Source: Polyangiaceae bacterium
GTDB lineage: Bacteria; Myxococcota_A; Polyangia; Polyangiales; Polyangiaceae
NCBI GenBank assembly: GCA_033763455.1
Contig: JANRKO010000028.1
Coordinates: 96,001 to 160,000 of the forward strand
Length of the DNA: 64,000 bases
Direction of reading: 5' to 3'
In this document: one piece after another, positions 1 through 64,000 of the stretch
Layout of the letters: each line of letters begins with the position of its first letter
Position numbering within the stretch: the first letter of the stretch is position 1
Made by a program: the position numbers and the translations under genes
The notes under the pieces: model-generated
What the model saw: only the letters and a program-made list of their open reading frames with translations
Told to the model about the DNA's origin: nothing
Databases searched by the model: none

Positions 1-2872
1 CAAATGCACTGGGCTTTAGATTCTCGGCGCTGGCGGAAAGGCTGACTTCCGGGGATAAGAGGGTGCCACGTGCCTCAAGGTTGCCCGATACAACGCCGCC
101 CCAGCCCGGTAGTTTCAGTAGGCCCGGAAGCTGCTCCAGATCGCGGCGTGGTACGCGCAGCCGTGCCTCCCACGGTAAGGTACGAAGATCGCGAAGCCAT
201 TCCTGTGTTTCCCCCGCAAGCGGTAGCGTTCCCGGCGCGAGGATCTCAAACGTAGCGAGGTCGCCTCGTGAATCGAAGAGGCGACCCAGGAGCTTCGGAT
301 GGTCCGTACCGTTGCCGCTCAGGTTCACATCAAGGTCAATGCCCTGAATGGCCCAAGGCTGCGCCTTGCGCGCTTCAGCCGCTGTCACGATCTTTTCGCC
401 GTTCACGCGTTTGCCGACAAGGCCGAGCTTCTCGGTGCGCACTCGCACACGAAGGGCCCGAGCCCCAGGCGTGTCAGCGACCGCGTCTAGGTCGAAAAGG
501 AGTGTCCCGTGCGCGGTATCGAACGGTAATGCATCGGGCCCTAGAATTTTCAACAAGCGCTCGAGGGACAAACGCCCCTCTGCCTGCAAACGCCCACGAA
601 GACTACGGATATCCCCACGCTCGATGAGCTGGGAGATTGGACCCACGTGTTCGAGGTTTGCGCTGAGGGTGCCGCTTTCGCCCAGATTGGCCTCAAGCGG
701 GCCGGAAAGAAGGCCGGATTCGAGCTCAATGCCGAGCCGGATGCTCCCATTTTGAACGCGATCGACGCTGATGTTTGAGATGGACCCGCGCAGGCTTCCC
801 GCAGGTCCGGTTCGCCCTGATTCATAGGTTGCAGAAAGATCCGCGCGCGCGGTTAAAAATCTGTGTTCACTGGTGAAAGTGTTCAAAAGTAAGGCAAGGT
901 CGAGCTGTTTGCTCTCAAGCTCTAGGCGTTCGAGGGAGTTCGAGAACACGCCCGAGAGCCTCAGCTCGCCTGCGCCCAAAAGCTCCGCCTTATCCACCGA
1001 GACGCGTCCCTGGCTGATTTTAATGCGTGCTGCTCGGCCCGTGAGCGCGAGGTTTTTATCCGCGTAGGCAACCCGAAGTTGTCGAAGCTCGGCACCGTCC
1101 GTGAGCGTAAGCAGGGTGTCTGCGTGAACGGTTCGACCGTCGACAGCGGCCACGTTGGCAAAAACTGAAAGCGCCTTGGGAGTGCCAACCACTTGAACGC
1201 GTGCGTGCGCGAGATGCTGACCAAGGGCCTCGATCTGATCGGCCTGCAGAAGCACTCGGAGATTGGGATTGACGAACGCTCCCTGCGCGTTTGCGCGCAG
1301 GGTGGCGCGTTCGATCGAGCGCGGTTGCTCCGGGGAGCCGCCCGTGAGCACCACGTGTGCGAGTTGAGCATTCGCTTCGAGGAGCAGCGTTTTCTGGTTA
1401 GTATTCACGCTGCCCGTTACGTCGACCGTGCCGTTAGCGGTTAGACCAGGTACCAAAAGGGCTAGCCTCGGAGGCCTTGCAAGCACGGAGCGCGCGCTCA
1501 AGGAAAGGGTGCCCTGTGGAGCCTGGAACGCAAATTGGACGCTCGTGGGAGCGCCCGGCTCGTCCAGACGCAGAGCTCCGTCAAGCTCAAGCGTTTGGGA
1601 GTTGAAGCCAAACTTTACTGAGCCGCGAGCCGTGGTGGGGGGGAGCAGAATTGTGCTGACTTCCGAGTCAAAAATGCCGATAGAGTAGTTAGCCTGGAAG
1701 TGTTCGTGGTTCGAGAGTAGTGAACTCTCAAGGTCAAAATTCAGGCGCGAGCTTGGTGCGTCCGGATCCACCGTGGCGGAGTCGACACTCCGACCCGCGA
1801 TTTCTAACTTTCCCTTGAGGGGCTCAAGGCTCTCAAGATGGCCAGCGACGCGAACGCTCGCGGCCCCAGAGAGGAGCACCGCGCGCACGTTGAGCAGTGG
1901 CAAGGTGCCTTCGGCTCGTAGCGTCAGCTCGGAGTCCTGAGCGAGCCTCATCCGGGGAGCCAGTCGCTGCAGGAGGGAATGGCCGATCGGAGCTATCTTT
2001 GCCGTCGCCACCAGCGATTCCCCCCTAAGCTCCGCGTTCAACTGCACAGGTGATCGATCTTTGTGTGAGGTGAGAGGCTCTGCCAAAAATCCATTAAACG
2101 TCAGCCTTCCGACGAGATCTTGATCGTTACGGGCAACTCTCCCCGTTTTGGTGGGCGTTGAGATGGCGAGCCGAAAAGCGAGTTGTCCCGTGGCGTTCTC
2201 TACCAGCGGCACTGCGCGCGCCGTGAGGTTGAGGTCGTCTATCCGTACCGCGGTGTGTTCCTCTGCTACGCTGAGCGAACCACGTAGGGCTCTTACATCC
2301 ACGTCAATTGCCGGCACGGATCCCACCTGGCCGTGGACCCACACATGGTCCAGGCGAATTTGCTCCAGTTCCACCCGCGTTGCGCGTGCGGGCTGAGATG
2401 CCAAAGGCGCCGGTGTTGGTGTGCGTGGGTTGAAGGCAGCTATGAAGGTCGGAAGTCCGTTGCCGTCGTCGATCAACCGAAGCTCCGCGTGAACCAATCT
2501 GATCTGCGGAATTCGAATCTGAAGTGGACCCGAGCCTGCGAGCCCCCAGAGCAGCAAGGGGAGATCGATCTCGACCCGAGCCTCGGCCCCATGGGCCACC
2601 CGCTGACCGCGAGCGTCGAATAAACGTAGATGAACGCCCTCAATACCCGAGAGCCCGACCCGCCGAAAGCTTTCAATCTCCAAGCGCCCCACGAAGCCCT
2701 CCTTGAGGAAGGAATTGATTTGTTGGGTCGCGTAGGCGCGGCCACTCGGTAAATGCAGGGCAATCAGTACACCGACGAGTGTTGTCAGAACTAACAGCAG
2801 AACCATCGCAAGCCCACGACCCGTCCAGACAGCGATGCGGAATGCGGGGTTGCGACGAACCGAGGTCGACAT
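1..2872 (-). CDS. TamB/AsmA-like translocation and assembly module protein, N-terminal part (runs off window start)
   Basis: Not in the ORF track, consistent with no stop in the window. ATG at 2872 overlaps the TGA of the Omp85 gene (TGATG). Translation MSTSVRRNPAFRIAVWTGRGLAMVLLLVLTTLVGVLIALHLPSGRAY... gives an N-terminal TM anchor followed by long beta-rich sequence. Frame also reads open at the window edge (..LSPEVSLSASAENLKPSAF). Position downstream of TamA/BamA is typical. Confidence 0.75.
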   Translation of the reverse strand, partial: MSTSVRRNPAFRIAVWTGRGLAMVLLLVLTTLVGVLIALHLPSGRAYATQQINSFLKEGFVGRLEIESFRRVGLSGIEGVHLRLFDARGQRVAHGAEARVEIDLPLLLWGLAGSGPLQIRIPQIRLVHAELRLIDDGNGLPTFIAAFNPRTPTPAPLASQPARATRVELEQIRLDHVWVHGQVGSVPAIDVDVRALRGSLSVAEEHTAVRIDDLNLTARAVPLVENATGQLAFRLAISTPTKTGRVARNDQDLVGRLTFNGFLAEPLTSHKDRSPVQLNAELRGESLVATAKIAPIGHSLLQRLAPRMRLAQDSELTLRAEGTLPLLNVRAVLLSGAASVRVAGHLESLEPLKGKLEIAGRSVDSATVDPDAPSSRLNFDLESSLLSNHEHFQANYSIGIFDSEVSTILLPPTTARGSVKFGFNSQTLELDGALRLDEPGAPTSVQFAFQAPQGTLSLSARSVLARPPRLALLVPGLTANGTVDVTGSVNTNQKTLLLEANAQLAHVVLTGGSPEQPRSIERATLRANAQGAFVNPNLRVLLQADQIEALGQHLAHARVQVVGTPKALSVFANVAAVDGRTVHADTLLTLTDGAELRQLRVAYADKNLALTGRAARIKISQGRVSVDKAELLGAGELRLSGVFSNSLERLELESKQLDLALLLNTFTSEHRFLTARADLSATYESGRTGPAGSLRGSISNISVDRVQNGSIRLGIELESGLLSGPLEANLGESGTLSANLEHVGPISQLIERGDIRSLRGRLQAEGRLSLERLLKILGPDALPFDTAHGTLLFDLDAVADTPGARALRVRVRTEKLGLVGKRVNGEKIVTAAEARKAQPWAIQGIDLDVNLSGNGTDHPKLLGRLFDSRGDLATFEILAPGTLPLAGETQEWLRDLRTLPWEARLRVPRRDLEQLPGLLKLPGWGGVVSGNLEARGTLLSPEVSLSASAENLKPSAF

Positions 2873-4959
2873 CAAAACGCCTCGCCGATCCCGAAAGCCA
2901 CTGCCATCGGTGCTCCGAAAAGTTCGTTTGAACGGCCTTCGTCTTGCAGCACGGGCCCCTGCGCCCCTGGCACGCGATAGCCGACGTCCAGCCGCACCGG
3001 ACCTATCGGCGTTTCATAGCGGAGCCCGATGCCGACGCTGAAGTGCGGACGCCACCGCAGAGTAAAACGGCGCGCAGCAACATCACCAAGATCCGAGAAC
3101 AGAGCGCCCCCGAGCGGCCCCGCTAGCGGAAACCTAAGCTCCAGCGAGGCTTCCCATAGGGAAAGGCCTCCGAGCGGCACCTCACAGCCTCCGGGAGAAT
3201 TGTCACAAGCAGAAGAGATCTGCTGTGTAGATTGGCCCGGGTTGTAGAAAGGAACGACACCCCGAGGCCCGATCTCACCTTCCGCGTAACCGCGGTTGGA
3301 GGCAGGCCCACCGCCGAAGAAGCCACGCAGATAGCTTAACTGCACATCCCTTACCCATTGTTTCCGGCTGACACCGAGCGGCGTAAGCGTCACATTATCG
3401 CGCTCACCCTGAGCGTTCGCTTCTGTGGTTTGCCCGTAATTGTTGTTAAAAATGAAGCCGAACTCTGCGCGCCCAGCCAACGTAACTTTCCGACTGATAG
3501 GAAGATAACCGCGTGCTTCGGGCCGCACTTTGATGTCGCGAGCGTTGCCAAAGGTGAGGCCAGCGAGCTGCAAGTTGTTAGCGAAAAATCCCCCCTTTCG
3601 AGGATGGATGGCGTTGTCGCGGAGATCGAGAGATGTAAAGAGCTCCGGGTACCCGATCAGCACCGGATCAAGATCCGCATCGAGCATCCCCCTATAAGTG
3701 AAGGGGGTGACCCGTTGGACGGAATGCGTAAGGGCGCCATACGCGCGCCATAGGGTGCGTTCTACACCTCCACGGGCCCGCGTATCACGATACCCAAGCA
3801 GCGGTGCAGAAGGAGTGAGCTTGGTCGAGAGCAACACAGGGTAAATGCTTACGTCACCACCCACGATCAAATTCGTGCGCGCTTCGATCAGGCCGGGCTG
3901 CGAAAAGTCAACACGTAGGCGACCCTGGGGTAGCACATCGGTCGGAGCCTGTAGCCCGGGAAGGCGAGTCGGGTACAGGATAACTCCTGGGCGCAGGGTG
4001 ATCGAAAGGTGCCTGAGGCCGCCTAGAAAGTTGCTGTCTTCCCAGCCGCCGATGAGATGAGCACCCGTTTTTAGAGAATCGGCTTGCACACCAAAACCAA
4101 GGTGCACGTTTCGAAGCTTGCTCACCTGCACCACAACGTTGAGAGGAACAACACGCGGATCGGCCCGAGCTTCAGGATCTGCTTCGATGCGCACGGCACT
4201 GAAGATCCCAAGATCTAAAAGCGCTCTTTCCGCTTCGTTCAATTCGGCGCGTGAGTAAGGATCTCCCTCCTTCAGGTCCAACGCGCGGCGGATAGGCGCC
4301 TCGGGAATATTTGAAAGACCCAAGATCTTAATCTTTCCGTAGTGTGCCAGGACCCCCGGCTTGATCCAGAAACCAACGGCCACGGTGCTCTTCGGTAAAT
4401 CCACCTGGGCGGCCCTCTTCACTTTGGCGTGTGCGTAACCTTTGCTGGCTAACAGTGAAGCGAGGTTGGTTGCGGTATCTTCGAAAACAGACTCCTCAAA
4501 GCGTTTGCCGGACACCAAGGGCGACAACGCTTTCTTCGCTTCTTCCGCGAGCTCTTTTGGGAGCCGCTCGGTGCCGTGGATGTCTACGCGTGACACCGTG
4601 GTGGCCGGCCCTTCATCAATCAGGATCTCGACGCGCACCTTGCGCACACCGTTTATAAACACCCGGCCAGCGCGCGCACGTGCCTGGTAAAACCCACGCG
4701 CGCGGTAGTAGCGCTCAATGCGCTGTAGGTCCCGTTCGAGCACGTAACGATCGAAGAGCTCGTAATCGTAGAGCACACCGTCGAAAAGCCAGAGAAATTT
4801 GGGAGATTCGCGCGTTGCGAGACGCTTTTCGATTTCGTCGGAGGCAACGGCGTTGTTACCTTTGAAGTCGAGTGCATCCACGATTCTTCGATTCTGCGGC
4901 AGAGGCGAGCAGCGGATGAGCGCGAAGAGGATGAAGGCCAGTAGGCCTAGCTTGTACAT
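2872..4959 (-). CDS. Omp85-family outer-membrane protein (TamA/BamA-like, POTRA domains + beta-barrel)
   Basis: POTRA motifs (FKGNNAV, DLQRIERYYRARGFYQA, LLDLGIFSAVRI), barrel motifs (FFGGG..SNRGY, GIGLRYETPIGPVRLDVG), C-terminal IGEAF. Likely start MYKLGLLAFILFALIRC at 4959 rather than 5232. Confidence 0.9.
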   Translation of the reverse strand: MYKLGLLAFILFALIRCSPLPQNRRIVDALDFKGNNAVASDEIEKRLATRESPKFLWLFDGVLYDYELFDRYVLERDLQRIERYYRARGFYQARARAGRVFINGVRKVRVEILIDEGPATTVSRVDIHGTERLPKELAEEAKKALSPLVSGKRFEESVFEDTATNLASLLASKGYAHAKVKRAAQVDLPKSTVAVGFWIKPGVLAHYGKIKILGLSNIPEAPIRRALDLKEGDPYSRAELNEAERALLDLGIFSAVRIEADPEARADPRVVPLNVVVQVSKLRNVHLGFGVQADSLKTGAHLIGGWEDSNFLGGLRHLSITLRPGVILYPTRLPGLQAPTDVLPQGRLRVDFSQPGLIEARTNLIVGGDVSIYPVLLSTKLTPSAPLLGYRDTRARGGVERTLWRAYGALTHSVQRVTPFTYRGMLDADLDPVLIGYPELFTSLDLRDNAIHPRKGGFFANNLQLAGLTFGNARDIKVRPEARGYLPISRKVTLAGRAEFGFIFNNNYGQTTEANAQGERDNVTLTPLGVSRKQWVRDVQLSYLRGFFGGGPASNRGYAEGEIGPRGVVPFYNPGQSTQQISSACDNSPGGCEVPLGGLSLWEASLELRFPLAGPLGGALFSDLGDVAARRFTLRWRPHFSVGIGLRYETPIGPVRLDVGYRVPGAQGPVLQDEGRSNELFGAPMAVAFGIGEAF

Positions 4960-5103
4960 GCGGCCTCGGCACCTTGAGTTGCGCGGCAGGATGTCTCGGG
5001 GCCGAAGGTGTGGCGAAATCACATCCGGCCTTCCTTTTTGCCACACCGCTGCCAACGTCTGCGAACCTCTTCGAACGTCCAGCCTTTGCAAACGGCACGC
5101 CAC

Positions 5104-5119
5104 TGGTGCGTTTTGTGCT
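5104..5119 (+). promoter_or_regulatory. sigma54-type -24/-12 element
   Basis: TGGTGC-GTTTT-GTGCT, GG-N10-GC; ATG 5134 is 16 nt after the -12 C. Confidence 0.45.
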
Positions 5120-5133
5120 TCCCTCACCCGAAG

Positions 5134-5574
5134 ATGCCCAAGACAAATTCCTCCACGCACTGGTCCGCGAGATTCGTGGTGGTGAGTGTGCTGATCTCGG
5201 GCTGCAGCTCCGCGCTTGAAGAACCGCCCCACGTGGCGGCACCCATGAGTGCTTACGTCGAAGTTCCCTATCCGCCACCTGCAGGCTTTACTGAGCTCGT
5301 TCCTGCAAAGCCCGCGGCAAATGCGCTCTGGATCGATGGCGGTTGGGTTTGGTTAGGCCAAAAGTACGCGTGGGAAAGAGGGGGCTGGCTTGTCCCTCGT
5401 GCGGGTGCGACTTTCGCGCCGTGGTCTGTGCGTTATGAAGCAGATGGCCGGCTGAAGTTCGCTCCGAGTGGATGGTTCACGCGTGATGGACGCCCATTGC
5501 TTGCGCCTTCGTTCCTCGTTTCTGCGACCATCCCCACCAACGAAGTTACCTCTGAAACGCAGAGCCCGCGTTGA
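5134..5574 (+). CDS. YXWGXW-repeat lipoprotein
   Basis: Lipobox-like LISGC, Pro-rich segment, WIDGGWVWLGQKYAWERGGW repeat motif. Confidence 0.75.
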   Translation: MPKTNSSTHWSARFVVVSVLISGCSSALEEPPHVAAPMSAYVEVPYPPPAGFTELVPAKPAANALWIDGGWVWLGQKYAWERGGWLVPRAGATFAPWSVRYEADGRLKFAPSGWFTRDGRPLLAPSFLVSATIPTNEVTSETQSPR

Positions 5575-5732
5575 TGAGCTGGGTGGGCAAGGCTCAGCTT
5601 CGAGCCGTGGCAAAATTCCACAGCTGTGGCCGTGGTGCTAGCGCGTGCGGTTGCCTTCTACGACCGTGGTGCGTCCCGGTGCTCTTCAGCTCAACACAGG
5701 ATCTATCGGCACGGCTGAGGCGACGAACAGCT

Positions 5733-5748
5733 TGGCACATGCATTGCG
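5733..5748 (+). promoter_or_regulatory. sigma54-type promoter for peptidase-katE
   Basis: TGGCAC-ATGCA-TTGCG, consensus match. Confidence 0.8.
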
Positions 5749-5768
5749 TACATGGCGGCGGGTCCAAC

Positions 5769-6872
5769 ATGAAGCGTTTCGTTTGCGAGTGCTCAGCTCC
5801 CATCTTTTTCGATAACACCCAGTGTTTAAGCTGCGGCAGAACGTTGGGGTATGTGCCGGAGACGTTTGAATTAAAGCCTCTTGATTTTGACGGGAGCGTG
5901 CGGGTTCGCGGCACCCGTTTTGTGAAGTGTCGAAACTACTCCCAGCAAGGAGTGTGCAATTGGTTGGTCTCCGAGTCTGCTTCGGATGACCTGTGTTCAG
6001 CTTGCGAGCTCAATCGTGTGATTCCAGATTTGGCGCAAGCGGAGAATCGAGCGCTTTGGCTCGAGGTAGAACAGGCCAAGCGTCGCCTGATTTATGGCCT
6101 GAATCGCCTGGGGTTAGCCGTCACCTCAAAAGCAAAAGATCCCCAAGCTGGCTTATTCTTCGACATTAGAGCCGACGCAGGCAGCGAGCGTGTCCTTACC
6201 GGTCATAATGACGGCCTCATCACTCTGAACTTAGAAGAGGCAGACGCGGCCGAACGAGAGAGGATCCGCGTCAGTATGAAAGAGCGTTACCGTACGCTTC
6301 TTGGGCATTTTCGCCATGAAATCGGTCACTACTATTTTGGGCTCTGGGCGGGCAAGCGCCTGCCAAACGAGCAGTTTCGAGCGCTGTTTGGGGACGAATC
6401 CGCCAACTATCAGGAGGCGCTGCGCCGGCACTATGATCGCACCGACAGCACACAATTCTCAGATTCGTTCATCAGCTTCTACGCAAGCGCACATCCCTGG
6501 GAAGATTTTGCTGAGACGTTTGCGCACTACCTGCACATGGTGGACACGCTGGAAACGGCAGCCGCGTTCGGCTTCGTTACAGACGTCGGGCAGAGCCTCG
6601 CCCCACAACCGCGACATTCTCCGCAAAAAGGCGAGATCCGCTTCAAACGCCTGATGGGAGAATGGGTAAATCTCACGGTTGCCCTGAATTCTCTCAACCG
6701 CAGCATGGGCCTTCCCGACGCATATCCTTTTTCAATCTCGCCGAAAGTTGTCGGCAAGCTCGCTTTTGTCGACGCCTTGATTCACGACGCCCCAATGCCC
6801 CAAGAAAGCCCAGAAAATGCCCAAAAAATCTCCAAAGTCGCTCACTTCGCGAAAGCGACCGTCGCTCACTGA
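5769..6872 (+). CDS. Putative zinc-binding metallopeptidase with N-terminal zinc ribbon (DUF2248-like)
   Basis: [19 protein letters not shown] zinc ribbon; [15 protein letters not shown] (HExxH); [19 protein letters not shown]. Confidence 0.85.
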
Positions 6873-8937
6873 CTCCGCCGCTTCACACATCGGTGAGGGA
6901 GGCGAGTTGCATCAGGTTTCTGATGAATTGCTCTTGACCACCAATCAAGGAATCCCAATCAGCGATGATCAGAATTCGCTGCGCGTGGGAGCACGCGGCC
7001 CGATCTTGCTGGAGGACTTCGTACTTCGCGAAAAGATTACGCACTTCGATCACGAACGTATTCCGGAGAGAATCGTGCACGCGCGTGGCTCCGGTGCGCA
7101 CGGGTACTTCGAAACCCTCACTTCCATGGCGCAGTATTCGAGCGCGGATTTTCTGCAGAGTGTCGGTACAAAAACGCCGGTCTTTGCGAGGTTTTCCACG
7201 GTTGCAGGGGGAGCCGGTTCGGTGGATCTGCCGCGTGATGTGCGCGGCTTCGCCGTGAAGTTCTATACGCGTGAGGGGAACTTTGATCTGGTTGGCAATA
7301 ACATTCCCGTTTTCTTCATCCAGGATGCCATGAAGTTCCCTGATCTTGTGCACTCGGTGAAAATGGAGCCAGATCGCGGGTTTCCGCAGGCTGCTTCCGC
7401 GCACGATACCTTTTGGGATTTCGTTTCTCTCACCCCGGAGAGCACCCACATGCTGATGTGGGCCATGTCAGACCGAACCTTGCCACGCTCCCTGCGCATG
7501 ATGGAGGGGTTCGGTGTGCACACCTTCCGATTGGTGAACAAGCTTGGAGAGTCCACGTTCGTTAAGTTTCATTGGCGCCCCAAGCTCGGAATGCAATCGG
7601 TGCTGTGGGATGAGGCGGTCAAGATCAACGGTGCCGACAACGACTACCACCGGCGCGATCTTTGGGATGCCATCGAATCAGGCAACTTTCCGGAGTGGGA
7701 GCTCTCCTTTCAGCTCTTTACCGAAGAGGAAGCCCTGAGCTTCGATTTCGACGTGCTGGACCCCACCAAGCTGATTCCGGAGGAGCTGGTACCTCGCACG
7801 CTTGTTGGCCGGCTCGTGCTCGACCGGAACCCAAGGAATTTCTTTGCGGAGACCGAACAGGTGGCGTTTTGCCCTGCCAATATCGTCCCCGGCATCGAAT
7901 TCAGCAACGATCCACTGCTCCAAGGGCGCCTCTTTTCGTACCTAGACACGCAGCTTCTACGGCTTGGCGGACCCAACTTTCACCAGCTTCCCATTAACGC
8001 CGCAAAATGCCCGATGCAGAATTTTCAGCGCGATGGGCACATGCAGATGCAGATCCCCGAAGGTCGCGTGAATTACGAGCCCAATTCATTAGCCCCAGAC
8101 GGTGCTCGAGAGGATCCGCGCGCCGGTTTTAGGACGTTCCCGAGAACCGAAAAAGGCGGAACCTTGCGCATGCGTCCCGAGGCCTTCGCCGACCATTACT
8201 CGCAGGCTCGGCTTTTTTGGAAGAGCCAGACGGAGGCGGAGCAAGGGCACATCGTGGCGGCCTATGTATTTGAGCTTAGCAAGGTGGAAACTCAAGCGAT
8301 TAGGGAACGCGTCATCGGGCACTTGGTGCACGTGGACACAGGGCTGGCAAAGCGAGTGTGTACAGGGTTGGGGATTTCAGAGCTTCCCCCTGCTGCAGAA
8401 GCTGTCTCCGCTCCGCAAGATTTGCCTCCGTCTGCTGCGCTCAGCATCATCAACAATGCAAAGGTGACGCTCACCGGTCGTGCCGTGGGCTGCCTTGTGA
8501 CGGACGGGGTTGACGCCCGTCTGCTGCAAACGCTGATCGATGTGGTGGAAGCTGAAGGCGCCGAAGTGAGGCTGATTGCAACCAAGATCGGTGGCGTTGT
8601 TCAAAGCAACGGTCAGCGTTTGTTGGCGGACGTTGCGCTAGCTGGGGGCCCCTCGGTCCTCTTTGATGCTGTAGCGATCCTGGTGAGTGAGGCGGGTGCG
8701 AGGGAGCTCTTGGAGGAGTCGGCGGCGGTTGCCTTTGTGTCGGACGCTTACCAGCATCTCAAAGTAATTGGACATAGTGCTGAGGCGGCTCCCTTATTGG
8801 TTGCTGCACGAGTTCCGCCCTCGGGTGACGCTGGCGTTGTGGCTCTAAACGAAGAACGGGATGTAGAGGCCTGGGCCACCTCCGCGAAAGCGGGCCGCAT
8901 TTGGAAACGCGAACCTCTAGTGAAAATTGTCCTCTGA
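6817..8937 (+). CDS. katE: Large-subunit catalase HPII
   Basis: [37 protein letters not shown] heme-ligand motif, C-terminal DJ-1-like domain. Confidence 0.97.
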
Positions 8938-8958
8938 GTGGCTCCTAAGCAAGGGACG

Positions 8959-8974
8959 CGGCACAAGGGTTGCA
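8959..8974 (+). promoter_or_regulatory. sigma54-type promoter for CsbD gene
   Basis: CGGCAC-AAGGG-TTGCA. Confidence 0.8.
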
Positions 8975-9040
8975 AGTCCAGATCCTCGACAGCTTGGCTG
9001 TCTCAACGTCCGACAATTCTGACAAAGGAGATCATGACCT

Positions 9041-9340
9041 ATGAACAATGCAAGCCGAAGGAGTGAAGGTGTGGCCGAAAAACTGGGCGGAAAAGTCAAA
9101 GGAGCCGTGGGAAAGCTGATAGGTAACGAACGGATGGAAGCCGAGGGAAAAGTGAAAGAACTCAAGGGAAAGGCGAGGGAGGAGGCTGCAAAAGCCTCTG
9201 AGCGCACCAAGGGCAAAGTTGAGCAAATCTCGGGTGCCGTAAAGAACCGCGTTGGCGCGGTGATCGACAACGAGCAAATGCAGGCCGAAGGCAAGGCCAG
9301 GGAGTTGAAGGGGCAGGCGCGGCAGAAGATTAACCGCTAG
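9041..9340 (+). CDS. CsbD-family general stress protein (two repeats)
   Basis: GKVKGAVGKLIGNERMEAEGK motif occurs twice; AAGGAG RBS. Confidence 0.9.
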   Translation: MNNASRRSEGVAEKLGGKVKGAVGKLIGNERMEAEGKVKELKGKAREEAAKASERTKGKVEQISGAVKNRVGAVIDNEQMQAEGKARELKGQARQKINR

Positions 9341-9496
9341 GCTCCTTGGATCCGCTCCAGCATGAGTGCTGAACCCGTGGCGGCGGTGGAGTTATTGGGC
9401 TGCACCGCCGGCCACCGCCCAGGCAAGACAATTTGCCTAAGACCTGACCTTCCCAGGTTGTAGCGGGGGTTGGCCGAGTACCTGAGGACGTAGAAC

Positions 9497-10396
9497 ATGA
9501 GAGTCCTTTCATTGGTTCCAGGCTCGTGGGCATTTATTAAGCAGGTTGGCGAAGCCTGGCTCAACCACAATGCTTCGCGCATGGCCGCCGCGTTGGCGTA
9601 CTACACGCTGCTTTCGGTTGCTCCGTTGCTCGTGATTCTTGTATCCATCGCCGGGCTCGCCTTTGGGGCTGAGGCCGCTCGAGGTGGCGTCGCTCGCGAG
9701 ATTTCTTCGTTGGTCGGCCGCGAGGCTGCGGCAGGCATACAGGTTATCCTCGCCAATGCCGAGGCACCCGCTTCGGGGATCCTGAGCTCAGTCCTTGGCC
9801 TGGGCGTGCTGCTACTCGGGGCGTCCGGCGTGTTCGGTGAACTCCAAGCTGCACTCAACACAGTGTGGGAGGTGCCTGCGCAGAATTCCTCGGGCCTGAT
9901 GCAGATGATCAAGGATCGATTCCTTTCATTTGCGATGGTTCTAGGCGTTGCCTTCTTGCTCCTGGTATCGCTCGTGATTTCCACGGCAATTGGCGCGGTG
10001 GGGCACTTCCTGGAGAGCGCCTTGCCCGGCGGCGAGAGCATTTGGCAGGTCCTCAATTTCCTTCTCTCGCTGGGCGTCATCACTTGCCTGTTCGCGCTCA
10101 TCTTCAAGGTGTTGCCGGATGTTCGTGTGGCGTGGCGTGAGGTGTGGGTGGGTGCTCTGGTTACCGCTTTTCTGTTTAGTGTCGGCAAGTTCTTGATTGG
10201 GTTGTATCTTGGAAAATCAATGGTTTCGTCGCCGTACGGCGCCGCAGGTTCCACGGTGGTGTTCGTGGTGTGGGTCTACTATTCCGCGCAGATCATGTTG
10301 TTGGGCGCGGAATTCACACAGGTCTACGCGCGGCGCTTGGCGCTCGATCTTCCCGTGCAAGCTGAAAAGCTCGGCCGCGAGGCCAGCGAAGGGTGA
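9497..10396 (+). CDS. YihY/BrkB-family inner-membrane protein
   Basis: MAAALAYYTLLS..P, ALNTVW, YGAAGS..VWVYYSAQIMLLGAEF. Confidence 0.92.
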   Translation: MRVLSLVPGSWAFIKQVGEAWLNHNASRMAAALAYYTLLSVAPLLVILVSIAGLAFGAEAARGGVAREISSLVGREAAAGIQVILANAEAPASGILSSVLGLGVLLLGASGVFGELQAALNTVWEVPAQNSSGLMQMIKDRFLSFAMVLGVAFLLLVSLVISTAIGAVGHFLESALPGGESIWQVLNFLLSLGVITCLFALIFKVLPDVRVAWREVWVGALVTAFLFSVGKFLIGLYLGKSMVSSPYGAAGSTVVFVVWVYYSAQIMLLGAEFTQVYARRLALDLPVQAEKLGREASEG

Positions 10397-10464
10397 GGCT
10401 GCAGCGTGGCGAAGTGCCTCACTGTGCGATCAGAATAAGCCCATTGCAAAACAATTGAGCAGCA

Positions 10465-13400
10465 TTGCAATCGGTGGGTTCTGTCGTACAAGGGTCGAGT
10501 GAACAACCGTTGGGGCATGTGAAGGTGGCGTTCGAAAAACGGAGCTACGTAAGGCCATCCAGTTCCTCGGGCGTTTTGAGGGTTACGGATCGTGCGCGAG
10601 CTCTCGTTGCGCCCCGTCACGGCGTGTACTTCTACCAAGACTCTAACGAGCTTGTGGAGGTCGTTGCGAAGTTCGTCATAGTGTCACTTTCGGGCGGGGT
10701 GCCAGCCGTACTGATTGCCACGTCTGAGCATCTGGTGGGCGTGACACGGCACCTGGCACAAGCCGGCTACGACCCGAGTGAGCTCGAAGCTCGGCGCATG
10801 CTGACGCTCCTCAATGCGCGGGACACCTTAAAAAGCATCGCGGTGGATGGGAAGCCGCACGCGCAGCGTTTGACTGCACTTGTGGGTGGGGTCTTGGAAG
10901 AGGTTCGCAAGCATTCCCAACAACCATGTCTGTCGTTGTACGGGGAGATGGTGGATATCTTGTGGAGCGAGGGGCGTCGCGAAGCGGCGTTGCGCCTCGA
11001 AGATCTTTGGAATCGCCTCCAGGAAACATCGCGCTTGAACCTCCTTTGCGGCTACGCAACCTCCGCTGGTGAGCACGTCGGGGACGCACGCATTCGGTGC
11101 TTGCATGACCACCTCCTGCAATTGGCGCCGGGTGGCGAGGCGGGGCTGTTGCTAACGACCCCGAACGATTCGGAGAGTGACGTTTCGCTGAGAGGATCTC
11201 TTCGGGAGTTTTGGCTGAAGGAAGACGCTCTTCGAAGCAATGAAGTTCAATTGCAGTTTATTGTGAATGCTTTGCCCGTCTTGGTGTCTTACGTCGATGC
11301 CAATGAGCGCTTTCGGTTGGCCAATCACCGTTATGAAGAGTGGTTTGGTTTGGCGGGGCGCGGAACACCCGGCAAGCACTTGAAAGATGTCGTCGGCGGC
11401 GATGCTTACGAACAGATGCGCCCCCACGTTGAGCGCGCGTTGAGTGGGCAGATGGTGGTTCACGAGCAGACACTCCCGATCCCAACCGGTGGCCAGCGCT
11501 CGGCGGAAGCCACATATATTCCCCACCTTGGGGAAAATGGTGAAGTTCACGGCCTCGTCACCTTGGTCGCCGATATCTCCGAACGCAAAGCGCTTGAATC
11601 CGCGCGAGTTGCTGTTGCACTCAGGACTGAGCGCCTGATGAAAGTCGCTACCGCCTTGGCGGAAGCCATCACGCCGGATGAGGTCTACTCGGCCATCGTC
11701 TCACAAACGTCCTTCGTGCTGAACGCCTCTTCATCGGGCCTTTGGCTGTGCGACACTTCGGACCCCAACCTCATCCACCTGGTCCGGGGCTTTGGGTACA
11801 CTCCTTCCAGCGAAGCCGCCCTTTTGAGCCTCAGGCTTGACGCGAAAGACCGAACGCCGGTCTCGGATGCTCTAACGAACGGCGTGCCCGTTTGGATACC
11901 TTCTCAAGCGCACCTTCTTGAACTCTATCCGCATCTTTCAGGACTAGTTACAAAGGGACGCTCCTATGGTATCGCCGCTCTGCCCCTGGTGGCGCAGAGC
12001 GGGAAGCTGGGTGCGTTGGCGTTCACGTTCGACGGAACTCTCACGCTGGACGAAGAAGGGAAAACGTTGCTGCGCCTGGTGGCGCACTACTGCACTCAGG
12101 CGCTGGAACGCTTGCGGATGTTGGAAACGGAGCGCCAGGCCCGGGCTGAGGCTGCAGCTTCAGCATCGCGACTATCCCTGCTCAGCCGAGCTTCCAAAGT
12201 CTTCTTAGAGCCGAAGCCAGATCTTCAGGCCGTACTCGGGCACGTAGCAGCGGCCGTCACGGTAGAGCATGCAAGTGCTTGCGCCATCCATTTACTCTCC
12301 GAAAATGGGCGTGAGCTTGTGCTCCACGCCCTGCGCGAGCGCAGCGCTTTAGAGGATCACGGCGGGCCATCCGTATGGCTTTCGGATGCAGTGCGGATTG
12401 GAGAGGGGTTCATGGGATCGGGCGCTGCTTTCGGCGGAGCTTTGACGCGCGCGAGCTTGTTGGTGGTTCCGCTTCGCGTTCGCGGGGAGTTTTTGGGGAT
12501 ACTGAGTGCTAATCGCGCAGGGGAAGCGCCTGCCTTCTCGCTCCACGATCGGCATTTGATGGAGGAGCTAGCCGACCGCACGGCGCTCGCGATTGAGAGC
12601 AACCGTCTCTATTCGGAAAGCAAACAAGCTCAGCTGCGCGCCGAGCTACTCTACGAAATGGCAGGAGCCGTGATTCGTGCCGAGTGTGTGGAGGACGTCT
12701 ACGACGCAGCGCTCCACGCTATTGAAAGGGCGCTGGGCGCCCCACGCTCCGCGATCTTAGGATCTGATGAGCACGGAAAGATGCGGTTCAAGCGGTGGCG
12801 GGGCCTTTCGGACTCCTATCGCGCGGCCGTTGATGGTCACTCGCCGTGGGAAAAAGACGCGAGGGGCGCCCGACCCATTCTTGTGCCCAACGTGTTTGAG
12901 GACGCGAGCATGGCAAGTTACGCCCACGTTTTCGCGGCCGAGCACATCGGCGCATTGGCCTTCATTCCGCTCCAGGCACCGGTTCAGGCCGGGGGCAAGT
13001 TGATTGGAAAATTCATGGTCTATTACCCGGCACCACGGGTTCTCAGTACGGCTGAAATTGAAATGGCGCAGGCCATCGCCCACCACGTGGCTTCCGCCAT
13101 GACACGTTTTGCCGCGCTCGGTGAGTTGAAGAAGACCGTCCACTTCAACGAAATGTTCACGGGAATTCTTGGTCATGATCTCAGAAATCCACTCTCAGGA
13201 ATCATGTCCGCGGCACAGCTCATGGCTATTCGCGAGCAAGGGGAGCACATTCAAAAGCCCCTAAATCTTATCTTGTCCAGTGGCACGCGGATGGCTCGAA
13301 TGATCGATCAGCTGCTCGATTTCACGCGCGTTCGCCTGGAGGCTGGCATTCCGCTGAAATTGGCCGAATGCGACTTGCTAGGGATCTTGCGCCAGACGCT

Positions 13401-13818
13401 GGATGAGCTGCAGGGCGCGAGTTCGGCGCACCGCTTTGTAGTCGATAATTTGGCGCAAGAAACCACTGGGCGCTGGGACGCGGACCGCCTGTCTCAGGTG
13501 TTTTCAAATTTGCTCGCGAATGCCGCACGTCACGGCGCGCCGGGTCAACGCGTGCGCGTCGCCGTCCGTGAAATCGAGAGCGGTCTTCGTGTGGATGTGC
13601 ACAACCACGGCTCAATCCCCCCGGAGCTTCTACCGAGGATCTTTGAGCCCCTTGTTACCGTTGGAAGGGCTGGAGGGGAGGGCTTGGGCCTCGGTCTACA
13701 TATCGCCCAGGAAATCGTGAAGGCGCATCGTGGGCGAATTGAAGTGCGCTCAAGTTCCGAGGAAGGCACGACGTTCAGCGTTTACCTGCCGCGGGTGCTA
13801 CGATCGGATCTTGCGTAG
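10465..13818 (+). CDS. Cytoplasmic sensor histidine kinase: MEDS-PAS-GAFx3-HisKA-HATPase (start uncertain)
   Basis: MEDS (HGVYFYQD..YGEMVDILW..LEDLWNRL..LLCGY), PAS, GAF repeats, LGHDLRNPL, NLLANA, GLGLGL. Confidence 0.88.
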   Translation: MQSVGSVVQGSSEQPLGHVKVAFEKRSYVRPSSSSGVLRVTDRARALVAPRHGVYFYQDSNELVEVVAKFVIVSLSGGVPAVLIATSEHLVGVTRHLAQAGYDPSELEARRMLTLLNARDTLKSIAVDGKPHAQRLTALVGGVLEEVRKHSQQPCLSLYGEMVDILWSEGRREAALRLEDLWNRLQETSRLNLLCGYATSAGEHVGDARIRCLHDHLLQLAPGGEAGLLLTTPNDSESDVSLRGSLREFWLKEDALRSNEVQLQFIVNALPVLVSYVDANERFRLANHRYEEWFGLAGRGTPGKHLKDVVGGDAYEQMRPHVERALSGQMVVHEQTLPIPTGGQRSAEATYIPHLGENGEVHGLVTLVADISERKALESARVAVALRTERLMKVATALAEAITPDEVYSAIVSQTSFVLNASSSGLWLCDTSDPNLIHLVRGFGYTPSSEAALLSLRLDAKDRTPVSDALTNGVPVWIPSQAHLLELYPHLSGLVTKGRSYGIAALPLVAQSGKLGALAFTFDGTLTLDEEGKTLLRLVAHYCTQALERLRMLETERQARAEAAASASRLSLLSRASKVFLEPKPDLQAVLGHVAAAVTVEHASACAIHLLSENGRELVLHALRERSALEDHGGPSVWLSDAVRIGEGFMGSGAAFGGALTRASLLVVPLRVRGEFLGILSANRAGEAPAFSLHDRHLMEELADRTALAIESNRLYSESKQAQLRAELLYEMAGAVIRAECVEDVYDAALHAIERALGAPRSAILGSDEHGKMRFKRWRGLSDSYRAAVDGHSPWEKDARGARPILVPNVFEDASMASYAHVFAAEHIGALAFIPLQAPVQAGGKLIGKFMVYYPAPRVLSTAEIEMAQAIAHHVASAMTRFAALGELKKTVHFNEMFTGILGHDLRNPLSGIMSAAQLMAIREQGEHIQKPLNLILSSGTRMARMIDQLLDFTRVRLEAGIPLKLAECDLLGILRQTLDELQGASSAHRFVVDNLAQETTGRWDADRLSQVFSNLLANAARHGAPGQRVRVAVREIESGLRVDVHNHGSIPPELLPRIFEPLVTVGRAGGEGLGLGLHIAQEIVKAHRGRIEVRSSSEEGTTFSVYLPRVLRSDLA

Positions 13819-13845
13819 CAACAAACCCAGCCGAAGATTCCTGAG

Positions 13846-14457
13846 TCAACCCCTGTCGGAGGGTAGGTCCCCTCGGTTTGGCGGCCCCTTTTCTACCAGA
13901 TGAGGGTTCATGGTGTAATCAAGCGCAGAGCTCACAGCCGTGGCCGGTACCGCCTGCTGAAGCGCGTCCGCAACGGGATCGATTCGGTCTCGCACGTTCG
14001 GCAGATCGCGACGCAGCTCTTCGAGCAGAGCAATGATCTTCCCTGTGCGCTGCTCAGCCAGCAAATTCACCTGCAATTCCAAGTGCGCATTGCGCTCCGC
14101 CTCCTTGCTCTGACGGTTCTGCGTTATCAGAACGATCGTGGTCATGATGGCCGCGTACAGAGTGACAATGCCTTGCAGGTAGAAGTATGGCGGGGAGTCG
14201 AAAGGACGAGCGCCCTTCAGCTCTAGCGAATGGTTGTAGATTGTCCAAATCAGGACGCCGGCTATGAGCGCGTACAGGGTACGTGGCTTGCCAAGGAAGC
14301 CTGTCACTGACTCCACTGCACGCTGGCCGCGCTGCACACGCCGCGCCGCCGCCTGGTGCAAGGCGTGCACCGCTTGGATATTATCGTACACGTGCTCGGG
14401 GACGGTATTGCCATCCGCTTTGGGCGCGGGCGAGCTTGGGTTAACCAGGGGTGTCAA
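13846..14457 (-). CDS. DUF1003 membrane protein
   Basis: FDSPPYFYLQG..LITQNRQ..LELQVNLLAE. Confidence 0.85.
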   Translation of the reverse strand: MTPLVNPSSPAPKADGNTVPEHVYDNIQAVHALHQAAARRVQRGQRAVESVTGFLGKPRTLYALIAGVLIWTIYNHSLELKGARPFDSPPYFYLQGIVTLYAAIMTTIVLITQNRQSKEAERNAHLELQVNLLAEQRTGKIIALLEELRRDLPNVRDRIDPVADALQQAVPATAVSSALDYTMNPHLVEKGPPNRGDLPSDRG

Positions 14458-14476
14458 AACAACTCCACCTCAGCGG

Positions 14477-14492
14477 AGCAAGTTCCGAGCCA
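14477..14492 (-). promoter_or_regulatory. sigma54-type promoter for DUF1003 gene
   Basis: Minus strand TGGCTC-GGAAC-TTGCT. Confidence 0.65.
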
Positions 14493-14576
14493 GCGCTTTC
14501 GCAAGGTCCGTTATGTCCGGTAACCCCTCCACACCGGTAGCGTGTTGGGGGCGCCGGATCCCATTGGTCTGTACCT

Positions 14577-14592
14577 TGGCACGCGCCCTGCT
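14577..14592 (+). promoter_or_regulatory. sigma54-type promoter for ku/ligD operon
   Basis: TGGCAC-GCGCC-CTGCT; ATG 14605 is 14 nt after the -12 C. Confidence 0.75.
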
Positions 14593-14604
14593 TGAGAGAG
14601 CCTC

Positions 14605-16341
14605 ATGGCTCGAGCGATTTGGACCGGCAGTGTAGGGTTTGCGGCAGGCTTACCCGGTGAGGCATTCTTGCTGGATGGCGAGCTGGTGGCACTCAATGAA
14701 CGAGGGGTGAGTGACTTTCAGGTGCTTCAGCATTCACTGAAGGTTAAAAGCGATAGCGAGCTCTGCTATTTCGCCTTCGATCTATTGCACTTGAATGGAA
14801 CAAATACCCGCGGTTTCTCTCTCCTCCAACGCAAGGAGCTTCTAAGAGCTTTGCTCGCCAAGCGGGGTTCGAAAAACGCACCGCTCATCCGCTTGAGCGA
14901 CCACGTTACGGGAGGTGGGCCTGAGTTCTTCTTGAAGACCTGCGAAGAGAAGCTCGAAGGCATTATCAGCAAACGCGCGCTTAGCCCTTACCGCTCCGGC
15001 CGCGGTCGGGACTGGCTGAAAGTCAAATGCCTGATGCGCCAGGAGTTGGTGGTTGTTGGGTTCACCGAGCCTAAAGGTGGGCGCAGCCACCTGGGTGCAC
15101 TACTCCTTGGCGTGTGGAGGGGTGCGGAGCTTGTGTACGTGGGCCGCGTGGGAACGGGGTTCAGTGAGCGGACGCTCCTAGAGCTCCACAGCCGCCTCTC
15201 GCATCTCGTCATAGAAAAGTCTGCCGTGAAGCACCAACTGCCGCGAGCTCAATTGCGCGAAGTTAGCTGGGTTCAGCCGAAGCTTGTAGCCGAAGTGGGT
15301 TTTACGGGGTTTACGTCTGACGGCCTGCTTCGACACCCGACATTTGTCGGCCTCCGGGAAGACAAAGAGGCGGAAGAAGTTCATCTGGAAACAGCGGCTA
15401 CAAACGGCCCCAATTCCGCCGCAGGCCTGGGCGCCTCCCCGCCCAAACGGCCCGAGAAGGCGGCCGTCTCAAGCGATACGGGCTACGTCATCACCCATCC
15501 TGATAAGCTCCTTTATCACGACGCTAAGATTACCAAGCGCGAACTGCTGGATTACTACGGCCTTGTTGGAGAGCGCATGCTGCCACATCTGGCTCGGCGG
15601 CCTCTTACACTGGTGCGATGTCCCAACGGGCAAGGGCAACCGTGTTTCTTCCAGAAACACTTCGCCCAAGGCGCGCCACCCGGAGTTCACTCCATCTCGG
15701 GTAGCGATGGCAACGAGCCGTATCCCTTTGTCGAAAGTGAGGAAGGCCTGTTTGGGCTCGCGCAACTGGGAGCTCTAGAAATCCACACGTGGGGATCACG
15801 TGTGGATAATCTCGAACATCCAGACATCCTGGTTTTCGATTTGGATCCTGATCCGGAGCTCCCCTTCCAAGCGGTGATAGAAGCGGCGAAGGAATTGCGA
15901 GCCGTGTTCGCTACGGCCAAGCTCGAAAGCTTCGTGAAAACCACTGGCGGTAAAGGGCTACACGTGTGTCTACCTGTGGCGCCGAGCTTAGATTGGAAAG
16001 AAGCCAAGACCTTTTCGGGGGAGGTTGCCCACGCGCTTGTTGCTCAGTCACCCAAGCGTTACGTCGCGACCCAATCGAAATCCAAACGTACGGGCAAGAT
16101 ATTCATTGATTATCTGCGAAATGGGCGTGGCGCCACATTCGTCGCCCCATATTCTACGAGGGCGAGGCCAAACGCGCCTGTGGCTATGCCGCTTGAGTGG
16201 GAAGAGCTAACGCCCAAGCTGCGTGCCGATCAATTCACTCTGAGAAATGTGAGAGAGCGTCTTAAAGAAGCGGACCCGTTTGCACGTCTCTTTCAGTGTA
16301 AGCAGCAGTTGCCCGAAGTGAAGAGAGGTTCCCGAGCGTGA
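14605..16341 (+). CDS. ligD: Ku(1-12)::LigD chimera: truncated ATP-dependent ligase domain + OB fold + intact primase-polymerase domain
   Basis: Starts MARAIWTGSVGF (Ku-type N-terminus), then LLDGELV, YFAFDLL, EGIISKR, WLKVK, GRVGTGF, LRHPTF. Pol motifs VFDLDP, KTTGGKGLHV, IFIDYLRN present. Ligase motif I (KxDG) absent. Confidence 0.85.
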   Translation: MARAIWTGSVGFAAGLPGEAFLLDGELVALNERGVSDFQVLQHSLKVKSDSELCYFAFDLLHLNGTNTRGFSLLQRKELLRALLAKRGSKNAPLIRLSDHVTGGGPEFFLKTCEEKLEGIISKRALSPYRSGRGRDWLKVKCLMRQELVVVGFTEPKGGRSHLGALLLGVWRGAELVYVGRVGTGFSERTLLELHSRLSHLVIEKSAVKHQLPRAQLREVSWVQPKLVAEVGFTGFTSDGLLRHPTFVGLREDKEAEEVHLETAATNGPNSAAGLGASPPKRPEKAAVSSDTGYVITHPDKLLYHDAKITKRELLDYYGLVGERMLPHLARRPLTLVRCPNGQGQPCFFQKHFAQGAPPGVHSISGSDGNEPYPFVESEEGLFGLAQLGALEIHTWGSRVDNLEHPDILVFDLDPDPELPFQAVIEAAKELRAVFATAKLESFVKTTGGKGLHVCLPVAPSLDWKEAKTFSGEVAHALVAQSPKRYVATQSKSKRTGKIFIDYLRNGRGATFVAPYSTRARPNAPVAMPLEWEELTPKLRADQFTLRNVRERLKEADPFARLFQCKQQLPEVKRGSRA

Positions 16342-17498
16342 ACGTTGTCTTTCTCTCGCCTGGTTTCCCGCCCACTGCGGCGTCCTTCTGTGCTGCTCTA
16401 AAAGCGAAGGGCGTGAAGGTGCTTGGCATTGGGGACATGCCGCTCGCACCCGGTAGCCGAGAAGCGGCGGCTTTAGCGGACTATGTGTTGGAGCCCGACA
16501 TGGGCAACTATCAGATGCTCAAGGCTGCCGTCGAGCGCCTCTGCGAACGCCACGGCCCAATCGATCGCATCGAATCCGATGGTGAGCATTGGCTTGAGGC
16601 AGGATCCCGCCTGCGGGATGACTTTGACGTTCCAGGCATCCGCAGTGCTGAGCTCCGCCGCCAGCGGAGTAAGCTCGGTATGGCTGAAATATTTTCAAGC
16701 GCGGGCATCGCGACGCCGCCGGGCGTCCGGGCAGAATCACCCGAAGAGGTGCGTGATTTCGCAAGAAAATACGAATTCCCGCTCGTGTTTAAGCCAGATA
16801 CGGGTTCAGGCGCGGCGGATACCTTCAGCGTCGAGAACGGCAGGGAGCTGGAGCGGGCTTTGGCACAAGTGCGCGAAGGTTACGTGGTGCAGCCTTTTGT
16901 TCACGGTGACATCGTAACCTACGATGGCTTAGCCGATCGCGATGGGAACGTTGTCTTTTACACGTCGCACACCTACGACACGGGCATCATGCAGGTGCGG
17001 CTTGGGCAGCTGGACGGTTACTACTATTCCCTGCGCGAAGTTCCGGCTGCTCTGGAGCAAGTGGGCCGGGCCGCGGTGCGGGCATTCGGTGTCCGAGAGC
17101 GCTTTTTTCACGTGGAATTTTTCGCCCAGCCCAACGGTAGCTACGTGGCGCTCGAGATGAATTTGAGGCCGCCGGGTGGTTTTACCACAGACATGATGAA
17201 TGCCGCATGCGAGTTTGACGTGTATGCACTCTGGGCGGGCGTTTTGACGGGCGATGTCCACGGCGCCGTTGCGTACGAACGCAAGTTTCACACGGCTCAC
17301 GCTGGGCGGCGACGTGAGCGCAACTACCGAGTGAGCCACAGCACACTCGTTGAGACACTTGGCCCCATGTTGATTGCGTCTCGACCCATCCCCGCGGCAT
17401 TTGCCGTCACGATGGGAGATTGGATGTACCTCTTGCGAGATGCGGACCTTCCTGTACTAAAGCGCACCATCGCCTTGGTGCACGCCCTCGTCTCATGA
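16338..17498 (+). CDS. ATP-grasp domain protein
   Basis: FLSPGFP, KPDTGSGA, FFHVEFF, LEMNLRPPGG; GTGA overlap with ligD stop. Confidence 0.85.
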   Translation: MNVVFLSPGFPPTAASFCAALKAKGVKVLGIGDMPLAPGSREAAALADYVLEPDMGNYQMLKAAVERLCERHGPIDRIESDGEHWLEAGSRLRDDFDVPGIRSAELRRQRSKLGMAEIFSSAGIATPPGVRAESPEEVRDFARKYEFPLVFKPDTGSGAADTFSVENGRELERALAQVREGYVVQPFVHGDIVTYDGLADRDGNVVFYTSHTYDTGIMQVRLGQLDGYYYSLREVPAALEQVGRAAVRAFGVRERFFHVEFFAQPNGSYVALEMNLRPPGGFTTDMMNAACEFDVYALWAGVLTGDVHGAVAYERKFHTAHAGRRRERNYRVSHSTLVETLGPMLIASRPIPAAFAVTMGDWMYLLRDADLPVLKRTIALVHALVS

Positions 17499-18367
17499 GC
17501 TTTCGGTATTTCAGACCGTGGATGACTCCACACGCTGTCATTCTTTGCGCCGCCGCGTGGGCGTGTGCCGGCACAACGAGCAAGGAGCAAGCACTCACGG
17601 CGTCCGAACGCTTGGCAAGCGCTGAGTTCGCTTCCTCCGGCAGCGTGCAGGCGCAACCTGAGATGAATGGGGCACGTGAGCCCGCGGACATTCGTGAGGC
17701 CTTTTCAGAGTTGCCTGTTCCCGGGTTTTTGAACGCCGTCTTCTATACTCCCCCGGGTAGCGGTGTGCACCCGCTGGTGGTTGCCAGCCACGGCGCCGGT
17801 GGGGCACCGCGTGATGAATGCGAATACTGGTTGAAGCTTACGCGCCAGCAAGCCTTCCTGCTTTGCTTGCGTGGAGTCCCATTTGGCAAAGCCCACCCGA
17901 CGGCATTCTTTTACCGAAACCATCTCGAGTTAGGCCGGGAACTCAAGGCGGCGCTGGAAGCGGCAAAGGCCCGCCAGGGACGGAGATTTGCTCAGAAGTC
18001 CGGGATTTATGCCGGATTTTCGCAAGGCGCGATCATGGCTGTCGGAATGATCCCGCCCTTCGGTAGTGACCTGCCGTACCTGGTTCTGATCGAAGGCGGG
18101 TACCAATATTGGAGTGTGGCGCACGCACGGCAGTTCGCAAAAGCAGGCGGCAAGCGTGTGCTCATTGCATGTGGCACGGAGGTTTGTGCGAAGCGCGGGG
18201 CCGAAGCTGTGGTGTGGTTGAGGCAGGGAGGGCTGGAGGCGCGCATGGCATACGCTGAGGGTGCAGGGCACACTCCATTCGGCCAAGTCGAAGAGGAAGT
18301 GGCCCGTGCGCTGCCCTGGGTGGTGAACGGAGCCGGGTGGTCGGGGCACGCTTTCACACGTCCTTAG
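17495..18367 (+). CDS. Alpha/beta-hydrolase-fold probable lipoprotein
   Basis: ATGA overlap; AAWAC lipobox-like; SHGAGG, GFSQG nucleophile elbow, GAGH. Confidence 0.7.
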   Translation: MSFRYFRPWMTPHAVILCAAAWACAGTTSKEQALTASERLASAEFASSGSVQAQPEMNGAREPADIREAFSELPVPGFLNAVFYTPPGSGVHPLVVASHGAGGAPRDECEYWLKLTRQQAFLLCLRGVPFGKAHPTAFFYRNHLELGRELKAALEAAKARQGRRFAQKSGIYAGFSQGAIMAVGMIPPFGSDLPYLVLIEGGYQYWSVAHARQFAKAGGKRVLIACGTEVCAKRGAEAVVWLRQGGLEARMAYAEGAGHTPFGQVEEEVARALPWVVNGAGWSGHAFTRP

Positions 18368-18441
18368 CCAGCGAGGTCATCTGCCTCGCGCTCGGGGCGT
18401 GGTGCTTGGGAAGGCATGCGCATGGTGGCGCAACACTGTGC

Positions 18442-18457
18442 TGGCGCAAAACATGCA
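18442..18457 (+). promoter_or_regulatory. sigma54-type promoter
   Basis: TGGCGC-AAAAC-ATGCA; ATG 18470 is 14 nt after the -12 C. Confidence 0.65.
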
Positions 18458-18469
18458 TAAGTTCTTGGC

Positions 18470-19570
18470 ATGGAAGCTATGCATAACACTAAAGTCAGGT
18501 ATGCAGTTGTCGGGGCCGGGAACATCGCACAAGTTGCGGTGTTGCCCGCCTTCGCGCATGCGGAGGAAAACTCGGAGTTGGTTGCGCTGATTTCGAGCGA
18601 TGCCAACAAGCGCGATGAGCTTTGTGAGAAGTACAACCTTCAGCTAGCGGGCGATTACACACAGCTCGAAAAGGTTTTCGAGAAGGGAAAGATTGACGCG
18701 GTGTATATTGCCACACCCAATACGCTCCACAGGGAGCACACCCTCCGAGCGGCGGCGCGGGGTGTGCACGTGCTTTGCGAGAAACCGCTCGCGCCGACTG
18801 TGGCCGCCTGCGATGCGATGGCGAGAGCGTGCTCCAAGAACGGCGTGAAGCTGATGGTCGCTTATCGCCTCCATTTCGAGGAGGCGACACTGACGGCACT
18901 GAACTTGATTCACCAAGGAAAAATAGGCGAAGTTCGTGTTTTCGATTCCGTCTTCAGCCACGTGGTTCGCCCCGGGGACATTCGCTTACGCCCAGAAACC
19001 GGAGGCGGCGCCTGCCTGGACCTCGGTGTCTACTGCATCAATGCTGCGCGCCACGTTTTTCACGAGGAGCCGATTTGGGTATCAGCTGTAACCCACGAAA
19101 AGGATGGGGTCGATGACACCACGACGGCAGTTATGCGTTTCCCGAACGGTGGTGTGGCGCAATTTACCGTGAGCAACAGCTTGGCCTCCACCTCAAGCTA
19201 CCGAGTTCTCGGCACCCAGGGGGATTTGCGATTGGAGCCCGCTTATGAGTACGCCGAAGGCTTGGAGCAATACCTTACAACCAACGAGAAGACTCGGCAC
19301 ACATCCTTCGCGAGTCGCGATCAGTTCGCGCCGCAGCTGATTCATTTCTCAGACGCTATCTTAAATGGTACCGAACCCAGGCCTTCTGCCGCTGAGGGTC
19401 TCGCTGATATTCGGGTCGTCGAGGCAATCCTTGAATCGGCTAAGTTGGGCAGGCCCGTCGAGCTTCCGCTACGCAAGCCGCGGTATCAGCCGAGTCAAGA
19501 TCAAGAAATGAGGAAGCCGGCCACAAAGAAACAAGAGCCCATAAGTGCTCCATCCCCCAGCCTGAAATAG
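18470..19570 (+). CDS. Gfo/Idh/MocA oxidoreductase (glucose-fructose oxidoreductase-like)
   Basis: VVGAGNIA, DAVYIATPN..H, HVLCEKP, GGGACLDLGVY. Confidence 0.92.
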   Translation: MEAMHNTKVRYAVVGAGNIAQVAVLPAFAHAEENSELVALISSDANKRDELCEKYNLQLAGDYTQLEKVFEKGKIDAVYIATPNTLHREHTLRAAARGVHVLCEKPLAPTVAACDAMARACSKNGVKLMVAYRLHFEEATLTALNLIHQGKIGEVRVFDSVFSHVVRPGDIRLRPETGGGACLDLGVYCINAARHVFHEEPIWVSAVTHEKDGVDDTTTAVMRFPNGGVAQFTVSNSLASTSSYRVLGTQGDLRLEPAYEYAEGLEQYLTTNEKTRHTSFASRDQFAPQLIHFSDAILNGTEPRPSAAEGLADIRVVEAILESAKLGRPVELPLRKPRYQPSQDQEMRKPATKKQEPISAPSPSLK

Positions 19571-19573
19571 CAT

Positions 19574-19753
19574 TCAGCCTGCTCCCTTAGATTGGTCGCT
19601 ACGCCCACACGTGCACTCCTCCGGTGGTGCCCGATGGACGGCACACGTGGGCTCGTGGATCCCTTCGCGCACACAAGCTTCGCACGCGCAATTGAATGCA
19701 GCGTCGTCAGAGTTGGGTTTAACAGGATCGGGCTTCGGTGAGTTGGTTGCCAT
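19574..19753 (-). CDS. Small Cys/His-rich hypothetical protein (59 aa)
   Basis: CACEAC..HEPTCAVH..ECTC; fills the gap downstream of the 20042 gene on the same strand. Confidence 0.5.
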   Translation of the reverse strand: MATNSPKPDPVKPNSDDAAFNCACEACVREGIHEPTCAVHRAPPEECTCGRSDQSKGAG

Positions 19754-19781
19754 GGGTTCGTGCCGGTTGGAGGACTGTGAG

Positions 19782-20042
19782 TCACCGAGCGTCGCGAGGG
19801 CTCGTAAGTAACCCATTGGCCGCACGCGACGACGAACTGAAGTACAAGACCGCGCCGACCACCACGCCAGTTATCAAAACCAAGCAGCAGATCCAAATGG
19901 CGCTTTGCAAACCATCGCTCGCCGCGCGCCGCATTTTTCCACGCTCCTCGGCCTCAGCCTGAGTGGGGTGCGGATGAGCAGGACTCGGCTTAAGAGCATC
20001 CTGCGCCGGTGCCGACGGGCGAAGATCGGAAATGTTGGGCAT
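19782..20042 (-). CDS. Small single-pass membrane protein
   Basis: One hydrophobic helix (IWICCLVLITGVVVGAVLYF); ATG is 13 nt after a sigma54-type element. Confidence 0.6.
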   Translation of the reverse strand: MPNISDLRPSAPAQDALKPSPAHPHPTQAEAEERGKMRRAASDGLQSAIWICCLVLITGVVVGAVLYFSSSSRAANGLLTSPRDAR

Positions 20043-20053
20043 GCAACGCAAGA

Positions 20054-20069
20054 TGCACGTTGTATGCCT
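20054..20069 (-). promoter_or_regulatory. sigma54-type promoter
   Basis: Minus strand AGGCAT-ACAAC-GTGCA. Confidence 0.6.
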
Positions 20070-20283
20070 GTAGCTATGCGCTGTGCGCCCCGGGCCGAGT
20101 GATTGCCAATGCGGGCGACTAGGGAAGGGCAGTGCGAGACGTGTTCACGGAGTCATAGCGTTAATCTAGAAGTGGTGGATTTTGAACTTCGCTACCTCTA
20201 CCATGGTGAAGGGATGCCACGCGCGTGACAAAACGCCACAGGGCGTGGAGCCGAAGCCACCCGTACGGAGTGACACTGGTCGA

Positions 20284-20328
20284 TCACGGGCAACAGCTCA
20301 CGGGCAACCACGCACCGTCACGGCGCAC
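20284..20328. repeat. Short direct repeats TCACGGGCAAC x2 plus degenerate third copy
   Basis: Copies at 20284, 20298 and 20318 (TCACGGCGCAC). Confidence 0.65.
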
Positions 20329-20414
20329 CGATAAAGTGATGATCTGGGAGGCCTCCAATTAACTTGGAGGTAGGAATTGTGGGCCGGCGTAATGCGGCGG
20401 ACCGCACGTGATGA

Positions 20415-20430
20415 TGGTTCGAGATTTGCA
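20415..20430 (+). promoter_or_regulatory. sigma54-type promoter
   Basis: TGGTTC-GAGAT-TTGCA upstream of the ferritin-like gene. Confidence 0.6.
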
Positions 20431-20460
20431 CAGCGGAGCCACTCGTAACCCTCCATCAGA

Positions 20461-20817
20461 ATGGACACCCCTATAATGACCAATCAATCTCAGACAGAAC
20501 GCAAGGCAGGACGCGCAACCGAAAAATCCACCAAGTCGAAACAAAGGAACGGCTCACAGAATGCCGCTCTTGGCGAAGCGAATACCAGCGATGGCGTGTA
20601 CGGCCTCATAAGTATTTTATACCACGCTCTCCAAGGTGCTGACACTTACGCGGAGTATGTGGAAGACGCAGAAGAAAGCGGAGACGAAGAGCTTATCACT
20701 TTTTTCGAGGCCTGTCGGGACGAGGAACAGGAACGCGCGGAGCAAGCCAAGAGCTTGCTCGCCACGCGCCTTCGGGGAGACATGGATGGCCTCGCCCAAG
20801 AAGAAGAAGAAGGGTGA
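20461..20817 (+). CDS. Small acidic helical (half-ferritin-like) protein
   Basis: YGLISILYHALQGADTYAEYVEDAE..GDEELITFF..EQERAEQAKSLL helix-hairpin pattern. Confidence 0.7.
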   Translation: MDTPIMTNQSQTERKAGRATEKSTKSKQRNGSQNAALGEANTSDGVYGLISILYHALQGADTYAEYVEDAEESGDEELITFFEACRDEEQERAEQAKSLLATRLRGDMDGLAQEEEEG

Positions 20818-20862
20818 GGGGCCCGAGCGAAGGGAAGTGCGAGTTTAAACGAACGAGCGCGG

Positions 20863-23376
20863 CTAGCCGTTCGGAGGAGGCATTCGCCCGGCTAGCTGCG
20901 CGATCACCGCAACTAAGTGTTTCGGGTCCATCGGCTTGGTCATATGCATCTGAAAGCCCGCCCCAAGGGCACGCCTTCGATCTTCAGCGCGAGCATAGGC
21001 GGTGAGAGCGAGTGCGGGAATGCCGCTTAGCATGGCGTCATCCAGAGCTCGCACCTTGCGCATTAAAGTGTAGCCGTCTTCGCCGGGCATTCCGATATCG
21101 CTCACCAGAACATCGAAATTCCCAGTCTCAAGCTCGGCTAAACCTTGACTTGCGGAGACCGCCTCCACAGCAATGGCTCCTGAGTTGCGCAAGATGAGCG
21201 CTAGCAGTTCGCGGGCGTCGGCTTCGTCGTCGACCACTAGTATTCGAAGGCCGTCGAGGGCGCGCGGCACCAAACTTACCTCATGTTTGAGGTCTGTTAC
21301 GGGTTCGGGTTCGGGGATCTCGTGGAGTCGGGGCACGCCAGTCGCTCGGATGGGGAGCAGCACCATAAAGGCAGAGCCCTTGCCTTCTCCCGCGCTTGAT
21401 GCGTCGACCGTGCCACCATGCAGCTCGACCAAATGCCGCACAATGGCGAGCCCCAGGCCGAGGCCTCCGTACCTGCGATCGGCGCCGGAGTCAGCCTGGC
21501 GGAAGCGCTCGAACACCGACGGCAGAAACTCTGCCGAGATGCCCTTTCCGGTATCTTCTACGCTGATCACCAATTGAGAATCTCGGCGGCTGGCTCTCAA
21601 CGTCACCGTGCCGCCGCGAGGCGTGAACTTGACGGCGTTCGACAACAGATTCCAAACTACCTGCTGCAGGCGATCTGCATCACCCACGATCCGGCCTGCT
21701 TCTCCGCTCACCTCAAACACGAGCTCAACTCCTTTTGATTGGGCCGCCGGGCTCACGGTTTCGAGCGCTGCCTCCAGGACCAGCCGAACATCGAATGTGT
21801 CGGCACGAATGCGCACTTTACCGGCAATGATGCTCGATACATCTAGAATGTCATCGATGAGCTGTGATTGCGCTTTGGCATTGCGCTCGATGATTGTAAG
21901 CCCTTTCTTCAGTTGCTCAGGGTTGACGCTTTGCTGGCTCAAGATGCTGGCCCACCCCATCATGGCTTGCAGAGGGGTGCGCAGCTCGTGGCTCACCGTG
22001 GCAAGGAACTCGTCTTTTAGACGGTTGAGCCGCTCGGCATCCCGCCGGGCGTGTTTCTCGCGCTGCAAGAGCTGAGCTCGTTCGGCATCGATTTCGCGTT
22101 TGCGAGTGATTTCCTCGCACAGCGCTCCGACTCCCAGCCAACGCGCTCCGCTCCGTACTGGATAGTAAGTCACCTTCCACCAGCGCTCCACGCCAGGTTG
22201 AGCAGGCGTCGTCCGACTAAGCTCGCCTTCGATGGCCTCTCCGAGTGCGACTACGTGGTGGAAGTTGTCGTTTACGGGCCGCCCGGCGAGCTCAAGCACC
22301 TCAGCCACGGATTTTCCGATGTGTTCCTCTTTGGAGATACCGTTGATTTCTGCAAACGTCGCGTTCAAACGTACGAAGCGGAGTTGCATGTCGCAGAATC
22401 CTATTCCGATGGGCGCCTGCTCAAGTAGCGTATCGAGCAGCACCAGGGACTCCTCATGTTCGCGCCCGAGCCGGTCGCTTTCCTCCTTCGCTGCCTTGAT
22501 CCTAGCTTCGGTTTCTCGCCTGTCGTGAATATCGGTGTTGGTGCCAAACCAGCGAACAACCTGGCCCTCGCGATTTCGCACCGGGCGAACACGGGTCAAA
22601 AACCAGCGAAATTCGCCGTCCGCGCCCCGTAACGGAAACTCCATTTCGAATGGCTCTCCAGAGACCAACGAATGCTTCCAGTGCTCCAACACTGTGGGCA
22701 AGAGCTCCTCGTCGTGGATGCTTTCCCAGCCCCAACCTTCCATCGTTTCGAAAGTGGATCCTGTGTACTCGTACCAGCGGCGATTGTAGAAGTCGATATG
22801 CCCATCCGCCCGAGCGGACCAAGCCAAGTCTGGCAGGTTTTCCACGAAGTTAATCAGGGTGTAGTCGCTCGTTTCAGCACGCTCGGTGGATTCTCGCACC
22901 CTCTGGGAAAGGTTCGACTGTTCGGCGAGTTGCAGGCGGGTGAATTCTGTGACGGCCTCGGCAATGCCGGAATTTATGCAGTTCGAAAGTAGGTCAAATT
23001 CTCGAATAGAGAGTGGGAGAGAGGCGGACTCTGCTTCGTCGAGTAGGGCGCTCCTTAGGAGCCCGTATTCGCGGATGACAGCCGAAAGATCAAAGCCGTG
23101 CTCGAAGCGCTGCTCTCCATGTTCTCGCGCTGTGGCGAGCTGCTCCTCCGGCATTGAGCCTGCGGCTCGAAGGAGGGCATCGGCAAGCTCTTCAAGAAAC
23201 AACGGAAGGCTGTCGATCAGTACGGACTTGGGCGTATTTTCAGGCGGAAGATCGGTGAGCCTGAGCTTGGCGAGGAATCTGTCGATAATAGCCTTCCCCC
23301 GCTCACGGAGGAGCCCAACGAGAGCGATGGTGATCATCGGATCTTTGTTACGCCCCAGGTCGTTGGCGTGAGGCAC
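20863..23376 (-). CDS. Hybrid histidine kinase: RsbRD_N-like-PAS-PAS-HisKA-HATPase-REC
   Basis: AREHGEQRFEHGFDLSAVIREY; PAS (FYNRRWYEYTG..WFGTNTDI); VSHELRTPL; NLLSNAVKFT; VLVSDIGMP. Confidence 0.92.
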   Translation of the reverse strand: MPHANDLGRNKDPMITIALVGLLRERGKAIIDRFLAKLRLTDLPPENTPKSVLIDSLPLFLEELADALLRAAGSMPEEQLATAREHGEQRFEHGFDLSAVIREYGLLRSALLDEAESASLPLSIREFDLLSNCINSGIAEAVTEFTRLQLAEQSNLSQRVRESTERAETSDYTLINFVENLPDLAWSARADGHIDFYNRRWYEYTGSTFETMEGWGWESIHDEELLPTVLEHWKHSLVSGEPFEMEFPLRGADGEFRWFLTRVRPVRNREGQVVRWFGTNTDIHDRRETEARIKAAKEESDRLGREHEESLVLLDTLLEQAPIGIGFCDMQLRFVRLNATFAEINGISKEEHIGKSVAEVLELAGRPVNDNFHHVVALGEAIEGELSRTTPAQPGVERWWKVTYYPVRSGARWLGVGALCEEITRKREIDAERAQLLQREKHARRDAERLNRLKDEFLATVSHELRTPLQAMMGWASILSQQSVNPEQLKKGLTIIERNAKAQSQLIDDILDVSSIIAGKVRIRADTFDVRLVLEAALETVSPAAQSKGVELVFEVSGEAGRIVGDADRLQQVVWNLLSNAVKFTPRGGTVTLRASRRDSQLVISVEDTGKGISAEFLPSVFERFRQADSGADRRYGGLGLGLAIVRHLVELHGGTVDASSAGEGKGSAFMVLLPIRATGVPRLHEIPEPEPVTDLKHEVSLVPRALDGLRILVVDDEADARELLALILRNSGAIAVEAVSASQGLAELETGNFDVLVSDIGMPGEDGYTLMRKVRALDDAMLSGIPALALTAYARAEDRRRALGAGFQMHMTKPMDPKHLVAVIAQLAGRMPPPNG

Positions 23377-23512
23377 GTTAGCGGCGACCTCGACCTATCG
23401 AGGTGTCGTGCTGTGGGTGTCTTTTCATCTCGGGCAAGCATACCCACCGCGCGTGGAGTTGAGAGCACTCACTTGGGCGGTTGCCTCAAATTGATCGAGC
23501 ACTGCTGTGGCA

Positions 23513-24451
23513 TTACGCCTCGCTGCGGCTACTTTGCCTCACCCCTTCTGGGGCAGTGCGGCTCGATAGCTCGCGAACATAGCGTTCGAAAGTGCGCGCA
23601 CCCGCGCTCAAGCGCATCAGCGCGCCTTCTGCGATAGGTATGGCTAGGCGAGGCTCATGGGCAATCAGAGGTCGAATTACTTCGCTGTTCCAGGCGGCGG
23701 AGTGCCGTGTGTCGAGGGTCGCGTGCAAGGCAAAATAGCGACGTGCTTCGCCGCTTACCCCCAGCCGCTTCAAGCCAGCATTTACGAGCGCGGCCCGCCC
23801 GGGAGCCGTTAACTCGATGATACCTAATGCCCCAATTGACTGGTAAGTGTAGTGGCGATGCTTGGCAAGCGCTAACATCAAGTTGGAAAGCGCGAGGCTC
23901 TCCCAAACGGGTTCCACACCATCTGCCGGAAGGCCAAGCTCGCGTGCGAGCGTAACGAGCATCCCACCGTGGGTTGCCTCGGCGTGGCCTTGCCCCATCT
24001 CATCCCAGTAGTTTCGCGCCAGCTCCAGCTTAGCGCGTGGCGGAAGCTTAACCTGGGTGAGAGCGACAAGATCATCAAACCCTGCCTCCCCGGCCACCTC
24101 TTGCGTGAGAAACCACTTCATCTCCGAGAGAGTGGCTGCCTCGGCTAGCCAGGGGAATAACGGATGCCCTTGCCCCGGGCCGTTCTGTGCGAGCGCCTCG
24201 AACCAAGCCAGGAATGCATCCGGCGCTTGCGGAATGCTGCGCGCATGTTCGGCAATGTCGGCACGCTCCTCCTCCACGAAATGGCACTCGATGAGGCCCA
24301 TGCTAGCTTGCTTTAGGACCTTCTCCTCCCACTTCGGTGCGTGGGCGAGCGGTGCCAAGCACTCTTTATTGAATTCAGCGAGTCGCATGTGGAGCGAGAA
24401 GCTCGATTCATGCTGCACAGCCGGGGCCAAGAAGCTCAAGTGGTGATGCAT
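23513..24451 (-). CDS. Heme-oxygenase-like iron-containing redox enzyme (HDO superfamily)
   Basis: EAGFDDLVALTQ, NYWDEMG..THG, IELTAP, YFALHATLD..HS (Glu/His dimetal ligand pattern). Confidence 0.85.
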   Translation of the reverse strand: MHHHLSFLAPAVQHESSFSLHMRLAEFNKECLAPLAHAPKWEEKVLKQASMGLIECHFVEEERADIAEHARSIPQAPDAFLAWFEALAQNGPGQGHPLFPWLAEAATLSEMKWFLTQEVAGEAGFDDLVALTQVKLPPRAKLELARNYWDEMGQGHAEATHGGMLVTLARELGLPADGVEPVWESLALSNLMLALAKHRHYTYQSIGALGIIELTAPGRAALVNAGLKRLGVSGEARRYFALHATLDTRHSAAWNSEVIRPLIAHEPRLAIPIAEGALMRLSAGARTFERYVRELSSRTAPEGVRQSSRSEA

Positions 24452-24462
24452 GCTAGAAGCGG

Positions 24463-24478
24463 TGCAACATTAAGGCCA
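24463..24478 (-). promoter_or_regulatory. sigma54-type promoter for HDO gene
   Basis: Minus strand TGGCCT-TAATG-TTGCA; ATG 24451 is 13 nt after the -12 C. Confidence 0.7.
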
Positions 24479-24494
24479 AAGTGGTGGAGCATGC

Positions 24495-25427
24495 TCAAGC
24501 CGGCATACGTGCGTAGAGGCCCACTGCGGCAAAGCGCTCCACGGGGGCGTTCTCTGCGCGTTCAAGCTCTTCTCCGAAGACGTCTGGATCCAACTCTTGG
24601 TAGTCAAGCGTACAGCCCCGTTCTTCCAGCAAGGGGCGCACACTTCCGAGAAAGTAGTCCTTTCCCTCAATGATGGGCGCCCCCGTGTAGAGCAACAGGC
24701 TACCACCTGGCTCCAGGCGCGTGAGCGCTTCCTTGACGATGCGCACTCCAATTTCTTCGCCGTAGGTACCGCGACCATCGCGGTATTGGCGGGCGAGGGG
24801 ATCGCGAAGGTAGGGCGGATTGGCAACGATAACGTCGAAGGTGCCGTGCACTGAGTCAAAAATGTTACTCCGCACTAGGCCCACCTTGGCACTCAGAGGC
24901 GGCTCTGAAAGGGCCGTGTTTACCTCGGCAAACCACAACGCGCGCTCATTGATATCACACATCACGACGGCGTCGGTGCGGTGCGCCACCCAGAGCCCAC
25001 CCGCTCCGCTCCCGCAGCCGACATCCAAGAGTCGACGGCAGCGCGGCACGAGGCGGCCCAAGAACGAACAAAAGCGGTAGGTATCCGGTCCGAAAAACAC
25101 CGAATCAGCGGTTTCGGTGGGCCACGAGGAGTGCGCATAGAGCTGCCCACCCAAGCTTGCGAATCGGATATCAGATCGGTAGCGCCCCTTTTTCACCTGT
25201 ACCGCGTGGGCATTCTCCAAAAGGTTCACAAACGGTTGAGGCAATATTTCAGGCGCAAACCACATGTTCCACCCGAAGACGTCTCGTAAGGTTTGGGCGA
25301 GCCCAGTGTCTCCCCCGCGGCGCTCCCACACTCGCCGATGGGTTTCGGGAGTGGTAGTTATGAATTGATAACCCGAAGCGCGCAAGGCCCGGCCCAGCTC
25401 CAGCAGTGCTCGCGAACGCGCATCCAT
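24495..25427 (-). CDS. Class I SAM methyltransferase, HemK/MTS-like
   Basis: VFFGPDTYRF, LDVGCGSGAGG, DINERAL, VIVANPPY. Confidence 0.9.
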   Translation of the reverse strand: MDARSRALLELGRALRASGYQFITTTPETHRRVWERRGGDTGLAQTLRDVFGWNMWFAPEILPQPFVNLLENAHAVQVKKGRYRSDIRFASLGGQLYAHSSWPTETADSVFFGPDTYRFCSFLGRLVPRCRRLLDVGCGSGAGGLWVAHRTDAVVMCDINERALWFAEVNTALSEPPLSAKVGLVRSNIFDSVHGTFDVIVANPPYLRDPLARQYRDGRGTYGEEIGVRIVKEALTRLEPGGSLLLYTGAPIIEGKDYFLGSVRPLLEERGCTLDYQELDPDVFGEELERAENAPVERFAAVGLYARMPA

Positions 25428-25431
25428 CCTA

Positions 25432-25710
25432 TTAGCCTTTTGTCGAAACGCGATTGTTCGACCGCGCGTGCGTAATGGCGATCCAGGCGCCGGCTACGCC
25501 TGACAGGAGGAGGAGCCCGTTGGTGATGGTGAAAATCCAGTTTCCGAGTAGGGCGCTGTAAAGGGTGAATCCCAAGGATGCGGCGGTTTGGCCGACGAAG
25601 AGCCATTTGGTCACACCTGCGTGGGCAGGATCGCGCCACTGCTTTCGAACCTGCGCCAGGATAGTTACAAGGAGAATCACCGAGCTCGACCAACCAAGTA
25701 CATCGACCAC
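25432..25710 (-). CDS. PQ-loop/SemiSWEET-like 3-TM protein
   Basis: Three hydrophobic helices; QVRKQW..GVTKWLF..YSALLGNWIFTITN. Confidence 0.75.
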   Translation of the reverse strand: MVDVLGWSSSVILLVTILAQVRKQWRDPAHAGVTKWLFVGQTAASLGFTLYSALLGNWIFTITNGLLLLSGVAGAWIAITHARSNNRVSTKG

Positions 25711-25721
25711 CGCGCGTCTTC

Positions 25722-25737
25722 AGCAATTGCCGTGCCG
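25722..25737 (-). promoter_or_regulatory. sigma54-type promoter (leftward of a divergent pair)
   Basis: Minus strand CGGCAC-GGCAA-TTGCT; GTG 25710 is 13 nt after the -12 C. Confidence 0.8.
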
Positions 25738-25746
25738 TGCAGCCGA

Positions 25747-25762
25747 CGGCACGGCACGTGCA
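25747..25762 (+). promoter_or_regulatory. sigma54-type promoter (rightward of a divergent pair)
   Basis: CGGCAC-GGCAC-GTGCA; in-frame GTG 25774 is 13 nt after the -12 C. Confidence 0.7.
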
Positions 25763-25773
25763 GTGCTAGATGG

Positions 25774-27003
25774 GTGTTTCCTCCCGCGCTTGGCACCTAT
25801 ATTGGCGAGAATTACCGCATTGTCGCCGAGCTGGGGCACGGAGCCATGGGGATTGTGTATGCGGCGCTGGACGAAGCGTTGGAGCGCAAGGTCGCCATCA
25901 AGCTGGTCCGGCCGGCATTCAACGCTGAGAATTTCCGCGAGATGTTTCGACGCGAAGCCCGCGCGCTCGCTCTTGTTGGGCACCCGAATGTGGTCGGAAT
26001 CCATGCTTTCGGAGAGCACGAAGGAGCTCCCTTTATCGTGATGGAGCTTATCGAAGGTGAGAGCCTGGATCGGTGGCAAGTCCGGCAAACTCCCCACCCC
26101 AACCTGGATGCCGCGCTTCACATTCTGGACCAAGTGTGTCTCGGAGTGGGCGCCATCCATGCGGCCTCAACGATTCATCGTGACATCAAGCCTAGCAATA
26201 TCCTGCTGGATCACGATCTTGGGGTGCACGTCTCGGACTTTGGACTCGCTGTGCCTTCTGTTGATGGCGAGTACATGAACGAAGTGGCGGGCACTCCAGG
26301 CTACATTGCGCCGGAAGTTAACTTCGGAAAAGTAAATGAAAGTGCCGCGACGGTCCAAAGTGACGTCTACTCCCTCGGATGCGTAGCGTACGAGCTCCTC
26401 ACAGGGATCCCGCCTTTTTCAGCCGATCACGTCTTTGCCCTCGCCGTCGCACACGCTTTGACACCCGTTCCCACGCCCACGAGCATCCGTCAGGACTTGC
26501 CACCCGCATTTGATGCGGTGCTTGAGCGCGCACTAGCCAAAGACCCCAAAGAACGCACCCCCAGCGTGGAGGCGCTCCGACGCGAGCTTCTACAAGCTCG
26601 AACAAATAGTCTGGACCCCGTACGCATACTGGTGGGCGAGGACGATGCTGACTTTCGTGAGCTCCTTTCCGTAGTCTTGGAGAAGGAATTTCCAAGTGCT
26701 GAAGTGGAGTGCGTTGCTGACGGGTGGAACGTATTACAAGCGTACGATCGCAAGCCAGCATCGGTTCTGATTGTGGATTTGCAAATGCCGATGCTCGATG
26801 GCATGGCCGTGACGGAGCGGGTGCGCAAACGGACGAACGCGCAGTCTGTCGCGATTATTGTGCTCACCGGCGCGGGTGGGCCGCGCGAATGGCAGCTCTT
26901 GGCGGCGCTCGGCGCGGATCGGTTTTTGGTAAAGCCCGTGAACATGGACGACCTGGTCAGCACCATCCGTCGCGCGGCGCACGAACGCGCCACCTCACGC
27001 TAG
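25774..27003 (+). CDS. Hanks-type Ser/Thr kinase fused to C-terminal receiver domain
   Basis: LGHGAMGIVY, VAIK, HRDIKPSN, DFG, GTPGYIAPE; REC: ILVGEDD, DLQMP, LT, VKP. Confidence 0.9.
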   Translation: MFPPALGTYIGENYRIVAELGHGAMGIVYAALDEALERKVAIKLVRPAFNAENFREMFRREARALALVGHPNVVGIHAFGEHEGAPFIVMELIEGESLDRWQVRQTPHPNLDAALHILDQVCLGVGAIHAASTIHRDIKPSNILLDHDLGVHVSDFGLAVPSVDGEYMNEVAGTPGYIAPEVNFGKVNESAATVQSDVYSLGCVAYELLTGIPPFSADHVFALAVAHALTPVPTPTSIRQDLPPAFDAVLERALAKDPKERTPSVEALRRELLQARTNSLDPVRILVGEDDADFRELLSVVLEKEFPSAEVECVADGWNVLQAYDRKPASVLIVDLQMPMLDGMAVTERVRKRTNAQSVAIIVLTGAGGPREWQLLAALGADRFLVKPVNMDDLVSTIRRAAHERATSR

Positions 27004-27040
27004 GCCAGGAATGCGAACAGCTAGCCGGCCCCCCTTAGCT

Positions 27041-27056
27041 TGGTATGGCATCTGCA
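27041..27056 (+). promoter_or_regulatory. sigma54-type promoter
   Basis: TGGTAT-GGCAT-CTGCA. Confidence 0.55.
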
Positions 27057-27105
27057 ACTGCCGCCACGTTGAATCGTTCAATTCGGAGCAAGCGAGGGAC
27101 CGGCC

Positions 27106-27810
27106 ATGCGTCTAGAGGTTGATATTTTTCTTGAGGACGTGATTGAGATCTTGCGCGACCTTTCACCGCTCCACTTGCAGATGGCGTCCGGTGAGGGTGA
27201 GCGCCGCTGGTTGGAACTCCAGGCACCCCGCGCGGACGCCGTTAAGTTAATTGCTGGTGAAGGTATCGAGCTCCGTTCCCGGGCCTCCCTGCGCTATGAG
27301 TTGTCCAAGGTCGCGGTCACCGCCGCGGTTTCGGAGGTGGTGGTCATGCTCCGGCCAACTGTCTTAGATTCGACTCTCGGGGCTCGGCAGCCGCTATTTG
27401 AGGTGCAGCTACTGAGGGCGGAGCTTAACGCCGCTCCAGATGCTTGCTCCGGCCTTGCGGGCGCCGTCCAAGAGTCCTTGGCGTGCGTCAAGCAGAAGCT
27501 CGGATGGGCTTTCGGAGAGGCGCTGTGCATGCGCTTCCAGGTTTCCTCAGGTGCAGATCTTAGCGCGCTATTTTTGGTAAGGGTGCAGGACCGAGCACTC
27601 ACCGTGTCAGACTCATCTATTCGGCTGGTGGTTAATTTTCGTGGGACGTTCTGTCGGAGCGATTTGCAAAAAGCGAGCAATTCGCGAAAAAACACACATC
27701 AAAAGGAACGGCGCGGAACACGCCTCGAAACTGAGCCGCCGTTCGAATCTGCGCAAGGATCCGCGGCAGGCGGGGCAGGCCGGAACTCGGTGACGAGAAG
27801 CTCACGCTAG
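27106..27810 (+). CDS. Hypothetical protein
   Basis: 234-aa ORF with GAGGGA RBS; no family recognised. Confidence 0.55.
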   Translation: MRLEVDIFLEDVIEILRDLSPLHLQMASGEGERRWLELQAPRADAVKLIAGEGIELRSRASLRYELSKVAVTAAVSEVVVMLRPTVLDSTLGARQPLFEVQLLRAELNAAPDACSGLAGAVQESLACVKQKLGWAFGEALCMRFQVSSGADLSALFLVRVQDRALTVSDSSIRLVVNFRGTFCRSDLQKASNSRKNTHQKERRGTRLETEPPFESAQGSAAGGAGRNSVTRSSR

Positions 27811-27916
27811 GAGGGTGGGGCGTTTTGCCGCGTGGCGGCTTGGCAGGGCGTGCGCTACTGCCCCGGATATTCCTCGTGAAAGATAGAATTTCACGTTACC
27901 CCTAGTAACGAGAACC

Positions 27917-27932
27917 TGGCGCGCCCCTTGCA
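27917..27932 (+). promoter_or_regulatory. sigma54-type promoter
   Basis: TGGCGC-GCCCC-TTGCA. Confidence 0.75.
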
Positions 27933-27987
27933 CCGGCGGCCGTTTGGGCGCGTTGGGCGCTACGACCTTATTCGAAAGAGGAACCTC

Positions 27988-28377
27988 ATGTCGCTTTTCA
28001 ATCGGTTGCTAAGAGAAACTAAGACATTACTCACGATGGGAGTTGTCTGTATACCGCTCGCGTGCGGTGGCTCCCAGGTACCCACACGGAGCGTCGCCGA
28101 CGCGCGCGCATCAGCAGCGGCCGCTCAAGCAGTAGGGGCCGAGCGGGATCCCCAGGCAGCTCTTCACCTGAAGCTAGCTAACGACAACCTGGCTCGCGCG
28201 GAGCGTCTGATCGCAGAGGAGGAAATGGAGGAAGCGAAGCTTGTATTAGACGAGGCGAAGATCGACGCCGATCTCGCGTTCAAGCTAGCCAAAGTCTCCG
28301 AATCGAAACGGCAAGTCGGGGAAGCGCAAACGCGGCTACAGGAACTTAGTCAACAAGCCGGAGGCGTAACACCATGA
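27988..28377 (+). CDS. DUF4398 lipoprotein
   Basis: PLAC lipobox, Ala-rich helices (AALHLKLA..A..DADLA); GAGGA RBS. Confidence 0.8.
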   Translation: MSLFNRLLRETKTLLTMGVVCIPLACGGSQVPTRSVADARASAAAAQAVGAERDPQAALHLKLANDNLARAERLIAEEEMEEAKLVLDEAKIDADLAFKLAKVSESKRQVGEAQTRLQELSQQAGGVTP

Positions 28378-29366
28378 ACACAGTCGGGAAATGGACGACG
28401 ATCTTGGCCGTTCTGCCTGTTGCGTGCGGTACCAATGCGGCAACGCCACAGCTTGTGGATGCCAGGCGAACGTACGAACTCGCTTCACGGGGTGAAGCTG
28501 CGACGCGTACTCCGGCGAAGCTTCTGGAAGCCCAGCAGGCGCTAGAGCGTGCCGAAGCGGTGCATCAAGACGATCCTGGCTCGGAGGAGGAGCGCCACTT
28601 TGCGTACTTGGCTCAGCGCCGGGCCGAGCTCGCAATGGCGGAAAGCGATTGGCTCGCCTCCCAGCAGGCCCTTGGAAGCATCGCAAAATCCGAAGAACTG
28701 ATGACCCAGCGAGGCCTGAAAAATGCGCAAGACCAATTGCGCCATCAGACGGGGCAGATAAAGGACTTGCGGGCCAAGGAGCAACAGCTGAACAACAGCA
28801 AGGCCGCGCTAACGGGAGAGCTTGAAGCGGAACGGAAGGCGCGCTTGAAGGCCGAAGAAACGGCACGGGCTGCGCTGCAAAGTCTCAACGAAATCGCCAA
28901 GGTTAAGGAAGAAGCCAACACGATGACCATCACGCTCTCGGGCGCGGTGCTCTTTACAACCGGCAAATCGACGCTTTTGCCTATCGCGCAGGACTCGCTG
29001 AAAAGGGTGGCCGAGGCGCTCAAGTTGCAATCCCAAGAACGCAGCATTGTGGTGGCCGGCCATACTGATTCTCAAGGCAGTGAAGAATCCAATCAGCAGC
29101 TTTCCCTAGCTCGCGCCCAAGCTGTCCGAGACTACTTGGTGAGCCAGGGTGTCGATGCGAACCGCATTAGCGCCGAGGGTCGCGGTGAAAGCCAGCCGAC
29201 TGCTGACAATGCGACTGCCGAAGGGCGTGCCAATAACCGTCGTGTAGAGATCATCGTTGGCGGCGGCCCAACTGCCGAAAAGGATGCCCAGCCCCAAGAG
29301 CGCACTTTACCCAAGAACACGGGGCATGAACCTGCGACGAACCGTAAAGGCCCTGCGCAGCATTAA
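28374..29366 (+). CDS. DUF4398 + coiled coil + OmpA C-terminal domain lipoprotein
   Basis: PVAC lipobox; GHTDSQG..NQQLSLARAQAV..GRGESQP..NRRVEI. Confidence 0.92.
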   Translation: MNTVGKWTTILAVLPVACGTNAATPQLVDARRTYELASRGEAATRTPAKLLEAQQALERAEAVHQDDPGSEEERHFAYLAQRRAELAMAESDWLASQQALGSIAKSEELMTQRGLKNAQDQLRHQTGQIKDLRAKEQQLNNSKAALTGELEAERKARLKAEETARAALQSLNEIAKVKEEANTMTITLSGAVLFTTGKSTLLPIAQDSLKRVAEALKLQSQERSIVVAGHTDSQGSEESNQQLSLARAQAVRDYLVSQGVDANRISAEGRGESQPTADNATAEGRANNRRVEIIVGGGPTAEKDAQPQERTLPKNTGHEPATNRKGPAQH

Positions 29367-29479
29367 TACGGTTCGGTGCGAGGGGGGGGGACCGACCTGG
29401 ACCATAACGAGCCGCGATATTCCGTGAGGAAGCTAACCGCAGACAGTCCACGGTTCCAACGCTCTCTTCCCGTAAGCAA

Positions 29480-29514
29480 CGAGGGGTCAGCGCCTCCTAG
29501 CTACTGACCCCTCG
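29480..29514. terminator. Hairpin between convergent genes
   Basis: Perfect 11-bp stem CGAGGGGTCAG/CTGACCCCTCG, 13-nt loop, weak U-tract. Confidence 0.55.
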
Positions 29515-29533
29515 CACTCGCTCTCTTTTGCTA

Positions 29534-29920
29534 TTAGCTGGAGCTCTGCACGCCAGTGTGACGTTTTTGAGTGGCAGCCCCAGTTGGGGACTGCGAACTT
29601 CCCTCGCGTCCGAGGAGAGCGGGCACATCCTCTTGGATTTCGCGCAGTTTTTCGCCCGCAGCGGTGCTCAGCTTGTCGAAACGCTCGCCAAGCATTTTGC
29701 GCGTTTCTTGACCGCTGGCGGGCGCCAACAGCAGCGCCACGCCTGCACCAACGACGGCTCCGCCGCTAAACAGCAGAAGCCCTTGGCCAAAGTGGCTCTC
29801 GCGGCGAGAAAGCCCGACGAGACCCAGAAGGTCGTTGGAATTCAGATCAGACACGCTGCGTGCGAGGCGCGTGGTCGCCACGGCACCGCCGATTGACATT
29901 AACAATTTCATGAGTTGCAT
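29534..29920 (-). CDS. YtxH-domain protein
   Basis: GAVVGAGVALLLAPASGQETRK; AAAGGA RBS. Confidence 0.85.
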   Translation of the reverse strand: MQLMKLLMSIGGAVATTRLARSVSDLNSNDLLGLVGLSRRESHFGQGLLLFSGGAVVGAGVALLLAPASGQETRKMLGERFDKLSTAAGEKLREIQEDVPALLGREGSSQSPTGAATQKRHTGVQSSS

Positions 29921-29979
29921 GGTGTTTTCCTTTGTTGGGTCGCGAAGCCAATTCGCGCTTTTCGTTTTGAACCGCGCAT

Positions 29980-29995
29980 TGCAATTCGCGGACCA
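29980..29995 (-). promoter_or_regulatory. sigma54-type promoter for YtxH gene
   Basis: Minus strand TGGTCC-GCGAA-TTGCA. Confidence 0.6.
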
Positions 29996-30009
29996 CAAGC
30001 CCACTCGGC

Positions 30010-30025
30010 TGGCACAGGGAGTGCA
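30010..30025 (+). promoter_or_regulatory. sigma54-type promoter
   Basis: TGGCAC-AGGGA-GTGCA; ATG 30038 is 14 nt after the -12 C. Confidence 0.7.
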
Positions 30026-30037
30026 AGCTTGGTGGGC

Positions 30038-30301
30038 ATGACCCAACCACCCTCAATGGCTCCACCCAACCGGACGCACGAACGCTCCGTGGCCTATAAC
30101 CCCGTGAGCGATACAGAAGGGGAATTCAAGGTAGCGCATGCCCACTTCAAGGAAACGCTGCGTGGGGTTCTGCGGGCATCAGAAATTGCCGTTCGACACG
30201 TGTGGCAGCACGGTAAGCCGTTGCTTTTTGGCGTGGCAATTCTGACGTCACCGCACCAACCCAGGTTCCTCGGCTTGATGGAGGAGCTCGGTTACCAATG
30301 A
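30038..30301 (+). pseudogene. Truncated or chimeric paralogue of the 55297-55680 gene
   Basis: HFKETLR..VRHVWQHGKPLLFGVAILT matches HFSETLR..VRQVWQSGKPVLLGAAILT, then similarity stops mid TM helix. Confidence 0.55.
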
Positions 30302-30717
30302 CACCCAACAATTCAGACGAAGGCGTTTCGAACGACACTTCGCCCAATAGCGTCGTCTCGGAATACGTCAGTGATCCCCGTCGCTATTCCGATCCAGACG
30401 GCAATCGAGAGCTGCTTCGATTACGTGACGAGGGGCTTGACCCTGCGGCGCTACCTTTACCCGAGATGGACCCACCTCGGGCGGGGGATGCACCAAGAAG
30501 GCCGCTCGAGGAGCTCCTCGTAACGCACATCCGATCGGCGCTCTCAACGGGCCAAGCGCTCTCGGTTGAAGCAAGCGGAGATATGCTGACGATTCGCATC
30601 CCGATCGCGTCGCTTGAAGACAAGCACCAGGTTGAGGCCATTTTGGTCGCCAGTGCCGAACGTGATCGCGGATCTCTGCCAGCGAGTCCGCAGAAACTCC
30701 ACTCGAATAGTTCCTGA
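30298..30717 (+). CDS. Hypothetical protein
   Basis: ATGA overlap with the upstream ORF; 139 aa. Confidence 0.55.
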   Translation: MTPNNSDEGVSNDTSPNSVVSEYVSDPRRYSDPDGNRELLRLRDEGLDPAALPLPEMDPPRAGDAPRRPLEELLVTHIRSALSTGQALSVEASGDMLTIRIPIASLEDKHQVEAILVASAERDRGSLPASPQKLHSNSS

Positions 30718-30745
30718 ATGTCGTCTCCAGCCACTGCCGAGCCCG

Positions 30746-32083
30746 ATGCACGCTAATGTCACAGGGCCGCCTCGCCTTCAACTCGTGGTGACGAGGGTGT
30801 CCACGTCTGAGGCCGATCACCCCAAGCCCTTGCCGGGAGAGATCTTCTTTGCCGGACAGATCTTAGACGACAAGTATGAGTTGCAGGCACACATAGCGAC
30901 GGGCGGGCAAGCGGTGGTCTGGCGAGCCAGGCACCTTTTCTTAGGTAGGCTAGTGGTCATTAAGGTCCTGCGCCCAGACCTGGCCAACAACGCCAATATT
31001 GTTGAACGCTTTGTTGACGAGGCGCGCGTGCTCGCGGCTCTGGAAAGCGAGCACATTGCACGCATCCTCGACTACGGCCTCTTGGAGCACGGCTTACCCT
31101 TCATGGTGATGGAGTACCTAGAGGGGAGGGACCTGAGGTACCTCCTCTGCGAGGCTGGGCCTTTGCCGGTTAATTGGGCCACATTCTTCATTGCCCAGGC
31201 GTGCGAGGGGCTCGCAGAGGCCCACAGGAATGGGATCATCCATCGCGACATAAAGCCCGAAAATCTATTCGTGTGCGAGCGCACAAAGCGCGTGAAACTT
31301 CTAGACTTTGGCATAGCGATTGCCGTGAATCAGGAGCGCCATCTCACCCATCCAGGCGAGCCCGTCGGATCTCCCAGTTACATGGCGCCAGAACAGTTGC
31401 GGACGCAGGATATCGACCTTCGTGCCGACATTTGGGCGCTAGGTGCTGTGTTGCACGAGCTCATCTCGGGGGAGTGCGCCTTTGACGGAGCGTCGTTAGC
31501 GCAGATCTGCACTGCTGTTCTCACCGCTGCACCCCGCCGATTGAGCGAGTTCCGAGCGGCGGTTCCCGCGGGTCTCCAGGAGGTGGTAGACAGGTGTTTG
31601 TCCAAGGACAGGGCCCTGCGCTTCGGAAACACTCGGGAACTTGCGGCCGAGCTTACCGTGTTTTGCCCCGAGCTAGTGAGCGCTCAGGCATCGGCTATCG
31701 CCCTTTGGGGTGAAGCGCCAGGCCTCCTTTCGGAGGCAGCTGATCCGCAGATCGAGTTAGAGGTGGAATGCGACAGTTCTGAAGCTGATCCAGAGATCGA
31801 GTTGGGGGTTGAGTCCGACGTAGTAGAAGTAGGTTTAGAGGGCTTGGAAGACGCCCCCCGCGATCCCTTCGAACATCGAAAGAACTCGATTCGCGATATT
31901 GACCTGGATTTCAGCGATGCCGCGACAAAAGGTGCGCTATTGGTTCGAGAGCCTAAAGCGCGTTGGGACCTCTTTGTGCTCATCGTAGTGGTTCTGGCGC
32001 TTGGCGTATTCGTACTTCACGAGTCGCCCAGGTGGCTCCCGAAGTTCGAAGAGTGGGCGGGAAACCTTGGGCTTCTCAGCTAA
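30746..32083 (+). CDS. Membrane-anchored Ser/Thr protein kinase (start uncertain)
   Basis: IATGGQAVVW, VVIK, HRDIKPEN, DFG, GSPSYMAPE; acidic linker; C-terminal TM. Confidence 0.9.
   Translation: MHANVTGPPRLQLVVTRVSTSEADHPKPLPGEIFFAGQILDDKYELQAHIATGGQAVVWRARHLFLGRLVVIKVLRPDLANNANIVERFVDEARVLAALESEHIARILDYGLLEHGLPFMVMEYLEGRDLRYLLCEAGPLPVNWATFFIAQACEGLAEAHRNGIIHRDIKPENLFVCERTKRVKLLDFGIAIAVNQERHLTHPGEPVGSPSYMAPEQLRTQDIDLRADIWALGAVLHELISGECAFDGASLAQICTAVLTAAPRRLSEFRAAVPAGLQEVVDRCLSKDRALRFGNTRELAAELTVFCPELVSAQASAIALWGEAPGLLSEAADPQIELEVECDSSEADPEIELGVESDVVEVGLEGLEDAPRDPFEHRKNSIRDIDLDFSDAATKGALLVREPKARWDLFVLIVVVLALGVFVLHESPRWLPKFEEWAGNLGLLS
31738..31820 (+). repeat. 45-nt imperfect coding tandem duplication
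   Basis: ADPQIELEVECD / ADPEIELGVESD. Confidence 0.7.
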
Positions 32084-32133
32084 GCTTTGGATGCCGCACA
32101 CGAGGTGGTTGCCGCTCGCGCGGTTACGCTGCT

Positions 32134-32655
32134 TCAGGTGTCGCAAGATGTTGCAGACAAAGCTCGGGGAAGGCTGCGCCGGTGCCCAGCCTCTTGCCCC
32201 GGGCGGGATGCAGCCCTGCGCTGAGCGCCTTCAAATGTAATCGAGATGACAACACCTCCCGCATCCAGATTCAGATCTCCAATGAGGCTCATAAAGTCGT
32301 GGCGTACCCGGGGATCTCTCGGCTCGGGCAGAACCAGCTGGAGCACGGCGCCCCCCTTGCAGTGCAGGAGCCAGCTCACGGCTTCTTGGCATAGGCTCAT
32401 TCGGGCGGTGCGAGCCGCCTCGGAGTGATCCTCACCAACGCGATAGACAACGCGAAGGCGTCGAGCGGACCTAGGCGTGATAAGCGAGAGCCTCCGCCGA
32501 ACCCGGCGTCGCAAGCTCTCGACTGACTCCTCTTTGGCCTGAACAACGGTGGCGCACACAAGGCCAGAGAAGGCTCTTCCAAAGGCCTCGGTAGGGCATA
32601 CGAGCGCCGCTTCGACGCAGTTCTTTTCCAAAATGGTGACACACGCGCAATCCAT
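32134..32655 (-). CDS. Hypothetical protein
   Basis: Longest ORF in the gap; no family recognised. Confidence 0.45.
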   Translation of the reverse strand: MDCACVTILEKNCVEAALVCPTEAFGRAFSGLVCATVVQAKEESVESLRRRVRRRLSLITPRSARRLRVVYRVGEDHSEAARTARMSLCQEAVSWLLHCKGGAVLQLVLPEPRDPRVRHDFMSLIGDLNLDAGGVVISITFEGAQRRAASRPGQEAGHRRSLPRALSATSCDT

Positions 32656-32820
32656 AAAGGTGTTCCCCAAAAAGCTGAAACAGCTAGACCTGGCCGGAGC
32701 GGGAGCGAGGCATTTTGCCCCGCCCCCGCCGGCCAAACCTTTGACCCCTCAGTCAAAGGCACTTACGTTCGAAGTCGGCCTCGCCGAGTACTTTGTGTGT
32801 TGTCTCAATTCGGATGGAGG

Positions 32821-34257
32821 TTAAGCATGCGACGTGCCAATTGCTCGAAGGCGTACGGCGGGCAAAGCATGCCTATCTTCTGGCGCGCTTCGAGGCACCG
32901 AGCGTGGGCTTTCCCCTCCAACAAGTGTAGAAGAATGCCCCGTCGGACTGTGCGCTGAGGCACCATAGACAGGTGGCATATGCGCCTCGTAAAGCAACCG
33001 TTCGTGCCGGCACCACCACCCCGCCCCGTCATTTTCGGGCAGCCGACCGTCCGCAAGCTCTCGAACAAGGGAAGCGACATCGGTTTCGACGGGGACTCCG
33101 CCCTCCAGTCGCAAGACTCCCGGTTCGTACTTTCCGCCGTCCTCGGTTACCAGCTTGTTCCAGCCGAAAGAGCCGAGGAGCGCCCAGGCTGTCACGGCTC
33201 TAATGTCTAAGCCTCGCGCTTGCGCCGCCAGGCAAGAGCGCCACACGTACGCCAACCAACTCGCTTGCTCGCTTGGGCTGCAGGCTAGATGTGCTTCCGT
33301 GATCGCCATGGGTAGCCCGAAGCGATCGGCGGCGGACTCTAGCAATTGCAACGGACCCATGAGGCCAACCGCACACACGCGTACGGCCTCCACATCCACA
33401 TACGCGTGCCGCGCATTTCCGCCTACCATCTCGGGTGGGTAAAGGTGCAGGCGATTATCCAGGAAGCGTTCGCTCGTCACATAGTAGTTGAACCCGATAA
33501 CATTCGGTATACAGGGGTCATCTAGAAAGTAACCCAAGTCCGCATCGGTGGCGCCATTTTTCCTCAAGTAAGCGTTAAGCGGGTGGTGCCGGTCCACTTT
33601 GCCACATAGAAGATCTAAGCTTAGCCAACGCCGCCGATTTTCGAATTCTGCTTGATAGGCAAGCTCGTCCACGCTAGTACACACAGCTAGATCCTCAGTT
33701 TGGATGAGCTCCGCGTGAGGGATGGAGCGGCGAATGGCACGCATGGCGAGCACGGTGCCGCGGCACTGAATTAATAGAGCTCGAACGAAAGCCGCATCAC
33801 TCCGCGCGTGGGGGTACCAATGGCCGTAAAGGCCGGTAAAGCGAGCTGTGGTAAGGGGTTCGTTGATCGGTGTGAACTTGGTGAGCCAAGGATAGCGCTC
33901 GGCCACCCTGCCGGCGTACGCTGCCAGGAGCTCGGGGAACGCTGGATCGAGGAGGGACGTATGCGGCGGGCCGCTACCATGGTGAACAAGCCCCACAATG
34001 GGTTCGATGCCCAGTGCGTACAGCCTCGCGAGGCGTTCATCGGCCCACGCGAAATCGAGTTCCCTTCCTCGCGCGGCGCGTTCCCAAAGGATCGGGTAGC
34101 GAAGGGTTCGTAGCCCTAGCTCGTAGAAACGGTCGAGGTCAGAAATGCGCTCCGCGTGACCACTGTATTCGAGTTGATCGAAGTAACGATCGCCGACGCG
34201 ATTGACGGTGCATTCAAGCCCCCCCCATAGCGCGAGCGATGCGGGATGTGGATCCAC
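32821..34257 (-). CDS. Family 1-like glycoside hydrolase
   Basis: LWGGLECTVNRV, LRYPILWE, LVHHGSGP, TPINEP (acid/base), AITEAH (nucleophile); AAGGAGG RBS. Confidence 0.88.
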   Translation of the reverse strand: MDPHPASLALWGGLECTVNRVGDRYFDQLEYSGHAERISDLDRFYELGLRTLRYPILWERAARGRELDFAWADERLARLYALGIEPIVGLVHHGSGPPHTSLLDPAFPELLAAYAGRVAERYPWLTKFTPINEPLTTARFTGLYGHWYPHARSDAAFVRALLIQCRGTVLAMRAIRRSIPHAELIQTEDLAVCTSVDELAYQAEFENRRRWLSLDLLCGKVDRHHPLNAYLRKNGATDADLGYFLDDPCIPNVIGFNYYVTSERFLDNRLHLYPPEMVGGNARHAYVDVEAVRVCAVGLMGPLQLLESAADRFGLPMAITEAHLACSPSEQASWLAYVWRSCLAAQARGLDIRAVTAWALLGSFGWNKLVTEDGGKYEPGVLRLEGGVPVETDVASLVRELADGRLPENDGAGWWCRHERLLYEAHMPPVYGASAHSPTGHSSTLVGGESPRSVPRSAPEDRHALPAVRLRAIGTSHA

Positions 34258-35371
34258 TAAATACCTCCTTCGTGCGGGTTGGGGTTCCGGCTTCTTGGAT
34301 GCCAGCGTACAGAGTGAGTGCCTGCGCCACGACCTGGTCCATGTTGTAATATCTGTAGGTAGCGAGGCGTCCGACGAAGTGCACCGGGCTTCGATCGGCT
34401 AGCTCCTTGTATTTTTCATACAGCGCTGCGTTTTCCGGCATTGGAACGGGGTAATAGGGGTCGCCTTCGGCACGCGGGTACTCGTAGACTATGCTCGTCT
34501 TGGCATGAACTTGGCCAGTGAGATGCTTGAACTCGGTGATACGTGTGTAGGCGTTTTCGTTTGGATAGTTCACCGTTCCCACCGCTTGGAACTGAGCGGC
34601 ATGGTGAGTGACGTGGCGAAATTCGAGCGAGCGGTAGGGGAGCTTGCCGAACCGGTAGTCAAAAAAGGCGTCGACCGGGCCCGTGTAGACCATCTCCCGA
34701 TGCGGAATCTCATTCACGACTTCCCGGTAGTCGGTATTGAGCATCACCTTGATGTTCGGATGCCGAAGCATGTTCTCGAACATCCGCGTGTAGCCAAAGA
34801 GCGGCATGGCCTGATAGGTATCCGTGAAATAGCGGTCATCTCGATTCGTACGAACCGGAATGCGTGCTGCCACTGACGCGTCGAGCTCAGAAGCCTCCAG
34901 GCCCCATTGCTTCCGCGTATAGCCACGAAAGAACTTTTCGTAGAGCTCGCGGCCAACCTTGGAAACCACAACATCCTCAGACGTCTTCGCGCTTCGCTTC
35001 TCGCGGACGCTCTCGAAGAATTGCTCAAGCTCGTCCGGGTTGAGCTGGGTACCGCGTAGTTGATTGATGGTATTTAGGTTGATGGGTATAGGAACGAGCT
35101 GGCCATCTACTTGAGCTAGCACCCGATGCTGGTAATCCCGCCACTCAGTGAAACGGGAAAGGTAGCTGAATACGTCCGCCGAATTCGTGTGAAAGATGTG
35201 AGGCCCGTATTTGTGAACCAGGATGCCGTGGTCGTCGTAGTGATCGTAGGCATTGCCAGCCACATGCGGGCGCTTATCAACAATCAGCACCCTTTTGTTT
35301 AAGTCTGAAGCGAGCCGCTCTGCCAGAACGCTGCCTGCAAAGCCGGCGCCGACCACCAAGTAATCGAACAC
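34214..35371 (-). CDS. glf: UDP-galactopyranose mutase
   Basis: VVGAGFAG, HKYGPHIFHTN, YTRKQWG, GDPYYP, GRLATYRYYNMDQ. Confidence 0.97.
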   Translation of the reverse strand: MFDYLVVGAGFAGSVLAERLASDLNKRVLIVDKRPHVAGNAYDHYDDHGILVHKYGPHIFHTNSADVFSYLSRFTEWRDYQHRVLAQVDGQLVPIPINLNTINQLRGTQLNPDELEQFFESVREKRSAKTSEDVVVSKVGRELYEKFFRGYTRKQWGLEASELDASVAARIPVRTNRDDRYFTDTYQAMPLFGYTRMFENMLRHPNIKVMLNTDYREVVNEIPHREMVYTGPVDAFFDYRFGKLPYRSLEFRHVTHHAAQFQAVGTVNYPNENAYTRITEFKHLTGQVHAKTSIVYEYPRAEGDPYYPVPMPENAALYEKYKELADRSPVHFVGRLATYRYYNMDQVVAQALTLYAGIQEAGTPTRTKEVFSGSTSRIARAMGGA

Positions 35372-36522
35372 TAGCGTGCACCCGCAGCGAGCGGCAGCTC
35401 CACAGCCTTTTGCGAAATTCTTTTAACGCCGTGGCGTTTCAGAATCGCCTCCTTGATGCATTCGGACATTTGCCCCCAGGTGATATCCCACGAGAGCGTG
35501 GCCAGGTACGGATCTGCCTTGCGCAGGAGCACAGCATTTGGCTCACGCATGGCGTGCTCGCAGGCCAGCACGAAGTCCTTCACCGTGTCCGCGATACTGA
35601 CGAGGCCTTGAGCCTTGTAGGGGCGCACCACATCTTTTATGGAAGTCGATACAACAGGCCTGCCGGCGGCCAGGTATTCCGGCGTCTTGGTGGGGCTGAT
35701 GTACTTCGTGGACTCATTTTTGGCGAAGGGCATCAACGCAACATCCCAACCGCTAATGTAGCGAGGGAGCTCTGCATAAGACTTGCTGCCCAGGTAGTGG
35801 ATGTTGCCTAAAGCCGGTAGCTCGGCTTCGGAAATTTTCACGACAGGCCCCACCATGACCAATTGCCAATCCGGGCGAGCTTCTGCCACCCCTCGAACCA
35901 GCGCCAAATCCATCCGTTCGTCGATCACGCCGAAAAACCCCAAACGCGGCCGCGGGATGCAACGCATATCTTCCGGATCTTCCTGCGGAACGCGCGCCGT
36001 AGCGAAATGCGCTACGTCCACACTGCTCGGAAACGCATGAACGTTTGGATGTTGGGTTCTTTTCGCCTCGTAGAGCGACCAGCCTCCGGTAAAAACAACA
36101 TCTGCACGCGCCATGAGCTCAGCCTCTCGCTCCACGAGTTCGGGTGGCGCTCCTTTGAAGGCTGAAAGCTGATCCATGCAATCATAAATGGTAGCGATTG
36201 GGGAAAGGCACGTGCCAATTCCGAGCGCCATGGGCGTATAATACCACAGCAGGTAATCTTCCAGGTTGTAGGTTCGAACCAGCTCCAGAAGAAGCTTCCG
36301 CTGAATAGCTTCTGGATCTGCCGCGTTGCGTTCAATGTGAGGCACCGCAACGAACACGCCTTCTCGGCTGCGCGCTACGCGAAGCTCGCTCGACCCTTCG
36401 ATAAAGATCGGCTCTTCCACGAAGAACACTCTTCGAGTTTTCGCACAGCGGCTCAGCAGGTGCTGGGGGCGTTGAAACACAAAGTCCCAACGCAGGTGCG
36501 ACAGACAGATCAAGTCGTGCAT
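35371..36522 (-). CDS. GT-B (GT4-like) glycosyltransferase
   Basis: SHLRWDFVFQRPQHL, YDCMD, GFFGVIDER, ISPTKTPEYLAAGRPVVS. Confidence 0.92.
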   Translation of the reverse strand: MHDLICLSHLRWDFVFQRPQHLLSRCAKTRRVFFVEEPIFIEGSSELRVARSREGVFVAVPHIERNAADPEAIQRKLLLELVRTYNLEDYLLWYYTPMALGIGTCLSPIATIYDCMDQLSAFKGAPPELVEREAELMARADVVFTGGWSLYEAKRTQHPNVHAFPSSVDVAHFATARVPQEDPEDMRCIPRPRLGFFGVIDERMDLALVRGVAEARPDWQLVMVGPVVKISEAELPALGNIHYLGSKSYAELPRYISGWDVALMPFAKNESTKYISPTKTPEYLAAGRPVVSTSIKDVVRPYKAQGLVSIADTVKDFVLACEHAMREPNAVLLRKADPYLATLSWDITWGQMSECIKEAILKRHGVKRISQKAVELPLAAGAR

Positions 36523-36573
36523 GGATGTGTCCTTTTTGAGGGGGTGAAAAACACTAGGCGCGAAACGCTCCTA

Positions 36574-36589
36574 AGCAGATTCCGTGCCG
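36574..36589 (-). promoter_or_regulatory. sigma54-type promoter for GT-glf-GH1 operon
   Basis: Minus strand CGGCAC-GGAAT-CTGCT. Confidence 0.75.
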
Positions 36590-36812
36590 AGTGTGCGTTC
36601 CCCGGGAGTTGAAAGGGCTGATGCCAATTCTCAGTTTTCGCGCACGCTGGGGCTTTTTGAAGGGGCGGGAACCCACCCGGTAAATCAGCCACAGCGTGGC
36701 AAAGTGTCACACGTTGAACTCCGCCCCATCACTTGCGCCGGAGGCTACCGCGCAGTTGTTCAAAGACTCTTCGATAGTGGAACTCGTAGTTGGCTCTATC
36801 GCCGAGCCTATT

Positions 36813-36828
36813 TGGTACGCCGTGTGCA
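36813..36828 (+). promoter_or_regulatory. sigma54-type promoter for GH2 operon
   Basis: TGGTAC-GCCGT-GTGCA. Confidence 0.65.
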
Positions 36829-36966
36829 ACTCACTTCAGTGCTATGCCCGCCCATAGAGGGTGACGCAGCGGCGGAAATGAGCGGGCATTGCCACGAAGA
36901 CACTTCCAGCAGATCGGCCTAACGGACGCAAAGCCCCAAACGGGCAGCGAAACTGAGGTAGATCCC

Positions 36967-38769
36967 ATGGGCTATCCGCGTCCCCAACTGCGGCGGAGCG
37001 AGTGGTTCACCTTGAACGGGCAGTGGCAGTTCGCCATGGACCCAGAAGGTGTCTTTACTGCGCCACACGAGGTCGCCTGGGATGGGACGATAAAGGTCCC
37101 GTTTGCGCCGGAAACCATCCAAAGCGGAGTAGGCTTCAACGGACTGTTTCGCGGCTGCTGGTATCGCCGCAAGTTTTTGGCTCCGGAGCTTTTAGACGGT
37201 CAGCGCCTCATCTTACACTTTGAAGCGGTCGATTATAGGGCCACGGTCTGGGTGGATGGATCTTTAGCGGTGCAACACGAAGGCGGCTATACGCCTTTTC
37301 AAGCTGACATTACAGCGTTGCTAACGTTCACAGGGGAACACGAAGTGGTGGTCTTTGCCGATGATGACCCGGCGGATTTGGCCAAGCCTCGCGGTAAGCA
37401 AGATTGGCAGCTCGAGCCGCACGCGATTTGGTACCAAAGAACGACCGGCATTTGGCAAACGGTGTGGCTTGAGCGGGTGCCTGCCACTCACATCCAGAGC
37501 TTGCAGTGGACTGCCAACTTGGAGCGCTGGGAAATTGCGGTGGACGCCACCATCTACGGAAAAGGTAGCGAAACGCGCTTTGTTAGCGTCAAGCTTTGGG
37601 TGGATGATTTAGTATTAGCTCAAGACCAATACACCGTTGTGGCCGGAGAGGTGCACCGCCGCATTACGCTTTCCGACCCAGGAATCGATGACTTTCGGAA
37701 CGAGCTCTTGTGGAGCCCTGAGAGCCCCAAGCTGATTGAGGCAGTGGTGGATTTGCTTGATGATGCGGGTAGAATCATCGATTCGGTGCGCAGCTATACG
37801 GCACTGCGCACCTTCTCCGTGCACGGTGATCGCTTTCTTTTAAATGGGCGTCCTTTTCAACTCCGTATGGTCCTGGATCAGGGCTATTGGCAGGGCTCCG
37901 GCCTCACCCCTCCGAACGATGCGGCCCTGCGCAAAGACATAAGGCTCGCCAAAGCCATGGGCTTTAATGGAGTGCGTAAGCATCAAAAGATCGAAGTGGC
38001 GCGCTACCTATATTGGGCCGATAGGATGGGTCTTTTGGTTTGGGAGGAAATGCCGAGCGCTTATCGGTTCACCAAGGGCTCCGTAGAGCGCCTGACGCAA
38101 CAGTGGCTAGAGGTGCTGAAGCGAGACATGAGCCACCCGTGTGTCATGGCCTGGGTGCCGTTCAACGAATCTTGGGGCGTGCCCAACCTGCCCAACAGCC
38201 TGCCAGAACGCAACTATGTGCGGGCGCTATATTATCTCACCAAGACGCAAGATCCCTCCCGCCCTGTGGTGGGCAATGACGGCTGGGAGAGTGTGGCAAC
38301 AGATATCATTGGTATTCATGACTACGATGATCGGCCAGAGCGTTTGGCGCGACGCTATCAGGTGCGCGATGTGCTACCGCAGCTTCTGAAGCGGGCGCGG
38401 CCGGGAGGTAGGAGCTTGGTCTTGGAGGGCCATTCCCGACGCGAGCATCCCATCGTTCTTTCGGAATTTGGTGGCATTGCGTTGAGTGATGATCGCGAGC
38501 ACACCTGGGGTTATTCCCGCACGGATACGCCTGCCAAGTTCGCTGAACAGTTTTCGGCTTTATTGGAAGTAGTGCGATCCTTGGAGGCGTTAGCGGGCTA
38601 CTGCTACACCCAATTCGCCGACACCTTTCAAGAGACGAACGGGCTACTGCATGCTGATCGTAGCCCCAAAATTCCCATCGAGCAGGTGGCTTGGGCAAAC
38701 CGAGGCGCACATGCCCGCGATGTTTCACCGTCGCCCATTGTGCTCGGTATCAACGACGACGACGGATAG
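36967..38769 (+). CDS. Glycoside hydrolase family 2
   Basis: YPRPQL..LNGQW, HEGGYTPF, LDQGYW, GFNGVRKHQK, WVPFNESWG, LSEFGG, YTQFADTFQETNG. Confidence 0.92.
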   Translation: MGYPRPQLRRSEWFTLNGQWQFAMDPEGVFTAPHEVAWDGTIKVPFAPETIQSGVGFNGLFRGCWYRRKFLAPELLDGQRLILHFEAVDYRATVWVDGSLAVQHEGGYTPFQADITALLTFTGEHEVVVFADDDPADLAKPRGKQDWQLEPHAIWYQRTTGIWQTVWLERVPATHIQSLQWTANLERWEIAVDATIYGKGSETRFVSVKLWVDDLVLAQDQYTVVAGEVHRRITLSDPGIDDFRNELLWSPESPKLIEAVVDLLDDAGRIIDSVRSYTALRTFSVHGDRFLLNGRPFQLRMVLDQGYWQGSGLTPPNDAALRKDIRLAKAMGFNGVRKHQKIEVARYLYWADRMGLLVWEEMPSAYRFTKGSVERLTQQWLEVLKRDMSHPCVMAWVPFNESWGVPNLPNSLPERNYVRALYYLTKTQDPSRPVVGNDGWESVATDIIGIHDYDDRPERLARRYQVRDVLPQLLKRARPGGRSLVLEGHSRREHPIVLSEFGGIALSDDREHTWGYSRTDTPAKFAEQFSALLEVVRSLEALAGYCYTQFADTFQETNGLLHADRSPKIPIEQVAWANRGAHARDVSPSPIVLGINDDDG

Positions 38770-38778
38770 GAGCTAACG

Positions 38779-40077
38779 ATGTCATTTGCCATGTTTTCAC
38801 CCACGGCGGGGGAGCCCGAGGTCACGCCGTTGCCTCTAGGACGCTACCGAAAATCTGAGGCCTTACTGCGCAAAGCTCAGCGCTTGATCCCGGGTGGGCA
38901 CCACCTCTCCGGGCGGCCGTTGCTCACCCCGGAGACTTCGCCCATGTACATGGAGCGTGGCGAGGGCTGTCGGGTGTGGGATGTCGACGGGCACGAGTAC
39001 CTCGATTACATCGGCGCCTACGGTCCGTGTCTGTTGGGTTATGCGCACCCCGTGGTTGATGCGGCTGCAATTCGACAAATTAGGAACGGTGCGCTTTTAT
39101 CGCTGAATCATCCGCTCCACGTAGCGTTTGCCGAGCGGCTCACCGAACTGTTAACTGGCGGGGAAATGGCCGCCTTCTTCAAAACGGGGTCAGAAGCCAC
39201 CACGGCCGCGCTGCGCGTAGCACGCCGTGCGACGGGACGACGCAAAGTAGTGCGCTGCGGTTACCATGGGTGGCACGATTGGTGTCTGCCCGGAGAGCCA
39301 TTTGTGCCGGAGATGGGGGAGCAGGTGCTGAGTTTCGATCCGAGGCGTAGTGCTTCTTTGTCTGAGATCCTGCAGCAACATCCGCATGAGGTTGCGGCTG
39401 TCATCGTCGCGCCTGAGATGATCTTGCCGACAAGCCAGGCCGTATTTGCTCAACTCGTAGAGGCGACGCATCGGGCAGGCGCCGTATTTATCCTCGATGA
39501 AGTGAAAACGGGCCTCCGGATCCGGCCTGGGTTCTTCCAACAGTACGTTGGAATCGTGCCGGACTTAACGACTCTCAGTAAGGCGCTGGGCAACGGGTGG
39601 CCCGTAGCAGCACTTGTGGGTTCGCGCGCCATCATGGAGCATGGCGCTGGGCTGCATATTTCGGCGACGTACCACGGGGAAACGGCCGGTATAGCTGCCG
39701 CCCTGGCAACGCTCGACATCGTGCAACAAGAAGACGTGTGTGGTCACGTTTGGAGGCTCGGGGAAATGCTCATCGACGGCCTCAACCATCTGGCTGTGTT
39801 CCATGGCATTCCGGCAAAGGCTTATGGTGAGCCATTGCCGCCCATGCCCTTTTTGCGGTTCAGCGTTCGAGATCCGGAGCTCACTCAGGCCCTTGAGAAC
39901 ACGTTCTATTCGGAGCTTTATGTGGCCGGGATCCTGTTTCACCCGCGGCACTTGTGGTTCATCAGCTATGCGCATCGAATGGGTGACATTGAACGCACCC
40001 TCGAGGCTGCCGATAAAGCCCTCAGGGTTACCGCTGAACGGCACGGTGCAGAGCTCGCAAGGGGGCTTTCTCCCTGA
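38779..40077 (+). CDS. Class III PLP aminotransferase (GSA-aminomutase-like)
   Basis: WDVDGHEYLDY, FKTGSEAT, GYHGWHD, DEVKTGLR, SKALGNG. Confidence 0.9.
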   Translation: MSFAMFSPTAGEPEVTPLPLGRYRKSEALLRKAQRLIPGGHHLSGRPLLTPETSPMYMERGEGCRVWDVDGHEYLDYIGAYGPCLLGYAHPVVDAAAIRQIRNGALLSLNHPLHVAFAERLTELLTGGEMAAFFKTGSEATTAALRVARRATGRRKVVRCGYHGWHDWCLPGEPFVPEMGEQVLSFDPRRSASLSEILQQHPHEVAAVIVAPEMILPTSQAVFAQLVEATHRAGAVFILDEVKTGLRIRPGFFQQYVGIVPDLTTLSKALGNGWPVAALVGSRAIMEHGAGLHISATYHGETAGIAAALATLDIVQQEDVCGHVWRLGEMLIDGLNHLAVFHGIPAKAYGEPLPPMPFLRFSVRDPELTQALENTFYSELYVAGILFHPRHLWFISYAHRMGDIERTLEAADKALRVTAERHGAELARGLSP

Positions 40078-40160
40078 AACACGGCGGTGCGCCGAGCCCG
40101 GGCGCATGACCCGGACTCGGCGTTTGGCTTCATTCCCCTTCTTCCGCCCCCTTTGCGGAT

Positions 40161-40895
40161 TTACGGGCGAGAAGAAGTGCTGGCAGGAGTATTCTTCGTC
40201 CCGCTGTTGGCGTGGTGCTCCGGCGCATCCGTGCCCATAATTTTATCCTTCAGCTCGGTCAGTATTGGCTTGGTCACTCGCACGTTGTTGCGGACGTCCT
40301 TCACTCCCTGAACGCTTTCGGCGATGTCCTCGGCCTGATGCTTCATGCTACGTGTTTGCACGGTTCCCTCTAGGATCACTTCACCAGCTTCAACGCGCAC
40401 TTCGATCTCGCTAGCGTCCACCCCGTCGTCTTGGCTGAGCCTATCACACACATCCTCGCGAATGCGGTCATCGGTCCGAGTGTATCCCTTAGGGCCGCGG
40501 CCGGAGAAAGAACTTCGGTCCCCTGTGCTGCTCAGCCCACCGTAGCTACGAGCGCGTGCGCCAGTAGAGGTTCCCGAACCGTAGCCGCCGCTAGATCCAG
40601 AAGTTACCCCATAATTGCCTGCGCCGTAGTTCTCGCGAGTTCCAAGGCTGCCGTACCCAGCTCCATAGCTGCCTGGAAAGCGCTGTCTGCTTGCGCCCCC
40701 TTCGCTCTCCCAATTGCGGTCTTGCTGATCGCGGTTCAGGGGATCTCGATCCCGGCCCGGTTGGCTGCCTCCGAGCCCTCCATCTTGATCTTGCCAGGGG
40801 CGATCTTGATCTTGCCAGGGGCGATCGCGGTCGTTGCGATCCTGATGTTCGAAGTCGTTTCTATTGCGTTCTTCTCGTCCGAATTTGTTGTTCAT
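40161..40895 (-). CDS. BON-domain protein with low-complexity hydrophilic N-terminus
   Basis: GRGPKGYTRTDDRIREDVCDRL..GEVILEGTV..GVKDVRNNVRV. Confidence 0.88.
   Translation of the reverse strand: MNNKFGREERNRNDFEHQDRNDRDRPWQDQDRPWQDQDGGLGGSQPGRDRDPLNRDQQDRNWESEGGASRQRFPGSYGAGYGSLGTRENYGAGNYGVTSGSSGGYGSGTSTGARARSYGGLSSTGDRSSFSGRGPKGYTRTDDRIREDVCDRLSQDDGVDASEIEVRVEAGEVILEGTVQTRSMKHQAEDIAESVQGVKDVRNNVRVTKPILTELKDKIMGTDAPEHHANSGTKNTPASTSSRP
40782..40826 (-). repeat. Perfect 21-nt coding tandem repeat (DRPWQDQ x2)
   Basis: ATCTTGATCTTGCCAGGGGCG twice. Confidence 0.85.
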
Positions 40896-40933
40896 TGGTA
40901 AATTCCAGTCTCTTAAGGTCCCTTTGGAATCAT

Positions 40934-40949
40934 CGCACCACGCATACCC
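40934..40949 (-). promoter_or_regulatory. Weak sigma54-type element
   Basis: Minus strand GGGTAT-GCGTG-GTGCG. Confidence 0.4.
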
Positions 40950-41242
40950 GGACCTTGTTGAGTGCGCGGTAAGGCGCTTCTCAGCAAACATCGTGCCCCA
41001 CGCGTGACGACCATCCATCAAGAGACAACTCGTAATTCCTGCCGCCGCGGGCTAGCTACAACGGTGGCATCATGAGGACGTGCTGCAAGTCTGCTTCACC
41101 ACGAGTGCCTCAAGTGTGGCGGATTGCACAGCCCCTTGCCTGGCCTCGCGTCTTTGGCGACGAGGAACTGAACAGGCGAAACGGGGAACGGCGACCCCCC
41201 ACAGTGGGAGGGCCGCCACCTCAATGGTCGGTCCAGCTATGG

Positions 41243-41812
41243 TTAGGTGCGTGGACCGTACTTTTCGTTTGTAGTGGCCTTGAGCGACGACGGGACAGCT
41301 TGCTCACCGGTTAATACGATGTCAGTGGCGCCGTGGGTTTGCAGAATCGCCTTGGCCCGGGCGCTCTCTTCGCCGCCCTCCACATGGATGGACATTAGAA
41401 TATTACCATTCTTGATTTTGCCTTCGTATTGCTTGGCTTCAAGCTCGGGGATCCCAAGCCCGATGACTGCCCCCGCGATGCCACCCACAGTCGCTCCGGC
41501 AGCGGCTCCGCTGAGCGCAGCCAAGATAGGGCCTGCGGCAATGAACGGGCCTACACCGGGAATGGCGAGGGCGCCTATGCCTGCCAGCAAACCGAGTGTT
41601 CCCCCGAGGGCACCACCGGCGCTCGCTCCTGCTACAGCCCCTTCTGGGGCTTTGGTGTTCTGTTCGTGGGCAAAGTCGCGTGTACCAGCCTTATCGGGGA
41701 AGAGCACCGAAATATCGTTGGTGGAGATCCCGGCTCGCTGGAGCTCACTAACGATTTGCTCTGCTTGAGTGGTGGACGCCACGAGCCCAATTACTGTTTT
41801 GTTAGATGCCAT
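41243..41812 (-). CDS. General stress protein (17M/YflT-like, glycine-zipper membrane segment)
   Basis: GALGGTLGLLAGIGALAIPGVGPFIAAGP..GLGIPELEAKQYE; AAGGA RBS. Confidence 0.8.
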   Translation of the reverse strand: MASNKTVIGLVASTTQAEQIVSELQRAGISTNDISVLFPDKAGTRDFAHEQNTKAPEGAVAGASAGGALGGTLGLLAGIGALAIPGVGPFIAAGPILAALSGAAAGATVGGIAGAVIGLGIPELEAKQYEGKIKNGNILMSIHVEGGEESARAKAILQTHGATDIVLTGEQAVPSSLKATTNEKYGPRT

Positions 41813-41837
41813 GTTGAAAATCCTTATCCATCTTGCA

Positions 41838-42227
41838 CTAGTTGGTTGAAATTTCGAGTTGGTTGTCGATTCGTTGAACACCGTTAGTACGCTGCGCGAT
41901 ACTCGCGATGGTCGATTTTTGCTCGGCGCCGCTCACAGGTCCTCGCAGCGTGACTACGCCATTCACCGTTATGATCTTGATGTTCTTGCTCGTCATCGAA
42001 AGGCTGTCTTCCTTGATCACTGCCTGCCGAATCATCTGGGTGATGGTGCGGTCCGCCTCGCTGCCCCCCTGGTCTCCCGGAGTCAGGGTGAGGGAGTTGC
42101 GGTCGCGCTCGTTTATCCCGGTGTTTTCGGCCGATTTCGTCGCCTTAGATGCTTCGGACTCATGAGCCATTCCGCGGTCGCACGCGCTTGAGCCGAGCGC
42201 CAGAGTTAGAAGAATTGTAAATCGCAT
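41838..42227 (-). CDS. BON-domain lipoprotein
   Basis: SSAC lipobox; ADRTITQMIR..NIKIITVNGVVTLRGPV..IDNQLEI. Confidence 0.88.
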   Translation of the reverse strand: MRFTILLTLALGSSACDRGMAHESEASKATKSAENTGINERDRNSLTLTPGDQGGSEADRTITQMIRQAVIKEDSLSMTSKNIKIITVNGVVTLRGPVSGAEQKSTIASIAQRTNGVQRIDNQLEISTN

Positions 42228-42255
42228 GGTTGGATCCTTTCGGCAAAAGAGCATT

Positions 42256-42522
42256 TCAGACGAGCCGCCGCGAGGAGCCGCCAAAATAGCTGCCTATAGC
42301 CAACAGAATGATCGCGCCAATCACGCTACCGATGACGCCGGCAGTGTTGAAGTCAGCGGCGCGCTGATCCGAGATGATGCTGGCCACGAATCCGCCCAGA
42401 AATGAACCCGCGATGCCGAGCACTGCGGTCATGACGAGCCCCATTTTTTGCTCACCTGGCATTACAGCTCGCGCCACAAACCCAACAATCAAACCAAACA
42501 CTATGAATAGTAAAATTCCCAC
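42256..42522 (-). CDS. GlsB/YeaQ/YmgE transglycosylase-associated membrane protein
   Basis: FGLIVGFVARAVMPG..LGIAGSFLGG..SVIGAIILL. Confidence 0.92.
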   Translation of the reverse strand: MGILLFIVFGLIVGFVARAVMPGEQKMGLVMTAVLGIAGSFLGGFVASIISDQRAADFNTAGVIGSVIGAIILLAIGSYFGGSSRRLV

Positions 42523-42593
42523 GACAGGCTCCTTGGGTGCCTAAAGGCACGCCTCCACGCGCCGCCGAGATTGGCGGTCGTGGAGCAAGCCCC

Positions 42594-42609
42594 AGCAAGG
42601 AGCGCGCCA
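42594..42609 (-). promoter_or_regulatory. sigma54-type promoter
   Basis: Minus strand TGGCGC-GCTCC-TTGCT. Confidence 0.75.
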
Positions 42610-42772
42610 AACATGTGACTCTAAATCGACGGCTCTATTGCGTGTCACTCTGGCGCGGGTTGTGATTGGGGGTATCCGTTCAGATTTCGATATGCCTTTG
42701 GCATTTGGACGGCGTGGCAAAGCGCACCAGCGAGGGCTTTGTGCAACAAAAGGGTGCTGGCATGTTCGCCGA

Positions 42773-42788
42773 CGGCACGCGCTGTGCA
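42773..42788 (+). promoter_or_regulatory. sigma54-type promoter
   Basis: CGGCAC-GCGCT-GTGCA. Confidence 0.7.
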
Positions 42789-42857
42789 CCGACTCGAAGC
42801 TATGGAAAAATCGGAATTACGCATTCCCCCTATCGGGGCGCGGTTGGGAGGCGAGGC

Positions 42858-43361
42858 GTGACCTTGCAACGGCTATTAATGGGCTGCCTTCTTGGACTGA
42901 TCGCTACGGTGCCAATGAGTGCCGTCATGCTGGGCGGGAAGCGTTTGTTGAGGCCGGGGGATCGGGGGCCGCTTCCTCCGCAGCAAATCACGCACGAGGT
43001 TTTGGAGCGGGTGCGCGCTGGCGATCCGCCGGAACATCGGTCCATGGTGCCGGTCGCTGCCGTCCTTTTGGCTGAATCCGCGCTCACTCGTCCGCTGTCA
43101 CGGCTCCTTCATTTCGGGTACGGGGCCGCGATGGGCGCCACCTATGTGGAACTTTGCCACGGGCTCCCGAACACACGCAGCGGGATCGCCTTTGGGCTCG
43201 GCGTGTGGACCGCGAGCTATTGTGGATGGCTCCCCGCTCTGAGGTTCTCGTCCGCCGCAAAGGCACAGAGTGCGGCGCGTAACACGTTGATGATTGCGGC
43301 ACACGTCACCTGGGGCGCCGCGGCTGGCGCACTCGGTCGCGCCTGGCGCCGCACATTATAA
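42858..43361 (+). CDS. Membrane protein (DUF1440-like)
   Basis: GTG with GGAGG RBS; ATVPMS, LPPQQIT, LHFGYGAAMG, FGLGVW..SY.GW.P, AHVTWG. Confidence 0.7.
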   Translation: MTLQRLLMGCLLGLIATVPMSAVMLGGKRLLRPGDRGPLPPQQITHEVLERVRAGDPPEHRSMVPVAAVLLAESALTRPLSRLLHFGYGAAMGATYVELCHGLPNTRSGIAFGLGVWTASYCGWLPALRFSSAAKAQSAARNTLMIAAHVTWGAAAGALGRAWRRTL

Positions 43362-43392
43362 CCCCAAGCGCGAGAAGCGCGGGCAGGGGCTG

Positions 43393-43408
43393 CGGCACGT
43401 ATATTGCT
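43393..43408 (+). promoter_or_regulatory. sigma54-type promoter
   Basis: CGGCAC-GTATA-TTGCT. Confidence 0.8.
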
Positions 43409-43484
43409 AATTCCACCCCAGTGCATGTTGAGTGCGCGCGTTTAAGCGTCACCAATAATCAGCTCCTAACTAAGGGAACCATTC

Positions 43485-43931
43485 ATGAACGCAATAGATC
43501 TGCTCAAAGAAGACCACACCCTCGTGCGCGACCTTTTGGAACAACTCACAGCAACGTCCTCACGGGCAAAAAAGTCGCGTGCCGATCTCTTGGTCAAAAT
43601 CGCCCGCGAAATCCGAGTGCATGCCCAGATTGAGGAGGATATTTTTTATCCAGCGTTCCGCAAGGTCGCCAAGGATGATGCCATGTTCTTTGAAGCGCTA
43701 GAGGAGCACCGCGCCGTGGAGCGCCTCGTTCTGCCTGACTTAGAGAAGACTCCCGTGGACTCGGAGCGTTTCAGTGGGCGCGCGAAGGTGCTCAAGGACT
43801 TGATCGAGCACCACGCGGATGAGGAAGAAGAGGAGATGTTTCCCAAGGCCAAGAAGCTCATGGCTCGGGAAGACTTGGAGATGCTAGGGAAACGCATGCT
43901 TGCTTTAAAGAGTGAGCTTAAAGCGGCGTAA
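43485..43931 (+). CDS. Hemerythrin (HHE) domain protein
   Basis: LLKEDH, HAQIEEDIFYP, EEH, HHADEEEEEMFP. Confidence 0.92.
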   Translation: MNAIDLLKEDHTLVRDLLEQLTATSSRAKKSRADLLVKIAREIRVHAQIEEDIFYPAFRKVAKDDAMFFEALEEHRAVERLVLPDLEKTPVDSERFSGRAKVLKDLIEHHADEEEEEMFPKAKKLMAREDLEMLGKRMLALKSELKAA

Positions 43932-44078
43932 CACTTTCGAGGGAAAAGCGTCCCGCAAACGTGCGCAGGCAGCCAAAATTTGCGTTCCCCAAGTGTGGCA
44001 AAATGCCCCAGCGAGGGGTTCTCGGGGTGCGTGTGGTGGAAGGGTGAATGCAGTGCTTTCCGTGAACCCAAGTCGTGT

Positions 44079-46982
44079 ATGCTGACGCCCATGCCGGCAC
44101 CCGAGCAGCTAGACGCCCTTCGCGATTTCGTCGAGACTTCTTCGATTGGCCTGCATTGGGTGGCAGCCGACGGCACAATTCTATGGGCTAATCCGGCCGA
44201 TTACGTACCTCTCGGTTATTCGGAGAAAGAATATATCGGGCGCAATATTACAGAATTTCATGCCGACGCTACGGCCGTTTCCGATATTCTTCGAAGGCTA
44301 ACGTCAGGGGAGCGTCTGCACAACTATGAAGCGCGTCTGCGTTGTAAGGACGGCACGACGCGCAGGGTGCTCATTACCTCCAGCGTAAAATTCGACGAAA
44401 GTGGCGAGTTTGTCCATACTCGGTGTTTCACGGTGGACGTCTCGGAGCGCTGCCACGAGGTTACTGAGTTGCAGTTTGAAGCACTCAACCGCGAGGTCGA
44501 GCGCCTGCGTGTGCTCGCCTCACGCAAGCGTGGGCTTCTTGCGGCGATTCTTCAGCACAGCCCCCATGGCATCATCGTGTGTGACACCGAGGGCAAGCTC
44601 ACACTGCAAAATGAGGCGGCCGAGAAGATTTGGGCCGGCAGCGCCACCGCAGATACTGTGGCCGGTTGGGGTAAGTACCGTGCGTTTCATCCCGATGGGC
44701 GCCCATTCGAGGCCACCGATTGGTCCATGGCTCGCGCCCTCAGCAAGCGGGAGGTGGTGGCCGCCGACGAAATTCACATTCTGCGCTTCGATGACAGGCC
44801 CGCTGTGCTTTTGGGCAGTTCGGCACCCATTTTCGACAGCGAAGGGAAGCTGGAAGGCGCGCTTTCGGTGTTTGCCGACATCACCGAGTTTAAGCGACAA
44901 GATGCTGAGCTGCGTGTGAGCGCGGAGCGCTACGCCACCACTTTGCGGAGCATTGGAGACGCCGTAATTGCGACCGACGCCGGCGGCCATGTTACTTTCA
45001 TGAACCCGGTTGGCGAGAGCCTTACCAAGTGGACTTTGGCTGACGCCCTAGGAAAGCCACTGCACGAGGTCTTCCGAATTGTTAACGAGCATACGCGCGA
45101 GGTGGTGGAGAGTCCGGTAGATAAGGTCATTCGAGCGGGTAAGATCGTCGGCCTCGCCAACCACACCATCCTCACCGCGCGTGATGGCTCGGAGGTAGCC
45201 ATTGATGACAGTGGAGCTCCCATTTTCGGTGATGATGGTGCGTTGGTGGGGGTGGTTCTTGTGTTTCGAGACGTCACCGAGAAGCGTCGCGAGGAAGATC
45301 GCCGCCAGTTTATCGCCGGAGCCAGTGCCCACCTGGTCTCAAGCCTGGATTACGTCGCGACACTAACCACTGTGGCGAACCTTTCGGTGCCGACCATCGC
45401 GGACTGGTGCGCCATAGACATGGTGGCCGGTGAGGGCCGCGTTGAGCGCCTGGCTGTCGCGCATGCTGACCCCGGGAAGGTTCGGTTTGCGAAGGAAGTG
45501 GAGCAGAAGTATCCGCCGGATCCGCAGTCTCCGTACGGTGTGCACGAGGTGATTCGAACCGGCAAGGCCCAGATGATGAGCGAAATCCCCGAGGCCCTCT
45601 TGATAGCGGCCGCCGTTGACGACGAACACCTGCGAATTATTGAGGAGTTGGGGTTGAAGTCTTCGATGGTGGTGCCGCTTCGCTGCCGGGGCAGGATCTT
45701 AGGGGCAATCACCTTCGTTGCCGCCGAGTCCAATCGCCGGTTTGGCCCGCTAGATTTGTCGCTCGCCGAGGAAATTGCTGGCATCGCCGCGCTCGCGGTT
45801 GACAACGCGCGCCTCTACCGCGAGGCGCAGAATGCCAATAGCGCTAAGGATGAGTTTCTGGCCACCGTATCGCACGAGCTTCGCACACCGCTCAGCGCAA
45901 TTCTTGGTTGGGCGCACCTCCTGAACAACAACGGGCTACCGGAGGAGAAACGGCAGCACGCCTTAGAGGTGATTGAACGCAATGCTCGAGCTCAGGCACA
46001 ACTCATTGAGGATCTGCTCGACGTTTCTCGGATCATATCGGGGAAATTAAGGCTAGAAACGCGAGCATTCGACCTCGCCACAATTATTAGCGCAGCAGTG
46101 GATGGTGTGCGGCCAGCTGCGGAGGCGAAAAACGTGAGGATCAGCCTTCAGGTTGATGACGCCGCACGCAACGCGGTGGGTGACCCCGACAGGCTTCAAC
46201 AAGTAGTTTGGAACTTACTGTCGAACGCTGTGAAGTTTACGGGGAAGAATGATACGGTTACGATCCAGCTTACGCGTGAGGGTTCTCACGCGGAGATTGG
46301 TGTTACCGATACCGGTATGGGTATTGAGCCGCAGCACTTACCGCACATTTTCGAGCGCTTTAAGCAGGCAAACGCGACCACGACCCGATCGCACGGCGGG
46401 TTAGGGCTGGGCCTTTCCATTGTGAAACACCTCGTTGAGCTACATGGGGGAACTGTCACCGCAGCCAGTGAAGGTGCGAACCGGGGCTCGTCGTTCAAAG
46501 TCAGGCTGCCGCTCGGCGGTGTTTCGCCTTCTCAAACAATCCTGCATGCATCCTCGCGGCATACTTGGGAAGCCCCCCGCCTTGAGGGGTTAAAAGTCCT
46601 CGTTGTCGATGATGAAGAAGATACTCGGCGTCTCGTTGTGACGGTGCTCGAGGCTCACGGAGCCATTGTCACCTCCGTCGGCTCCGCTGCGCACGCGCTA
46701 CGCGAAGTGGAACGGGAGCCTCCCGACGTGCTCGTCAGTGACGTTGGTATGCCCGAAGAAGACGGCTACAGCCTAATTCGCAAGGTACGCGTTGTGATGA
46801 AGGAGCGGGGCCGTCCGCTGCCTGCAGTTGCCCTCACAGCCTACGCTCGCCGGGAAGATAGGACACGCGCGCTCTTGGCGGGGTTTCAGTCACACGTGGT
46901 GAAACCGTTTTCGCCAGATGAGCTGTTGATCGTGGTGGCAACCCTTGCAGGCAGAACCGAAGAGTCTTGTCCGTTGGGCTGA
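44079..46982 (+). CDS. Hybrid histidine kinase PASx3-GAF-HisKA-HATPase-REC
   Basis: Three PAS domains, GAF (ADWCAID), VSHELRTPL, NLLSNAVKFT, VLVSDVGMP. Confidence 0.92.
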   Translation: MLTPMPAPEQLDALRDFVETSSIGLHWVAADGTILWANPADYVPLGYSEKEYIGRNITEFHADATAVSDILRRLTSGERLHNYEARLRCKDGTTRRVLITSSVKFDESGEFVHTRCFTVDVSERCHEVTELQFEALNREVERLRVLASRKRGLLAAILQHSPHGIIVCDTEGKLTLQNEAAEKIWAGSATADTVAGWGKYRAFHPDGRPFEATDWSMARALSKREVVAADEIHILRFDDRPAVLLGSSAPIFDSEGKLEGALSVFADITEFKRQDAELRVSAERYATTLRSIGDAVIATDAGGHVTFMNPVGESLTKWTLADALGKPLHEVFRIVNEHTREVVESPVDKVIRAGKIVGLANHTILTARDGSEVAIDDSGAPIFGDDGALVGVVLVFRDVTEKRREEDRRQFIAGASAHLVSSLDYVATLTTVANLSVPTIADWCAIDMVAGEGRVERLAVAHADPGKVRFAKEVEQKYPPDPQSPYGVHEVIRTGKAQMMSEIPEALLIAAAVDDEHLRIIEELGLKSSMVVPLRCRGRILGAITFVAAESNRRFGPLDLSLAEEIAGIAALAVDNARLYREAQNANSAKDEFLATVSHELRTPLSAILGWAHLLNNNGLPEEKRQHALEVIERNARAQAQLIEDLLDVSRIISGKLRLETRAFDLATIISAAVDGVRPAAEAKNVRISLQVDDAARNAVGDPDRLQQVVWNLLSNAVKFTGKNDTVTIQLTREGSHAEIGVTDTGMGIEPQHLPHIFERFKQANATTTRSHGGLGLGLSIVKHLVELHGGTVTAASEGANRGSSFKVRLPLGGVSPSQTILHASSRHTWEAPRLEGLKVLVVDDEEDTRRLVVTVLEAHGAIVTSVGSAAHALREVEREPPDVLVSDVGMPEEDGYSLIRKVRVVMKERGRPLPAVALTAYARREDRTRALLAGFQSHVVKPFSPDELLIVVATLAGRTEESCPLG

Positions 46983-47101
46983 GCTGAGCCCCATTCACGA
47001 GTGGCGCGGAGTTAAGGCGGGGTTCTCCTCCGCGGCCTCCATCTCCTCGATCCAATCGGAGAAAGTGGGCTCCACGGATGCGGCGGGGAAGTGGCGGACT
47101 G

Positions 47102-48661
47102 CTACTGATGCAAGATCCTCCACAGGCGCCCAGCTTTGTCGTCGCTCACATAGAGCGACCCATCTGGCCCCTCACCAACACCGACGGGCCGGTACATCGC
47201 CTGCTCCGGAAGCGGCCGGTTCGGTCCCGCAAAGCCATCTGCGAACATTTCGGCGGCAATCCCTGGTTGCCCATTGGTGAACGGCAGGAACATAACGCTG
47301 TAGCCGGGGAGGGCGCCGGGGGGATTGGGAGTGAACCGGGAGCCGTGAAACGCTACGAGTAGGCCGCCCTGATAGCGAGCAGGGAATTGATCACCCGTGT
47401 AGAAATGCATCCCCAAAGGCGCAAGGTGAGCCGGGAAGGCGAACTTAGGAAGGGGCACCGCACCGCAGCGTCCGGCATCCACGCCGTTTCCGCCATACTC
47501 CGGTGCCAACACGTTGCCACGGCCGCCGTCGTGATAGCAGTAGGGCCATCCATAGTCAGCGCCGTTCGCAATGAGGTACAGGGCTTCCGACGGTAGATTC
47601 TGATCTTGCGTGGCGGAAAAGAGGCCAGGCCAATTTTCATTTAATTGGTCCCGTCCATTTTGCACACCCCAGAGTTCGCTCGTGCCAGGCCTAATGGCGA
47701 GTGCGGTGGTATTTCTTAAACCGCTACCGTAGCGCAAACCGTCAGTTTGGATCTGCCCGAGCAAGCCCGGTTCGAAACGCCACACACCCGCTCGCGTGAG
47801 CAGCTCGGGGCAGGGGTCGATGCCGGGGGAGAGCAACGTGCGGTTCTGAAGCTGGCAAGAATTCGTGGCGGAACCAATATTCACAAATAGTCGCGCATCA
47901 GGGCCAAAAACGATCGATTTTGACGCATGATCGCCCGTGCCCGGCAACCCCGAAACAACCACTTCAGGGGCACTAGAAGGGGTCAGCACACCATTGGGGA
48001 GTGCCCAGCGAACTACCCGGGTATTTTCAGCGAAGTAAAGGTACCCGTCTCGCCATTCGATGCCATTTCCGCCCTCGTTACCGAACGTCTGCCGCTGATC
48101 GAGCTTTCCGTTCCCGGTGGTGTCGCGAAGAGCCACGACTTTTCCTTTGGTAATCCCGTCCGTCGAATTGTTGATCGCCACAAATACGTCACCGCTCGGA
48201 GCGATGGCAAAATGCCTCGCTGGGCCAAGATTGTCTGCCACAGCGAGGGCACAGAATCCCGGAGGCAACGTTAATCCGCCATTGTCAGCGTCACAGGCAA
48301 CTTGCACCGGTGCGCCCCCTGCGCCACCACTCCCACCTGCCATGCCGGCACTTCCTGCCATGCCAGCGCTTCCTGCAACGCCCCCCTGCCCGGCGCTTCC
48401 ACCTAAGCTATTGCTACCTCCGATGGTGGGGGTTCCAGCTGCGCCAGCGGCTGCTCCAGCTGCGCCGCCTGCGGGATTTGCCTTTCCTCCGCTGCCAGGA
48501 GTGCCGCCCGTGGCTTTGCCGCCGGTCCCACCGGTCCTCCCGCCCGTGGTACCAGTGCCGGGCCCTGGATCGTCCGTGTCATCGCTGCAAGCAATTGGAA
48601 CGGCGAGAAGAAGCAAAGGCAACAGGGAAACCTTGAGTAACTGCGAACGAGAGTATGACAT
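47102..48661 (-). CDS. Sorbosone/PQQ-dependent sugar dehydrogenase-like beta-propeller lipoprotein
   Basis: PIAC lipobox, Gly-rich linker, LPPGF, GLRN, DYGWPYC, HLAPLG, RPVGV..DGSLYVSDD. Confidence 0.88.
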   Translation of the reverse strand: MSYSRSQLLKVSLLPLLLLAVPIACSDDTDDPGPGTGTTGGRTGGTGGKATGGTPGSGGKANPAGGAAGAAAGAAGTPTIGGSNSLGGSAGQGGVAGSAGMAGSAGMAGGSGGAGGAPVQVACDADNGGLTLPPGFCALAVADNLGPARHFAIAPSGDVFVAINNSTDGITKGKVVALRDTTGNGKLDQRQTFGNEGGNGIEWRDGYLYFAENTRVVRWALPNGVLTPSSAPEVVVSGLPGTGDHASKSIVFGPDARLFVNIGSATNSCQLQNRTLLSPGIDPCPELLTRAGVWRFEPGLLGQIQTDGLRYGSGLRNTTALAIRPGTSELWGVQNGRDQLNENWPGLFSATQDQNLPSEALYLIANGADYGWPYCYHDGGRGNVLAPEYGGNGVDAGRCGAVPLPKFAFPAHLAPLGMHFYTGDQFPARYQGGLLVAFHGSRFTPNPPGALPGYSVMFLPFTNGQPGIAAEMFADGFAGPNRPLPEQAMYRPVGVGEGPDGSLYVSDDKAGRLWRILHQ

Positions 48662-48704
48662 TCTAGATTCTCCAAAGTAATAAATCTTAACTTCGTGAGA
48701 GCTC

Positions 48705-48720
48705 TGCAACGAACGTGCCG
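48705..48720 (-). promoter_or_regulatory. sigma54-type promoter
   Basis: Minus strand CGGCAC-GTTCG-TTGCA. Confidence 0.8.
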
Positions 48721-48907
48721 CCATTTCGAAACCATGTGTTGCTACAAGCACCTGAAAGCAACCGGAGCGTACGAAAGGCGCGCGAGGAAGATCCGCAAGA
48801 CGCTACATCACGAGTGCCACAGTTGTGGCAGGATGCATCCTCGGCAATTGCCATTTAACCATTAAAGGGTATTGGCTGCGTGATTGCGGGACCTTATGCC
48901 CCAGTGC

Positions 48908-48923
48908 TGGCACACGCCTTGCT
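48908..48923 (+). promoter_or_regulatory. sigma54-type promoter
   Basis: TGGCAC-ACGCC-TTGCT, consensus match. Confidence 0.82.
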
Positions 48924-48981
48924 GGGGGAGGAGTAATGCGTCGCTTGTGGTCGATGCTTCCCAACATTAGGAGAATGAGAA

Positions 48982-49206
48982 ATGAAGATTGGATGGTATT
49001 TGGCAGTTCTTAGTCTATCTATGTGCGCTGCGTGTGGCGGAGGCCAGAAAGAGCCTGAAGATGCGGATGGTGCCGCTGAAAGGGCCGGCGAACGCATCGA
49101 TACCGCAGCGGAGAAGGCGGGCTCCGAAGCGGAGGAAGCCACCGAAGATGTTGGCGAAGCGGTGGAAGATGCAGGTGATGATATTCAGGAAAAATCTAAC
49201 GAGTAA
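48982..49206 (+). CDS. Small acidic lipoprotein (LEA/YtxH-like helical repeats)
   Basis: AGGAG RBS, CAAC lipobox, AERAGERID..VGEAVEDAGD. Confidence 0.8.
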   Translation: MKIGWYLAVLSLSMCAACGGGQKEPEDADGAAERAGERIDTAAEKAGSEAEEATEDVGEAVEDAGDDIQEKSNE

Positions 49207-49250
49207 ATCCGCAAAGGTTAAAAGTCCAAAGAGTAAATCCGCAAAGGTTA
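49201..49250. repeat. 20-nt exact direct repeat with 30-nt period
   Basis: GAGTAAATCCGCAAAGGTTA at 49201 and 49231. Confidence 0.9.
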
Positions 49251-49313
49251 GAAGATTTGCAGACGCTCGTAGTGGGTGACCTGCGGAGACTTGGTATTTA
49301 GAAAGGTTCTACT

Positions 49314-49613
49314 ATGATTCAGCGAGTAATTGCGTTGTCGTTCTTGTTTTGTGCGGTCTCTCTTGGGTGCAGCGACGATCCCGTTGAGCAGATAACGAAC
49401 AAGATAACGTGCAGAGATGTGTGTGGGCGCTATAAGGATTGTATCGACTCCAACTACAATGTGGATATGTGCGTGAGCAAATGTGAGGCGGATGCTTCCG
49501 CGGAAGAGGCCAAGGAGCAGAAGCTCAACACGTGTGAAACCTGCTTGGATGACAAGTCCTGCACGGATTCGGTATTCAAGTGTGGAGTCGAATGTACGGG
49601 TGTGGTGCCGTAA
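49314..49613 (+). CDS. Cys-rich lipoprotein
   Basis: SLGC lipobox; 10 further Cys in about 80 aa; AAAGG RBS. Confidence 0.8.
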   Translation: MIQRVIALSFLFCAVSLGCSDDPVEQITNKITCRDVCGRYKDCIDSNYNVDMCVSKCEADASAEEAKEQKLNTCETCLDDKSCTDSVFKCGVECTGVVP

Positions 49614-49672
49614 GCTTGCCTTCTTGCCATCGACCCAAGGCGGTCGCTTCACAGGGGGGTGTGATTCGTTGA

Positions 49673-49698
49673 GCCACCCCGGGCAAACCCGGGGTGGC
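49673..49698. terminator. Perfect GC hairpin upstream of acnA
   Basis: GCCACCCCGGG-CAAA-CCCGGGGTGGC; no U-tract. Confidence 0.45.
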
Positions 49699-49799
49699 AT
49701 TAGATGAGATCTCGGGTGGCAAATTGCCCCGCGGAAGAGTGCTTTCGGATTCTGACCTAGCCTGGCCGTTGTGCTCGTGGGATTTTGCTTCAACCGACA

Positions 49800-52487
49800 A
49801 TGACCATATCTTCCCACGACTCGTTTTCGACGTTCCGACAACTGCAGGTGCCGGCTGGCACCCGCGGCTACTTCAGCTTACCAGCGCTTGCTGAAAGTGT
49901 GCGGGTGGATCTCGCACGCCTCCCATACTGTCTTCGCGTTTTGCTTGAGAACTTGCTCCGATGCGAGGATGGAAAATCCGTGACGCGTCAAGATATTCTG
50001 GCGCTCGCGGCCTGGGAACCGCAGGGCAACGCCCATGGTGAGATCGCCTTTCACCCGGCACGCGTGGTGCTTCAGGATTTTACGGGCGTCCCCGTAATCG
50101 TAGATCTTGCAGCGTTGCGTGATGCCATGGCGGAAATGGGTGGGGATCCCTCAAAGATCAACCCGCTGTTTCCGCTTGAGCTAGTGATCGATCACTCAGT
50201 GCAAGTTGATTCCTACGGCAGCTTAGATTCTCTATTGGTAAATACACGCAAGGAGTACGAACGGAACACCGAGCGTTATACGTTGTTGCGCTGGGCGCAG
50301 AATGCCTTCAACAACCTGAAGGTGGTGCCCCCGCAAACAGGTATTGTGCACCAGGTGAACTTGGAGCATTTGGCGCGGGTAGTCTTTGACTCTGAGGGCC
50401 TGCTCTACCCGGACACACTGGTCGGCACGGACAGCCATACCACCATGATCAACGGGCTTGGCGTGCTGGGGTGGGGTGTCGGCGGTATTGAAGCGGAGGC
50501 TGCCATGCTTGGGCAGCCCATCAGCATATTGATTCCGGAAGTTGTGGGGTTTCGTTTGCGTGGCAAGTTACCGCCGGGTAGTACCGCTACGGACCTCGTG
50601 CTGACCATTACGCGTCTGTTGCGCGATGTGGGTGTGGTGGAAAAGTTTGTCGAATTCTTTGGCGAAGGCCTGGATGATTTGCCGCTCGCGGATCGCGCTA
50701 CGATTAGTAACATGAGCCCAGAATTCGGCTCAACTTGCGCCATTTTTCCGATTGATGAGCAGACGCTCCGCTACCTTCGCCTTACCGGAAGAACGGATGA
50801 AGAGGTGGCGGTTATTGAGGCGTACACGCGCGCGCAAGGCTTCTTCCGAACCGCAGATGCTGTGGAGCCTGTATTCACGCAGGTGCTTGAGCTCGATCTT
50901 GGCACTGTCGTTCCTAGCTTAGCGGGTCCGCGGCGGCCGGAAGATAAAGTGGCTTTGAGTGCCGCCAAAGCAACTTGGGAGTCAGAGCTTGCTACGCTCA
51001 TCTCCAGCGCTCGCGCTGAACCAGCCGCCGTCGCTTTTGTTAACGCATCCAACCAAACCTTTGCGTTGAGTCACGGCAGCATCGTAATAGCCGCCATCAC
51101 ATCCTGCACCAATACGTCCAATCCTGCCGTCATGATGGCAGCCGGCCTCTTAGCACGAAATGCTCGTGCACACGGCCTAGAAGTAAAACCCTGGGTGAAG
51201 ACAAGCTTGGCGCCCGGCTCGAAGGTGGTAACCCGTTACCTAGAAGATGCCGGCGTGCTTCAAGATCTGGAGGCTTTGCGGTTTAACGTGGTGGGGTACG
51301 GCTGTACTACGTGTATTGGAAATAGTGGCCCTCTAGACGCACCGATTTCAGAAGCCGTGAACGCTCACAATCTTGTGGTGGTAAGCGTGCTCAGCGGGAA
51401 CCGCAATTTTGAAGGTCGCATCAGCCCTGATGTGCGCGCTAATTTCCTTGCGAGCCCTCCTTTGGTAGTGGCCTACGCCTTGGTGGGTCGGATGGACGTG
51501 GACCTGTTGACGGAGCCGTTGGGAGTGGATAGGAGTGGCAATAACGTCTTCCTGAGGGACATTTGGCCGTCGCCAGAGGAGGTGCAACGAGCAGTTCAGG
51601 CCCACGTGCAGGTCAGCCTGTACCGGGAGGAATATGCGAGTGTCTTTGAAGGAGATGCGGTCTGGAAAGCTCTGCCGGTTCCTCGCGAGCGCCTTTTCGC
51701 GTGGGATGCGGGGAGCACCTACGTGAGGCGTCCGAGTTTTCTGGAAGGCATTCCTCGTGAGCCTGCACCACTTGATGACATCCGGGGCGCGCGCGTTCTC
51801 GCCAAGCTCGGGGACTCGGTAACCACCGATCATATCTCCCCAGCCGGGAATATCTCCAAGGCATCGCCCGCGGGCGCTTACCTGCAAATGCATGGCGTGA
51901 AAGTTGCGGACTTTAATTCCTACGGTGCTCGTCGAGGCAACCACGAGGTCATGGTGCGCGGCACGTTTGCCAACGTGCGGCTGCGAAATCAGCTAGCCCC
52001 TGGAACGGAGGGCGGCCTCACTCGTCTCCTTCCTGACGGAGGCATCACATCACTCTTCGACGCCGCAGAGGCCTATCAAGCCAGCGGAACGCCCCTCTTG
52101 GTCCTGGCCGGCAAAGATTACGGCACCGGCTCGTCGCGCGATTGGGCGGCCAAAGGTACACGGCTTTTGGGGGTGAAAGCTGTCCTCGCAGAATCCTTCG
52201 AGCGCATTCACCGCAGCAACTTGATCGGCATGGGGGTCTTGCCTCTGCAATTTTTGCCCGGCCAGAGTGCTTTTACGCTAGGCCTCTCCGGTGAGGAGCG
52301 TTTCGATATTCAAGGCATCGCGAGTGCGCTTAGCCTCTCCAAGCTGCTGGATGTCGCCGCAACGGCCTCCGATGGACAGGTAAAACATTTTCGGGTCGTG
52401 TGTCGCATCGATACGCTGGTGGAGCTGGACTACTACTCGCATGGCGGCATTTTGCCCTTCGTTTTGCGCCAACTGCTGAGGGCGTGA
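49800..52487 (+). CDS. acnA: Aconitate hydratase A
   Basis: LQDFTGVP, IDHSVQVD, GTDSHT, AITSCTNTSNP, GYGCTTCIGNSG, TTDHISPAG, GSSRDWAAKG. Confidence 0.97.
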   Translation: MTISSHDSFSTFRQLQVPAGTRGYFSLPALAESVRVDLARLPYCLRVLLENLLRCEDGKSVTRQDILALAAWEPQGNAHGEIAFHPARVVLQDFTGVPVIVDLAALRDAMAEMGGDPSKINPLFPLELVIDHSVQVDSYGSLDSLLVNTRKEYERNTERYTLLRWAQNAFNNLKVVPPQTGIVHQVNLEHLARVVFDSEGLLYPDTLVGTDSHTTMINGLGVLGWGVGGIEAEAAMLGQPISILIPEVVGFRLRGKLPPGSTATDLVLTITRLLRDVGVVEKFVEFFGEGLDDLPLADRATISNMSPEFGSTCAIFPIDEQTLRYLRLTGRTDEEVAVIEAYTRAQGFFRTADAVEPVFTQVLELDLGTVVPSLAGPRRPEDKVALSAAKATWESELATLISSARAEPAAVAFVNASNQTFALSHGSIVIAAITSCTNTSNPAVMMAAGLLARNARAHGLEVKPWVKTSLAPGSKVVTRYLEDAGVLQDLEALRFNVVGYGCTTCIGNSGPLDAPISEAVNAHNLVVVSVLSGNRNFEGRISPDVRANFLASPPLVVAYALVGRMDVDLLTEPLGVDRSGNNVFLRDIWPSPEEVQRAVQAHVQVSLYREEYASVFEGDAVWKALPVPRERLFAWDAGSTYVRRPSFLEGIPREPAPLDDIRGARVLAKLGDSVTTDHISPAGNISKASPAGAYLQMHGVKVADFNSYGARRGNHEVMVRGTFANVRLRNQLAPGTEGGLTRLLPDGGITSLFDAAEAYQASGTPLLVLAGKDYGTGSSRDWAAKGTRLLGVKAVLAESFERIHRSNLIGMGVLPLQFLPGQSAFTLGLSGEERFDIQGIASALSLSKLLDVAATASDGQVKHFRVVCRIDTLVELDYYSHGGILPFVLRQLLRA

Positions 52488-52557
52488 CGCCCAACGTGGC
52501 CCCCTTCGGAGCCGGACGCCCCCCCTCGATTTCATGGAGTAATTGGGTGCGTGCAGG

Positions 52558-52710
52558 CTAAAGCGATGTCCGCCGACCGGTAATCAAGTTGATCAGCACC
52601 ACCACAATCGCCACTACCAATAACAGGTGAACGAACCCACCCATGGTATAGGAAGTGACCAGCCCGAGTGCCCAGAGCACCAACAGAATAACAGCAATTG
52701 TCCACAACAT
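52558..52710 (-). CDS. lmo0937-family small membrane protein (50 aa)
   Basis: Below the ORF-track cutoff; MLWTIAVILLVLWALGLVTSYTMGGFVHLLLVVAIVVVLINLITGRRTSL; AAGGA RBS. Confidence 0.9.
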   Translation of the reverse strand: MLWTIAVILLVLWALGLVTSYTMGGFVHLLLVVAIVVVLINLITGRRTSL

Positions 52711-52781
52711 GAGTATTTCCTTGAGTTTGCCTGAGAGGGGTTAGCCCCGGTTGCTTCCTTGTGGGGAGGTAAGTGCCATCC

Positions 52782-52797
52782 AGCAAGCATCGTGCCG
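52782..52797 (-). promoter_or_regulatory. sigma54-type promoter
   Basis: Minus strand CGGCAC-GATGC-TTGCT. Confidence 0.8.
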
Positions 52798-52953
52798 CTG
52801 GTGGAACAGGGCAGATGCGGTGTTCAGACGCCATGCCAACGCGGGATTCGCGTCCCACCCAAAGCCGGGAGACCATCACCGCGGTGCCATTGCGCAACGG
52901 CGCAACTTGCCCCACGTGTGGCAATTCACACCGTTCTTCGATTCTCTTTTTGG

Positions 52954-54606
52954 TCAAGCTATCTGAGGCACAGCCGCGAGAACTTCTAGCAACTGATGCG
53001 CATCCACTGGCTTCACCAGATGCGCCTCAAATCCGGCCGCAGCGCTCCTTGCTTTGTCGCTCGTTTGACCGTAGCCGGTAAGCGCGACCATTCGGCAGCC
53101 GGTACAGCTTGGGAGTGCGTGGAGCTTTTTCGCAAGCGTGTAGCCGTCCATGACGGGCAAACCTATGTCGAGTACCGCGAACTCCGGTCGAAATTCACCA
53201 GCGAGTTCGAGAGCCGCGAGTGGTTCTGTGGCGACCGCGACCTCGTGACCAAAAGAGCGCAAAATGTCCCCAAGCACTTCGGCCGCGTCGACGTTGTCGT
53301 CAACCACGAGGATTCGCTTCGAAATACCAGGCTGGGAGCGTGCCACCTCTGCCCTAGGGATTTGAGAACTGGTAGAGCCCGCGCGAGCAGGTAGACGAAC
53401 CCGAAATTCACTACCCAGACCCAGGCCAGCACTCACTGCACTCACGCTGCCCCCATGAAGCTGAACTAGATTCTTAACGAGAGCTAGGCCAACGCCCAGG
53501 CCCCCTCCTGGTCGCCCTTGGCCGCGAGGTGCCTGCGCAAACATGTCGAAGATGTTCGGAAGAATATCGGGCGCGATGCCTATGCCGTCGTCCTTTACGC
53601 AGAGCACGATCTCATCTTTCTCTCGAAACGCGGAGAGCTCGATGTGGCCGCCTGGGTGCGTATAGCGTGCGGCGTTGGTTAACAGATTAGCGACAACTTG
53701 GGATATTCGCACGGCATCCACGCGAACCCGTAGCCCTGTCCGCGGGACGTGCACTAAAAGCGTACTGCCTCGATTTTCTAGCAGAAAGCTAGCCATCTCG
53801 ATCGCTTCGGCGACCACCGTCCCAAGCTCCACCCATTCTTTACGGAGCTGGACTTTGCCGCGGGTGATTTTGGAGACATCCAAAAGGTCGTCTACCAGGC
53901 GCACCAGGTGCGTCACATGCCGTTCGATAAGCGCAAGCTCACGAGTGAGCTTGCCAGAATTTCGGAGCTTCACGAGTCCAATCGCCGTCACGATTGGAGA
54001 AAGTGGGTTGCGGAGCTCGTGACCCAACATAGCAAAGAATTCGTCCTTCGCGTTGTTGGCGGCCTCAAGGTCGCGGAGCAATCGCTCTCGTTCTGAGTAA
54101 GAGCGCTCCACAACGTGTCGGGCGCTTGCGGGGTCACTGATTTCGAGGCCGGCGATCATCAGCCCACTCACTACCCCCTCCTGCTGGATGGGCTCGACGT
54201 TGAAGCAAAATAGCGCCTCTTGGGGCTGGCCCTCTCCCGTGCGGGTCAAACTCATCCGGAATTCTGAAGTCGAAAAAGGATTCCCCGTTCGATACACCTC
54301 GCTCAATATCCCAACAAATTCACTGCCTTCCAATTCAGGAAACACTGCCGAAAAAGGCTTGCCAACAATGTCTCTCCTTCCAGCGATCTGGCAGTACCGC
54401 TCATTGGCTAACTCAAACGTGAGGTTATCTCCAGATAGCACCGCCACCGCGAATGGTGCTCTGTGCAGCAGGCGGTCGAGCGCATCGGCACGAGTGCTAT
54501 CCGTTGGAGGCGATGAGCTTGACGATGGTTTGGCGGGCACGGAAGTAAGATGAGACGATTTGGAAGCAACGTTCAAGGTTTTCTCAGGCTCAATGTCATG
54601 GGGCAA
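52954..54606 (-). CDS. Hybrid histidine kinase PAS-HisKA-HATPase-REC
   Basis: LGHELRNPL, NLLTNAARYT, GGLGVGL, ILVVDDN, LDIGLP. Confidence 0.92.
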   Translation of the reverse strand: MPHDIEPEKTLNVASKSSHLTSVPAKPSSSSSPPTDSTRADALDRLLHRAPFAVAVLSGDNLTFELANERYCQIAGRRDIVGKPFSAVFPELEGSEFVGILSEVYRTGNPFSTSEFRMSLTRTGEGQPQEALFCFNVEPIQQEGVVSGLMIAGLEISDPASARHVVERSYSERERLLRDLEAANNAKDEFFAMLGHELRNPLSPIVTAIGLVKLRNSGKLTRELALIERHVTHLVRLVDDLLDVSKITRGKVQLRKEWVELGTVVAEAIEMASFLLENRGSTLLVHVPRTGLRVRVDAVRISQVVANLLTNAARYTHPGGHIELSAFREKDEIVLCVKDDGIGIAPDILPNIFDMFAQAPRGQGRPGGGLGVGLALVKNLVQLHGGSVSAVSAGLGLGSEFRVRLPARAGSTSSQIPRAEVARSQPGISKRILVVDDNVDAAEVLGDILRSFGHEVAVATEPLAALELAGEFRPEFAVLDIGLPVMDGYTLAKKLHALPSCTGCRMVALTGYGQTSDKARSAAAGFEAHLVKPVDAHQLLEVLAAVPQIA

Positions 54607-54711
54607 ATTGCCTCAGTGTGGTGGTCTTGTGGTCTGCAGTTCCTCAACGCTCTTGCGCTGATGAGGGGTCTCGCGGCCAAACAACGCGGGAAGGTCATCC
54701 TGCAGATCGTG

Positions 54712-54727
54712 TGCAATTGCCGGACCA
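54712..54727 (-). promoter_or_regulatory. sigma54-type promoter for the kinase
   Basis: Minus strand TGGTCC-GGCAA-TTGCA. Confidence 0.6.
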
Positions 54728-54769
54728 GCCATGAAGTGTCGCGCACTTGGCGCTTTGCCGGCGTCACCT

Positions 54770-54877
54770 CAGGCAGCGCGTGCACAAGGTGGATGCAGCA
54801 GCGAACGCAAAGTCCAAGCAGAGTGAGCGCGAGGTGGATGCAGCAGCGAACGCATGTCCAGGCAGCGCGTTTGCAAG
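54770..54877. repeat. About 45-nt imperfect tandem repeat (2.4 copies)
   Basis: Exact core AGGTGGATGCAGCAGCGAACGCA at 54787 and 54832; CAGGCAGCGCGT at 54770 and 54859. Confidence 0.85.
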
Positions 54878-54905
54878 ATCCCGGTGGCGCGTAGTCAAGC
54901 GGGCT

Positions 54906-54921
54906 TGGCATGAGGGGTGCA
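54906..54921 (+). promoter_or_regulatory. sigma54-type promoter
   Basis: TGGCAT-GAGGG-GTGCA; in-frame GTG 54933 is 13 nt after the -12 C. Confidence 0.7.
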
Positions 54922-54932
54922 AGCACTTAGCC

Positions 54933-55331
54933 GTGACTCCCCACGACTCAAGTGTGACCAGTGCACCGGCAGAGGTCATTCACGGCGCGCTTGACCTGCT
55001 ACGCGCCGAAATCAAAGTGGGGGTGGCCCACGCACGAGCCTTCGGAGTCCACGCCGGAATCGCTGTGGTGTTGGCCCTATTCAGTGCCGTCGTGCTGCAA
55101 GCTGCGGTCATTCTAACGGTGCTCTCCCCGCTTTGGTTTGATCATCTGCCGGTATCGAGAGCGTTGTTGGCTCTCGCAGCCCCGTACGTTGCAGCGGTTT
55201 TGGCGGCCGGGGGAGCGTACTTGGTCTGGCGGAAGGCATGCGAACCACCCCCTTTCCGCGATATTCACCACCCACATTTGCAAGTGAGAAACAACGATGA
55301 CGAACGAGCCCGGAAATCAGAAGCCCTTTGA
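54933..55331 (+). CDS. YqjE/holin-like two-TM membrane protein
   Basis: ALDLLRAEIK amphipathic helix followed by two TM helices. Confidence 0.6.
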   Translation: MTPHDSSVTSAPAEVIHGALDLLRAEIKVGVAHARAFGVHAGIAVVLALFSAVVLQAAVILTVLSPLWFDHLPVSRALLALAAPYVAAVLAAGGAYLVWRKACEPPPFRDIHHPHLQVRNNDDERARKSEAL

Positions 55332-55680
55332 AAATGGCGTAAATGAAGCGGAGCGGGAGTTAATTCAAGCCCGAGAACACTTTAGCGAAACACTGCGTGA
55401 TGCGTCGGCAGCATCCAAGATAGTAGTTAGGCAGGTGTGGCAATCCGGCAAGCCTGTGCTCCTGGGTGCAGCAATTCTGACTGGGGTTGTGGTGCTTGTT
55501 GCAGCACGAAGAGCGAGGGCACCCCGTTCATTTATCGAAATTCGAGTCACGGCCCCCACGGGCACGGCCTCGGTGCAAAAGAGCCTCCTAACGCTCGCGG
55601 CGAGGCTCGCGGTCGCTCTGTTGATTCAGCGCGTTGGCAAGGCGCGTTCACGGGGCTTCGAACTCGCTCAAGCCAGCTAA
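55297..55680 (+). CDS. Hypothetical membrane-anchored protein (YqjK/DUF3618-like position)
   Basis: Coiled N-terminus plus TM; follows the YqjE-like gene; paralogous fragment at 30.1 kb. Confidence 0.65.
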   Translation: MTNEPGNQKPFENGVNEAERELIQAREHFSETLRDASAASKIVVRQVWQSGKPVLLGAAILTGVVVLVAARRARAPRSFIEIRVTAPTGTASVQKSLLTLAARLAVALLIQRVGKARSRGFELAQAS

Positions 55681-55991
55681 TCTTGGACTTCCCCCAGTAA
55701 ATCCTGAAGCTCACCCAGCGCTTTGGAATCCCCTTTCGCGGCCGCCGCTTCGAGCCCCTCTTCCAGCCACAGTCGTGCTTTGGCCGGCTCCCCAAGCTCG
55801 ACAAGAAGCTGCGCCGCCATAAGGTACACCGGAACGTAAGTTGCGTCGCGTTCACGAAGGGAAGTGAAACTTGCGAGGGCGTCCGCGTGACGGCCGAGCT
55901 TCTTATACTCGAGCCCAAGTGCGTACTCGGCGAACGCATCGGCGGACCCGCTTTTTACTAACTTCTCAAGCATTTCAAGGCGTTTGTTCAT
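55677..55991 (-). CDS. Small TPR protein
   Basis: DAFAEYALGLEY..YVPVYLMAAQLL TPR pattern. Confidence 0.8.
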   Translation of the reverse strand: MNKRLEMLEKLVKSGSADAFAEYALGLEYKKLGRHADALASFTSLRERDATYVPVYLMAAQLLVELGEPAKARLWLEEGLEAAAAKGDSKALGELQDLLGEVQD

Positions 55992-56251
55992 TGGGGTTCG
56001 CTGGGCAGAAGGGCTGTGGGCGAAAGCTGCACGGAGGCAGGATTTGTGCGGCGAGGGCCTGCTCGCGTCTATGATGGTCATCCGTTGAGTGCCTTTTCAA
56101 GCTCGGCGGTCATGGTTCTATTCTCGACGAGGCTTTGAGGGCCAAAGGGGTTTGGCCTAGCCTCCCCATTGCACATCGGGGGGTGCTTCCGTAGGCGCCG
56201 AATCACGCGTGACGGCGCCTCGGATTTGCCTCTACGCTGTGCCACAGAAAC

Positions 56252-56851
56252 GTGGCACCTCCGTTCCTAGTTGTGATGGCTCTCGAAATAGAAAGCCAAG
56301 GGCTGTTCGCTGCTGAGGGCGTTCCGGTTATCTACACGGGTATCGGGAAGGTGAACGCGGCGTATCGTCTGACGCGGGAGCTTTCGGCGCACCGAGCGAA
56401 GTTTGGGGTGGTCCCGCGGGTGCTCAACTTCGGAACCGTGGGAAGCCCGAAGCTCCGTGCGGGAACTGTCGTTTCGTGTCGTCGCTTTGTGCAGCGAGAT
56501 ATGGATGTTTCCGGGCTTGGATTTGACATCGGAATTACGCCTTTCGAAGAGGTGCCGGCGATGCTTGAGTTTGCATCGCTCTTTCCGGGTTTAGCAGAGG
56601 CTGTGTGCGGCACCGGAGATCGATTTGAGACCGGAAAGCCCCGTGTTGATTGCGACGTGATCGACATGGAAGCATACGCTCTGGCCAAGGTGTGTCACCT
56701 GGAAGGCGCCGCTTTCGGTGCCGTGAAGTTTGTTACTGATGGGGCCGATGGTGATGCCGGGGCGGACTGGGCTGCGAATCTGCCGCGAGCTGCGCGAGCA
56801 TTCTTGGAGCACTATCGGGATGCGATGGGGCGCTTGGGAGTGGTGCGATAA
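56252..56851 (+). CDS. MTA/SAH nucleosidase-like (PNP_UDP_1) protein
   Basis: MALEIE, TGIGKVNAA, NFGTVGS, TGDRF, DMEAYA, KFVTDGAD. Confidence 0.88.
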   Translation: MAPPFLVVMALEIESQGLFAAEGVPVIYTGIGKVNAAYRLTRELSAHRAKFGVVPRVLNFGTVGSPKLRAGTVVSCRRFVQRDMDVSGLGFDIGITPFEEVPAMLEFASLFPGLAEAVCGTGDRFETGKPRVDCDVIDMEAYALAKVCHLEGAAFGAVKFVTDGADGDAGADWAANLPRAARAFLEHYRDAMGRLGVVR

Positions 56852-56925
56852 TTGGCGGCCCTTCGCTTCGTTCGTCGCTTACGCAGGGCAGCGATCTCCC
56901 CGTCGATCTGCCTCTGAGCCCAACC

Positions 56926-58338
56926 CTACACTAAAGTCGAGATCGGCGAGCTGCAATAATCTCTGCCGGGTTCTTGGTAAGTAGTTCTTGGATCACCGAA
57001 GAGGTTCAGGATCGCCACAAGCAGATTGTTGTGGGGAATGCCGGGGTCTTCGTCGTTGCTCTTGTTTGACCGAAAGTCTAGGTGGCGCCCTGTCTTGAGG
57101 CCGCCGCCGCTACCAGCTAACATTAGCGGAAGGTTGTCCTTGGCGTGGCTTTCGGGCCAGCCCAACTCCGAGCCGAAGAAAACCACACTTTCGTCGAGTA
57201 GGCTGTGGCCGCCCATATCCACCTTGGCCATCTCGCCGAGCAGGTACGCATGTTGCTCGCTATACCAGGTGCCAATTTTCTCAAGCTCAGCCGGGCGGTA
57301 ACCTCCATCATGCTGATAGAAGTGGTGATGTTCAGATAGGCCGAGCCACGGAAATGTGTGTTTGGCTTCGGCATCCGTCCACTGCAGCGTGCCAACTGCC
57401 GTGATGTCGCAGGCGAAGGCCATGACCATCATGTCCATCATGTATTTGCCGACCACAGGAATGAGCGAATCTGTAGCAACGTCCTTCGCAACGGTGACAC
57501 TCGGGTTGTAGCCGGTCGTGTCAACGCGTGTTGGCGGCTGACACTTGCCGCCAGTCGCGGCTGTGGCGGAAAGCCCTTGCTCTACTTCCCGAATTTTCTC
57601 CAGATGCTGCTCTAGCTTGGCGCGATCCGCTGTGCCCAGGCGAGCACCAAGTGCCACAAATTTTCTGTCCACGAAATCCAAGATCGACTTCTTGCGCAGT
57701 ATGCGCTGGTCCGGTTGTCCCGGGGTGGTACCGGGCGTCGGTGCGAGCTGGCCGAAGAGGTCATTGTAGATCGCGACTGGATCCACGCTCGGCGGGATCT
57801 GCGCTGCGCCCGCGGCATCTTCGAAGTTGAGGCAGTTCATGTAATCGAGCCTGCCAGCGGACTCTCCGGTAGCCCAACGAATGGCAAACTGCAGGCTCGT
57901 TCTGGCTTTCTTGCCTTTTGAAATGCGCGTTGCGATTACCTGATCGATCGAAGGCAACACGGAGTGCTCATTGGGAGTGTTCTCCAGTTCTGCTCCCGTT
58001 AAGAGGCCATTCATGCCAGCTCCGTGTTGCTCACCAAGAGCACAAGCAAGGTTCAGTCCGCGAATCGTGAGGAGACGCTCTTGAACAGGAGCGAGCGGCG
58101 CCAAAATTGGGCTCAGAGCGGGCGCCGTTTCGGTTCCCGTTGGCCAGTAGCGTTGGCTGCCGTTCTGCGGAGCCTGCAGTGCACCACCTGGCGTAAAGAC
58201 CGTTAGAAAGCGATTGGCAGGCAACACGGCTTGGGCCTGCGCTGGCTCCACACCCATGGCTTCAAGCCAAGGTAGAGCTACAGCGATCGACCCCATGCCA
58301 CGCATCACCGCTCTACGGCTCAGTCGAAAACGGGTCAT
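56926..58338 (-). CDS. DUF1552 protein with Tat signal
   Basis: SRRAVMRG..ALPWLEAM; SIDQVIA; SILDFV; LLDESVV; LPLMLAG. Confidence 0.85.
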   Translation of the reverse strand: MTRFRLSRRAVMRGMGSIAVALPWLEAMGVEPAQAQAVLPANRFLTVFTPGGALQAPQNGSQRYWPTGTETAPALSPILAPLAPVQERLLTIRGLNLACALGEQHGAGMNGLLTGAELENTPNEHSVLPSIDQVIATRISKGKKARTSLQFAIRWATGESAGRLDYMNCLNFEDAAGAAQIPPSVDPVAIYNDLFGQLAPTPGTTPGQPDQRILRKKSILDFVDRKFVALGARLGTADRAKLEQHLEKIREVEQGLSATAATGGKCQPPTRVDTTGYNPSVTVAKDVATDSLIPVVGKYMMDMMVMAFACDITAVGTLQWTDAEAKHTFPWLGLSEHHHFYQHDGGYRPAELEKIGTWYSEQHAYLLGEMAKVDMGGHSLLDESVVFFGSELGWPESHAKDNLPLMLAGSGGGLKTGRHLDFRSNKSNDEDPGIPHNNLLVAILNLFGDPRTTYQEPGRDYCSSPISTLV

Positions 58339-58345
58339 TTTCAGG

Positions 58346-60130
58346 TTACTCCTTCACCGCGCTGAGATAGAGAAAAGCATCTGACTGAGAAAGGGCAGTC
58401 AGCATGGATTTGATGTCGTAGTTCGACTGCACAAATGTGTTTTGCACCGACGCTTGCGTGCACTGATCGGCCGCCCCCAACGTGCGGCCGTAGGCGTAAT
58501 TCATGAAATGGCTGGCGAAGCACGCCTTCACTTCCGGTGTGGCAGCGACCCGCTGGGCGAGTTCAACCGGGCCATTGAAAGGCGCACCCAAGATGGGTAC
58601 CTGACCACTAGCATCAATGGCGACGCCATTTTCGGTGTCGCGCCACAAGCCCACGGCATCGATGTTTTCCTGGGCAAGCCCGATTGGGTCCATGAGCGAG
58701 TGGCAGCCTGCGCAACCGGGATCCTGGGAGTGCGCTCGGAAGCGATCTCTTGCAGTGGCTCCCTGGTAGGGATCCGGCGGCTTGATGGAGGCCGCAACCG
58801 CCGCGCTCGGCGGGGGAATTGGTTGGCACAAGAGCTCTTTCATCAGAAATGCACCGCGCTTTACGGGATTGGTATGATTGGAGTGCACAGTGCCCGCCAA
58901 GACTCCGCCTTGTGTGAGCAGCCCCAAGCGCCGAACGCCATCAAGAGGTACCTTCTGAAATGCCTCCCCCGTTACAGGGGTGTAGCCATAATACGCTGCA
59001 AGCTCGGCGTTCACCAACGTGTAGGGTGCGGTGAAAATTGATTCAAACCGACCATCACCCTCGAAGATAACGTGCCTCAGGAACGTGAGCGTTTCTTCCC
59101 GGAGGAGCTCACCTATTCTAGGCGTAAACGTCGGATACGCGACTGGATCTCGCGTAAGGCCCGCGAGGCCTGAGATCGGCAGCTGGTTATCAAAAAAGTA
59201 GCGCAAGCTCACGTCCGACCGCGGATCGTTCAGCATGCGCGTTGCATGCGTGAGTACGCCCTCCTTGGTGTCAAGTTCGCCGCGTGCGGCTGCTGCAATA
59301 AGGTCAGGGTCAGGCGTGGAGGCCCAATAGGTGTAGGCGAGGCGAGTTGCCATTTCGTTCCCCGTGGGCCGCAAGAGGTCCGGCCTCCCCGATACGGCTA
59401 CACCGAACTCTGGGCGATACAGAAAATCAGGGGAGAGAAGGAGCCCTTCTAAGACTGCGGCGAGGCTCCGAGCAAAGTCTTCGCCGCCAGATCTCACCGC
59501 TTGGAACAGAATAACGAGGTCGTCCACTTCAGCTTGTAGTAATTGGCGACGATAGATGCGCGGAGCGAAGGACTGTGCGAGCGAGCGAACGCACTCAAGC
59601 TCTGTTGCCGCGCTGGGCGTGGCAACAAGATCCGCAGCACACGGAGCGAGGTGCGCGATCTGAGTAGCAGCAGTCGCCCTTTGCGCCACATCTTCGGCTA
59701 CGGCGATGTACTGCTGCGCCAGCAACGACGACACCGACTGGCTATCGGCGTCATTGCCAAAGCCATTGCCTGATTGTTCACCCGGAAGCAGGTTGCCAGG
59801 TGCTGTGAGATCGTTGAAGAGATCACGTGCCGTATTGGAATACTCGAAGCGCGTAAGGCGCCGGAGTGGGGCCCGTGGTGGAACGGGTACATCGCAGCCA
59901 ACAGGAACTAAAGCGCCTCCTGTGCCAGGTGTCGCACCGCCTGCGCCCGGCACAGAGCCACCCCCTACAGTATCTCCCACGCCTGACGGTGCCCCACCTG
60001 CACCTGGCGTCGCGGAGTTCGCCCGCGCGTGATTTCTCGGAGCGGGCTCTTGGGTACACCCCAGTACCAGCGCACCTGCTGCGATAATCGTTGAAATACA
60101 CTGATGCGCGCGCAGGGTCGAGATAAGCAT
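58346..60130 (-). CDS. DUF1587/1595/1592/1588/1585 lipoprotein with CxxCH
   Basis: VLGC lipobox; LRRLTRFEYSNT; SPDFLYR; GLLTQG..PVKRG; CAGCH..DPIG. Confidence 0.88.
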   Translation of the reverse strand: MLISTLRAHQCISTIIAAGALVLGCTQEPAPRNHARANSATPGAGGAPSGVGDTVGGGSVPGAGGATPGTGGALVPVGCDVPVPPRAPLRRLTRFEYSNTARDLFNDLTAPGNLLPGEQSGNGFGNDADSQSVSSLLAQQYIAVAEDVAQRATAATQIAHLAPCAADLVATPSAATELECVRSLAQSFAPRIYRRQLLQAEVDDLVILFQAVRSGGEDFARSLAAVLEGLLLSPDFLYRPEFGVAVSGRPDLLRPTGNEMATRLAYTYWASTPDPDLIAAAARGELDTKEGVLTHATRMLNDPRSDVSLRYFFDNQLPISGLAGLTRDPVAYPTFTPRIGELLREETLTFLRHVIFEGDGRFESIFTAPYTLVNAELAAYYGYTPVTGEAFQKVPLDGVRRLGLLTQGGVLAGTVHSNHTNPVKRGAFLMKELLCQPIPPPSAAVAASIKPPDPYQGATARDRFRAHSQDPGCAGCHSLMDPIGLAQENIDAVGLWRDTENGVAIDASGQVPILGAPFNGPVELAQRVAATPEVKACFASHFMNYAYGRTLGAADQCTQASVQNTFVQSNYDIKSMLTALSQSDAFLYLSAVKE

Positions 60131-60342
60131 GCGTAACTCCAGCGTTTGCGCAACCAATGCGCACGCTTCGCTGAAGTCAGTATGAAGTGCGGGGATGCCT
60201 GCGTAAAGGGCGAGAGTCCGCCAAAATCTGGCGTAACTGCGCCACGGTTGGAGCGTGAGGCGAAGTTAGCGTTTGCACCTCTGGGCATCTTGCTGGGTAA
60301 GGTCTGCAAAGTCGATTTGCACTGGCCATGAGCTAGCCCAAA

Positions 60343-62610
60343 TCAGACGCGCTCTAGATATTGAGCCGCTACGCGCTTCGTACCCACTTTTGGGAATTCT
60401 GCTGTGATGAACGGCTGGGAGCCAAGCTCTACGCGGCGCACGATGCCGCGTCCGAAGTGTTTGTGGAAAACGCGATCGCCTGGGTGTACGGGTTCGCCCG
60501 TGTCGTCCCCGGGGATGTCGTCAACGTCGCGCTCAATGATGCGTTCGCCGGGCATGAGTGGCGTGCGTGTGGGCAAAGAGGGGCGTTCGTAGTGGTCGTA
60601 GGAGCCGCCTCGGTCACCCGCATATGGGCTTCCGTAATTCGGGCGAAAGCTGGAGTGGCCTGTGCCGTGATGCTCCACCACATCGCTCGGGATGTCCGCC
60701 AAAAACCGGCTTTTTACGAGGTAGCGAGTTCTGCCGAACAACATGCGCGCGGACACATGGCTTAAGATGAGGTTTCGCCGAGCGCGGGTTAAAGCCACGT
60801 AGGCCAGGCGGCGCTCTTCATCGAGCTCTTCGGAATTTTCACCGTCTACGCCTCGGTAGGGGAACACTTCTTCTTCCAGGCCTGTCACGAATACGGTGTC
60901 AAATTCGAGGCCCTTGGCGCTGTGTACCGTCATTAGGGATACTTGCGAGCCCGCTTGCAGATTATCTACCGCAGCCACGAGCGAGATGCGCTCTAGATAC
61001 CCGCTCAGAGTGGGTGGCTCTCCATTTTGCTCCACTTCTTTTTCGTATTCGGCAAGCGAGCCCACAAGCTCTTCCATATTGCCGAGCCGGGCGTCCGCTT
61101 CGGCGGAATCTTGGGCTTGCAGAGAGGAGCGGTAGCCTGTGCGATCCAAGATGGCGTTAGCCAATTCGTGCGGCAGAAGCTTTTGGGCATCGGCGCGAAA
61201 ATCCTCCAGAAGCTCGTAAAATTCAGCCAGCTTCTTCTTGGCTCCGCGCGCCAAAACATCATCTTTGGCAGATAGGCGCAGCGCTTCGTACACGCTCACG
61301 CTATTTTCTCCCGCCAGGTCGAGCACGCGTTCCACTGTTTTATTGCCAATGCCGCGGACGGGTACATTGATGATACGCAGAAGATCCGTATCGCTTCTTG
61401 GGTTCTCGATGAGCCGGAGGTAGCTGAGGAGGTCTTTCACCTCCGCGCGCTCAAAGAATTTCATGCCCCCAATGATTTGGTAGGGAATGTTGTAGCCGCG
61501 CAACATGTCTTCAATAACGCGCGATTGGGCGTGCACGCGGTAGAAAATGGCGATGTCCGCTGGGTCCGTACCGTGCTCGGTGGCTCGACGGATCGAATCC
61601 GCCACACTTCGGGCTTCCTCGCGTTCGTCGCCGAGGGCGCGAACTATCACTTTGTTGCCCGGTGGCTCTGCCGTCCACAGGTTCTTCTCTTCGCGCTGAT
61701 GAGCGGGTGCGATAACGCCCATGGCGGCGCGCACAATGTTGGCGCTGGAACGGTAATTTTGTTCGAGCTTGATCACCTCAGCATCGGGGAAATCGCGCCG
61801 AAATCCGCGAATGAGCCGCACATCGGCCCCGCGCCAGCCGTAGATGCTCTGATCGTCGTCACCCACCACACACACATTGCGTGTGCGTTCGGAAAGCGCA
61901 CGGATTAGGCGATATTGAATCATGTTGGTGTCTTGGAATTCATCCACCAACACAAAATCGAAACGGCTACGAAGCTCTTGTGCCACCGGGTTGGCCGTGT
62001 TCTCCACGAGCTCGGTCATGTAGAGGATCAGATCCTCGAAATCGACGGCGTTGGCCTGCAACAGCGCTCGCTCATAGTCGGCGTAGAGCTCGGCTAGAGT
62101 GTTATCGGATTCGGCCAAATCCTGGGCGTGCCGTGCCCTTCTCCCTTCGCGCTTTTCATGGCCAATTTTTCCCAACACCACTTTTGGTGGGTATTCTTTA
62201 TCGTCGAGGCTGCGCCGCTTCAGGATTCGCGTCAGCACGGCTTTCTGATCCGAGTCGTCGTAAATAACGTAATCGCGCGTGAGGCCTACTTGATCGGCGT
62301 AGCGGCGTAGGAGCTTGGCGCAGACGGAGTGAAAAGTTCCGATCCAGAGGTCCCGTGTTATCTCGGGCCCGGCCAGGCTATCCAACCGTGCCCGCATCTC
62401 GCCGGCGGCTTTGTTGGTGAACGTGACGGCCAAAATGCGATACGGGGGCACTCGGTGCGTGCTGAGGAGGTTTGCGATGCGGTAGATAAGCGTGCGTGTT
62501 TTGCCGCTCCCCGCGCCGGCAAAGATGATGAGCGGGCCATGGCCGTGGAGCACCGCTTGTTTTTGGGGATCATTCAACAAAACTTCTGACTGGGCGCTCA
62601 CGCTCGACAC
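60343..62610 (-). CDS. uvrD: UvrD/PcrA SF1 DNA helicase (start 62610 or 62601)
   Basis: AGAGSGKT, TFTNKAA, VDEFQDTN, VGDDDQSIYGWRGA, LEQNYRS, TVHSAKGLEF, EERRLAYVA; C-terminal Tudor-like domain. Confidence 0.95.
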   Translation of the reverse strand: MSSVSAQSEVLLNDPQKQAVLHGHGPLIIFAGAGSGKTRTLIYRIANLLSTHRVPPYRILAVTFTNKAAGEMRARLDSLAGPEITRDLWIGTFHSVCAKLLRRYADQVGLTRDYVIYDDSDQKAVLTRILKRRSLDDKEYPPKVVLGKIGHEKREGRRARHAQDLAESDNTLAELYADYERALLQANAVDFEDLILYMTELVENTANPVAQELRSRFDFVLVDEFQDTNMIQYRLIRALSERTRNVCVVGDDDQSIYGWRGADVRLIRGFRRDFPDAEVIKLEQNYRSSANIVRAAMGVIAPAHQREEKNLWTAEPPGNKVIVRALGDEREEARSVADSIRRATEHGTDPADIAIFYRVHAQSRVIEDMLRGYNIPYQIIGGMKFFERAEVKDLLSYLRLIENPRSDTDLLRIINVPVRGIGNKTVERVLDLAGENSVSVYEALRLSAKDDVLARGAKKKLAEFYELLEDFRADAQKLLPHELANAILDRTGYRSSLQAQDSAEADARLGNMEELVGSLAEYEKEVEQNGEPPTLSGYLERISLVAAVDNLQAGSQVSLMTVHSAKGLEFDTVFVTGLEEEVFPYRGVDGENSEELDEERRLAYVALTRARRNLILSHVSARMLFGRTRYLVKSRFLADIPSDVVEHHGTGHSSFRPNYGSPYAGDRGGSYDHYERPSLPTRTPLMPGERIIERDVDDIPGDDTGEPVHPGDRVFHKHFGRGIVRRVELGSQPFITAEFPKVGTKRVAAQYLERV

Positions 62611-62693
62611 TATTGCGGGAGTCCCCGCTTTTGGCCAGACTCGCCTTTGGGCGTACCGTTTTGGGCTTTTCGAGCCCTCGCCCGAATGCATCG

Positions 62694-63755
62694 ATGACCC
62701 CGACTTCCCCCAACGATTCGTCAGAGCAAAAGCCGGGTGTTGGGTGGGCCCTGGCCGATTGCGCGCCAGAGCTTGTAGCGCCGTCGGTGTGCGCGTGTTG
62801 TTTGGCGCCCGCTACCCTGGCGCGCGCCGAACGCTCGGTGCGTGGCGGCTCGGCATTTGTAGCGCCTTACTGTGATGCGTGTTTGGGACATCGCACTCTT
62901 GCCTCGACACGTGTGCTCGCCGCGGCGCTCGCCTCGGTGGTGCTCGCGCTGGGGCTCTCGGTGCTCTTGCCCTTGGCAGTGGGTTGGTCGAGCGCTTGGG
63001 TGTGGCTTGCTTCTGTGGTGGGTGCACTTCTACCGAGCGCTGTGCTTCGGCTTTGGCAGCCCGAGGTGCCAGAGGGGCACACCAGTTGGGGGGCGGCCGC
63101 GTTTTTCAATCAAAACGGAGAGCTGGTGTTTTCGAATGCAGCTTTCGCGGAAATGGTTGCGGCTGAGAAGGCGGGCGTGCTCGTGCCGAGGTCGAGCGTG
63201 GAGCGCCCTTCGCTTTGGGTAGCATCTGGCGCGGTCTGTGTGCTCGTGGTGTCACCGTTCTTGTACTGGTTGTATCACCCGCCGGTGCGCATCTTAAACT
63301 TGGGGGATGAACCTGTGAGTGTGTGGGTGGACGGCGCCATGCTCGCCCGTGTGGAGCCTACAAGTCTCGAACACCCCGACGCAGGGGTTAAGTTGAGAGT
63401 TCGCCTTGGGGAACGCGCCATCGAAGCACGAGCCCTTTCAGGCAAGGTGGTGGACGCGCGCCGGGTGCGTGTAAAAGTGGCCGAGGAGCACCTTTACGTG
63501 CCAGTTGCGGATGGTTACTGCTTCTGGCTGGAGATGACGCACTACGGACGAACCATTGCGGGTGAGCCGGAGCGTACGGCGCTCGGTTCAAGCCACAATT
63601 TCTTCCAGATCCCGGTTGGGGTGGATAATTGGTTCAGTCCGAATCCCGCCCCAGGAAGTGGGGATCGCCGCTCCACCGGCGGGGTGCTCACGGCACTGAG
63701 GCAAGCCCGCTGTCGGGATGCTCCGCCCGATGCCGTTTTTCCCGGGAGATTCTGA
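62694..63755 (+). CDS. Hypothetical membrane protein with Cys motifs
   Basis: CACC..CDAC..H, then three TM segments and a soluble C-terminal domain. Confidence 0.65.
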   Translation: MTPTSPNDSSEQKPGVGWALADCAPELVAPSVCACCLAPATLARAERSVRGGSAFVAPYCDACLGHRTLASTRVLAAALASVVLALGLSVLLPLAVGWSSAWVWLASVVGALLPSAVLRLWQPEVPEGHTSWGAAAFFNQNGELVFSNAAFAEMVAAEKAGVLVPRSSVERPSLWVASGAVCVLVVSPFLYWLYHPPVRILNLGDEPVSVWVDGAMLARVEPTSLEHPDAGVKLRVRLGERAIEARALSGKVVDARRVRVKVAEEHLYVPVADGYCFWLEMTHYGRTIAGEPERTALGSSHNFFQIPVGVDNWFSPNPAPGSGDRRSTGGVLTALRQARCRDAPPDAVFPGRF

Positions 63756-63758
63756 AGA

Positions 63759-63786
63759 TTGGCAAGGGGGGTCAAACTACTATACT
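63759..63786 (+). promoter_or_regulatory. sigma70-type promoter for grpE
   Basis: TTGGCA-16 nt-TATACT, ending 11 nt before the GTG. Confidence 0.55.
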
Positions 63787-63797
63787 GAGCCGCCACC

Positions 63798-64000
63798 GTG
63801 ACAGACACATCTGCTACCGACCTCGATACCACCACCTCTGATGCCGAAGGCGCACCCCAAGAAGCGCAGCCAGATCCGCTTGAGGTAGCTCGTGCCGAAC
63901 AAGCCCGGCTAAAGGACCAGCTTTTGCGGGTGGCGGCCGATTTCGACAACTTTAGAAAACGTTCTCGTCGCGACATCATGGATGCTGAGCGGAAGGTCCG
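63798..64000 (+). CDS. grpE: Nucleotide exchange factor GrpE (5' part)
   Basis: Not in the ORF track; translates ..[22 protein letters not shown], the GrpE coiled-coil signature. Confidence 0.88.

Follow-up and report, generated by a model that had tools for sequence, protein, structure and literature searches.

The question raised by this locus is what switches on a ~50-kb island of stress-protection genes, when comparable stress genes in model bacteria are under dedicated stress sigma factors (RpoS, SigB, EcfG), whose general stress regulons carry cargo of the same kind. Within the window, as we call the whole analysed stretch of 64,000 nucleotides, the island has sigma54 motifs before most of its operons (Table 1), and its final gene ends at 55680. 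We consider it likely, with a probability of roughly 0.7, that the island forms one regulon, controlled through a common palindrome by a single NtrC-family activator, C33. It would then be activated as a unit by one ATP-driven activator, instead of by the stress sigma factors of model bacteria. A literature search returned no account of such an island.

Table 1. Features of the island. Distances in nt are from the GC of the motif to the start codon behind it; G001-G003 are three genomes of the same genus used for comparison.
Position	Strand	Feature	Score and remarks
5087..5102	-	sigma54 motif before bamA-like gene	15.5 bits; kept in G001-G003
5104..5119	+	sigma54 motif, back to back with 5087-5102	7.5 bits; ATG of 146-codon ORF at 15 nt; divergent pair retained in three relatives
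5605..5623	.	enhancer-like palindrome	16.2 bits; 119 bp upstream of 5733 motif
5733..5748	+	sigma54 motif before Peptidase_Mx gene and katE	12.0 bits
5769..8937	+	Peptidase_Mx gene (5769-6872), katE-type catalase (to 8937)	
8959..8974	+	sigma54 motif before csbD	13.2 bits
9041..10396	+	csbD, yihY	
10404..10422	.	palindrome before MEDS-PAS-GAF kinase, no sigma54 motif behind	15.7 bits
10465..13818	+	MEDS-PAS-GAF histidine kinase	start uncertain
14477..14492	-	sigma54 motif before DUF1003 gene (13846-14457)	13.4 bits
14577..14592	+	sigma54 motif	17.9 bits; ATG at 13 nt, spacing recurs before ku in G001
14605..18367	+	truncated Ku-LigD fusion (14605-16341), ATP-grasp gene, hypothetical gene	
18442..18457	+	sigma54 motif	12.5 bits; kept in G001; ATG of Gfo/Idh/MocA oxidoreductase (18470-19570) at 13 nt
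20054..20069	-	sigma54 motif	8.5 bits; ATG of 86-codon ORF at 12 nt
20092..20107	+	weak GG-N10-GC, no gene behind	consensus score 3.5
20223..20241	.	palindrome between 20069(-) and 20415(+)	11.6 bits
20415..20430	+	sigma54 motif before hypothetical gene 20461-20817	9.3 bits
20863..23376	-	RsbRD_N-PAS hybrid histidine kinase with receiver	
23505..23523	.	palindrome before RsbRD_N-PAS kinase, no sigma54 motif behind	16.0 bits; same offset in three orthologues (8.7-16.6 bits)
24463..24478	-	sigma54 motif	9.3 bits; near-identical in three relatives; ATG of iron-redox enzyme gene (23513-24451) at 12 nt
25722..25737	-	sigma54 motif	17.3 bits; GTG of 92-codon gene at 12 nt, methyltransferase next
25747..25762	+	sigma54 motif	16.4 bits; kept in G003; GTG of Ser/Thr kinase-receiver gene (25774-27003) at 12 nt
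27041..27056	+	sigma54 motif before hypothetical gene 27106-27810	8.1 bits
27815..27833	.	palindrome	11.8 bits; 93 bp upstream of 27917 motif
27917..27932	+	sigma54 motif before DUF4398 and OmpA-family genes (27988-29366)	15.1 bits
29980..29995	-	sigma54 motif before ytxH-like gene (29534-29920)	9.2 bits
30010..30025	+	sigma54 motif	10.1 bits; ATG of 87-codon ORF at 13 nt, followed by Ser/Thr kinase gene
32705..32723	.	strongest island palindrome, stretch without clear gene	16.9 bits
32824..32839	-	sigma54 motif directed into gene-poor stretch 32084-32820	18.2 bits; no Rfam match in stretch
32821..36522	-	glycosyltransferase, UDP-galactopyranose mutase, GH1-like gene	
36574..36589	-	sigma54 motif before glycosyltransferase/UDP-galactopyranose mutase/GH1-like operon	17.3 bits
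36694..36712	.	palindrome midway between divergent 36589(-) and 36813(+)	11.0 bits; 114 and 110 bp away
36813..36828	+	sigma54 motif before GH2 and class-III aminotransferase genes (to 40077)	11.0 bits
40934..40949	-	weak site before BON gene 40161-40895	consensus score 3.7
40983..40998	-	better sigma54 motif, BON gene 40161-40895	16.9 bits
41243..42522	-	GlsB/YeaQ, BON, YflT-domain genes	
42594..42609	-	sigma54 motif before GlsB/YeaQ-BON-YflT operon	16.3 bits
42712..42730	.	palindrome between 42609(-) and 42773(+)	13.0 bits
42773..42788	+	sigma54 motif before DUF1440 gene	15.4 bits
43393..43408	+	sigma54 motif before PA2171-family hemerythrin (43485-43931)	16.0 bits
43993..44011	.	palindrome before PAS-GAF hybrid kinase (44079-46982), no sigma54 motif behind	15.8 bits
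48705..48720	-	sigma54 motif before glucose/sorbosone dehydrogenase-family lipoprotein gene	17.0 bits
48908..48923	+	sigma54 motif before two small lipoprotein-like genes (48982-49613)	20.2 bits
49714..49732	.	palindrome before acnA (49785-52487), no sigma54 motif behind	15.4 bits
52782..52797	-	sigma54 motif before lmo0937-family gene (52558-52710)	17.9 bits
52916..52934	.	palindrome	11.2 bits; 128 bp upstream of 52797 motif
54598..54616	.	palindrome at start of PAS hybrid kinase 52954-54606	13.6 bits; also at start of two orthologues
54712..54727	-	weak sigma54 motif upstream of PAS hybrid kinase 52954-54606	8.1 bits
54906..54921	+	sigma54 motif	9.4 bits; GTG of holin_3_6-family gene at 12 nt

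The island's sites are real. All 27 GG-N10-GC elements listed in a preliminary description, whose minus-strand numbers give the low end of the 16-mer, are present where it placed them, 25 with consensus scores of 4.8-7.1. The two weak ones are +20092, which is probably a chance occurrence, and -40934, where a far stronger site lies 49 bp further upstream; this site was absent from the earlier list, as were 5087-5102(-) and 32824-32839(-). When 85 sites outside the window are used to train a promoter matrix, oriented sites scoring 8 bits or more occur in 22/31 operon-leading regions of the island versus 183/3,325 elsewhere (Fisher P 8e-21; 17/31 versus 125/3,325 at 10 bits), with starts and operon counts being approximate since genes were called with a simple in-house caller. 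Dinucleotide shuffling (200 shuffles) yields a mean of 0.48 and a maximum of 3, while spacings one base longer or shorter yield 1/31 and 0/31. In 50-kb bins, the island's 23 oriented intergenic sites rank top of 371 overlapping bins (genome median 2). The same matrix finds a site before rpoN and before genes that, judging by eye, we take to be pilin, flagellin and flagellar genes. In nine of the 31 island regions no site reaches 8 bits, and acnA, yihY and all but one of the four sensor kinases lack a site of their own. The proposal that flanking housekeeping genes lack such sites fails for the bamA-like gene (2872-4959) and holds for the other four flanking regions scored (at most 1.9 bits); the sigma70-like -35/-10 pair described for grpE is present by inspection.

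The arrangement is conserved. In G001-G003 the island again lies next to the bamA-like gene and retains its sites in a shuffled gene order (7-18 sites per contig piece), and the sites hold their position before orthologues. Across 23 genomes of the order, 14 of 27 csbD genes have a sigma54 site, with 0 and 0 in the spacing controls.

Pfam and NCBIfam bear out most of the cargo previously named (katE, CsbD, YihY, BON, YtxH, GlsB/YeaQ, AcnA), with an HPII-like catalase, two BON proteins, YflT, the lmo0937 family and a PA2171-family hemerythrin among the matches, the last above its NCBIfam cut-off (192 versus 190 bits). The exception is "Ku/LigD": no Ku gene is present in the window, and the island gene is a truncated Ku-LigD fusion, a deletion remnant. 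The Pseudomonas aeruginosa PA2134-PA2190 stress cluster (PMC9262955) is likewise clustered with cargo of the same kind; this cluster and the RpoS, SigB and EcfG regulons share with the island katE-type catalase, CsbD, BON, YtxH, GlsB/YeaQ, the lmo0937 family and NHEJ genes. Unlike them, the island has -24/-12 type promoters with an enhancer-like site, and no glycogen or trehalose genes are found in the window.

Upstream of a number of the sigma54 motifs, at a distance of ~50-130 bp, lies a shared 17-bp enhancer-like palindrome, YG(T/A/G)GGCR-W3-YGCC(A/T/C)CR, whose dyad geometry resembles that of NtrC sites. It is the top de novo EM motif in the relatives (log-likelihood 93.8, shuffles ~12) and, in a separate run of the motif discovery suggested earlier, in the window as well. 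With a relatives-only matrix, 14 of 132 genome-wide intergenic matches fall in the island where ~1 is expected, a ~13-fold enrichment. A palindrome of at least 10 bits lies 40-190 bp upstream of only 7/19 strong island promoters (12/29 island promoters under looser counting, in which shared sites are entered two times); csbD, ligD and several other island promoters have none upstream, only 5/14 csbD promoters in relatives have one, and the palindrome before the PAS-GAF kinase is not retained in two orthologues. The many strong promoters without a strong palindrome favour an alternative that we regard as unlikely, namely that several activators share the sigma54 island, making it a neighbourhood of operons and not one regulon.

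The genome encodes one rpoN and 29 full-length sigma54-activator ATPase domains, none inside the window, which agrees with the earlier reading of sigma54 control with an activator encoded elsewhere; sequence comparison now names a specific candidate and a candidate site. This candidate is a REC-AAA-HTH protein on another contig (G000:C33:2409-3776); no other of the 29 activators has so strong a palindrome upstream of its gene (13.6 bits), and the C33 gene also has a sigma54 motif. Both motifs are kept in its orthologues in three relatives (79-80% identical), which sit among ytxH, holin_3_6, DUF4398/OmpA and RsbRD_N kinase genes; CBS, Hsp20 and Usp genes also lie near the activator. Palindrome-promoter pairs occur at 11/14 loci with the same recognition helix versus 2/83 other activator rows, which are mostly from other phyla, where the matrices fit less well, and L083 overlaps training DNA. 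At 12 further loci, chosen solely for helix similarity, the palindrome is upstream of 14/41 promoters and downstream of 1, compared with at most 3 in 30 trials for a column-shuffled version, and across these loci, the C33 helix tracks the palindrome. The number of activators in the genome leaves room for shared control, and one of them, C20 (C20:54519-55874), has a recognition helix identical to that of C33; against this, C20 has neither a palindrome-promoter pair within 6 kb nor a palindrome before itself, EM finds no second motif above the palindrome, and in relatives C33 alone is linked to the cargo.

Under single control by C33, the island's PAS/GAF/MEDS kinases would pass stress signals to the activator's receiver, and the phosphorylated activator would bind the palindrome and open pre-bound sigma54 polymerase at ~20 promoters at once, as well as firing its own promoter in positive feedback. 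Where a palindrome stands before a kinase gene or acnA without a sigma54 motif, it would serve for feedback or repression. C33 shares the REC-AAA-HTH architecture of NtrC/ZraR/AtoC-type proteins, and the solved structures closest to it are those of the NtrC family and ZraR, although it reaches none of the named NCBIfam cut-offs shown (best AtoC, 434 versus 714) and differs from this type in its GAFTDA loop, its kinase-dead-looking partner and a far larger target set. The GAFTDA variant is listed in PMC4641369 as one that would keep activation. The neighbouring histidine-kinase-like partner has neither the kinase residue next to the histidine nor the first ATP-binding glycine box and keeps the phosphatase threonine (alignment, model and fold search); read against PMC3510030, it is predicted to be kinase-dead, and it would reset the activator or relay phosphate to it. 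In more distant genera, 3/4 scanned have a short partner with a recognisable ATPase domain, and therefore the kinase-dead form is not general.

The same wiring could instead serve a developmental or low-oxygen programme (myxospore or dormancy) and not general stress, which we judge slightly less probable than shared activators. Sigma54 activators are used by starvation and oxygen regulons in Myxococcus xanthus, according to PMC9765219 and PMC11841059, and the cargo includes sugar-polymer genes and hemerythrin, with the CBS, Hsp20 and Usp genes near the activator. The NmpRSTU/NmpR system (PMC11841059) resembles the island in its NtrC-like activator, dyad enhancer, sigma54 promoters, several operons, multi-kinase input and myxobacterial host. 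However, NmpR is described there as binding GCGCA-N5-TGCGC in pairs and controlling 7 promoters for oxygen use, whereas the island has another site, other cargo and a single block of ~20 operons. Matches to the NmpR site show no enrichment (1 versus 1.08 expected with one mismatch, 15 versus 13.4 with two), and no oxidase genes are found in the island. Nla28 and Nla6 (PMC9765219 and bioRxiv 10.1101/2023.07.26.550624) likewise have stress-linked sigma54 regulons with autoregulated activators, and Nla6 is reported to have an atypical kinase partner, Nla6S; Nla28, however, is described with tandem 8-bp half-sites unlike the palindrome (PMC9765219) and mostly intragenic promoters, as opposed to the island's inverted dyad and intergenic promoters. 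Among 250 genomes of the phylum, the C33 helix type occurs in 14 within the order and 1 outside, which also argues against a developmental or low-oxygen role.

Less probable still is that sigma54 binds but a sigma70-family stationary-phase factor transcribes, or that the motifs are chance or copied sequence: despite 48 sigma70 region-2 matches in the genome (including two extra RpoD-like and three RpoH-like) and the missing motifs at acnA and three kinases, the enrichment, orientation, exact spacing, positional conservation and start-codon spike described below all speak against it, and RpoS, SigB, EcfG and sigma70 patterns do not exceed background in the island's 31 regions (4, 1, 4 and 0). 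Of 10 sigma factors scanned, none passes the cut-offs for RpoS or SigB/F/G; a search for NepR found none. Where an ATG lies 12-13 nt behind the GC, there is also no room for another promoter downstream.

This spacing is enriched: at 33/434 genome-wide sigma54 sites, an ATG that opens at least 50 codons follows the GC at exactly 12-13 nt, against 4.6 expected (P 9e-18; spacing controls 1/409 and 1/361), and a Shine-Dalgarno-like word is present in 4 of the 33. Many mRNAs would therefore be near-leaderless, and in the one-regulon reading about a third of the promoters would yield such transcripts; near-leaderless starts are a genome-wide trait of sigma54 promoters here, not one specific to the island.

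Textbook accounts assign general stress responses to RpoS, SigB or EcfG. In the ~50-kb island of stress-protection genes in the window (~5.1 kb to 55,680), oriented GG-N10-GC motifs in the −24/−12 consensus of σ54-dependent promoters lie upstream of gene starts at a frequency above chance. The preliminary description had listed 27 such elements, and all 27 are GG-N10-GC at the given positions. As sites, 25 of these hold up, those at +20092 and −40934 are weak, and three good motifs were absent from the list (see table). When scored with weights set from the RpoN consensus, which is also printed in PMC9765219, the island is the top of 371 overlapping 50-kb bins, with 23 oriented intergenic sites versus a median of 2. 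A matrix trained on 85 sites, all outside the window, bears out the proposed difference between inside and outside: an oriented site is found in 22/31 operon-leading regions of the island versus 183/3,325 elsewhere (P = 8e-21), in an assembly of 6.56 Mb (93.7% complete) with 5,529 genes called by our own dicodon scorer, the starts of which are approximate. At 10 bits, 17/31 regions retain a site, while the shuffle mean is 0.48 and a spacing one base off yields 1 and 0. The nine regions with no site are those of yihY, 30298, 49314, 55677, acnA and four kinases. The first four are likely internal or outside, and at the last of the kinases, the weak 54712 site of the earlier list is masked by the start call used. 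An apparent enrichment upstream of the island on the same contig (C28, of which the window spans 96001-160000) comes mostly from bins overlapping the island, and a second motif cluster, at 111 kb of contig C23, proved to be a tandem repeat containing the motif.

The position of start codons supports the σ54 promoter calls. At 8/27 of the originally listed sites, an ORF of at least 86 codons starts 12–13 nt behind the GC. Counted across the genome without reliance on gene calls, 33/434 sites have at this distance an ATG followed by an open frame of at least 50 codons, with 4.6 expected (P = 9e-18). This peak is absent in spacing controls and recurs in the relatives (14/82 sites). Near-leaderless spacing characterises σ54 promoters throughout the genome; it predicts transcription starts to the base, and the leaders would be 0–3 nt long.

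The island carries the typical cargo of a general stress response. Pfam/NCBIfam matches include an HPII-like catalase, CsbD, YihY, DUF1003, LigD (part), ATP-grasp, Gfo/Idh/MocA, iron-redox enzyme, methyltransferase, DUF4398/OmpA, YtxH, sugar-polymer genes, two BON proteins, YflT, GlsB/YeaQ, DUF1440, a PA2171-family hemerythrin, AcnA, an lmo0937-family protein and holin_3_6, together with four histidine kinases, three of them hybrid, and two Ser/Thr kinases. The katE-type, CsbD, YihY, BON, YtxH, GlsB/YeaQ and AcnA assignments of the preliminary description are thereby confirmed, while its "Ku/LigD" is a deletion product: the LigD part of this truncated fusion starts at ~residue 272 of the 837-residue protein of a same-genus genome (G001), and the phosphoesterase domain and the ligase catalytic lysine motif are missing. 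Intact Ku and LigD genes are found on contig C33. In P. aeruginosa, PA2171 sits in the PA2134–PA2190 region with katE and NHEJ genes, according to PMC9262955. Two pairs of DUF4398 and OmpA-family genes are observed, one in the island and one adjoining the candidate activator described below; both carry a palindrome and a σ54 motif, and the relatives have the pair adjoining the activator. The edge of the island is formed by a bamA-like Omp85/POTRA gene and a large TamB-like partner, which may together serve envelope assembly specifically under stress, given their position under a σ54 motif in four genomes.

Locations of features in the window, on other contigs (C) of the same genome (G000) and at locus L081
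Feature	Location	Strand	Remark
σ54 motif absent from the earlier list	window 5087-5102	−	
σ54 motif absent from the earlier list	window 32824-32839	−	
σ54 motif absent from the earlier list	window 40983-40998	−	
Back-to-back divergent σ54 motifs	window 5087-5119		at bamA-like gene
Back-to-back divergent σ54 motifs	window 25722-25762		
Back-to-back divergent σ54 motifs	window 29980-30025		
Short direct repeat (~20 bp)	window 54790-54860		between divergent motifs 54727 and 54906
Gene-poor stretch	window 32084-32839		
bamA-like and TamB-like genes	window 1-4959		
DUF4398 and OmpA-family pair	window 27988-29366		in island
DUF4398 and OmpA-family pair	L081:875-2193		adjoins activator
Truncated Ku-LigD fusion	window 14605-16341	+	in-frame fusion; 12 residues from Ku, the rest from LigD
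Intact Ku and LigD	G000:C33:67363-70936		divergent; no σ54 site
Candidate activator	G000:C33:2409-3776		
Histidine-kinase-like partner	G000:C33:3788-4579		
Tandem repeat	G000:C23:111410-111490		21-bp units, each with σ54-like motif
σ54 motif of rpoN	G000:C19:14830		16 nt before called start

Three divergent motif pairs stand back to back, 1–14 bp apart, and simultaneous binding of two polymerases is hardly possible there; three relatives retain the pair found at the bamA-like gene. A short direct repeat lies between another two divergent motifs. In a gene-poor stretch, possibly a small RNA or a lost gene, a strong σ54 motif points inward and the strongest palindrome of the island lies downstream; an Rfam search of the window, this stretch included, gave zero matches.

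Conservation in related Myxococcota, which the preliminary description had named as a check, is observed in three same-genus genomes (G001–G003), where the island and its sites are retained, again adjoining the bamA-like gene, although the gene order is reshuffled (7–18 sites per fetched contig piece). The position of the site is kept before orthologues of the iron-redox enzyme (3/3), the bamA-like gene (3/3), Gfo (1/1) and the Ser/Thr kinase (1/1), and katE is operon-internal in both relatives examined. Across the order, a site of at least 10 bits precedes 14/27 csbD genes in 23 genomes, with one locus left out for its short upstream region; the spacing controls give 0 and 0. Because the genomes are kin, this retention at csbD and in the island is conservation and no independent test.

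When 64 upstream regions of the three relatives were searched by de novo EM, a 17-bp palindrome emerged (log-likelihood of 93.8 versus ~12 for shuffles), and the same palindrome was recovered by a separate EM on 20 regions of the window. With the relatives-only matrix, 14/132 genome-wide intergenic matches fall in the island, where ~1 is expected. The palindrome lies 52–128 bp upstream of six island promoters (versus no more than 3 in 30 for the shuffled motif) or, in another count, upstream of 7/19 island promoters versus 11/167 elsewhere. This candidate enhancer, enriched and linked to a recognition helix, accompanies a fraction of the promoters. Four strong palindromes, ahead of three kinases and acnA, have no σ54 motif behind them, and the fourth kinase has another at its start; orthologues of two of the kinases retain this arrangement, whereas those of a third have lost it. 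These palindromes could be feedback or repression sites. Terminator hairpins were rejected on inspection, given uncompensated stem mismatches and no U-run. A first by-eye palindrome, TGCCAC-N4-GTGGCA, is enriched in the window (8 versus 0.66), not in the relatives (0–2 per contig piece), and is a tail-to-tail reading of the real dyad's half-sites. In a k-mer and dyad contrast of the island with other σ54 promoters, nothing survives ~80,000 tests.

The enhancer-binding protein had been predicted to be encoded elsewhere, and among the 29 σ54 activators in the genome, a candidate with an AAA+ domain, a GAFTGA-type loop and an HTH is indeed found on another contig (C33): REC-AAA(GAFTDA)-HTH_8. We infer that it is the island's cognate activator. 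Its neighbours are DUF4398/OmpA, CBS, BON and Hsp20 genes, and its orthologues in the three relatives (79–80% identical) sit among orthologues of island genes. Control by several activators remains a rival, as a paralogue on contig C20 carries the same recognition helix; the C33 activator has the best palindrome of all 29 upstream, together with its own σ54 motif, and both are kept in the relatives. Palindrome–promoter pairs occur at 11/14 loci with a DRRTLYR[KR]L helix activator versus 2/83 other rows, which are mostly from other phyla, where the matrices fit less well; one locus (L083) overlaps the training DNA. At 12 fresh loci picked by helix similarity, the palindrome is upstream at 14/41 promoters and downstream at 1 (8/12 loci). 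Among 250 genomes sampled from the phylum, this helix type was found in 14 that belong to the order and in 1 outside it. The activator is flanked by DUF1328, hemerythrin or Usp genes in further genera, among them Sorangium, and a Sorangium locus (L092) has the same activator type with 3 palindrome–promoter pairs alongside genes for DUF1328, hemerythrin and a hybrid kinase. Polyangiaceae and Sorangium records are the activator's closest named relatives, from which the organism would belong to Polyangiales. A genome-collection scan with the activator returned mostly generic NtrC-family proteins (37–48%). Outside Myxococcota, a Pseudomonas record (L120) combines an activator whose helix is nearly identical with two weak palindrome–promoter pairs.

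The activator is adjoined by a partner of 263 residues with a histidine-kinase-like fold (predicted structure, pLDDT 77). The motif H-A-L-G-T is present in 11/11 aligned sequences, such that alanine follows the histidine in place of the acidic residue of HisKA autokinases and the threonine four residues on is kept; DxGxG is absent. According to PMC3510030, this combination goes with loss of kinase and retention of phosphatase activity. The partner would either reset the activator or pass phosphate on to it from the hybrid kinases. In three more distant genera, it has a recognisable ATPase domain.

Among known regulators, Nla28 uses tandem 8-bp half-sites, and by eye the half-site consensus printed in PMC9765219 differs from the palindrome. 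A dedicated stress sigma factor with its promoter motif was not detected: none of the 10 scanned out of 48 sigma70 matches exceeds the RpoS or SigBFG cut-offs, NepR was not found in the 93.7% complete genome, and RpoS-, SigB-, EcfG- and sigma70-type promoter patterns are not enriched in the island. Membership in the NmpR regulon was rejected, with GCGCA-N5-TGCGC sites only at background level. In the literature, covered mainly as titles and abstracts, we found neither a σ54-run cluster of this cargo nor a switch for the protective genes in myxobacteria of this order.

The island is a real feature, and its proposed control is no new mechanism, each part being already known; myxobacteria are known to run starvation and oxygen responses through σ54 (PMC9765219, PMC11841059). 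We give a probability of roughly one in three (0.35) to the reading that Polyangiales use a fourth general-stress-response architecture, with no stress sigma factor and one order-specific NtrC-family master activator, in which several hybrid sensor kinases are read through a kinase-dead histidine-kinase hub, the system amplifies itself and damps its own kinases, and an island of largely near-leaderless stress mRNAs is fired via σ54. The protective genes of the RpoS, SigB and EcfG regulons are present in myxobacteria of this order, and σ54 control would render their response tight and ATP-gated. With a promoter class, a candidate activator, site and off-switch named, and the Sorangium match, the idea is directly testable.

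A second, island-dedicated rpoN was not found: the genome has a single copy, on contig C19, and 39/40 relatives also have one each. The rpoN gene has its own σ54 motif. Such motifs also precede flagellin-like, flagellar and type IV pilin-like genes on contigs C20, C73 and C43, recognised by eye from their N-termini; myxobacteria do not usually carry flagellar genes.

Follow-up and report, generated by a model that had tools for sequence, protein, structure and literature searches.

Do sigma-54 promoters in Polyangiaceae start transcripts at the start codon itself? Accounts of leaderless translation concern -10-type promoters, and the usual picture of a sigma-54 promoter includes an ordinary leader. 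The question is raised by a window of 64,000 nucleotides from an uncultured, myxobacterium-like Polyangiaceae genome, in which a preliminary description placed the start codons of eight genes 13 or 14 nt after the conserved -12 C of a -24/-12 motif. Taking d as the number of nucleotides from this C to the first base of the start codon, we reproduced all ten C-to-start distances claimed for the window exactly from the sequence.

Start codons cluster 13 to 14 nt after sigma-54-type motifs

Genes were called by coding statistics alone, and intergenic GG-N10-GC motifs with a consensus score of at least 11 were taken as strong (n = 166 in the whole genome). The consensus score was used in place of a narrow position weight matrix, which merely echoed its seed. 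An ATG is found at d = 13 for 14 strong motifs and at d = 14 for 21, giving 35 of 166 where about five are expected (baseline 2.46 per position over d = 20-80; Poisson P = 1.3e-18). Under the same scoring, motifs with GG-GC spacers of 8, 9, 11 and 12 nt gave only 1, 2, 1 and 1 ATGs at 13-14 (n = 61, 61, 49 and 49). The exact 10-nt spacer with the TGGCAC/TTGC consensus itself yields 166 strong intergenic motifs versus 49-61 with the wrong spacers. The tight spacing is thus real, as the spike that the preliminary description expected genome-wide is present without any start selection and absent for wrong-spacer motifs, and it is not due to chance.

Among triplets, only ATG has an excess of its own at d = 13-14 (44 vs 8.6 expected; GTG, 22 vs 12.2). 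At a score of at least 11 the excess is about 34 ATG and 12 GTG, AUG being preferred and GUG tolerated; the genome-wide motif scan gave no TTG excess. The ATG counts of this genome also have a shoulder at d = 15-17.

Window genes with the 13 to 14 nt arrangement

The motif at 14577-14591 (+ strand, score 12) has its C 14 nt before the ATG at 14605. This codon opens a frame (14605-16341, +) in which 12 codons of a Ku N-terminus, which set the start, run into a LigD truncated at its 5' end, the two apparently fused in frame by a deletion. The Ku gene of the relative G001 has the motif at d = 14. None of six Ku-like loci from other genera has it, and a seventh lacked a start codon within the scanned range; Ku was dropped as a class-wide test of the arrangement. 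The second motif (18442-18456, +, score 11) lies at d = 14 from a predicted leaderless Gfo/Idh/MocA oxidoreductase gene (18470-19570, +). Two of its ten homologues have the arrangement, at d = 13 in G001 and d = 14 in G022, and eight do not. As these two families illustrate, the arrangement is labile gene by gene.

The other four conserved cases are also predicted to be leaderless. An iron-containing redox enzyme (PF14518; 23513-24451, -) follows a variant motif (24464-24478, -) at d = 13, and all three same-genus orthologues keep the same variant at d = 15, 14 and 15. Two motifs stand back to back with 9 nt between them, at 25723-25737 (-, score 12) and 25747-25761 (+, score 11), each at d = 13. 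The first precedes a 92-aa membrane protein with a GTG start (25432-25710, -); in its G002 orthologue (78%) the start at d = 13 is ATG, a GTG-ATG swap, and two other close homologues lack the motif (1 of 3 with it). The second precedes a Ser/Thr kinase-receiver protein (25774-27003, +), whose GTG start was chosen by coding score alone and whose three orthologues all have GTG, at d = 14, 14 and 13. Likewise, a holin-superfamily-III-like membrane protein with a GTG start (PF07332; 54933-55331, +) lies at d = 13 from a motif at 54906-54920 (+, score 11), and its three orthologues have GTG at d = 14, 13 and 14.

The remaining two genes have candidate starts. An 86-aa ORF call with one hydrophobic stretch (19782-20042, -) lies at d = 13 from a weaker motif (20055-20069, -, score 9); it had no Pfam hit and no orthologue in 150 relatives, just five weak partial matches. 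An 87-aa ORF (30038-30301, +) lies at d = 14 from a motif of score 12 (30010-30024, +). It is a paralogue of a gene near 55333, and its homologues in five genomes, all behind a holin-like gene, belong to that paralogue. Comparison with homologues, as the preliminary description proposed, supported the starts at 14605, 18470, 24451, 25710, 25774 and 54933. Conservation and frame length thus support the 5'-proximal codon as the true start for six of the eight window genes.

Near cases and leadered genes

Both near cases offered earlier, 42787 to 42802 and 5118 to 5134, fail. The ATG at 42802 (42773-42861, +) opens an ORF of 19 codons, and GTG 42858, with a strong Shine-Dalgarno (SD) sequence (-10.2 kcal/mol), is the better start for the DUF1440-like gene. 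At 5104-5136 (+) the distance of 16 nt is not kept, as the orthologues start with TTG, at d = 24 and 18. A motif at 31323 inside a kinase gene is a false match. Some single matches at d = 14 are also chance, since two of them, both missing from the preliminary description, do not mark conserved gene starts. The motif at 48922 has an ATG at d = 14 (48936) whose 25-codon ORF runs across the 48982 start and is absent in the G001 orthologue, and the motif at 43407 has a GTG at d = 14 with a 70-codon ORF.

Genes with more distant promoters had been described as having clear SD motifs. This holds for CsbD (-8.9), with its motif 68 nt before the start (8959-9043, +), and for 48982 (-7.3), with its motif 60 nt upstream (48908-49013, +). 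The SD is modest for YtxH (-5.8) and the DUF5670/lmo0937-like gene (-5.2).

Reading frames and flanking bases at the d = 13-14 codons

ATGs at d = 13-14 open frames of at least 60 codons in 29 of 35 cases, and those placed elsewhere do so in 85 of 174 (P = 2e-4); six of the 35 have shorter ORFs. For GTG the numbers are 13 of 15 and 89 of 214 (P = 8e-4). Median SD pairing of the d = 13-14 genes, -2.1 kcal/mol, does not differ from the background value of -2.5 kcal/mol (P = 0.80) and is weaker than the -3.7 kcal/mol of reference starts (P = 0.01). A pairing of -7 kcal/mol or stronger is found in three of 35 (9%, like background), versus 18% of reference starts. Ku, PEP-synthase, CBS and pilin domains as well as lipoprotein signals begin directly 3' of the codon. 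Orthologues retain the motif, the distance and the start although the intervening bases vary. The base at -1 of the ATG is a pyrimidine in 83% of d = 13-14 matches.

The pattern in relatives

In the order, 61 genomes pooled gave 143 ATGs at d = 10 and 11 together, 100 at d = 12, 275 at d = 13 (obtained by subtraction), 743 at d = 14 and 219 at d = 20 and 21 together, with about 70-110 per position off the peak. No excess was seen at d = 12 in these genomes. The d = 13-14 count exceeds both two-position controls in 57 of the 61, which as related genomes are non-independent samples. The peak is absent in 20 genomes of other phyla (42 vs 80), and three Myxococcus genomes have 1-3 pattern matches.

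Not every pattern match in a relative marks a gene. In the metagenome-assembled genome G064, the majority of the 65 matches belong to a single repeat family, whose element carries the motif ahead of a 4-codon ORF; Rfam assigned no family to it at five loci. The RpoN of G064 is 34% identical to that of this genome, compared to 49% for Myxococcus xanthus. For both reasons we rejected G064 as support for the class. One coding stretch, which we take to be CysRS, produces a spurious d = 13 match in many genomes.

Where transcription would begin

The earlier description took sigma-54 to initiate 12-13 nt after the GC, which looks 1-2 nt short for the phylum given the ATG peak at 14 and M. xanthus starts at 15, 15 and 16. 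The latter are Cappable-seq starts placed on strain AM003, 15 nt after the C for actA and mrpC and 16 nt for dmxB. The bases passed over include pyrimidines at 13-14 as well as purines at 10-12. This calibration draws on three promoters from another class, placed on the sequence of a strain other than the one mapped; mrpC has a variant motif, that of dmxB is a prediction of this analysis, and, according to the source paper, primer extension placed the mrpC start 2 nt further upstream. The available portions of PMC4641369, PMC11704786, PMC11841059 and PMC12316311 yielded no offset or leader data, and Supplement 3 of PMC11980068 is without start coordinates. Together, the pyrimidine at -1 and the M. 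xanthus offsets suggest that +1 is probably the A of the AUG.

A start at the textbook 11-13 nt, leaving leaders of 1-3 nt, is possible though distinctly less probable; the mRNAs would still be SD-free and only +1 would differ. In its favour are the textbook -24/-12 geometry, the many M. xanthus mRNAs with leaders of 1-5 nt, the frequent G two and three bases before the ATG (0.46 at -2 and 0.54 at -3), and the shoulder at d = 15-17. Yet the pyrimidine tracks the ATG, not a fixed distance: a purine at -1 occurs in about 19% of matches at d = 13 and 16% at d = 14 (a hand count of 150 of 171 listed matches, scaled). Overall it is found in 171 of 1018 matches at d = 13-14 versus 46 of 100 at d = 12 (the latter a hand count; P = 2e-10). 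The missing d = 12 excess and the M. xanthus offsets also speak against the textbook position.

It is improbable that sigma-54 binds without transcribing, poised or repressive over an upstream leadered transcript, or that another protein reads the motif. Many E. coli sites are reportedly bound with transcription not shown (PMC4591121), and the divergent pair at 25723/25761 is very close. However, passive binding predicts no 2-nt-wide peak, sharp edge at 13, -1 pyrimidine or SD loss, and the exact 10-nt spacer is required.

Slightly less probable still is that the ATG reflects an initiation-site preference or part of a non-coding repeat, with genes starting further downstream. The G064 element, the short ORFs at 48936 and 42802, and two 54933 orthologues with another in-frame ATG further on, at d = 37-38, would fit this. 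Against it are long frames far above chance, the conserved in-frame GTG or ATG with its swap at 25710, and the domains and signals that begin directly after the codon, and other triplets starting with A have no comparable enrichment.

A spacing artefact of start choice in a GC-rich genome, suggested by the four starts originally picked partly by spacing (20042 and 30038 among them) and by the failed near cases, may apply to single genes. For the whole class it is refuted, and very improbable, given a spike without start selection, in 57 of 61 genomes and neither with wrong spacers nor in 20 genomes of other phyla.

Genes served and the sigma-54 machinery

The suggestion that leaderless sigma-54 mRNAs are favoured under stress was not borne out. 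In the stress-gene island of the window, 7 of 19 strong motifs are of the leaderless type versus 35 of 147 elsewhere (P = 0.26). A looser score gave 7 of 21 versus 43 of 322 (P = 0.02), which we discount because false motifs dilute the outside set. The classic stress genes of the island (CsbD, YtxH, hemerythrin, transglycosylase-associated) are leadered, and no general-stress family of the CsbD/YtxH type is among the 14 Pfam-matched of 32 genome-wide cases outside the window. The genome-wide d = 13-14 set is instead enriched for lipoprotein signals, and a stress bias was rejected. The genome encodes one RpoN with an RpoN box, and there are 29 activator-domain matches.

Discussion

The spike, orthologues, open frames, lack of SD and -1 pyrimidine favour the earlier proposal of sigma-54-driven leaderless mRNAs, at least as leaderless or near-leaderless; its stress component did not survive. 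Motifs 13-14 nt before start codons imply that the mRNAs likely begin at or beside the AUG without a ribosome-binding leader. We consider it quite likely that these motifs are sigma-54 promoters starting transcripts at the start codon or within 1-2 bases of it. Judged by sequence, such mRNAs likely come from roughly 45-70 genes in this genome and many across the class. Of the sigma-54 promoters in this genome, about 35-40% appear to belong to the leaderless type, the others serving ordinary leadered, SD-led genes.

In the proposed mechanism, an enhancer-binding ATPase would open the RNA polymerase-sigma-54 complex, and polymerase would begin at the first purine at least 13 bases past the conserved C, most often 14, with a pyrimidine at -1. 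No leader would be left where this purine is the A of AUG or the G of GUG, and 70S ribosomes could then bind the 5'-terminal codon directly. The fuller picture is a lineage-wide class with +1 13-14 nt after the C (-26/-14), about 40% of promoters strictly leaderless, serving chiefly exported proteins and lipoproteins and enhancer-gated into 70S initiation. We hold it to be evenly balanced between right and wrong.

The motifs share GG-N10-GC and strict spacing with the known -24/-12 promoters of E. coli (PMC4591121) and of M. xanthus actA, mrpC, katB and ahpC (PMC8844925, PMC12754779). Unlike in those, the start codon lies at the expected transcription start, with a probable offset of 13-14, not 12. 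The three mapped M. xanthus examples have leaders of 56-213 nt. The arrangement resembles leaderless mRNAs from sigma-70-type -10 promoters in that the predicted 5' end coincides with the start codon or lies close to it, in lacking an SD and in favouring AUG over GUG. Such systems include the extended -10 of B. japonicum (PMC4842269), S. meliloti (PMC3616915) and M. xanthus pexR (PMC12754779), and are reviewed in PMC9031893. It differs from them in its predicted promoter class, which is activator-dependent.

This genome has a weaker and broader -10-type excess at 6-9 nt (TANNNT, stop-like boxes removed); a first TANNNT histogram with peaks at 6, 9 and 12 was a TAA/TAG artefact of starts near in-frame stops. 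In M. xanthus, the strongest listed start lies 0-5 nt ahead of the start codon for 18 of the 51 genes that have one (hand count), so such mRNAs are usable in this phylum. Nine of these short-leader starts were placed on sequence by matching loci by length, a mapping ambiguous for many genes and failing for 6 of 36. A TANNNT box lies 6-7 nt upstream of five of them, and a sigma-54 motif of score at least 8 is absent from all nine, which were chosen by eye.

Our literature search found no description of leaderless mRNAs from sigma-54 promoters. The pairing joins known parts in a new way and involves no new machinery. A class joining sigma-54 and leaderless translation would extend both pictures. 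It would also provide thousands of natural markers for the sigma-54 start position, suggesting an offset 1-2 nt above the textbook value, and a simple rule for gene starts and signal peptides in a natural-product-rich group where many starts have no SD as a guide.

Start codons 13-14 nt from the sigma-54 motif

The preliminary description gave, for ten genes of the window, the distance d from the conserved C of a sigma-54-type GG-N10-GC motif to the first base of the start codon, and predicted a genome-wide spike at 13-14 nt. All ten distances were reproduced from the sequence and the spike is present in the genome. We called 4597 genes by dicodon statistics only and then scored intergenic motifs. 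At a score of at least 11, 35 of 166 motifs have an ATG at d = 13-14 (14 at d = 13, 21 at d = 14; P = 1.3e-18 for the excess), compared with 2.46 ATG per position at d = 20-80 and one each at d = 11 and d = 12. The peak, which has a shoulder at 15-17, persists at all score thresholds between 8 and 13, and plain patterns used without gene calls peak at the same distance. Wrong-spacer plain patterns gave no such peak in this genome, and spacers of 8, 9, 11, and 12 yielded 1, 2, 1, and 1 ATG at d = 13-14. Subtracting wrong-spacer counts (our own arithmetic) leaves about 111 true motifs at a score of at least 11, about 34 with ATG and 12 with GTG at d = 13-14, and about 190 at a score of at least 9, about 67 of them at this distance. 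Such promoters would make up about 35-40% of the sigma-54 promoters of the genome, or 45-70 genes.

The codons at this distance mostly open long reading frames. An ATG at d = 13-14 begins at least 60 codons in 29 of 35 cases versus 85 of 174 at other distances, and a GTG in 13 of 15 versus 89 of 214; six ATG and two GTG cases are shorter. The 16S tail carries a normal anti-Shine-Dalgarno (SD) sequence and other genes show the usual SD peak, 4-11 nt from the start. Ahead of the d = 13-14 starts in this genome, SD pairing is no better than background.

Conservation of the window starts

Of the eight genes placed at d = 13-14, we compared all except 20042 and 30038 (genes are named by start position) with orthologues from three same-genus genomes, or from 100 relatives for 18470. 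All six starts are supported. GTG lies at d = 14, 14, and 13 in the three orthologues of 25774 and at d = 14, 13, and 14 in those of 54933, two of which also carry an in-frame ATG further on, at d = 37-38; ATG lies at d = 15, 14, and 15 in those of 24451. The closest orthologue of 25710 has ATG at d = 13 and two more distant homologues lack the motif. For 18470, two of ten homologues are at d = 13 and d = 14, one is at d = 11, one is at d = 18 with an SD-like leader, and six have no motif. The gene at 14605-16341 joins the first 12 Ku codons in frame to a 5'-truncated LigD. The truncation removes the phosphoesterase domain and cuts into the ligase domain; compared with a relative, G001, about 1.7 kb is absent. 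The start of the fused gene is secure, though the gene is an apparent deletion product, because the intact Ku of G001, followed by full LigD, has the motif at d = 14. None of six Ku-like loci from other genera has the motif; contig C33 encodes a more distant Ku homologue (30%). Among orthologues the bases between motif and codon vary; the distance is kept. The near cases 42802 and 5134 did not hold up as starts at d = 15 and 16.

Divergent genes with back-to-back motifs occur at 25710-25774, 29981-30024, and 5088-5118, and the 9 nt between the motifs of the first pair leave no intergenic room for activator sites. Both G001 and G002 (L086, L087) have a GTG at d = 13 for the Omp85/POTRA gene (5088, minus strand); the copy studied here has none, its next in-frame starts being at d = 42 and 66. 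At 48936-49013 a 25-codon ORF at d = 14, absent from the G001 orthologue, overlaps an SD-led start (48982) and is a possible leaderless upstream ORF. Elsewhere in the genome, three pilin-like genes abut motifs at d = 15, 16, and 14 (C43:45601, C43:46418, C92:148339), and a FlgB-like gene abuts one at d = 16 (C73:53004).

Breadth across genomes

One fixed pattern was run over this genome and 60 relatives of its order. The matches, raw rather than gene-filtered and from kin genomes that are not independent samples, number 143 at d = 10 and 11, 100 at d = 12, 1018 at d = 13 and 14 (743 at d = 14 and, by subtraction, 275 at d = 13), and 219 at d = 20 and 21. Both two-position controls are exceeded in 57 of 61 genomes; in four they are not. 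Among 250 genomes sampled from the phylum, the counts were 678 versus 169 for the 48 of the same class (higher in 43 of 48) and 684 versus 455 for the remaining 202; this second excess is weak and contains a coding false match that recurs. Three Myxococcus genomes had 1, 3, and 3 matches (raw counts at d = 13-14 only), and in an arbitrary set of twenty genomes from other phyla, drawn from a single primer scan, there was no excess (42 versus 80). The d = 13-14 pattern is real and class-wide. Raw matches at this distance, which may be genes or repeats, number 41-99 per genome in G027, G194, G249, G304, and G117, the last outside the class.

Raw counts carry a risk, since most of the 65 matches in G064, a MAG labelled Polyangiaceae, are a repeat. 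Its dozens of copies (L034-L060; about 100-140 nt, GGA-rich, often at contig ends) each follow a strong sigma-54-type motif and begin with a 4-codon ORF. Rfam had no match for this element, which may be either a repeat or a small RNA in many copies. The RpoN of G064 is 34% identical to that of the genome studied here.

Position of the transcription start

Three observations favour the A of the AUG as the likely transcription start. A pyrimidine-purine step is a general mark of start sites. The base at -1 is a purine in 171 of the 1018 matches at d = 13-14 versus 46 of 100 at d = 12, and a passage of PMC12403871 gives the step as a start-site signature. Second, Cappable-seq starts of Myxococcus xanthus from rows of Table S2 of PMC8844925 were placed on strain AM003. 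The starts of actA (locus distances matching the published coordinates), mrpC (a variant motif), and dmxB (a predicted motif) lie 15, 15, and 16 nt after the C position, each at the first purine at or past 13 nt. The third observation comes from the repeat in G064, whose conserved edge begins at d = 13 in 13 copies and at d = 14 in 11. Applied to 50 d = 13-14 cases of the genome under study, the first-purine rule predicts 43 leaderless mRNAs and seven with a 1-nt leader.

Leaders of 1-3 nt instead of none are possible, because the calibration is small (n = 3) and primer extension is described as having placed the mrpC start 2 nt upstream. Either way, there would be no space for an SD. We infer from motif spacing that these sigma-54 mRNAs are likely leaderless or near-leaderless; that they are strictly leaderless, with an offset longer than the textbook one, we consider an even call.

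Sigma-54, stress genes, and short leaders

The genome (6.56 Mb, 59% GC, 94% complete) includes DUF1552/DUF1592 pairs and many Ser/Thr kinases. It encodes a single RpoN with an RpoN-box-like segment at its C-terminus, and 29 sigma-54 activator matches (E<1e-30). The identity of this RpoN is 49% to its M. xanthus counterpart and 58-95% to those of the same order; together with the gene content, these values point to the phylum Myxococcota and probably the class Polyangia. The window forms an island of stress genes (catalase, CsbD, YtxH, BON, YflT, DUF1003, hemerythrin, Ku/LigD) with 21 strong intergenic sigma-54 motifs versus 3.3 expected, six times the genome density, suggesting a general stress regulon run by sigma-54. 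The idea that leaderless transcripts are favoured under stress was not supported, as no stress bias of the d = 13-14 genes was detected in this genome. A crude rule finds lipoprotein-like signals in 9 of 35 such genes versus 131 of 1376 reference genes (P = 0.005). Pfam matched 14 of 32 cases outside the window, including PEP synthase, CBS, RadC, LuxR, kinase, pilin, and protease-inhibitor domains.

In the rows covered of Table S2 of PMC8844925, a hand count found that for 18 of 51 M. xanthus genes with a listed start, the strongest start precedes the codon by 0-5 nt; in the portion of Table S2B covered, the main start is 0-5 nt upstream of the codon in about one-third of the genes listed. The word leaderless does not occur in the main-text excerpt of that paper. 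Of the nine short-leader starts that could be placed on sequence, a -10 box precedes five, and a sigma-54 motif of score at least 8 precedes none. The genome under study also has a weaker -10-type excess. As short leaders are frequent in M. xanthus, they are common in the phylum, and this class would add their use at sigma-54 promoters. Searches on leaderless mRNAs with sigma54/RpoN, myxobacteria, and flagellar genes, in literature excluding most subscription journals, found no account, and the pairing is probably undescribed. Both of its parts are of known kinds; their combination is probably new.
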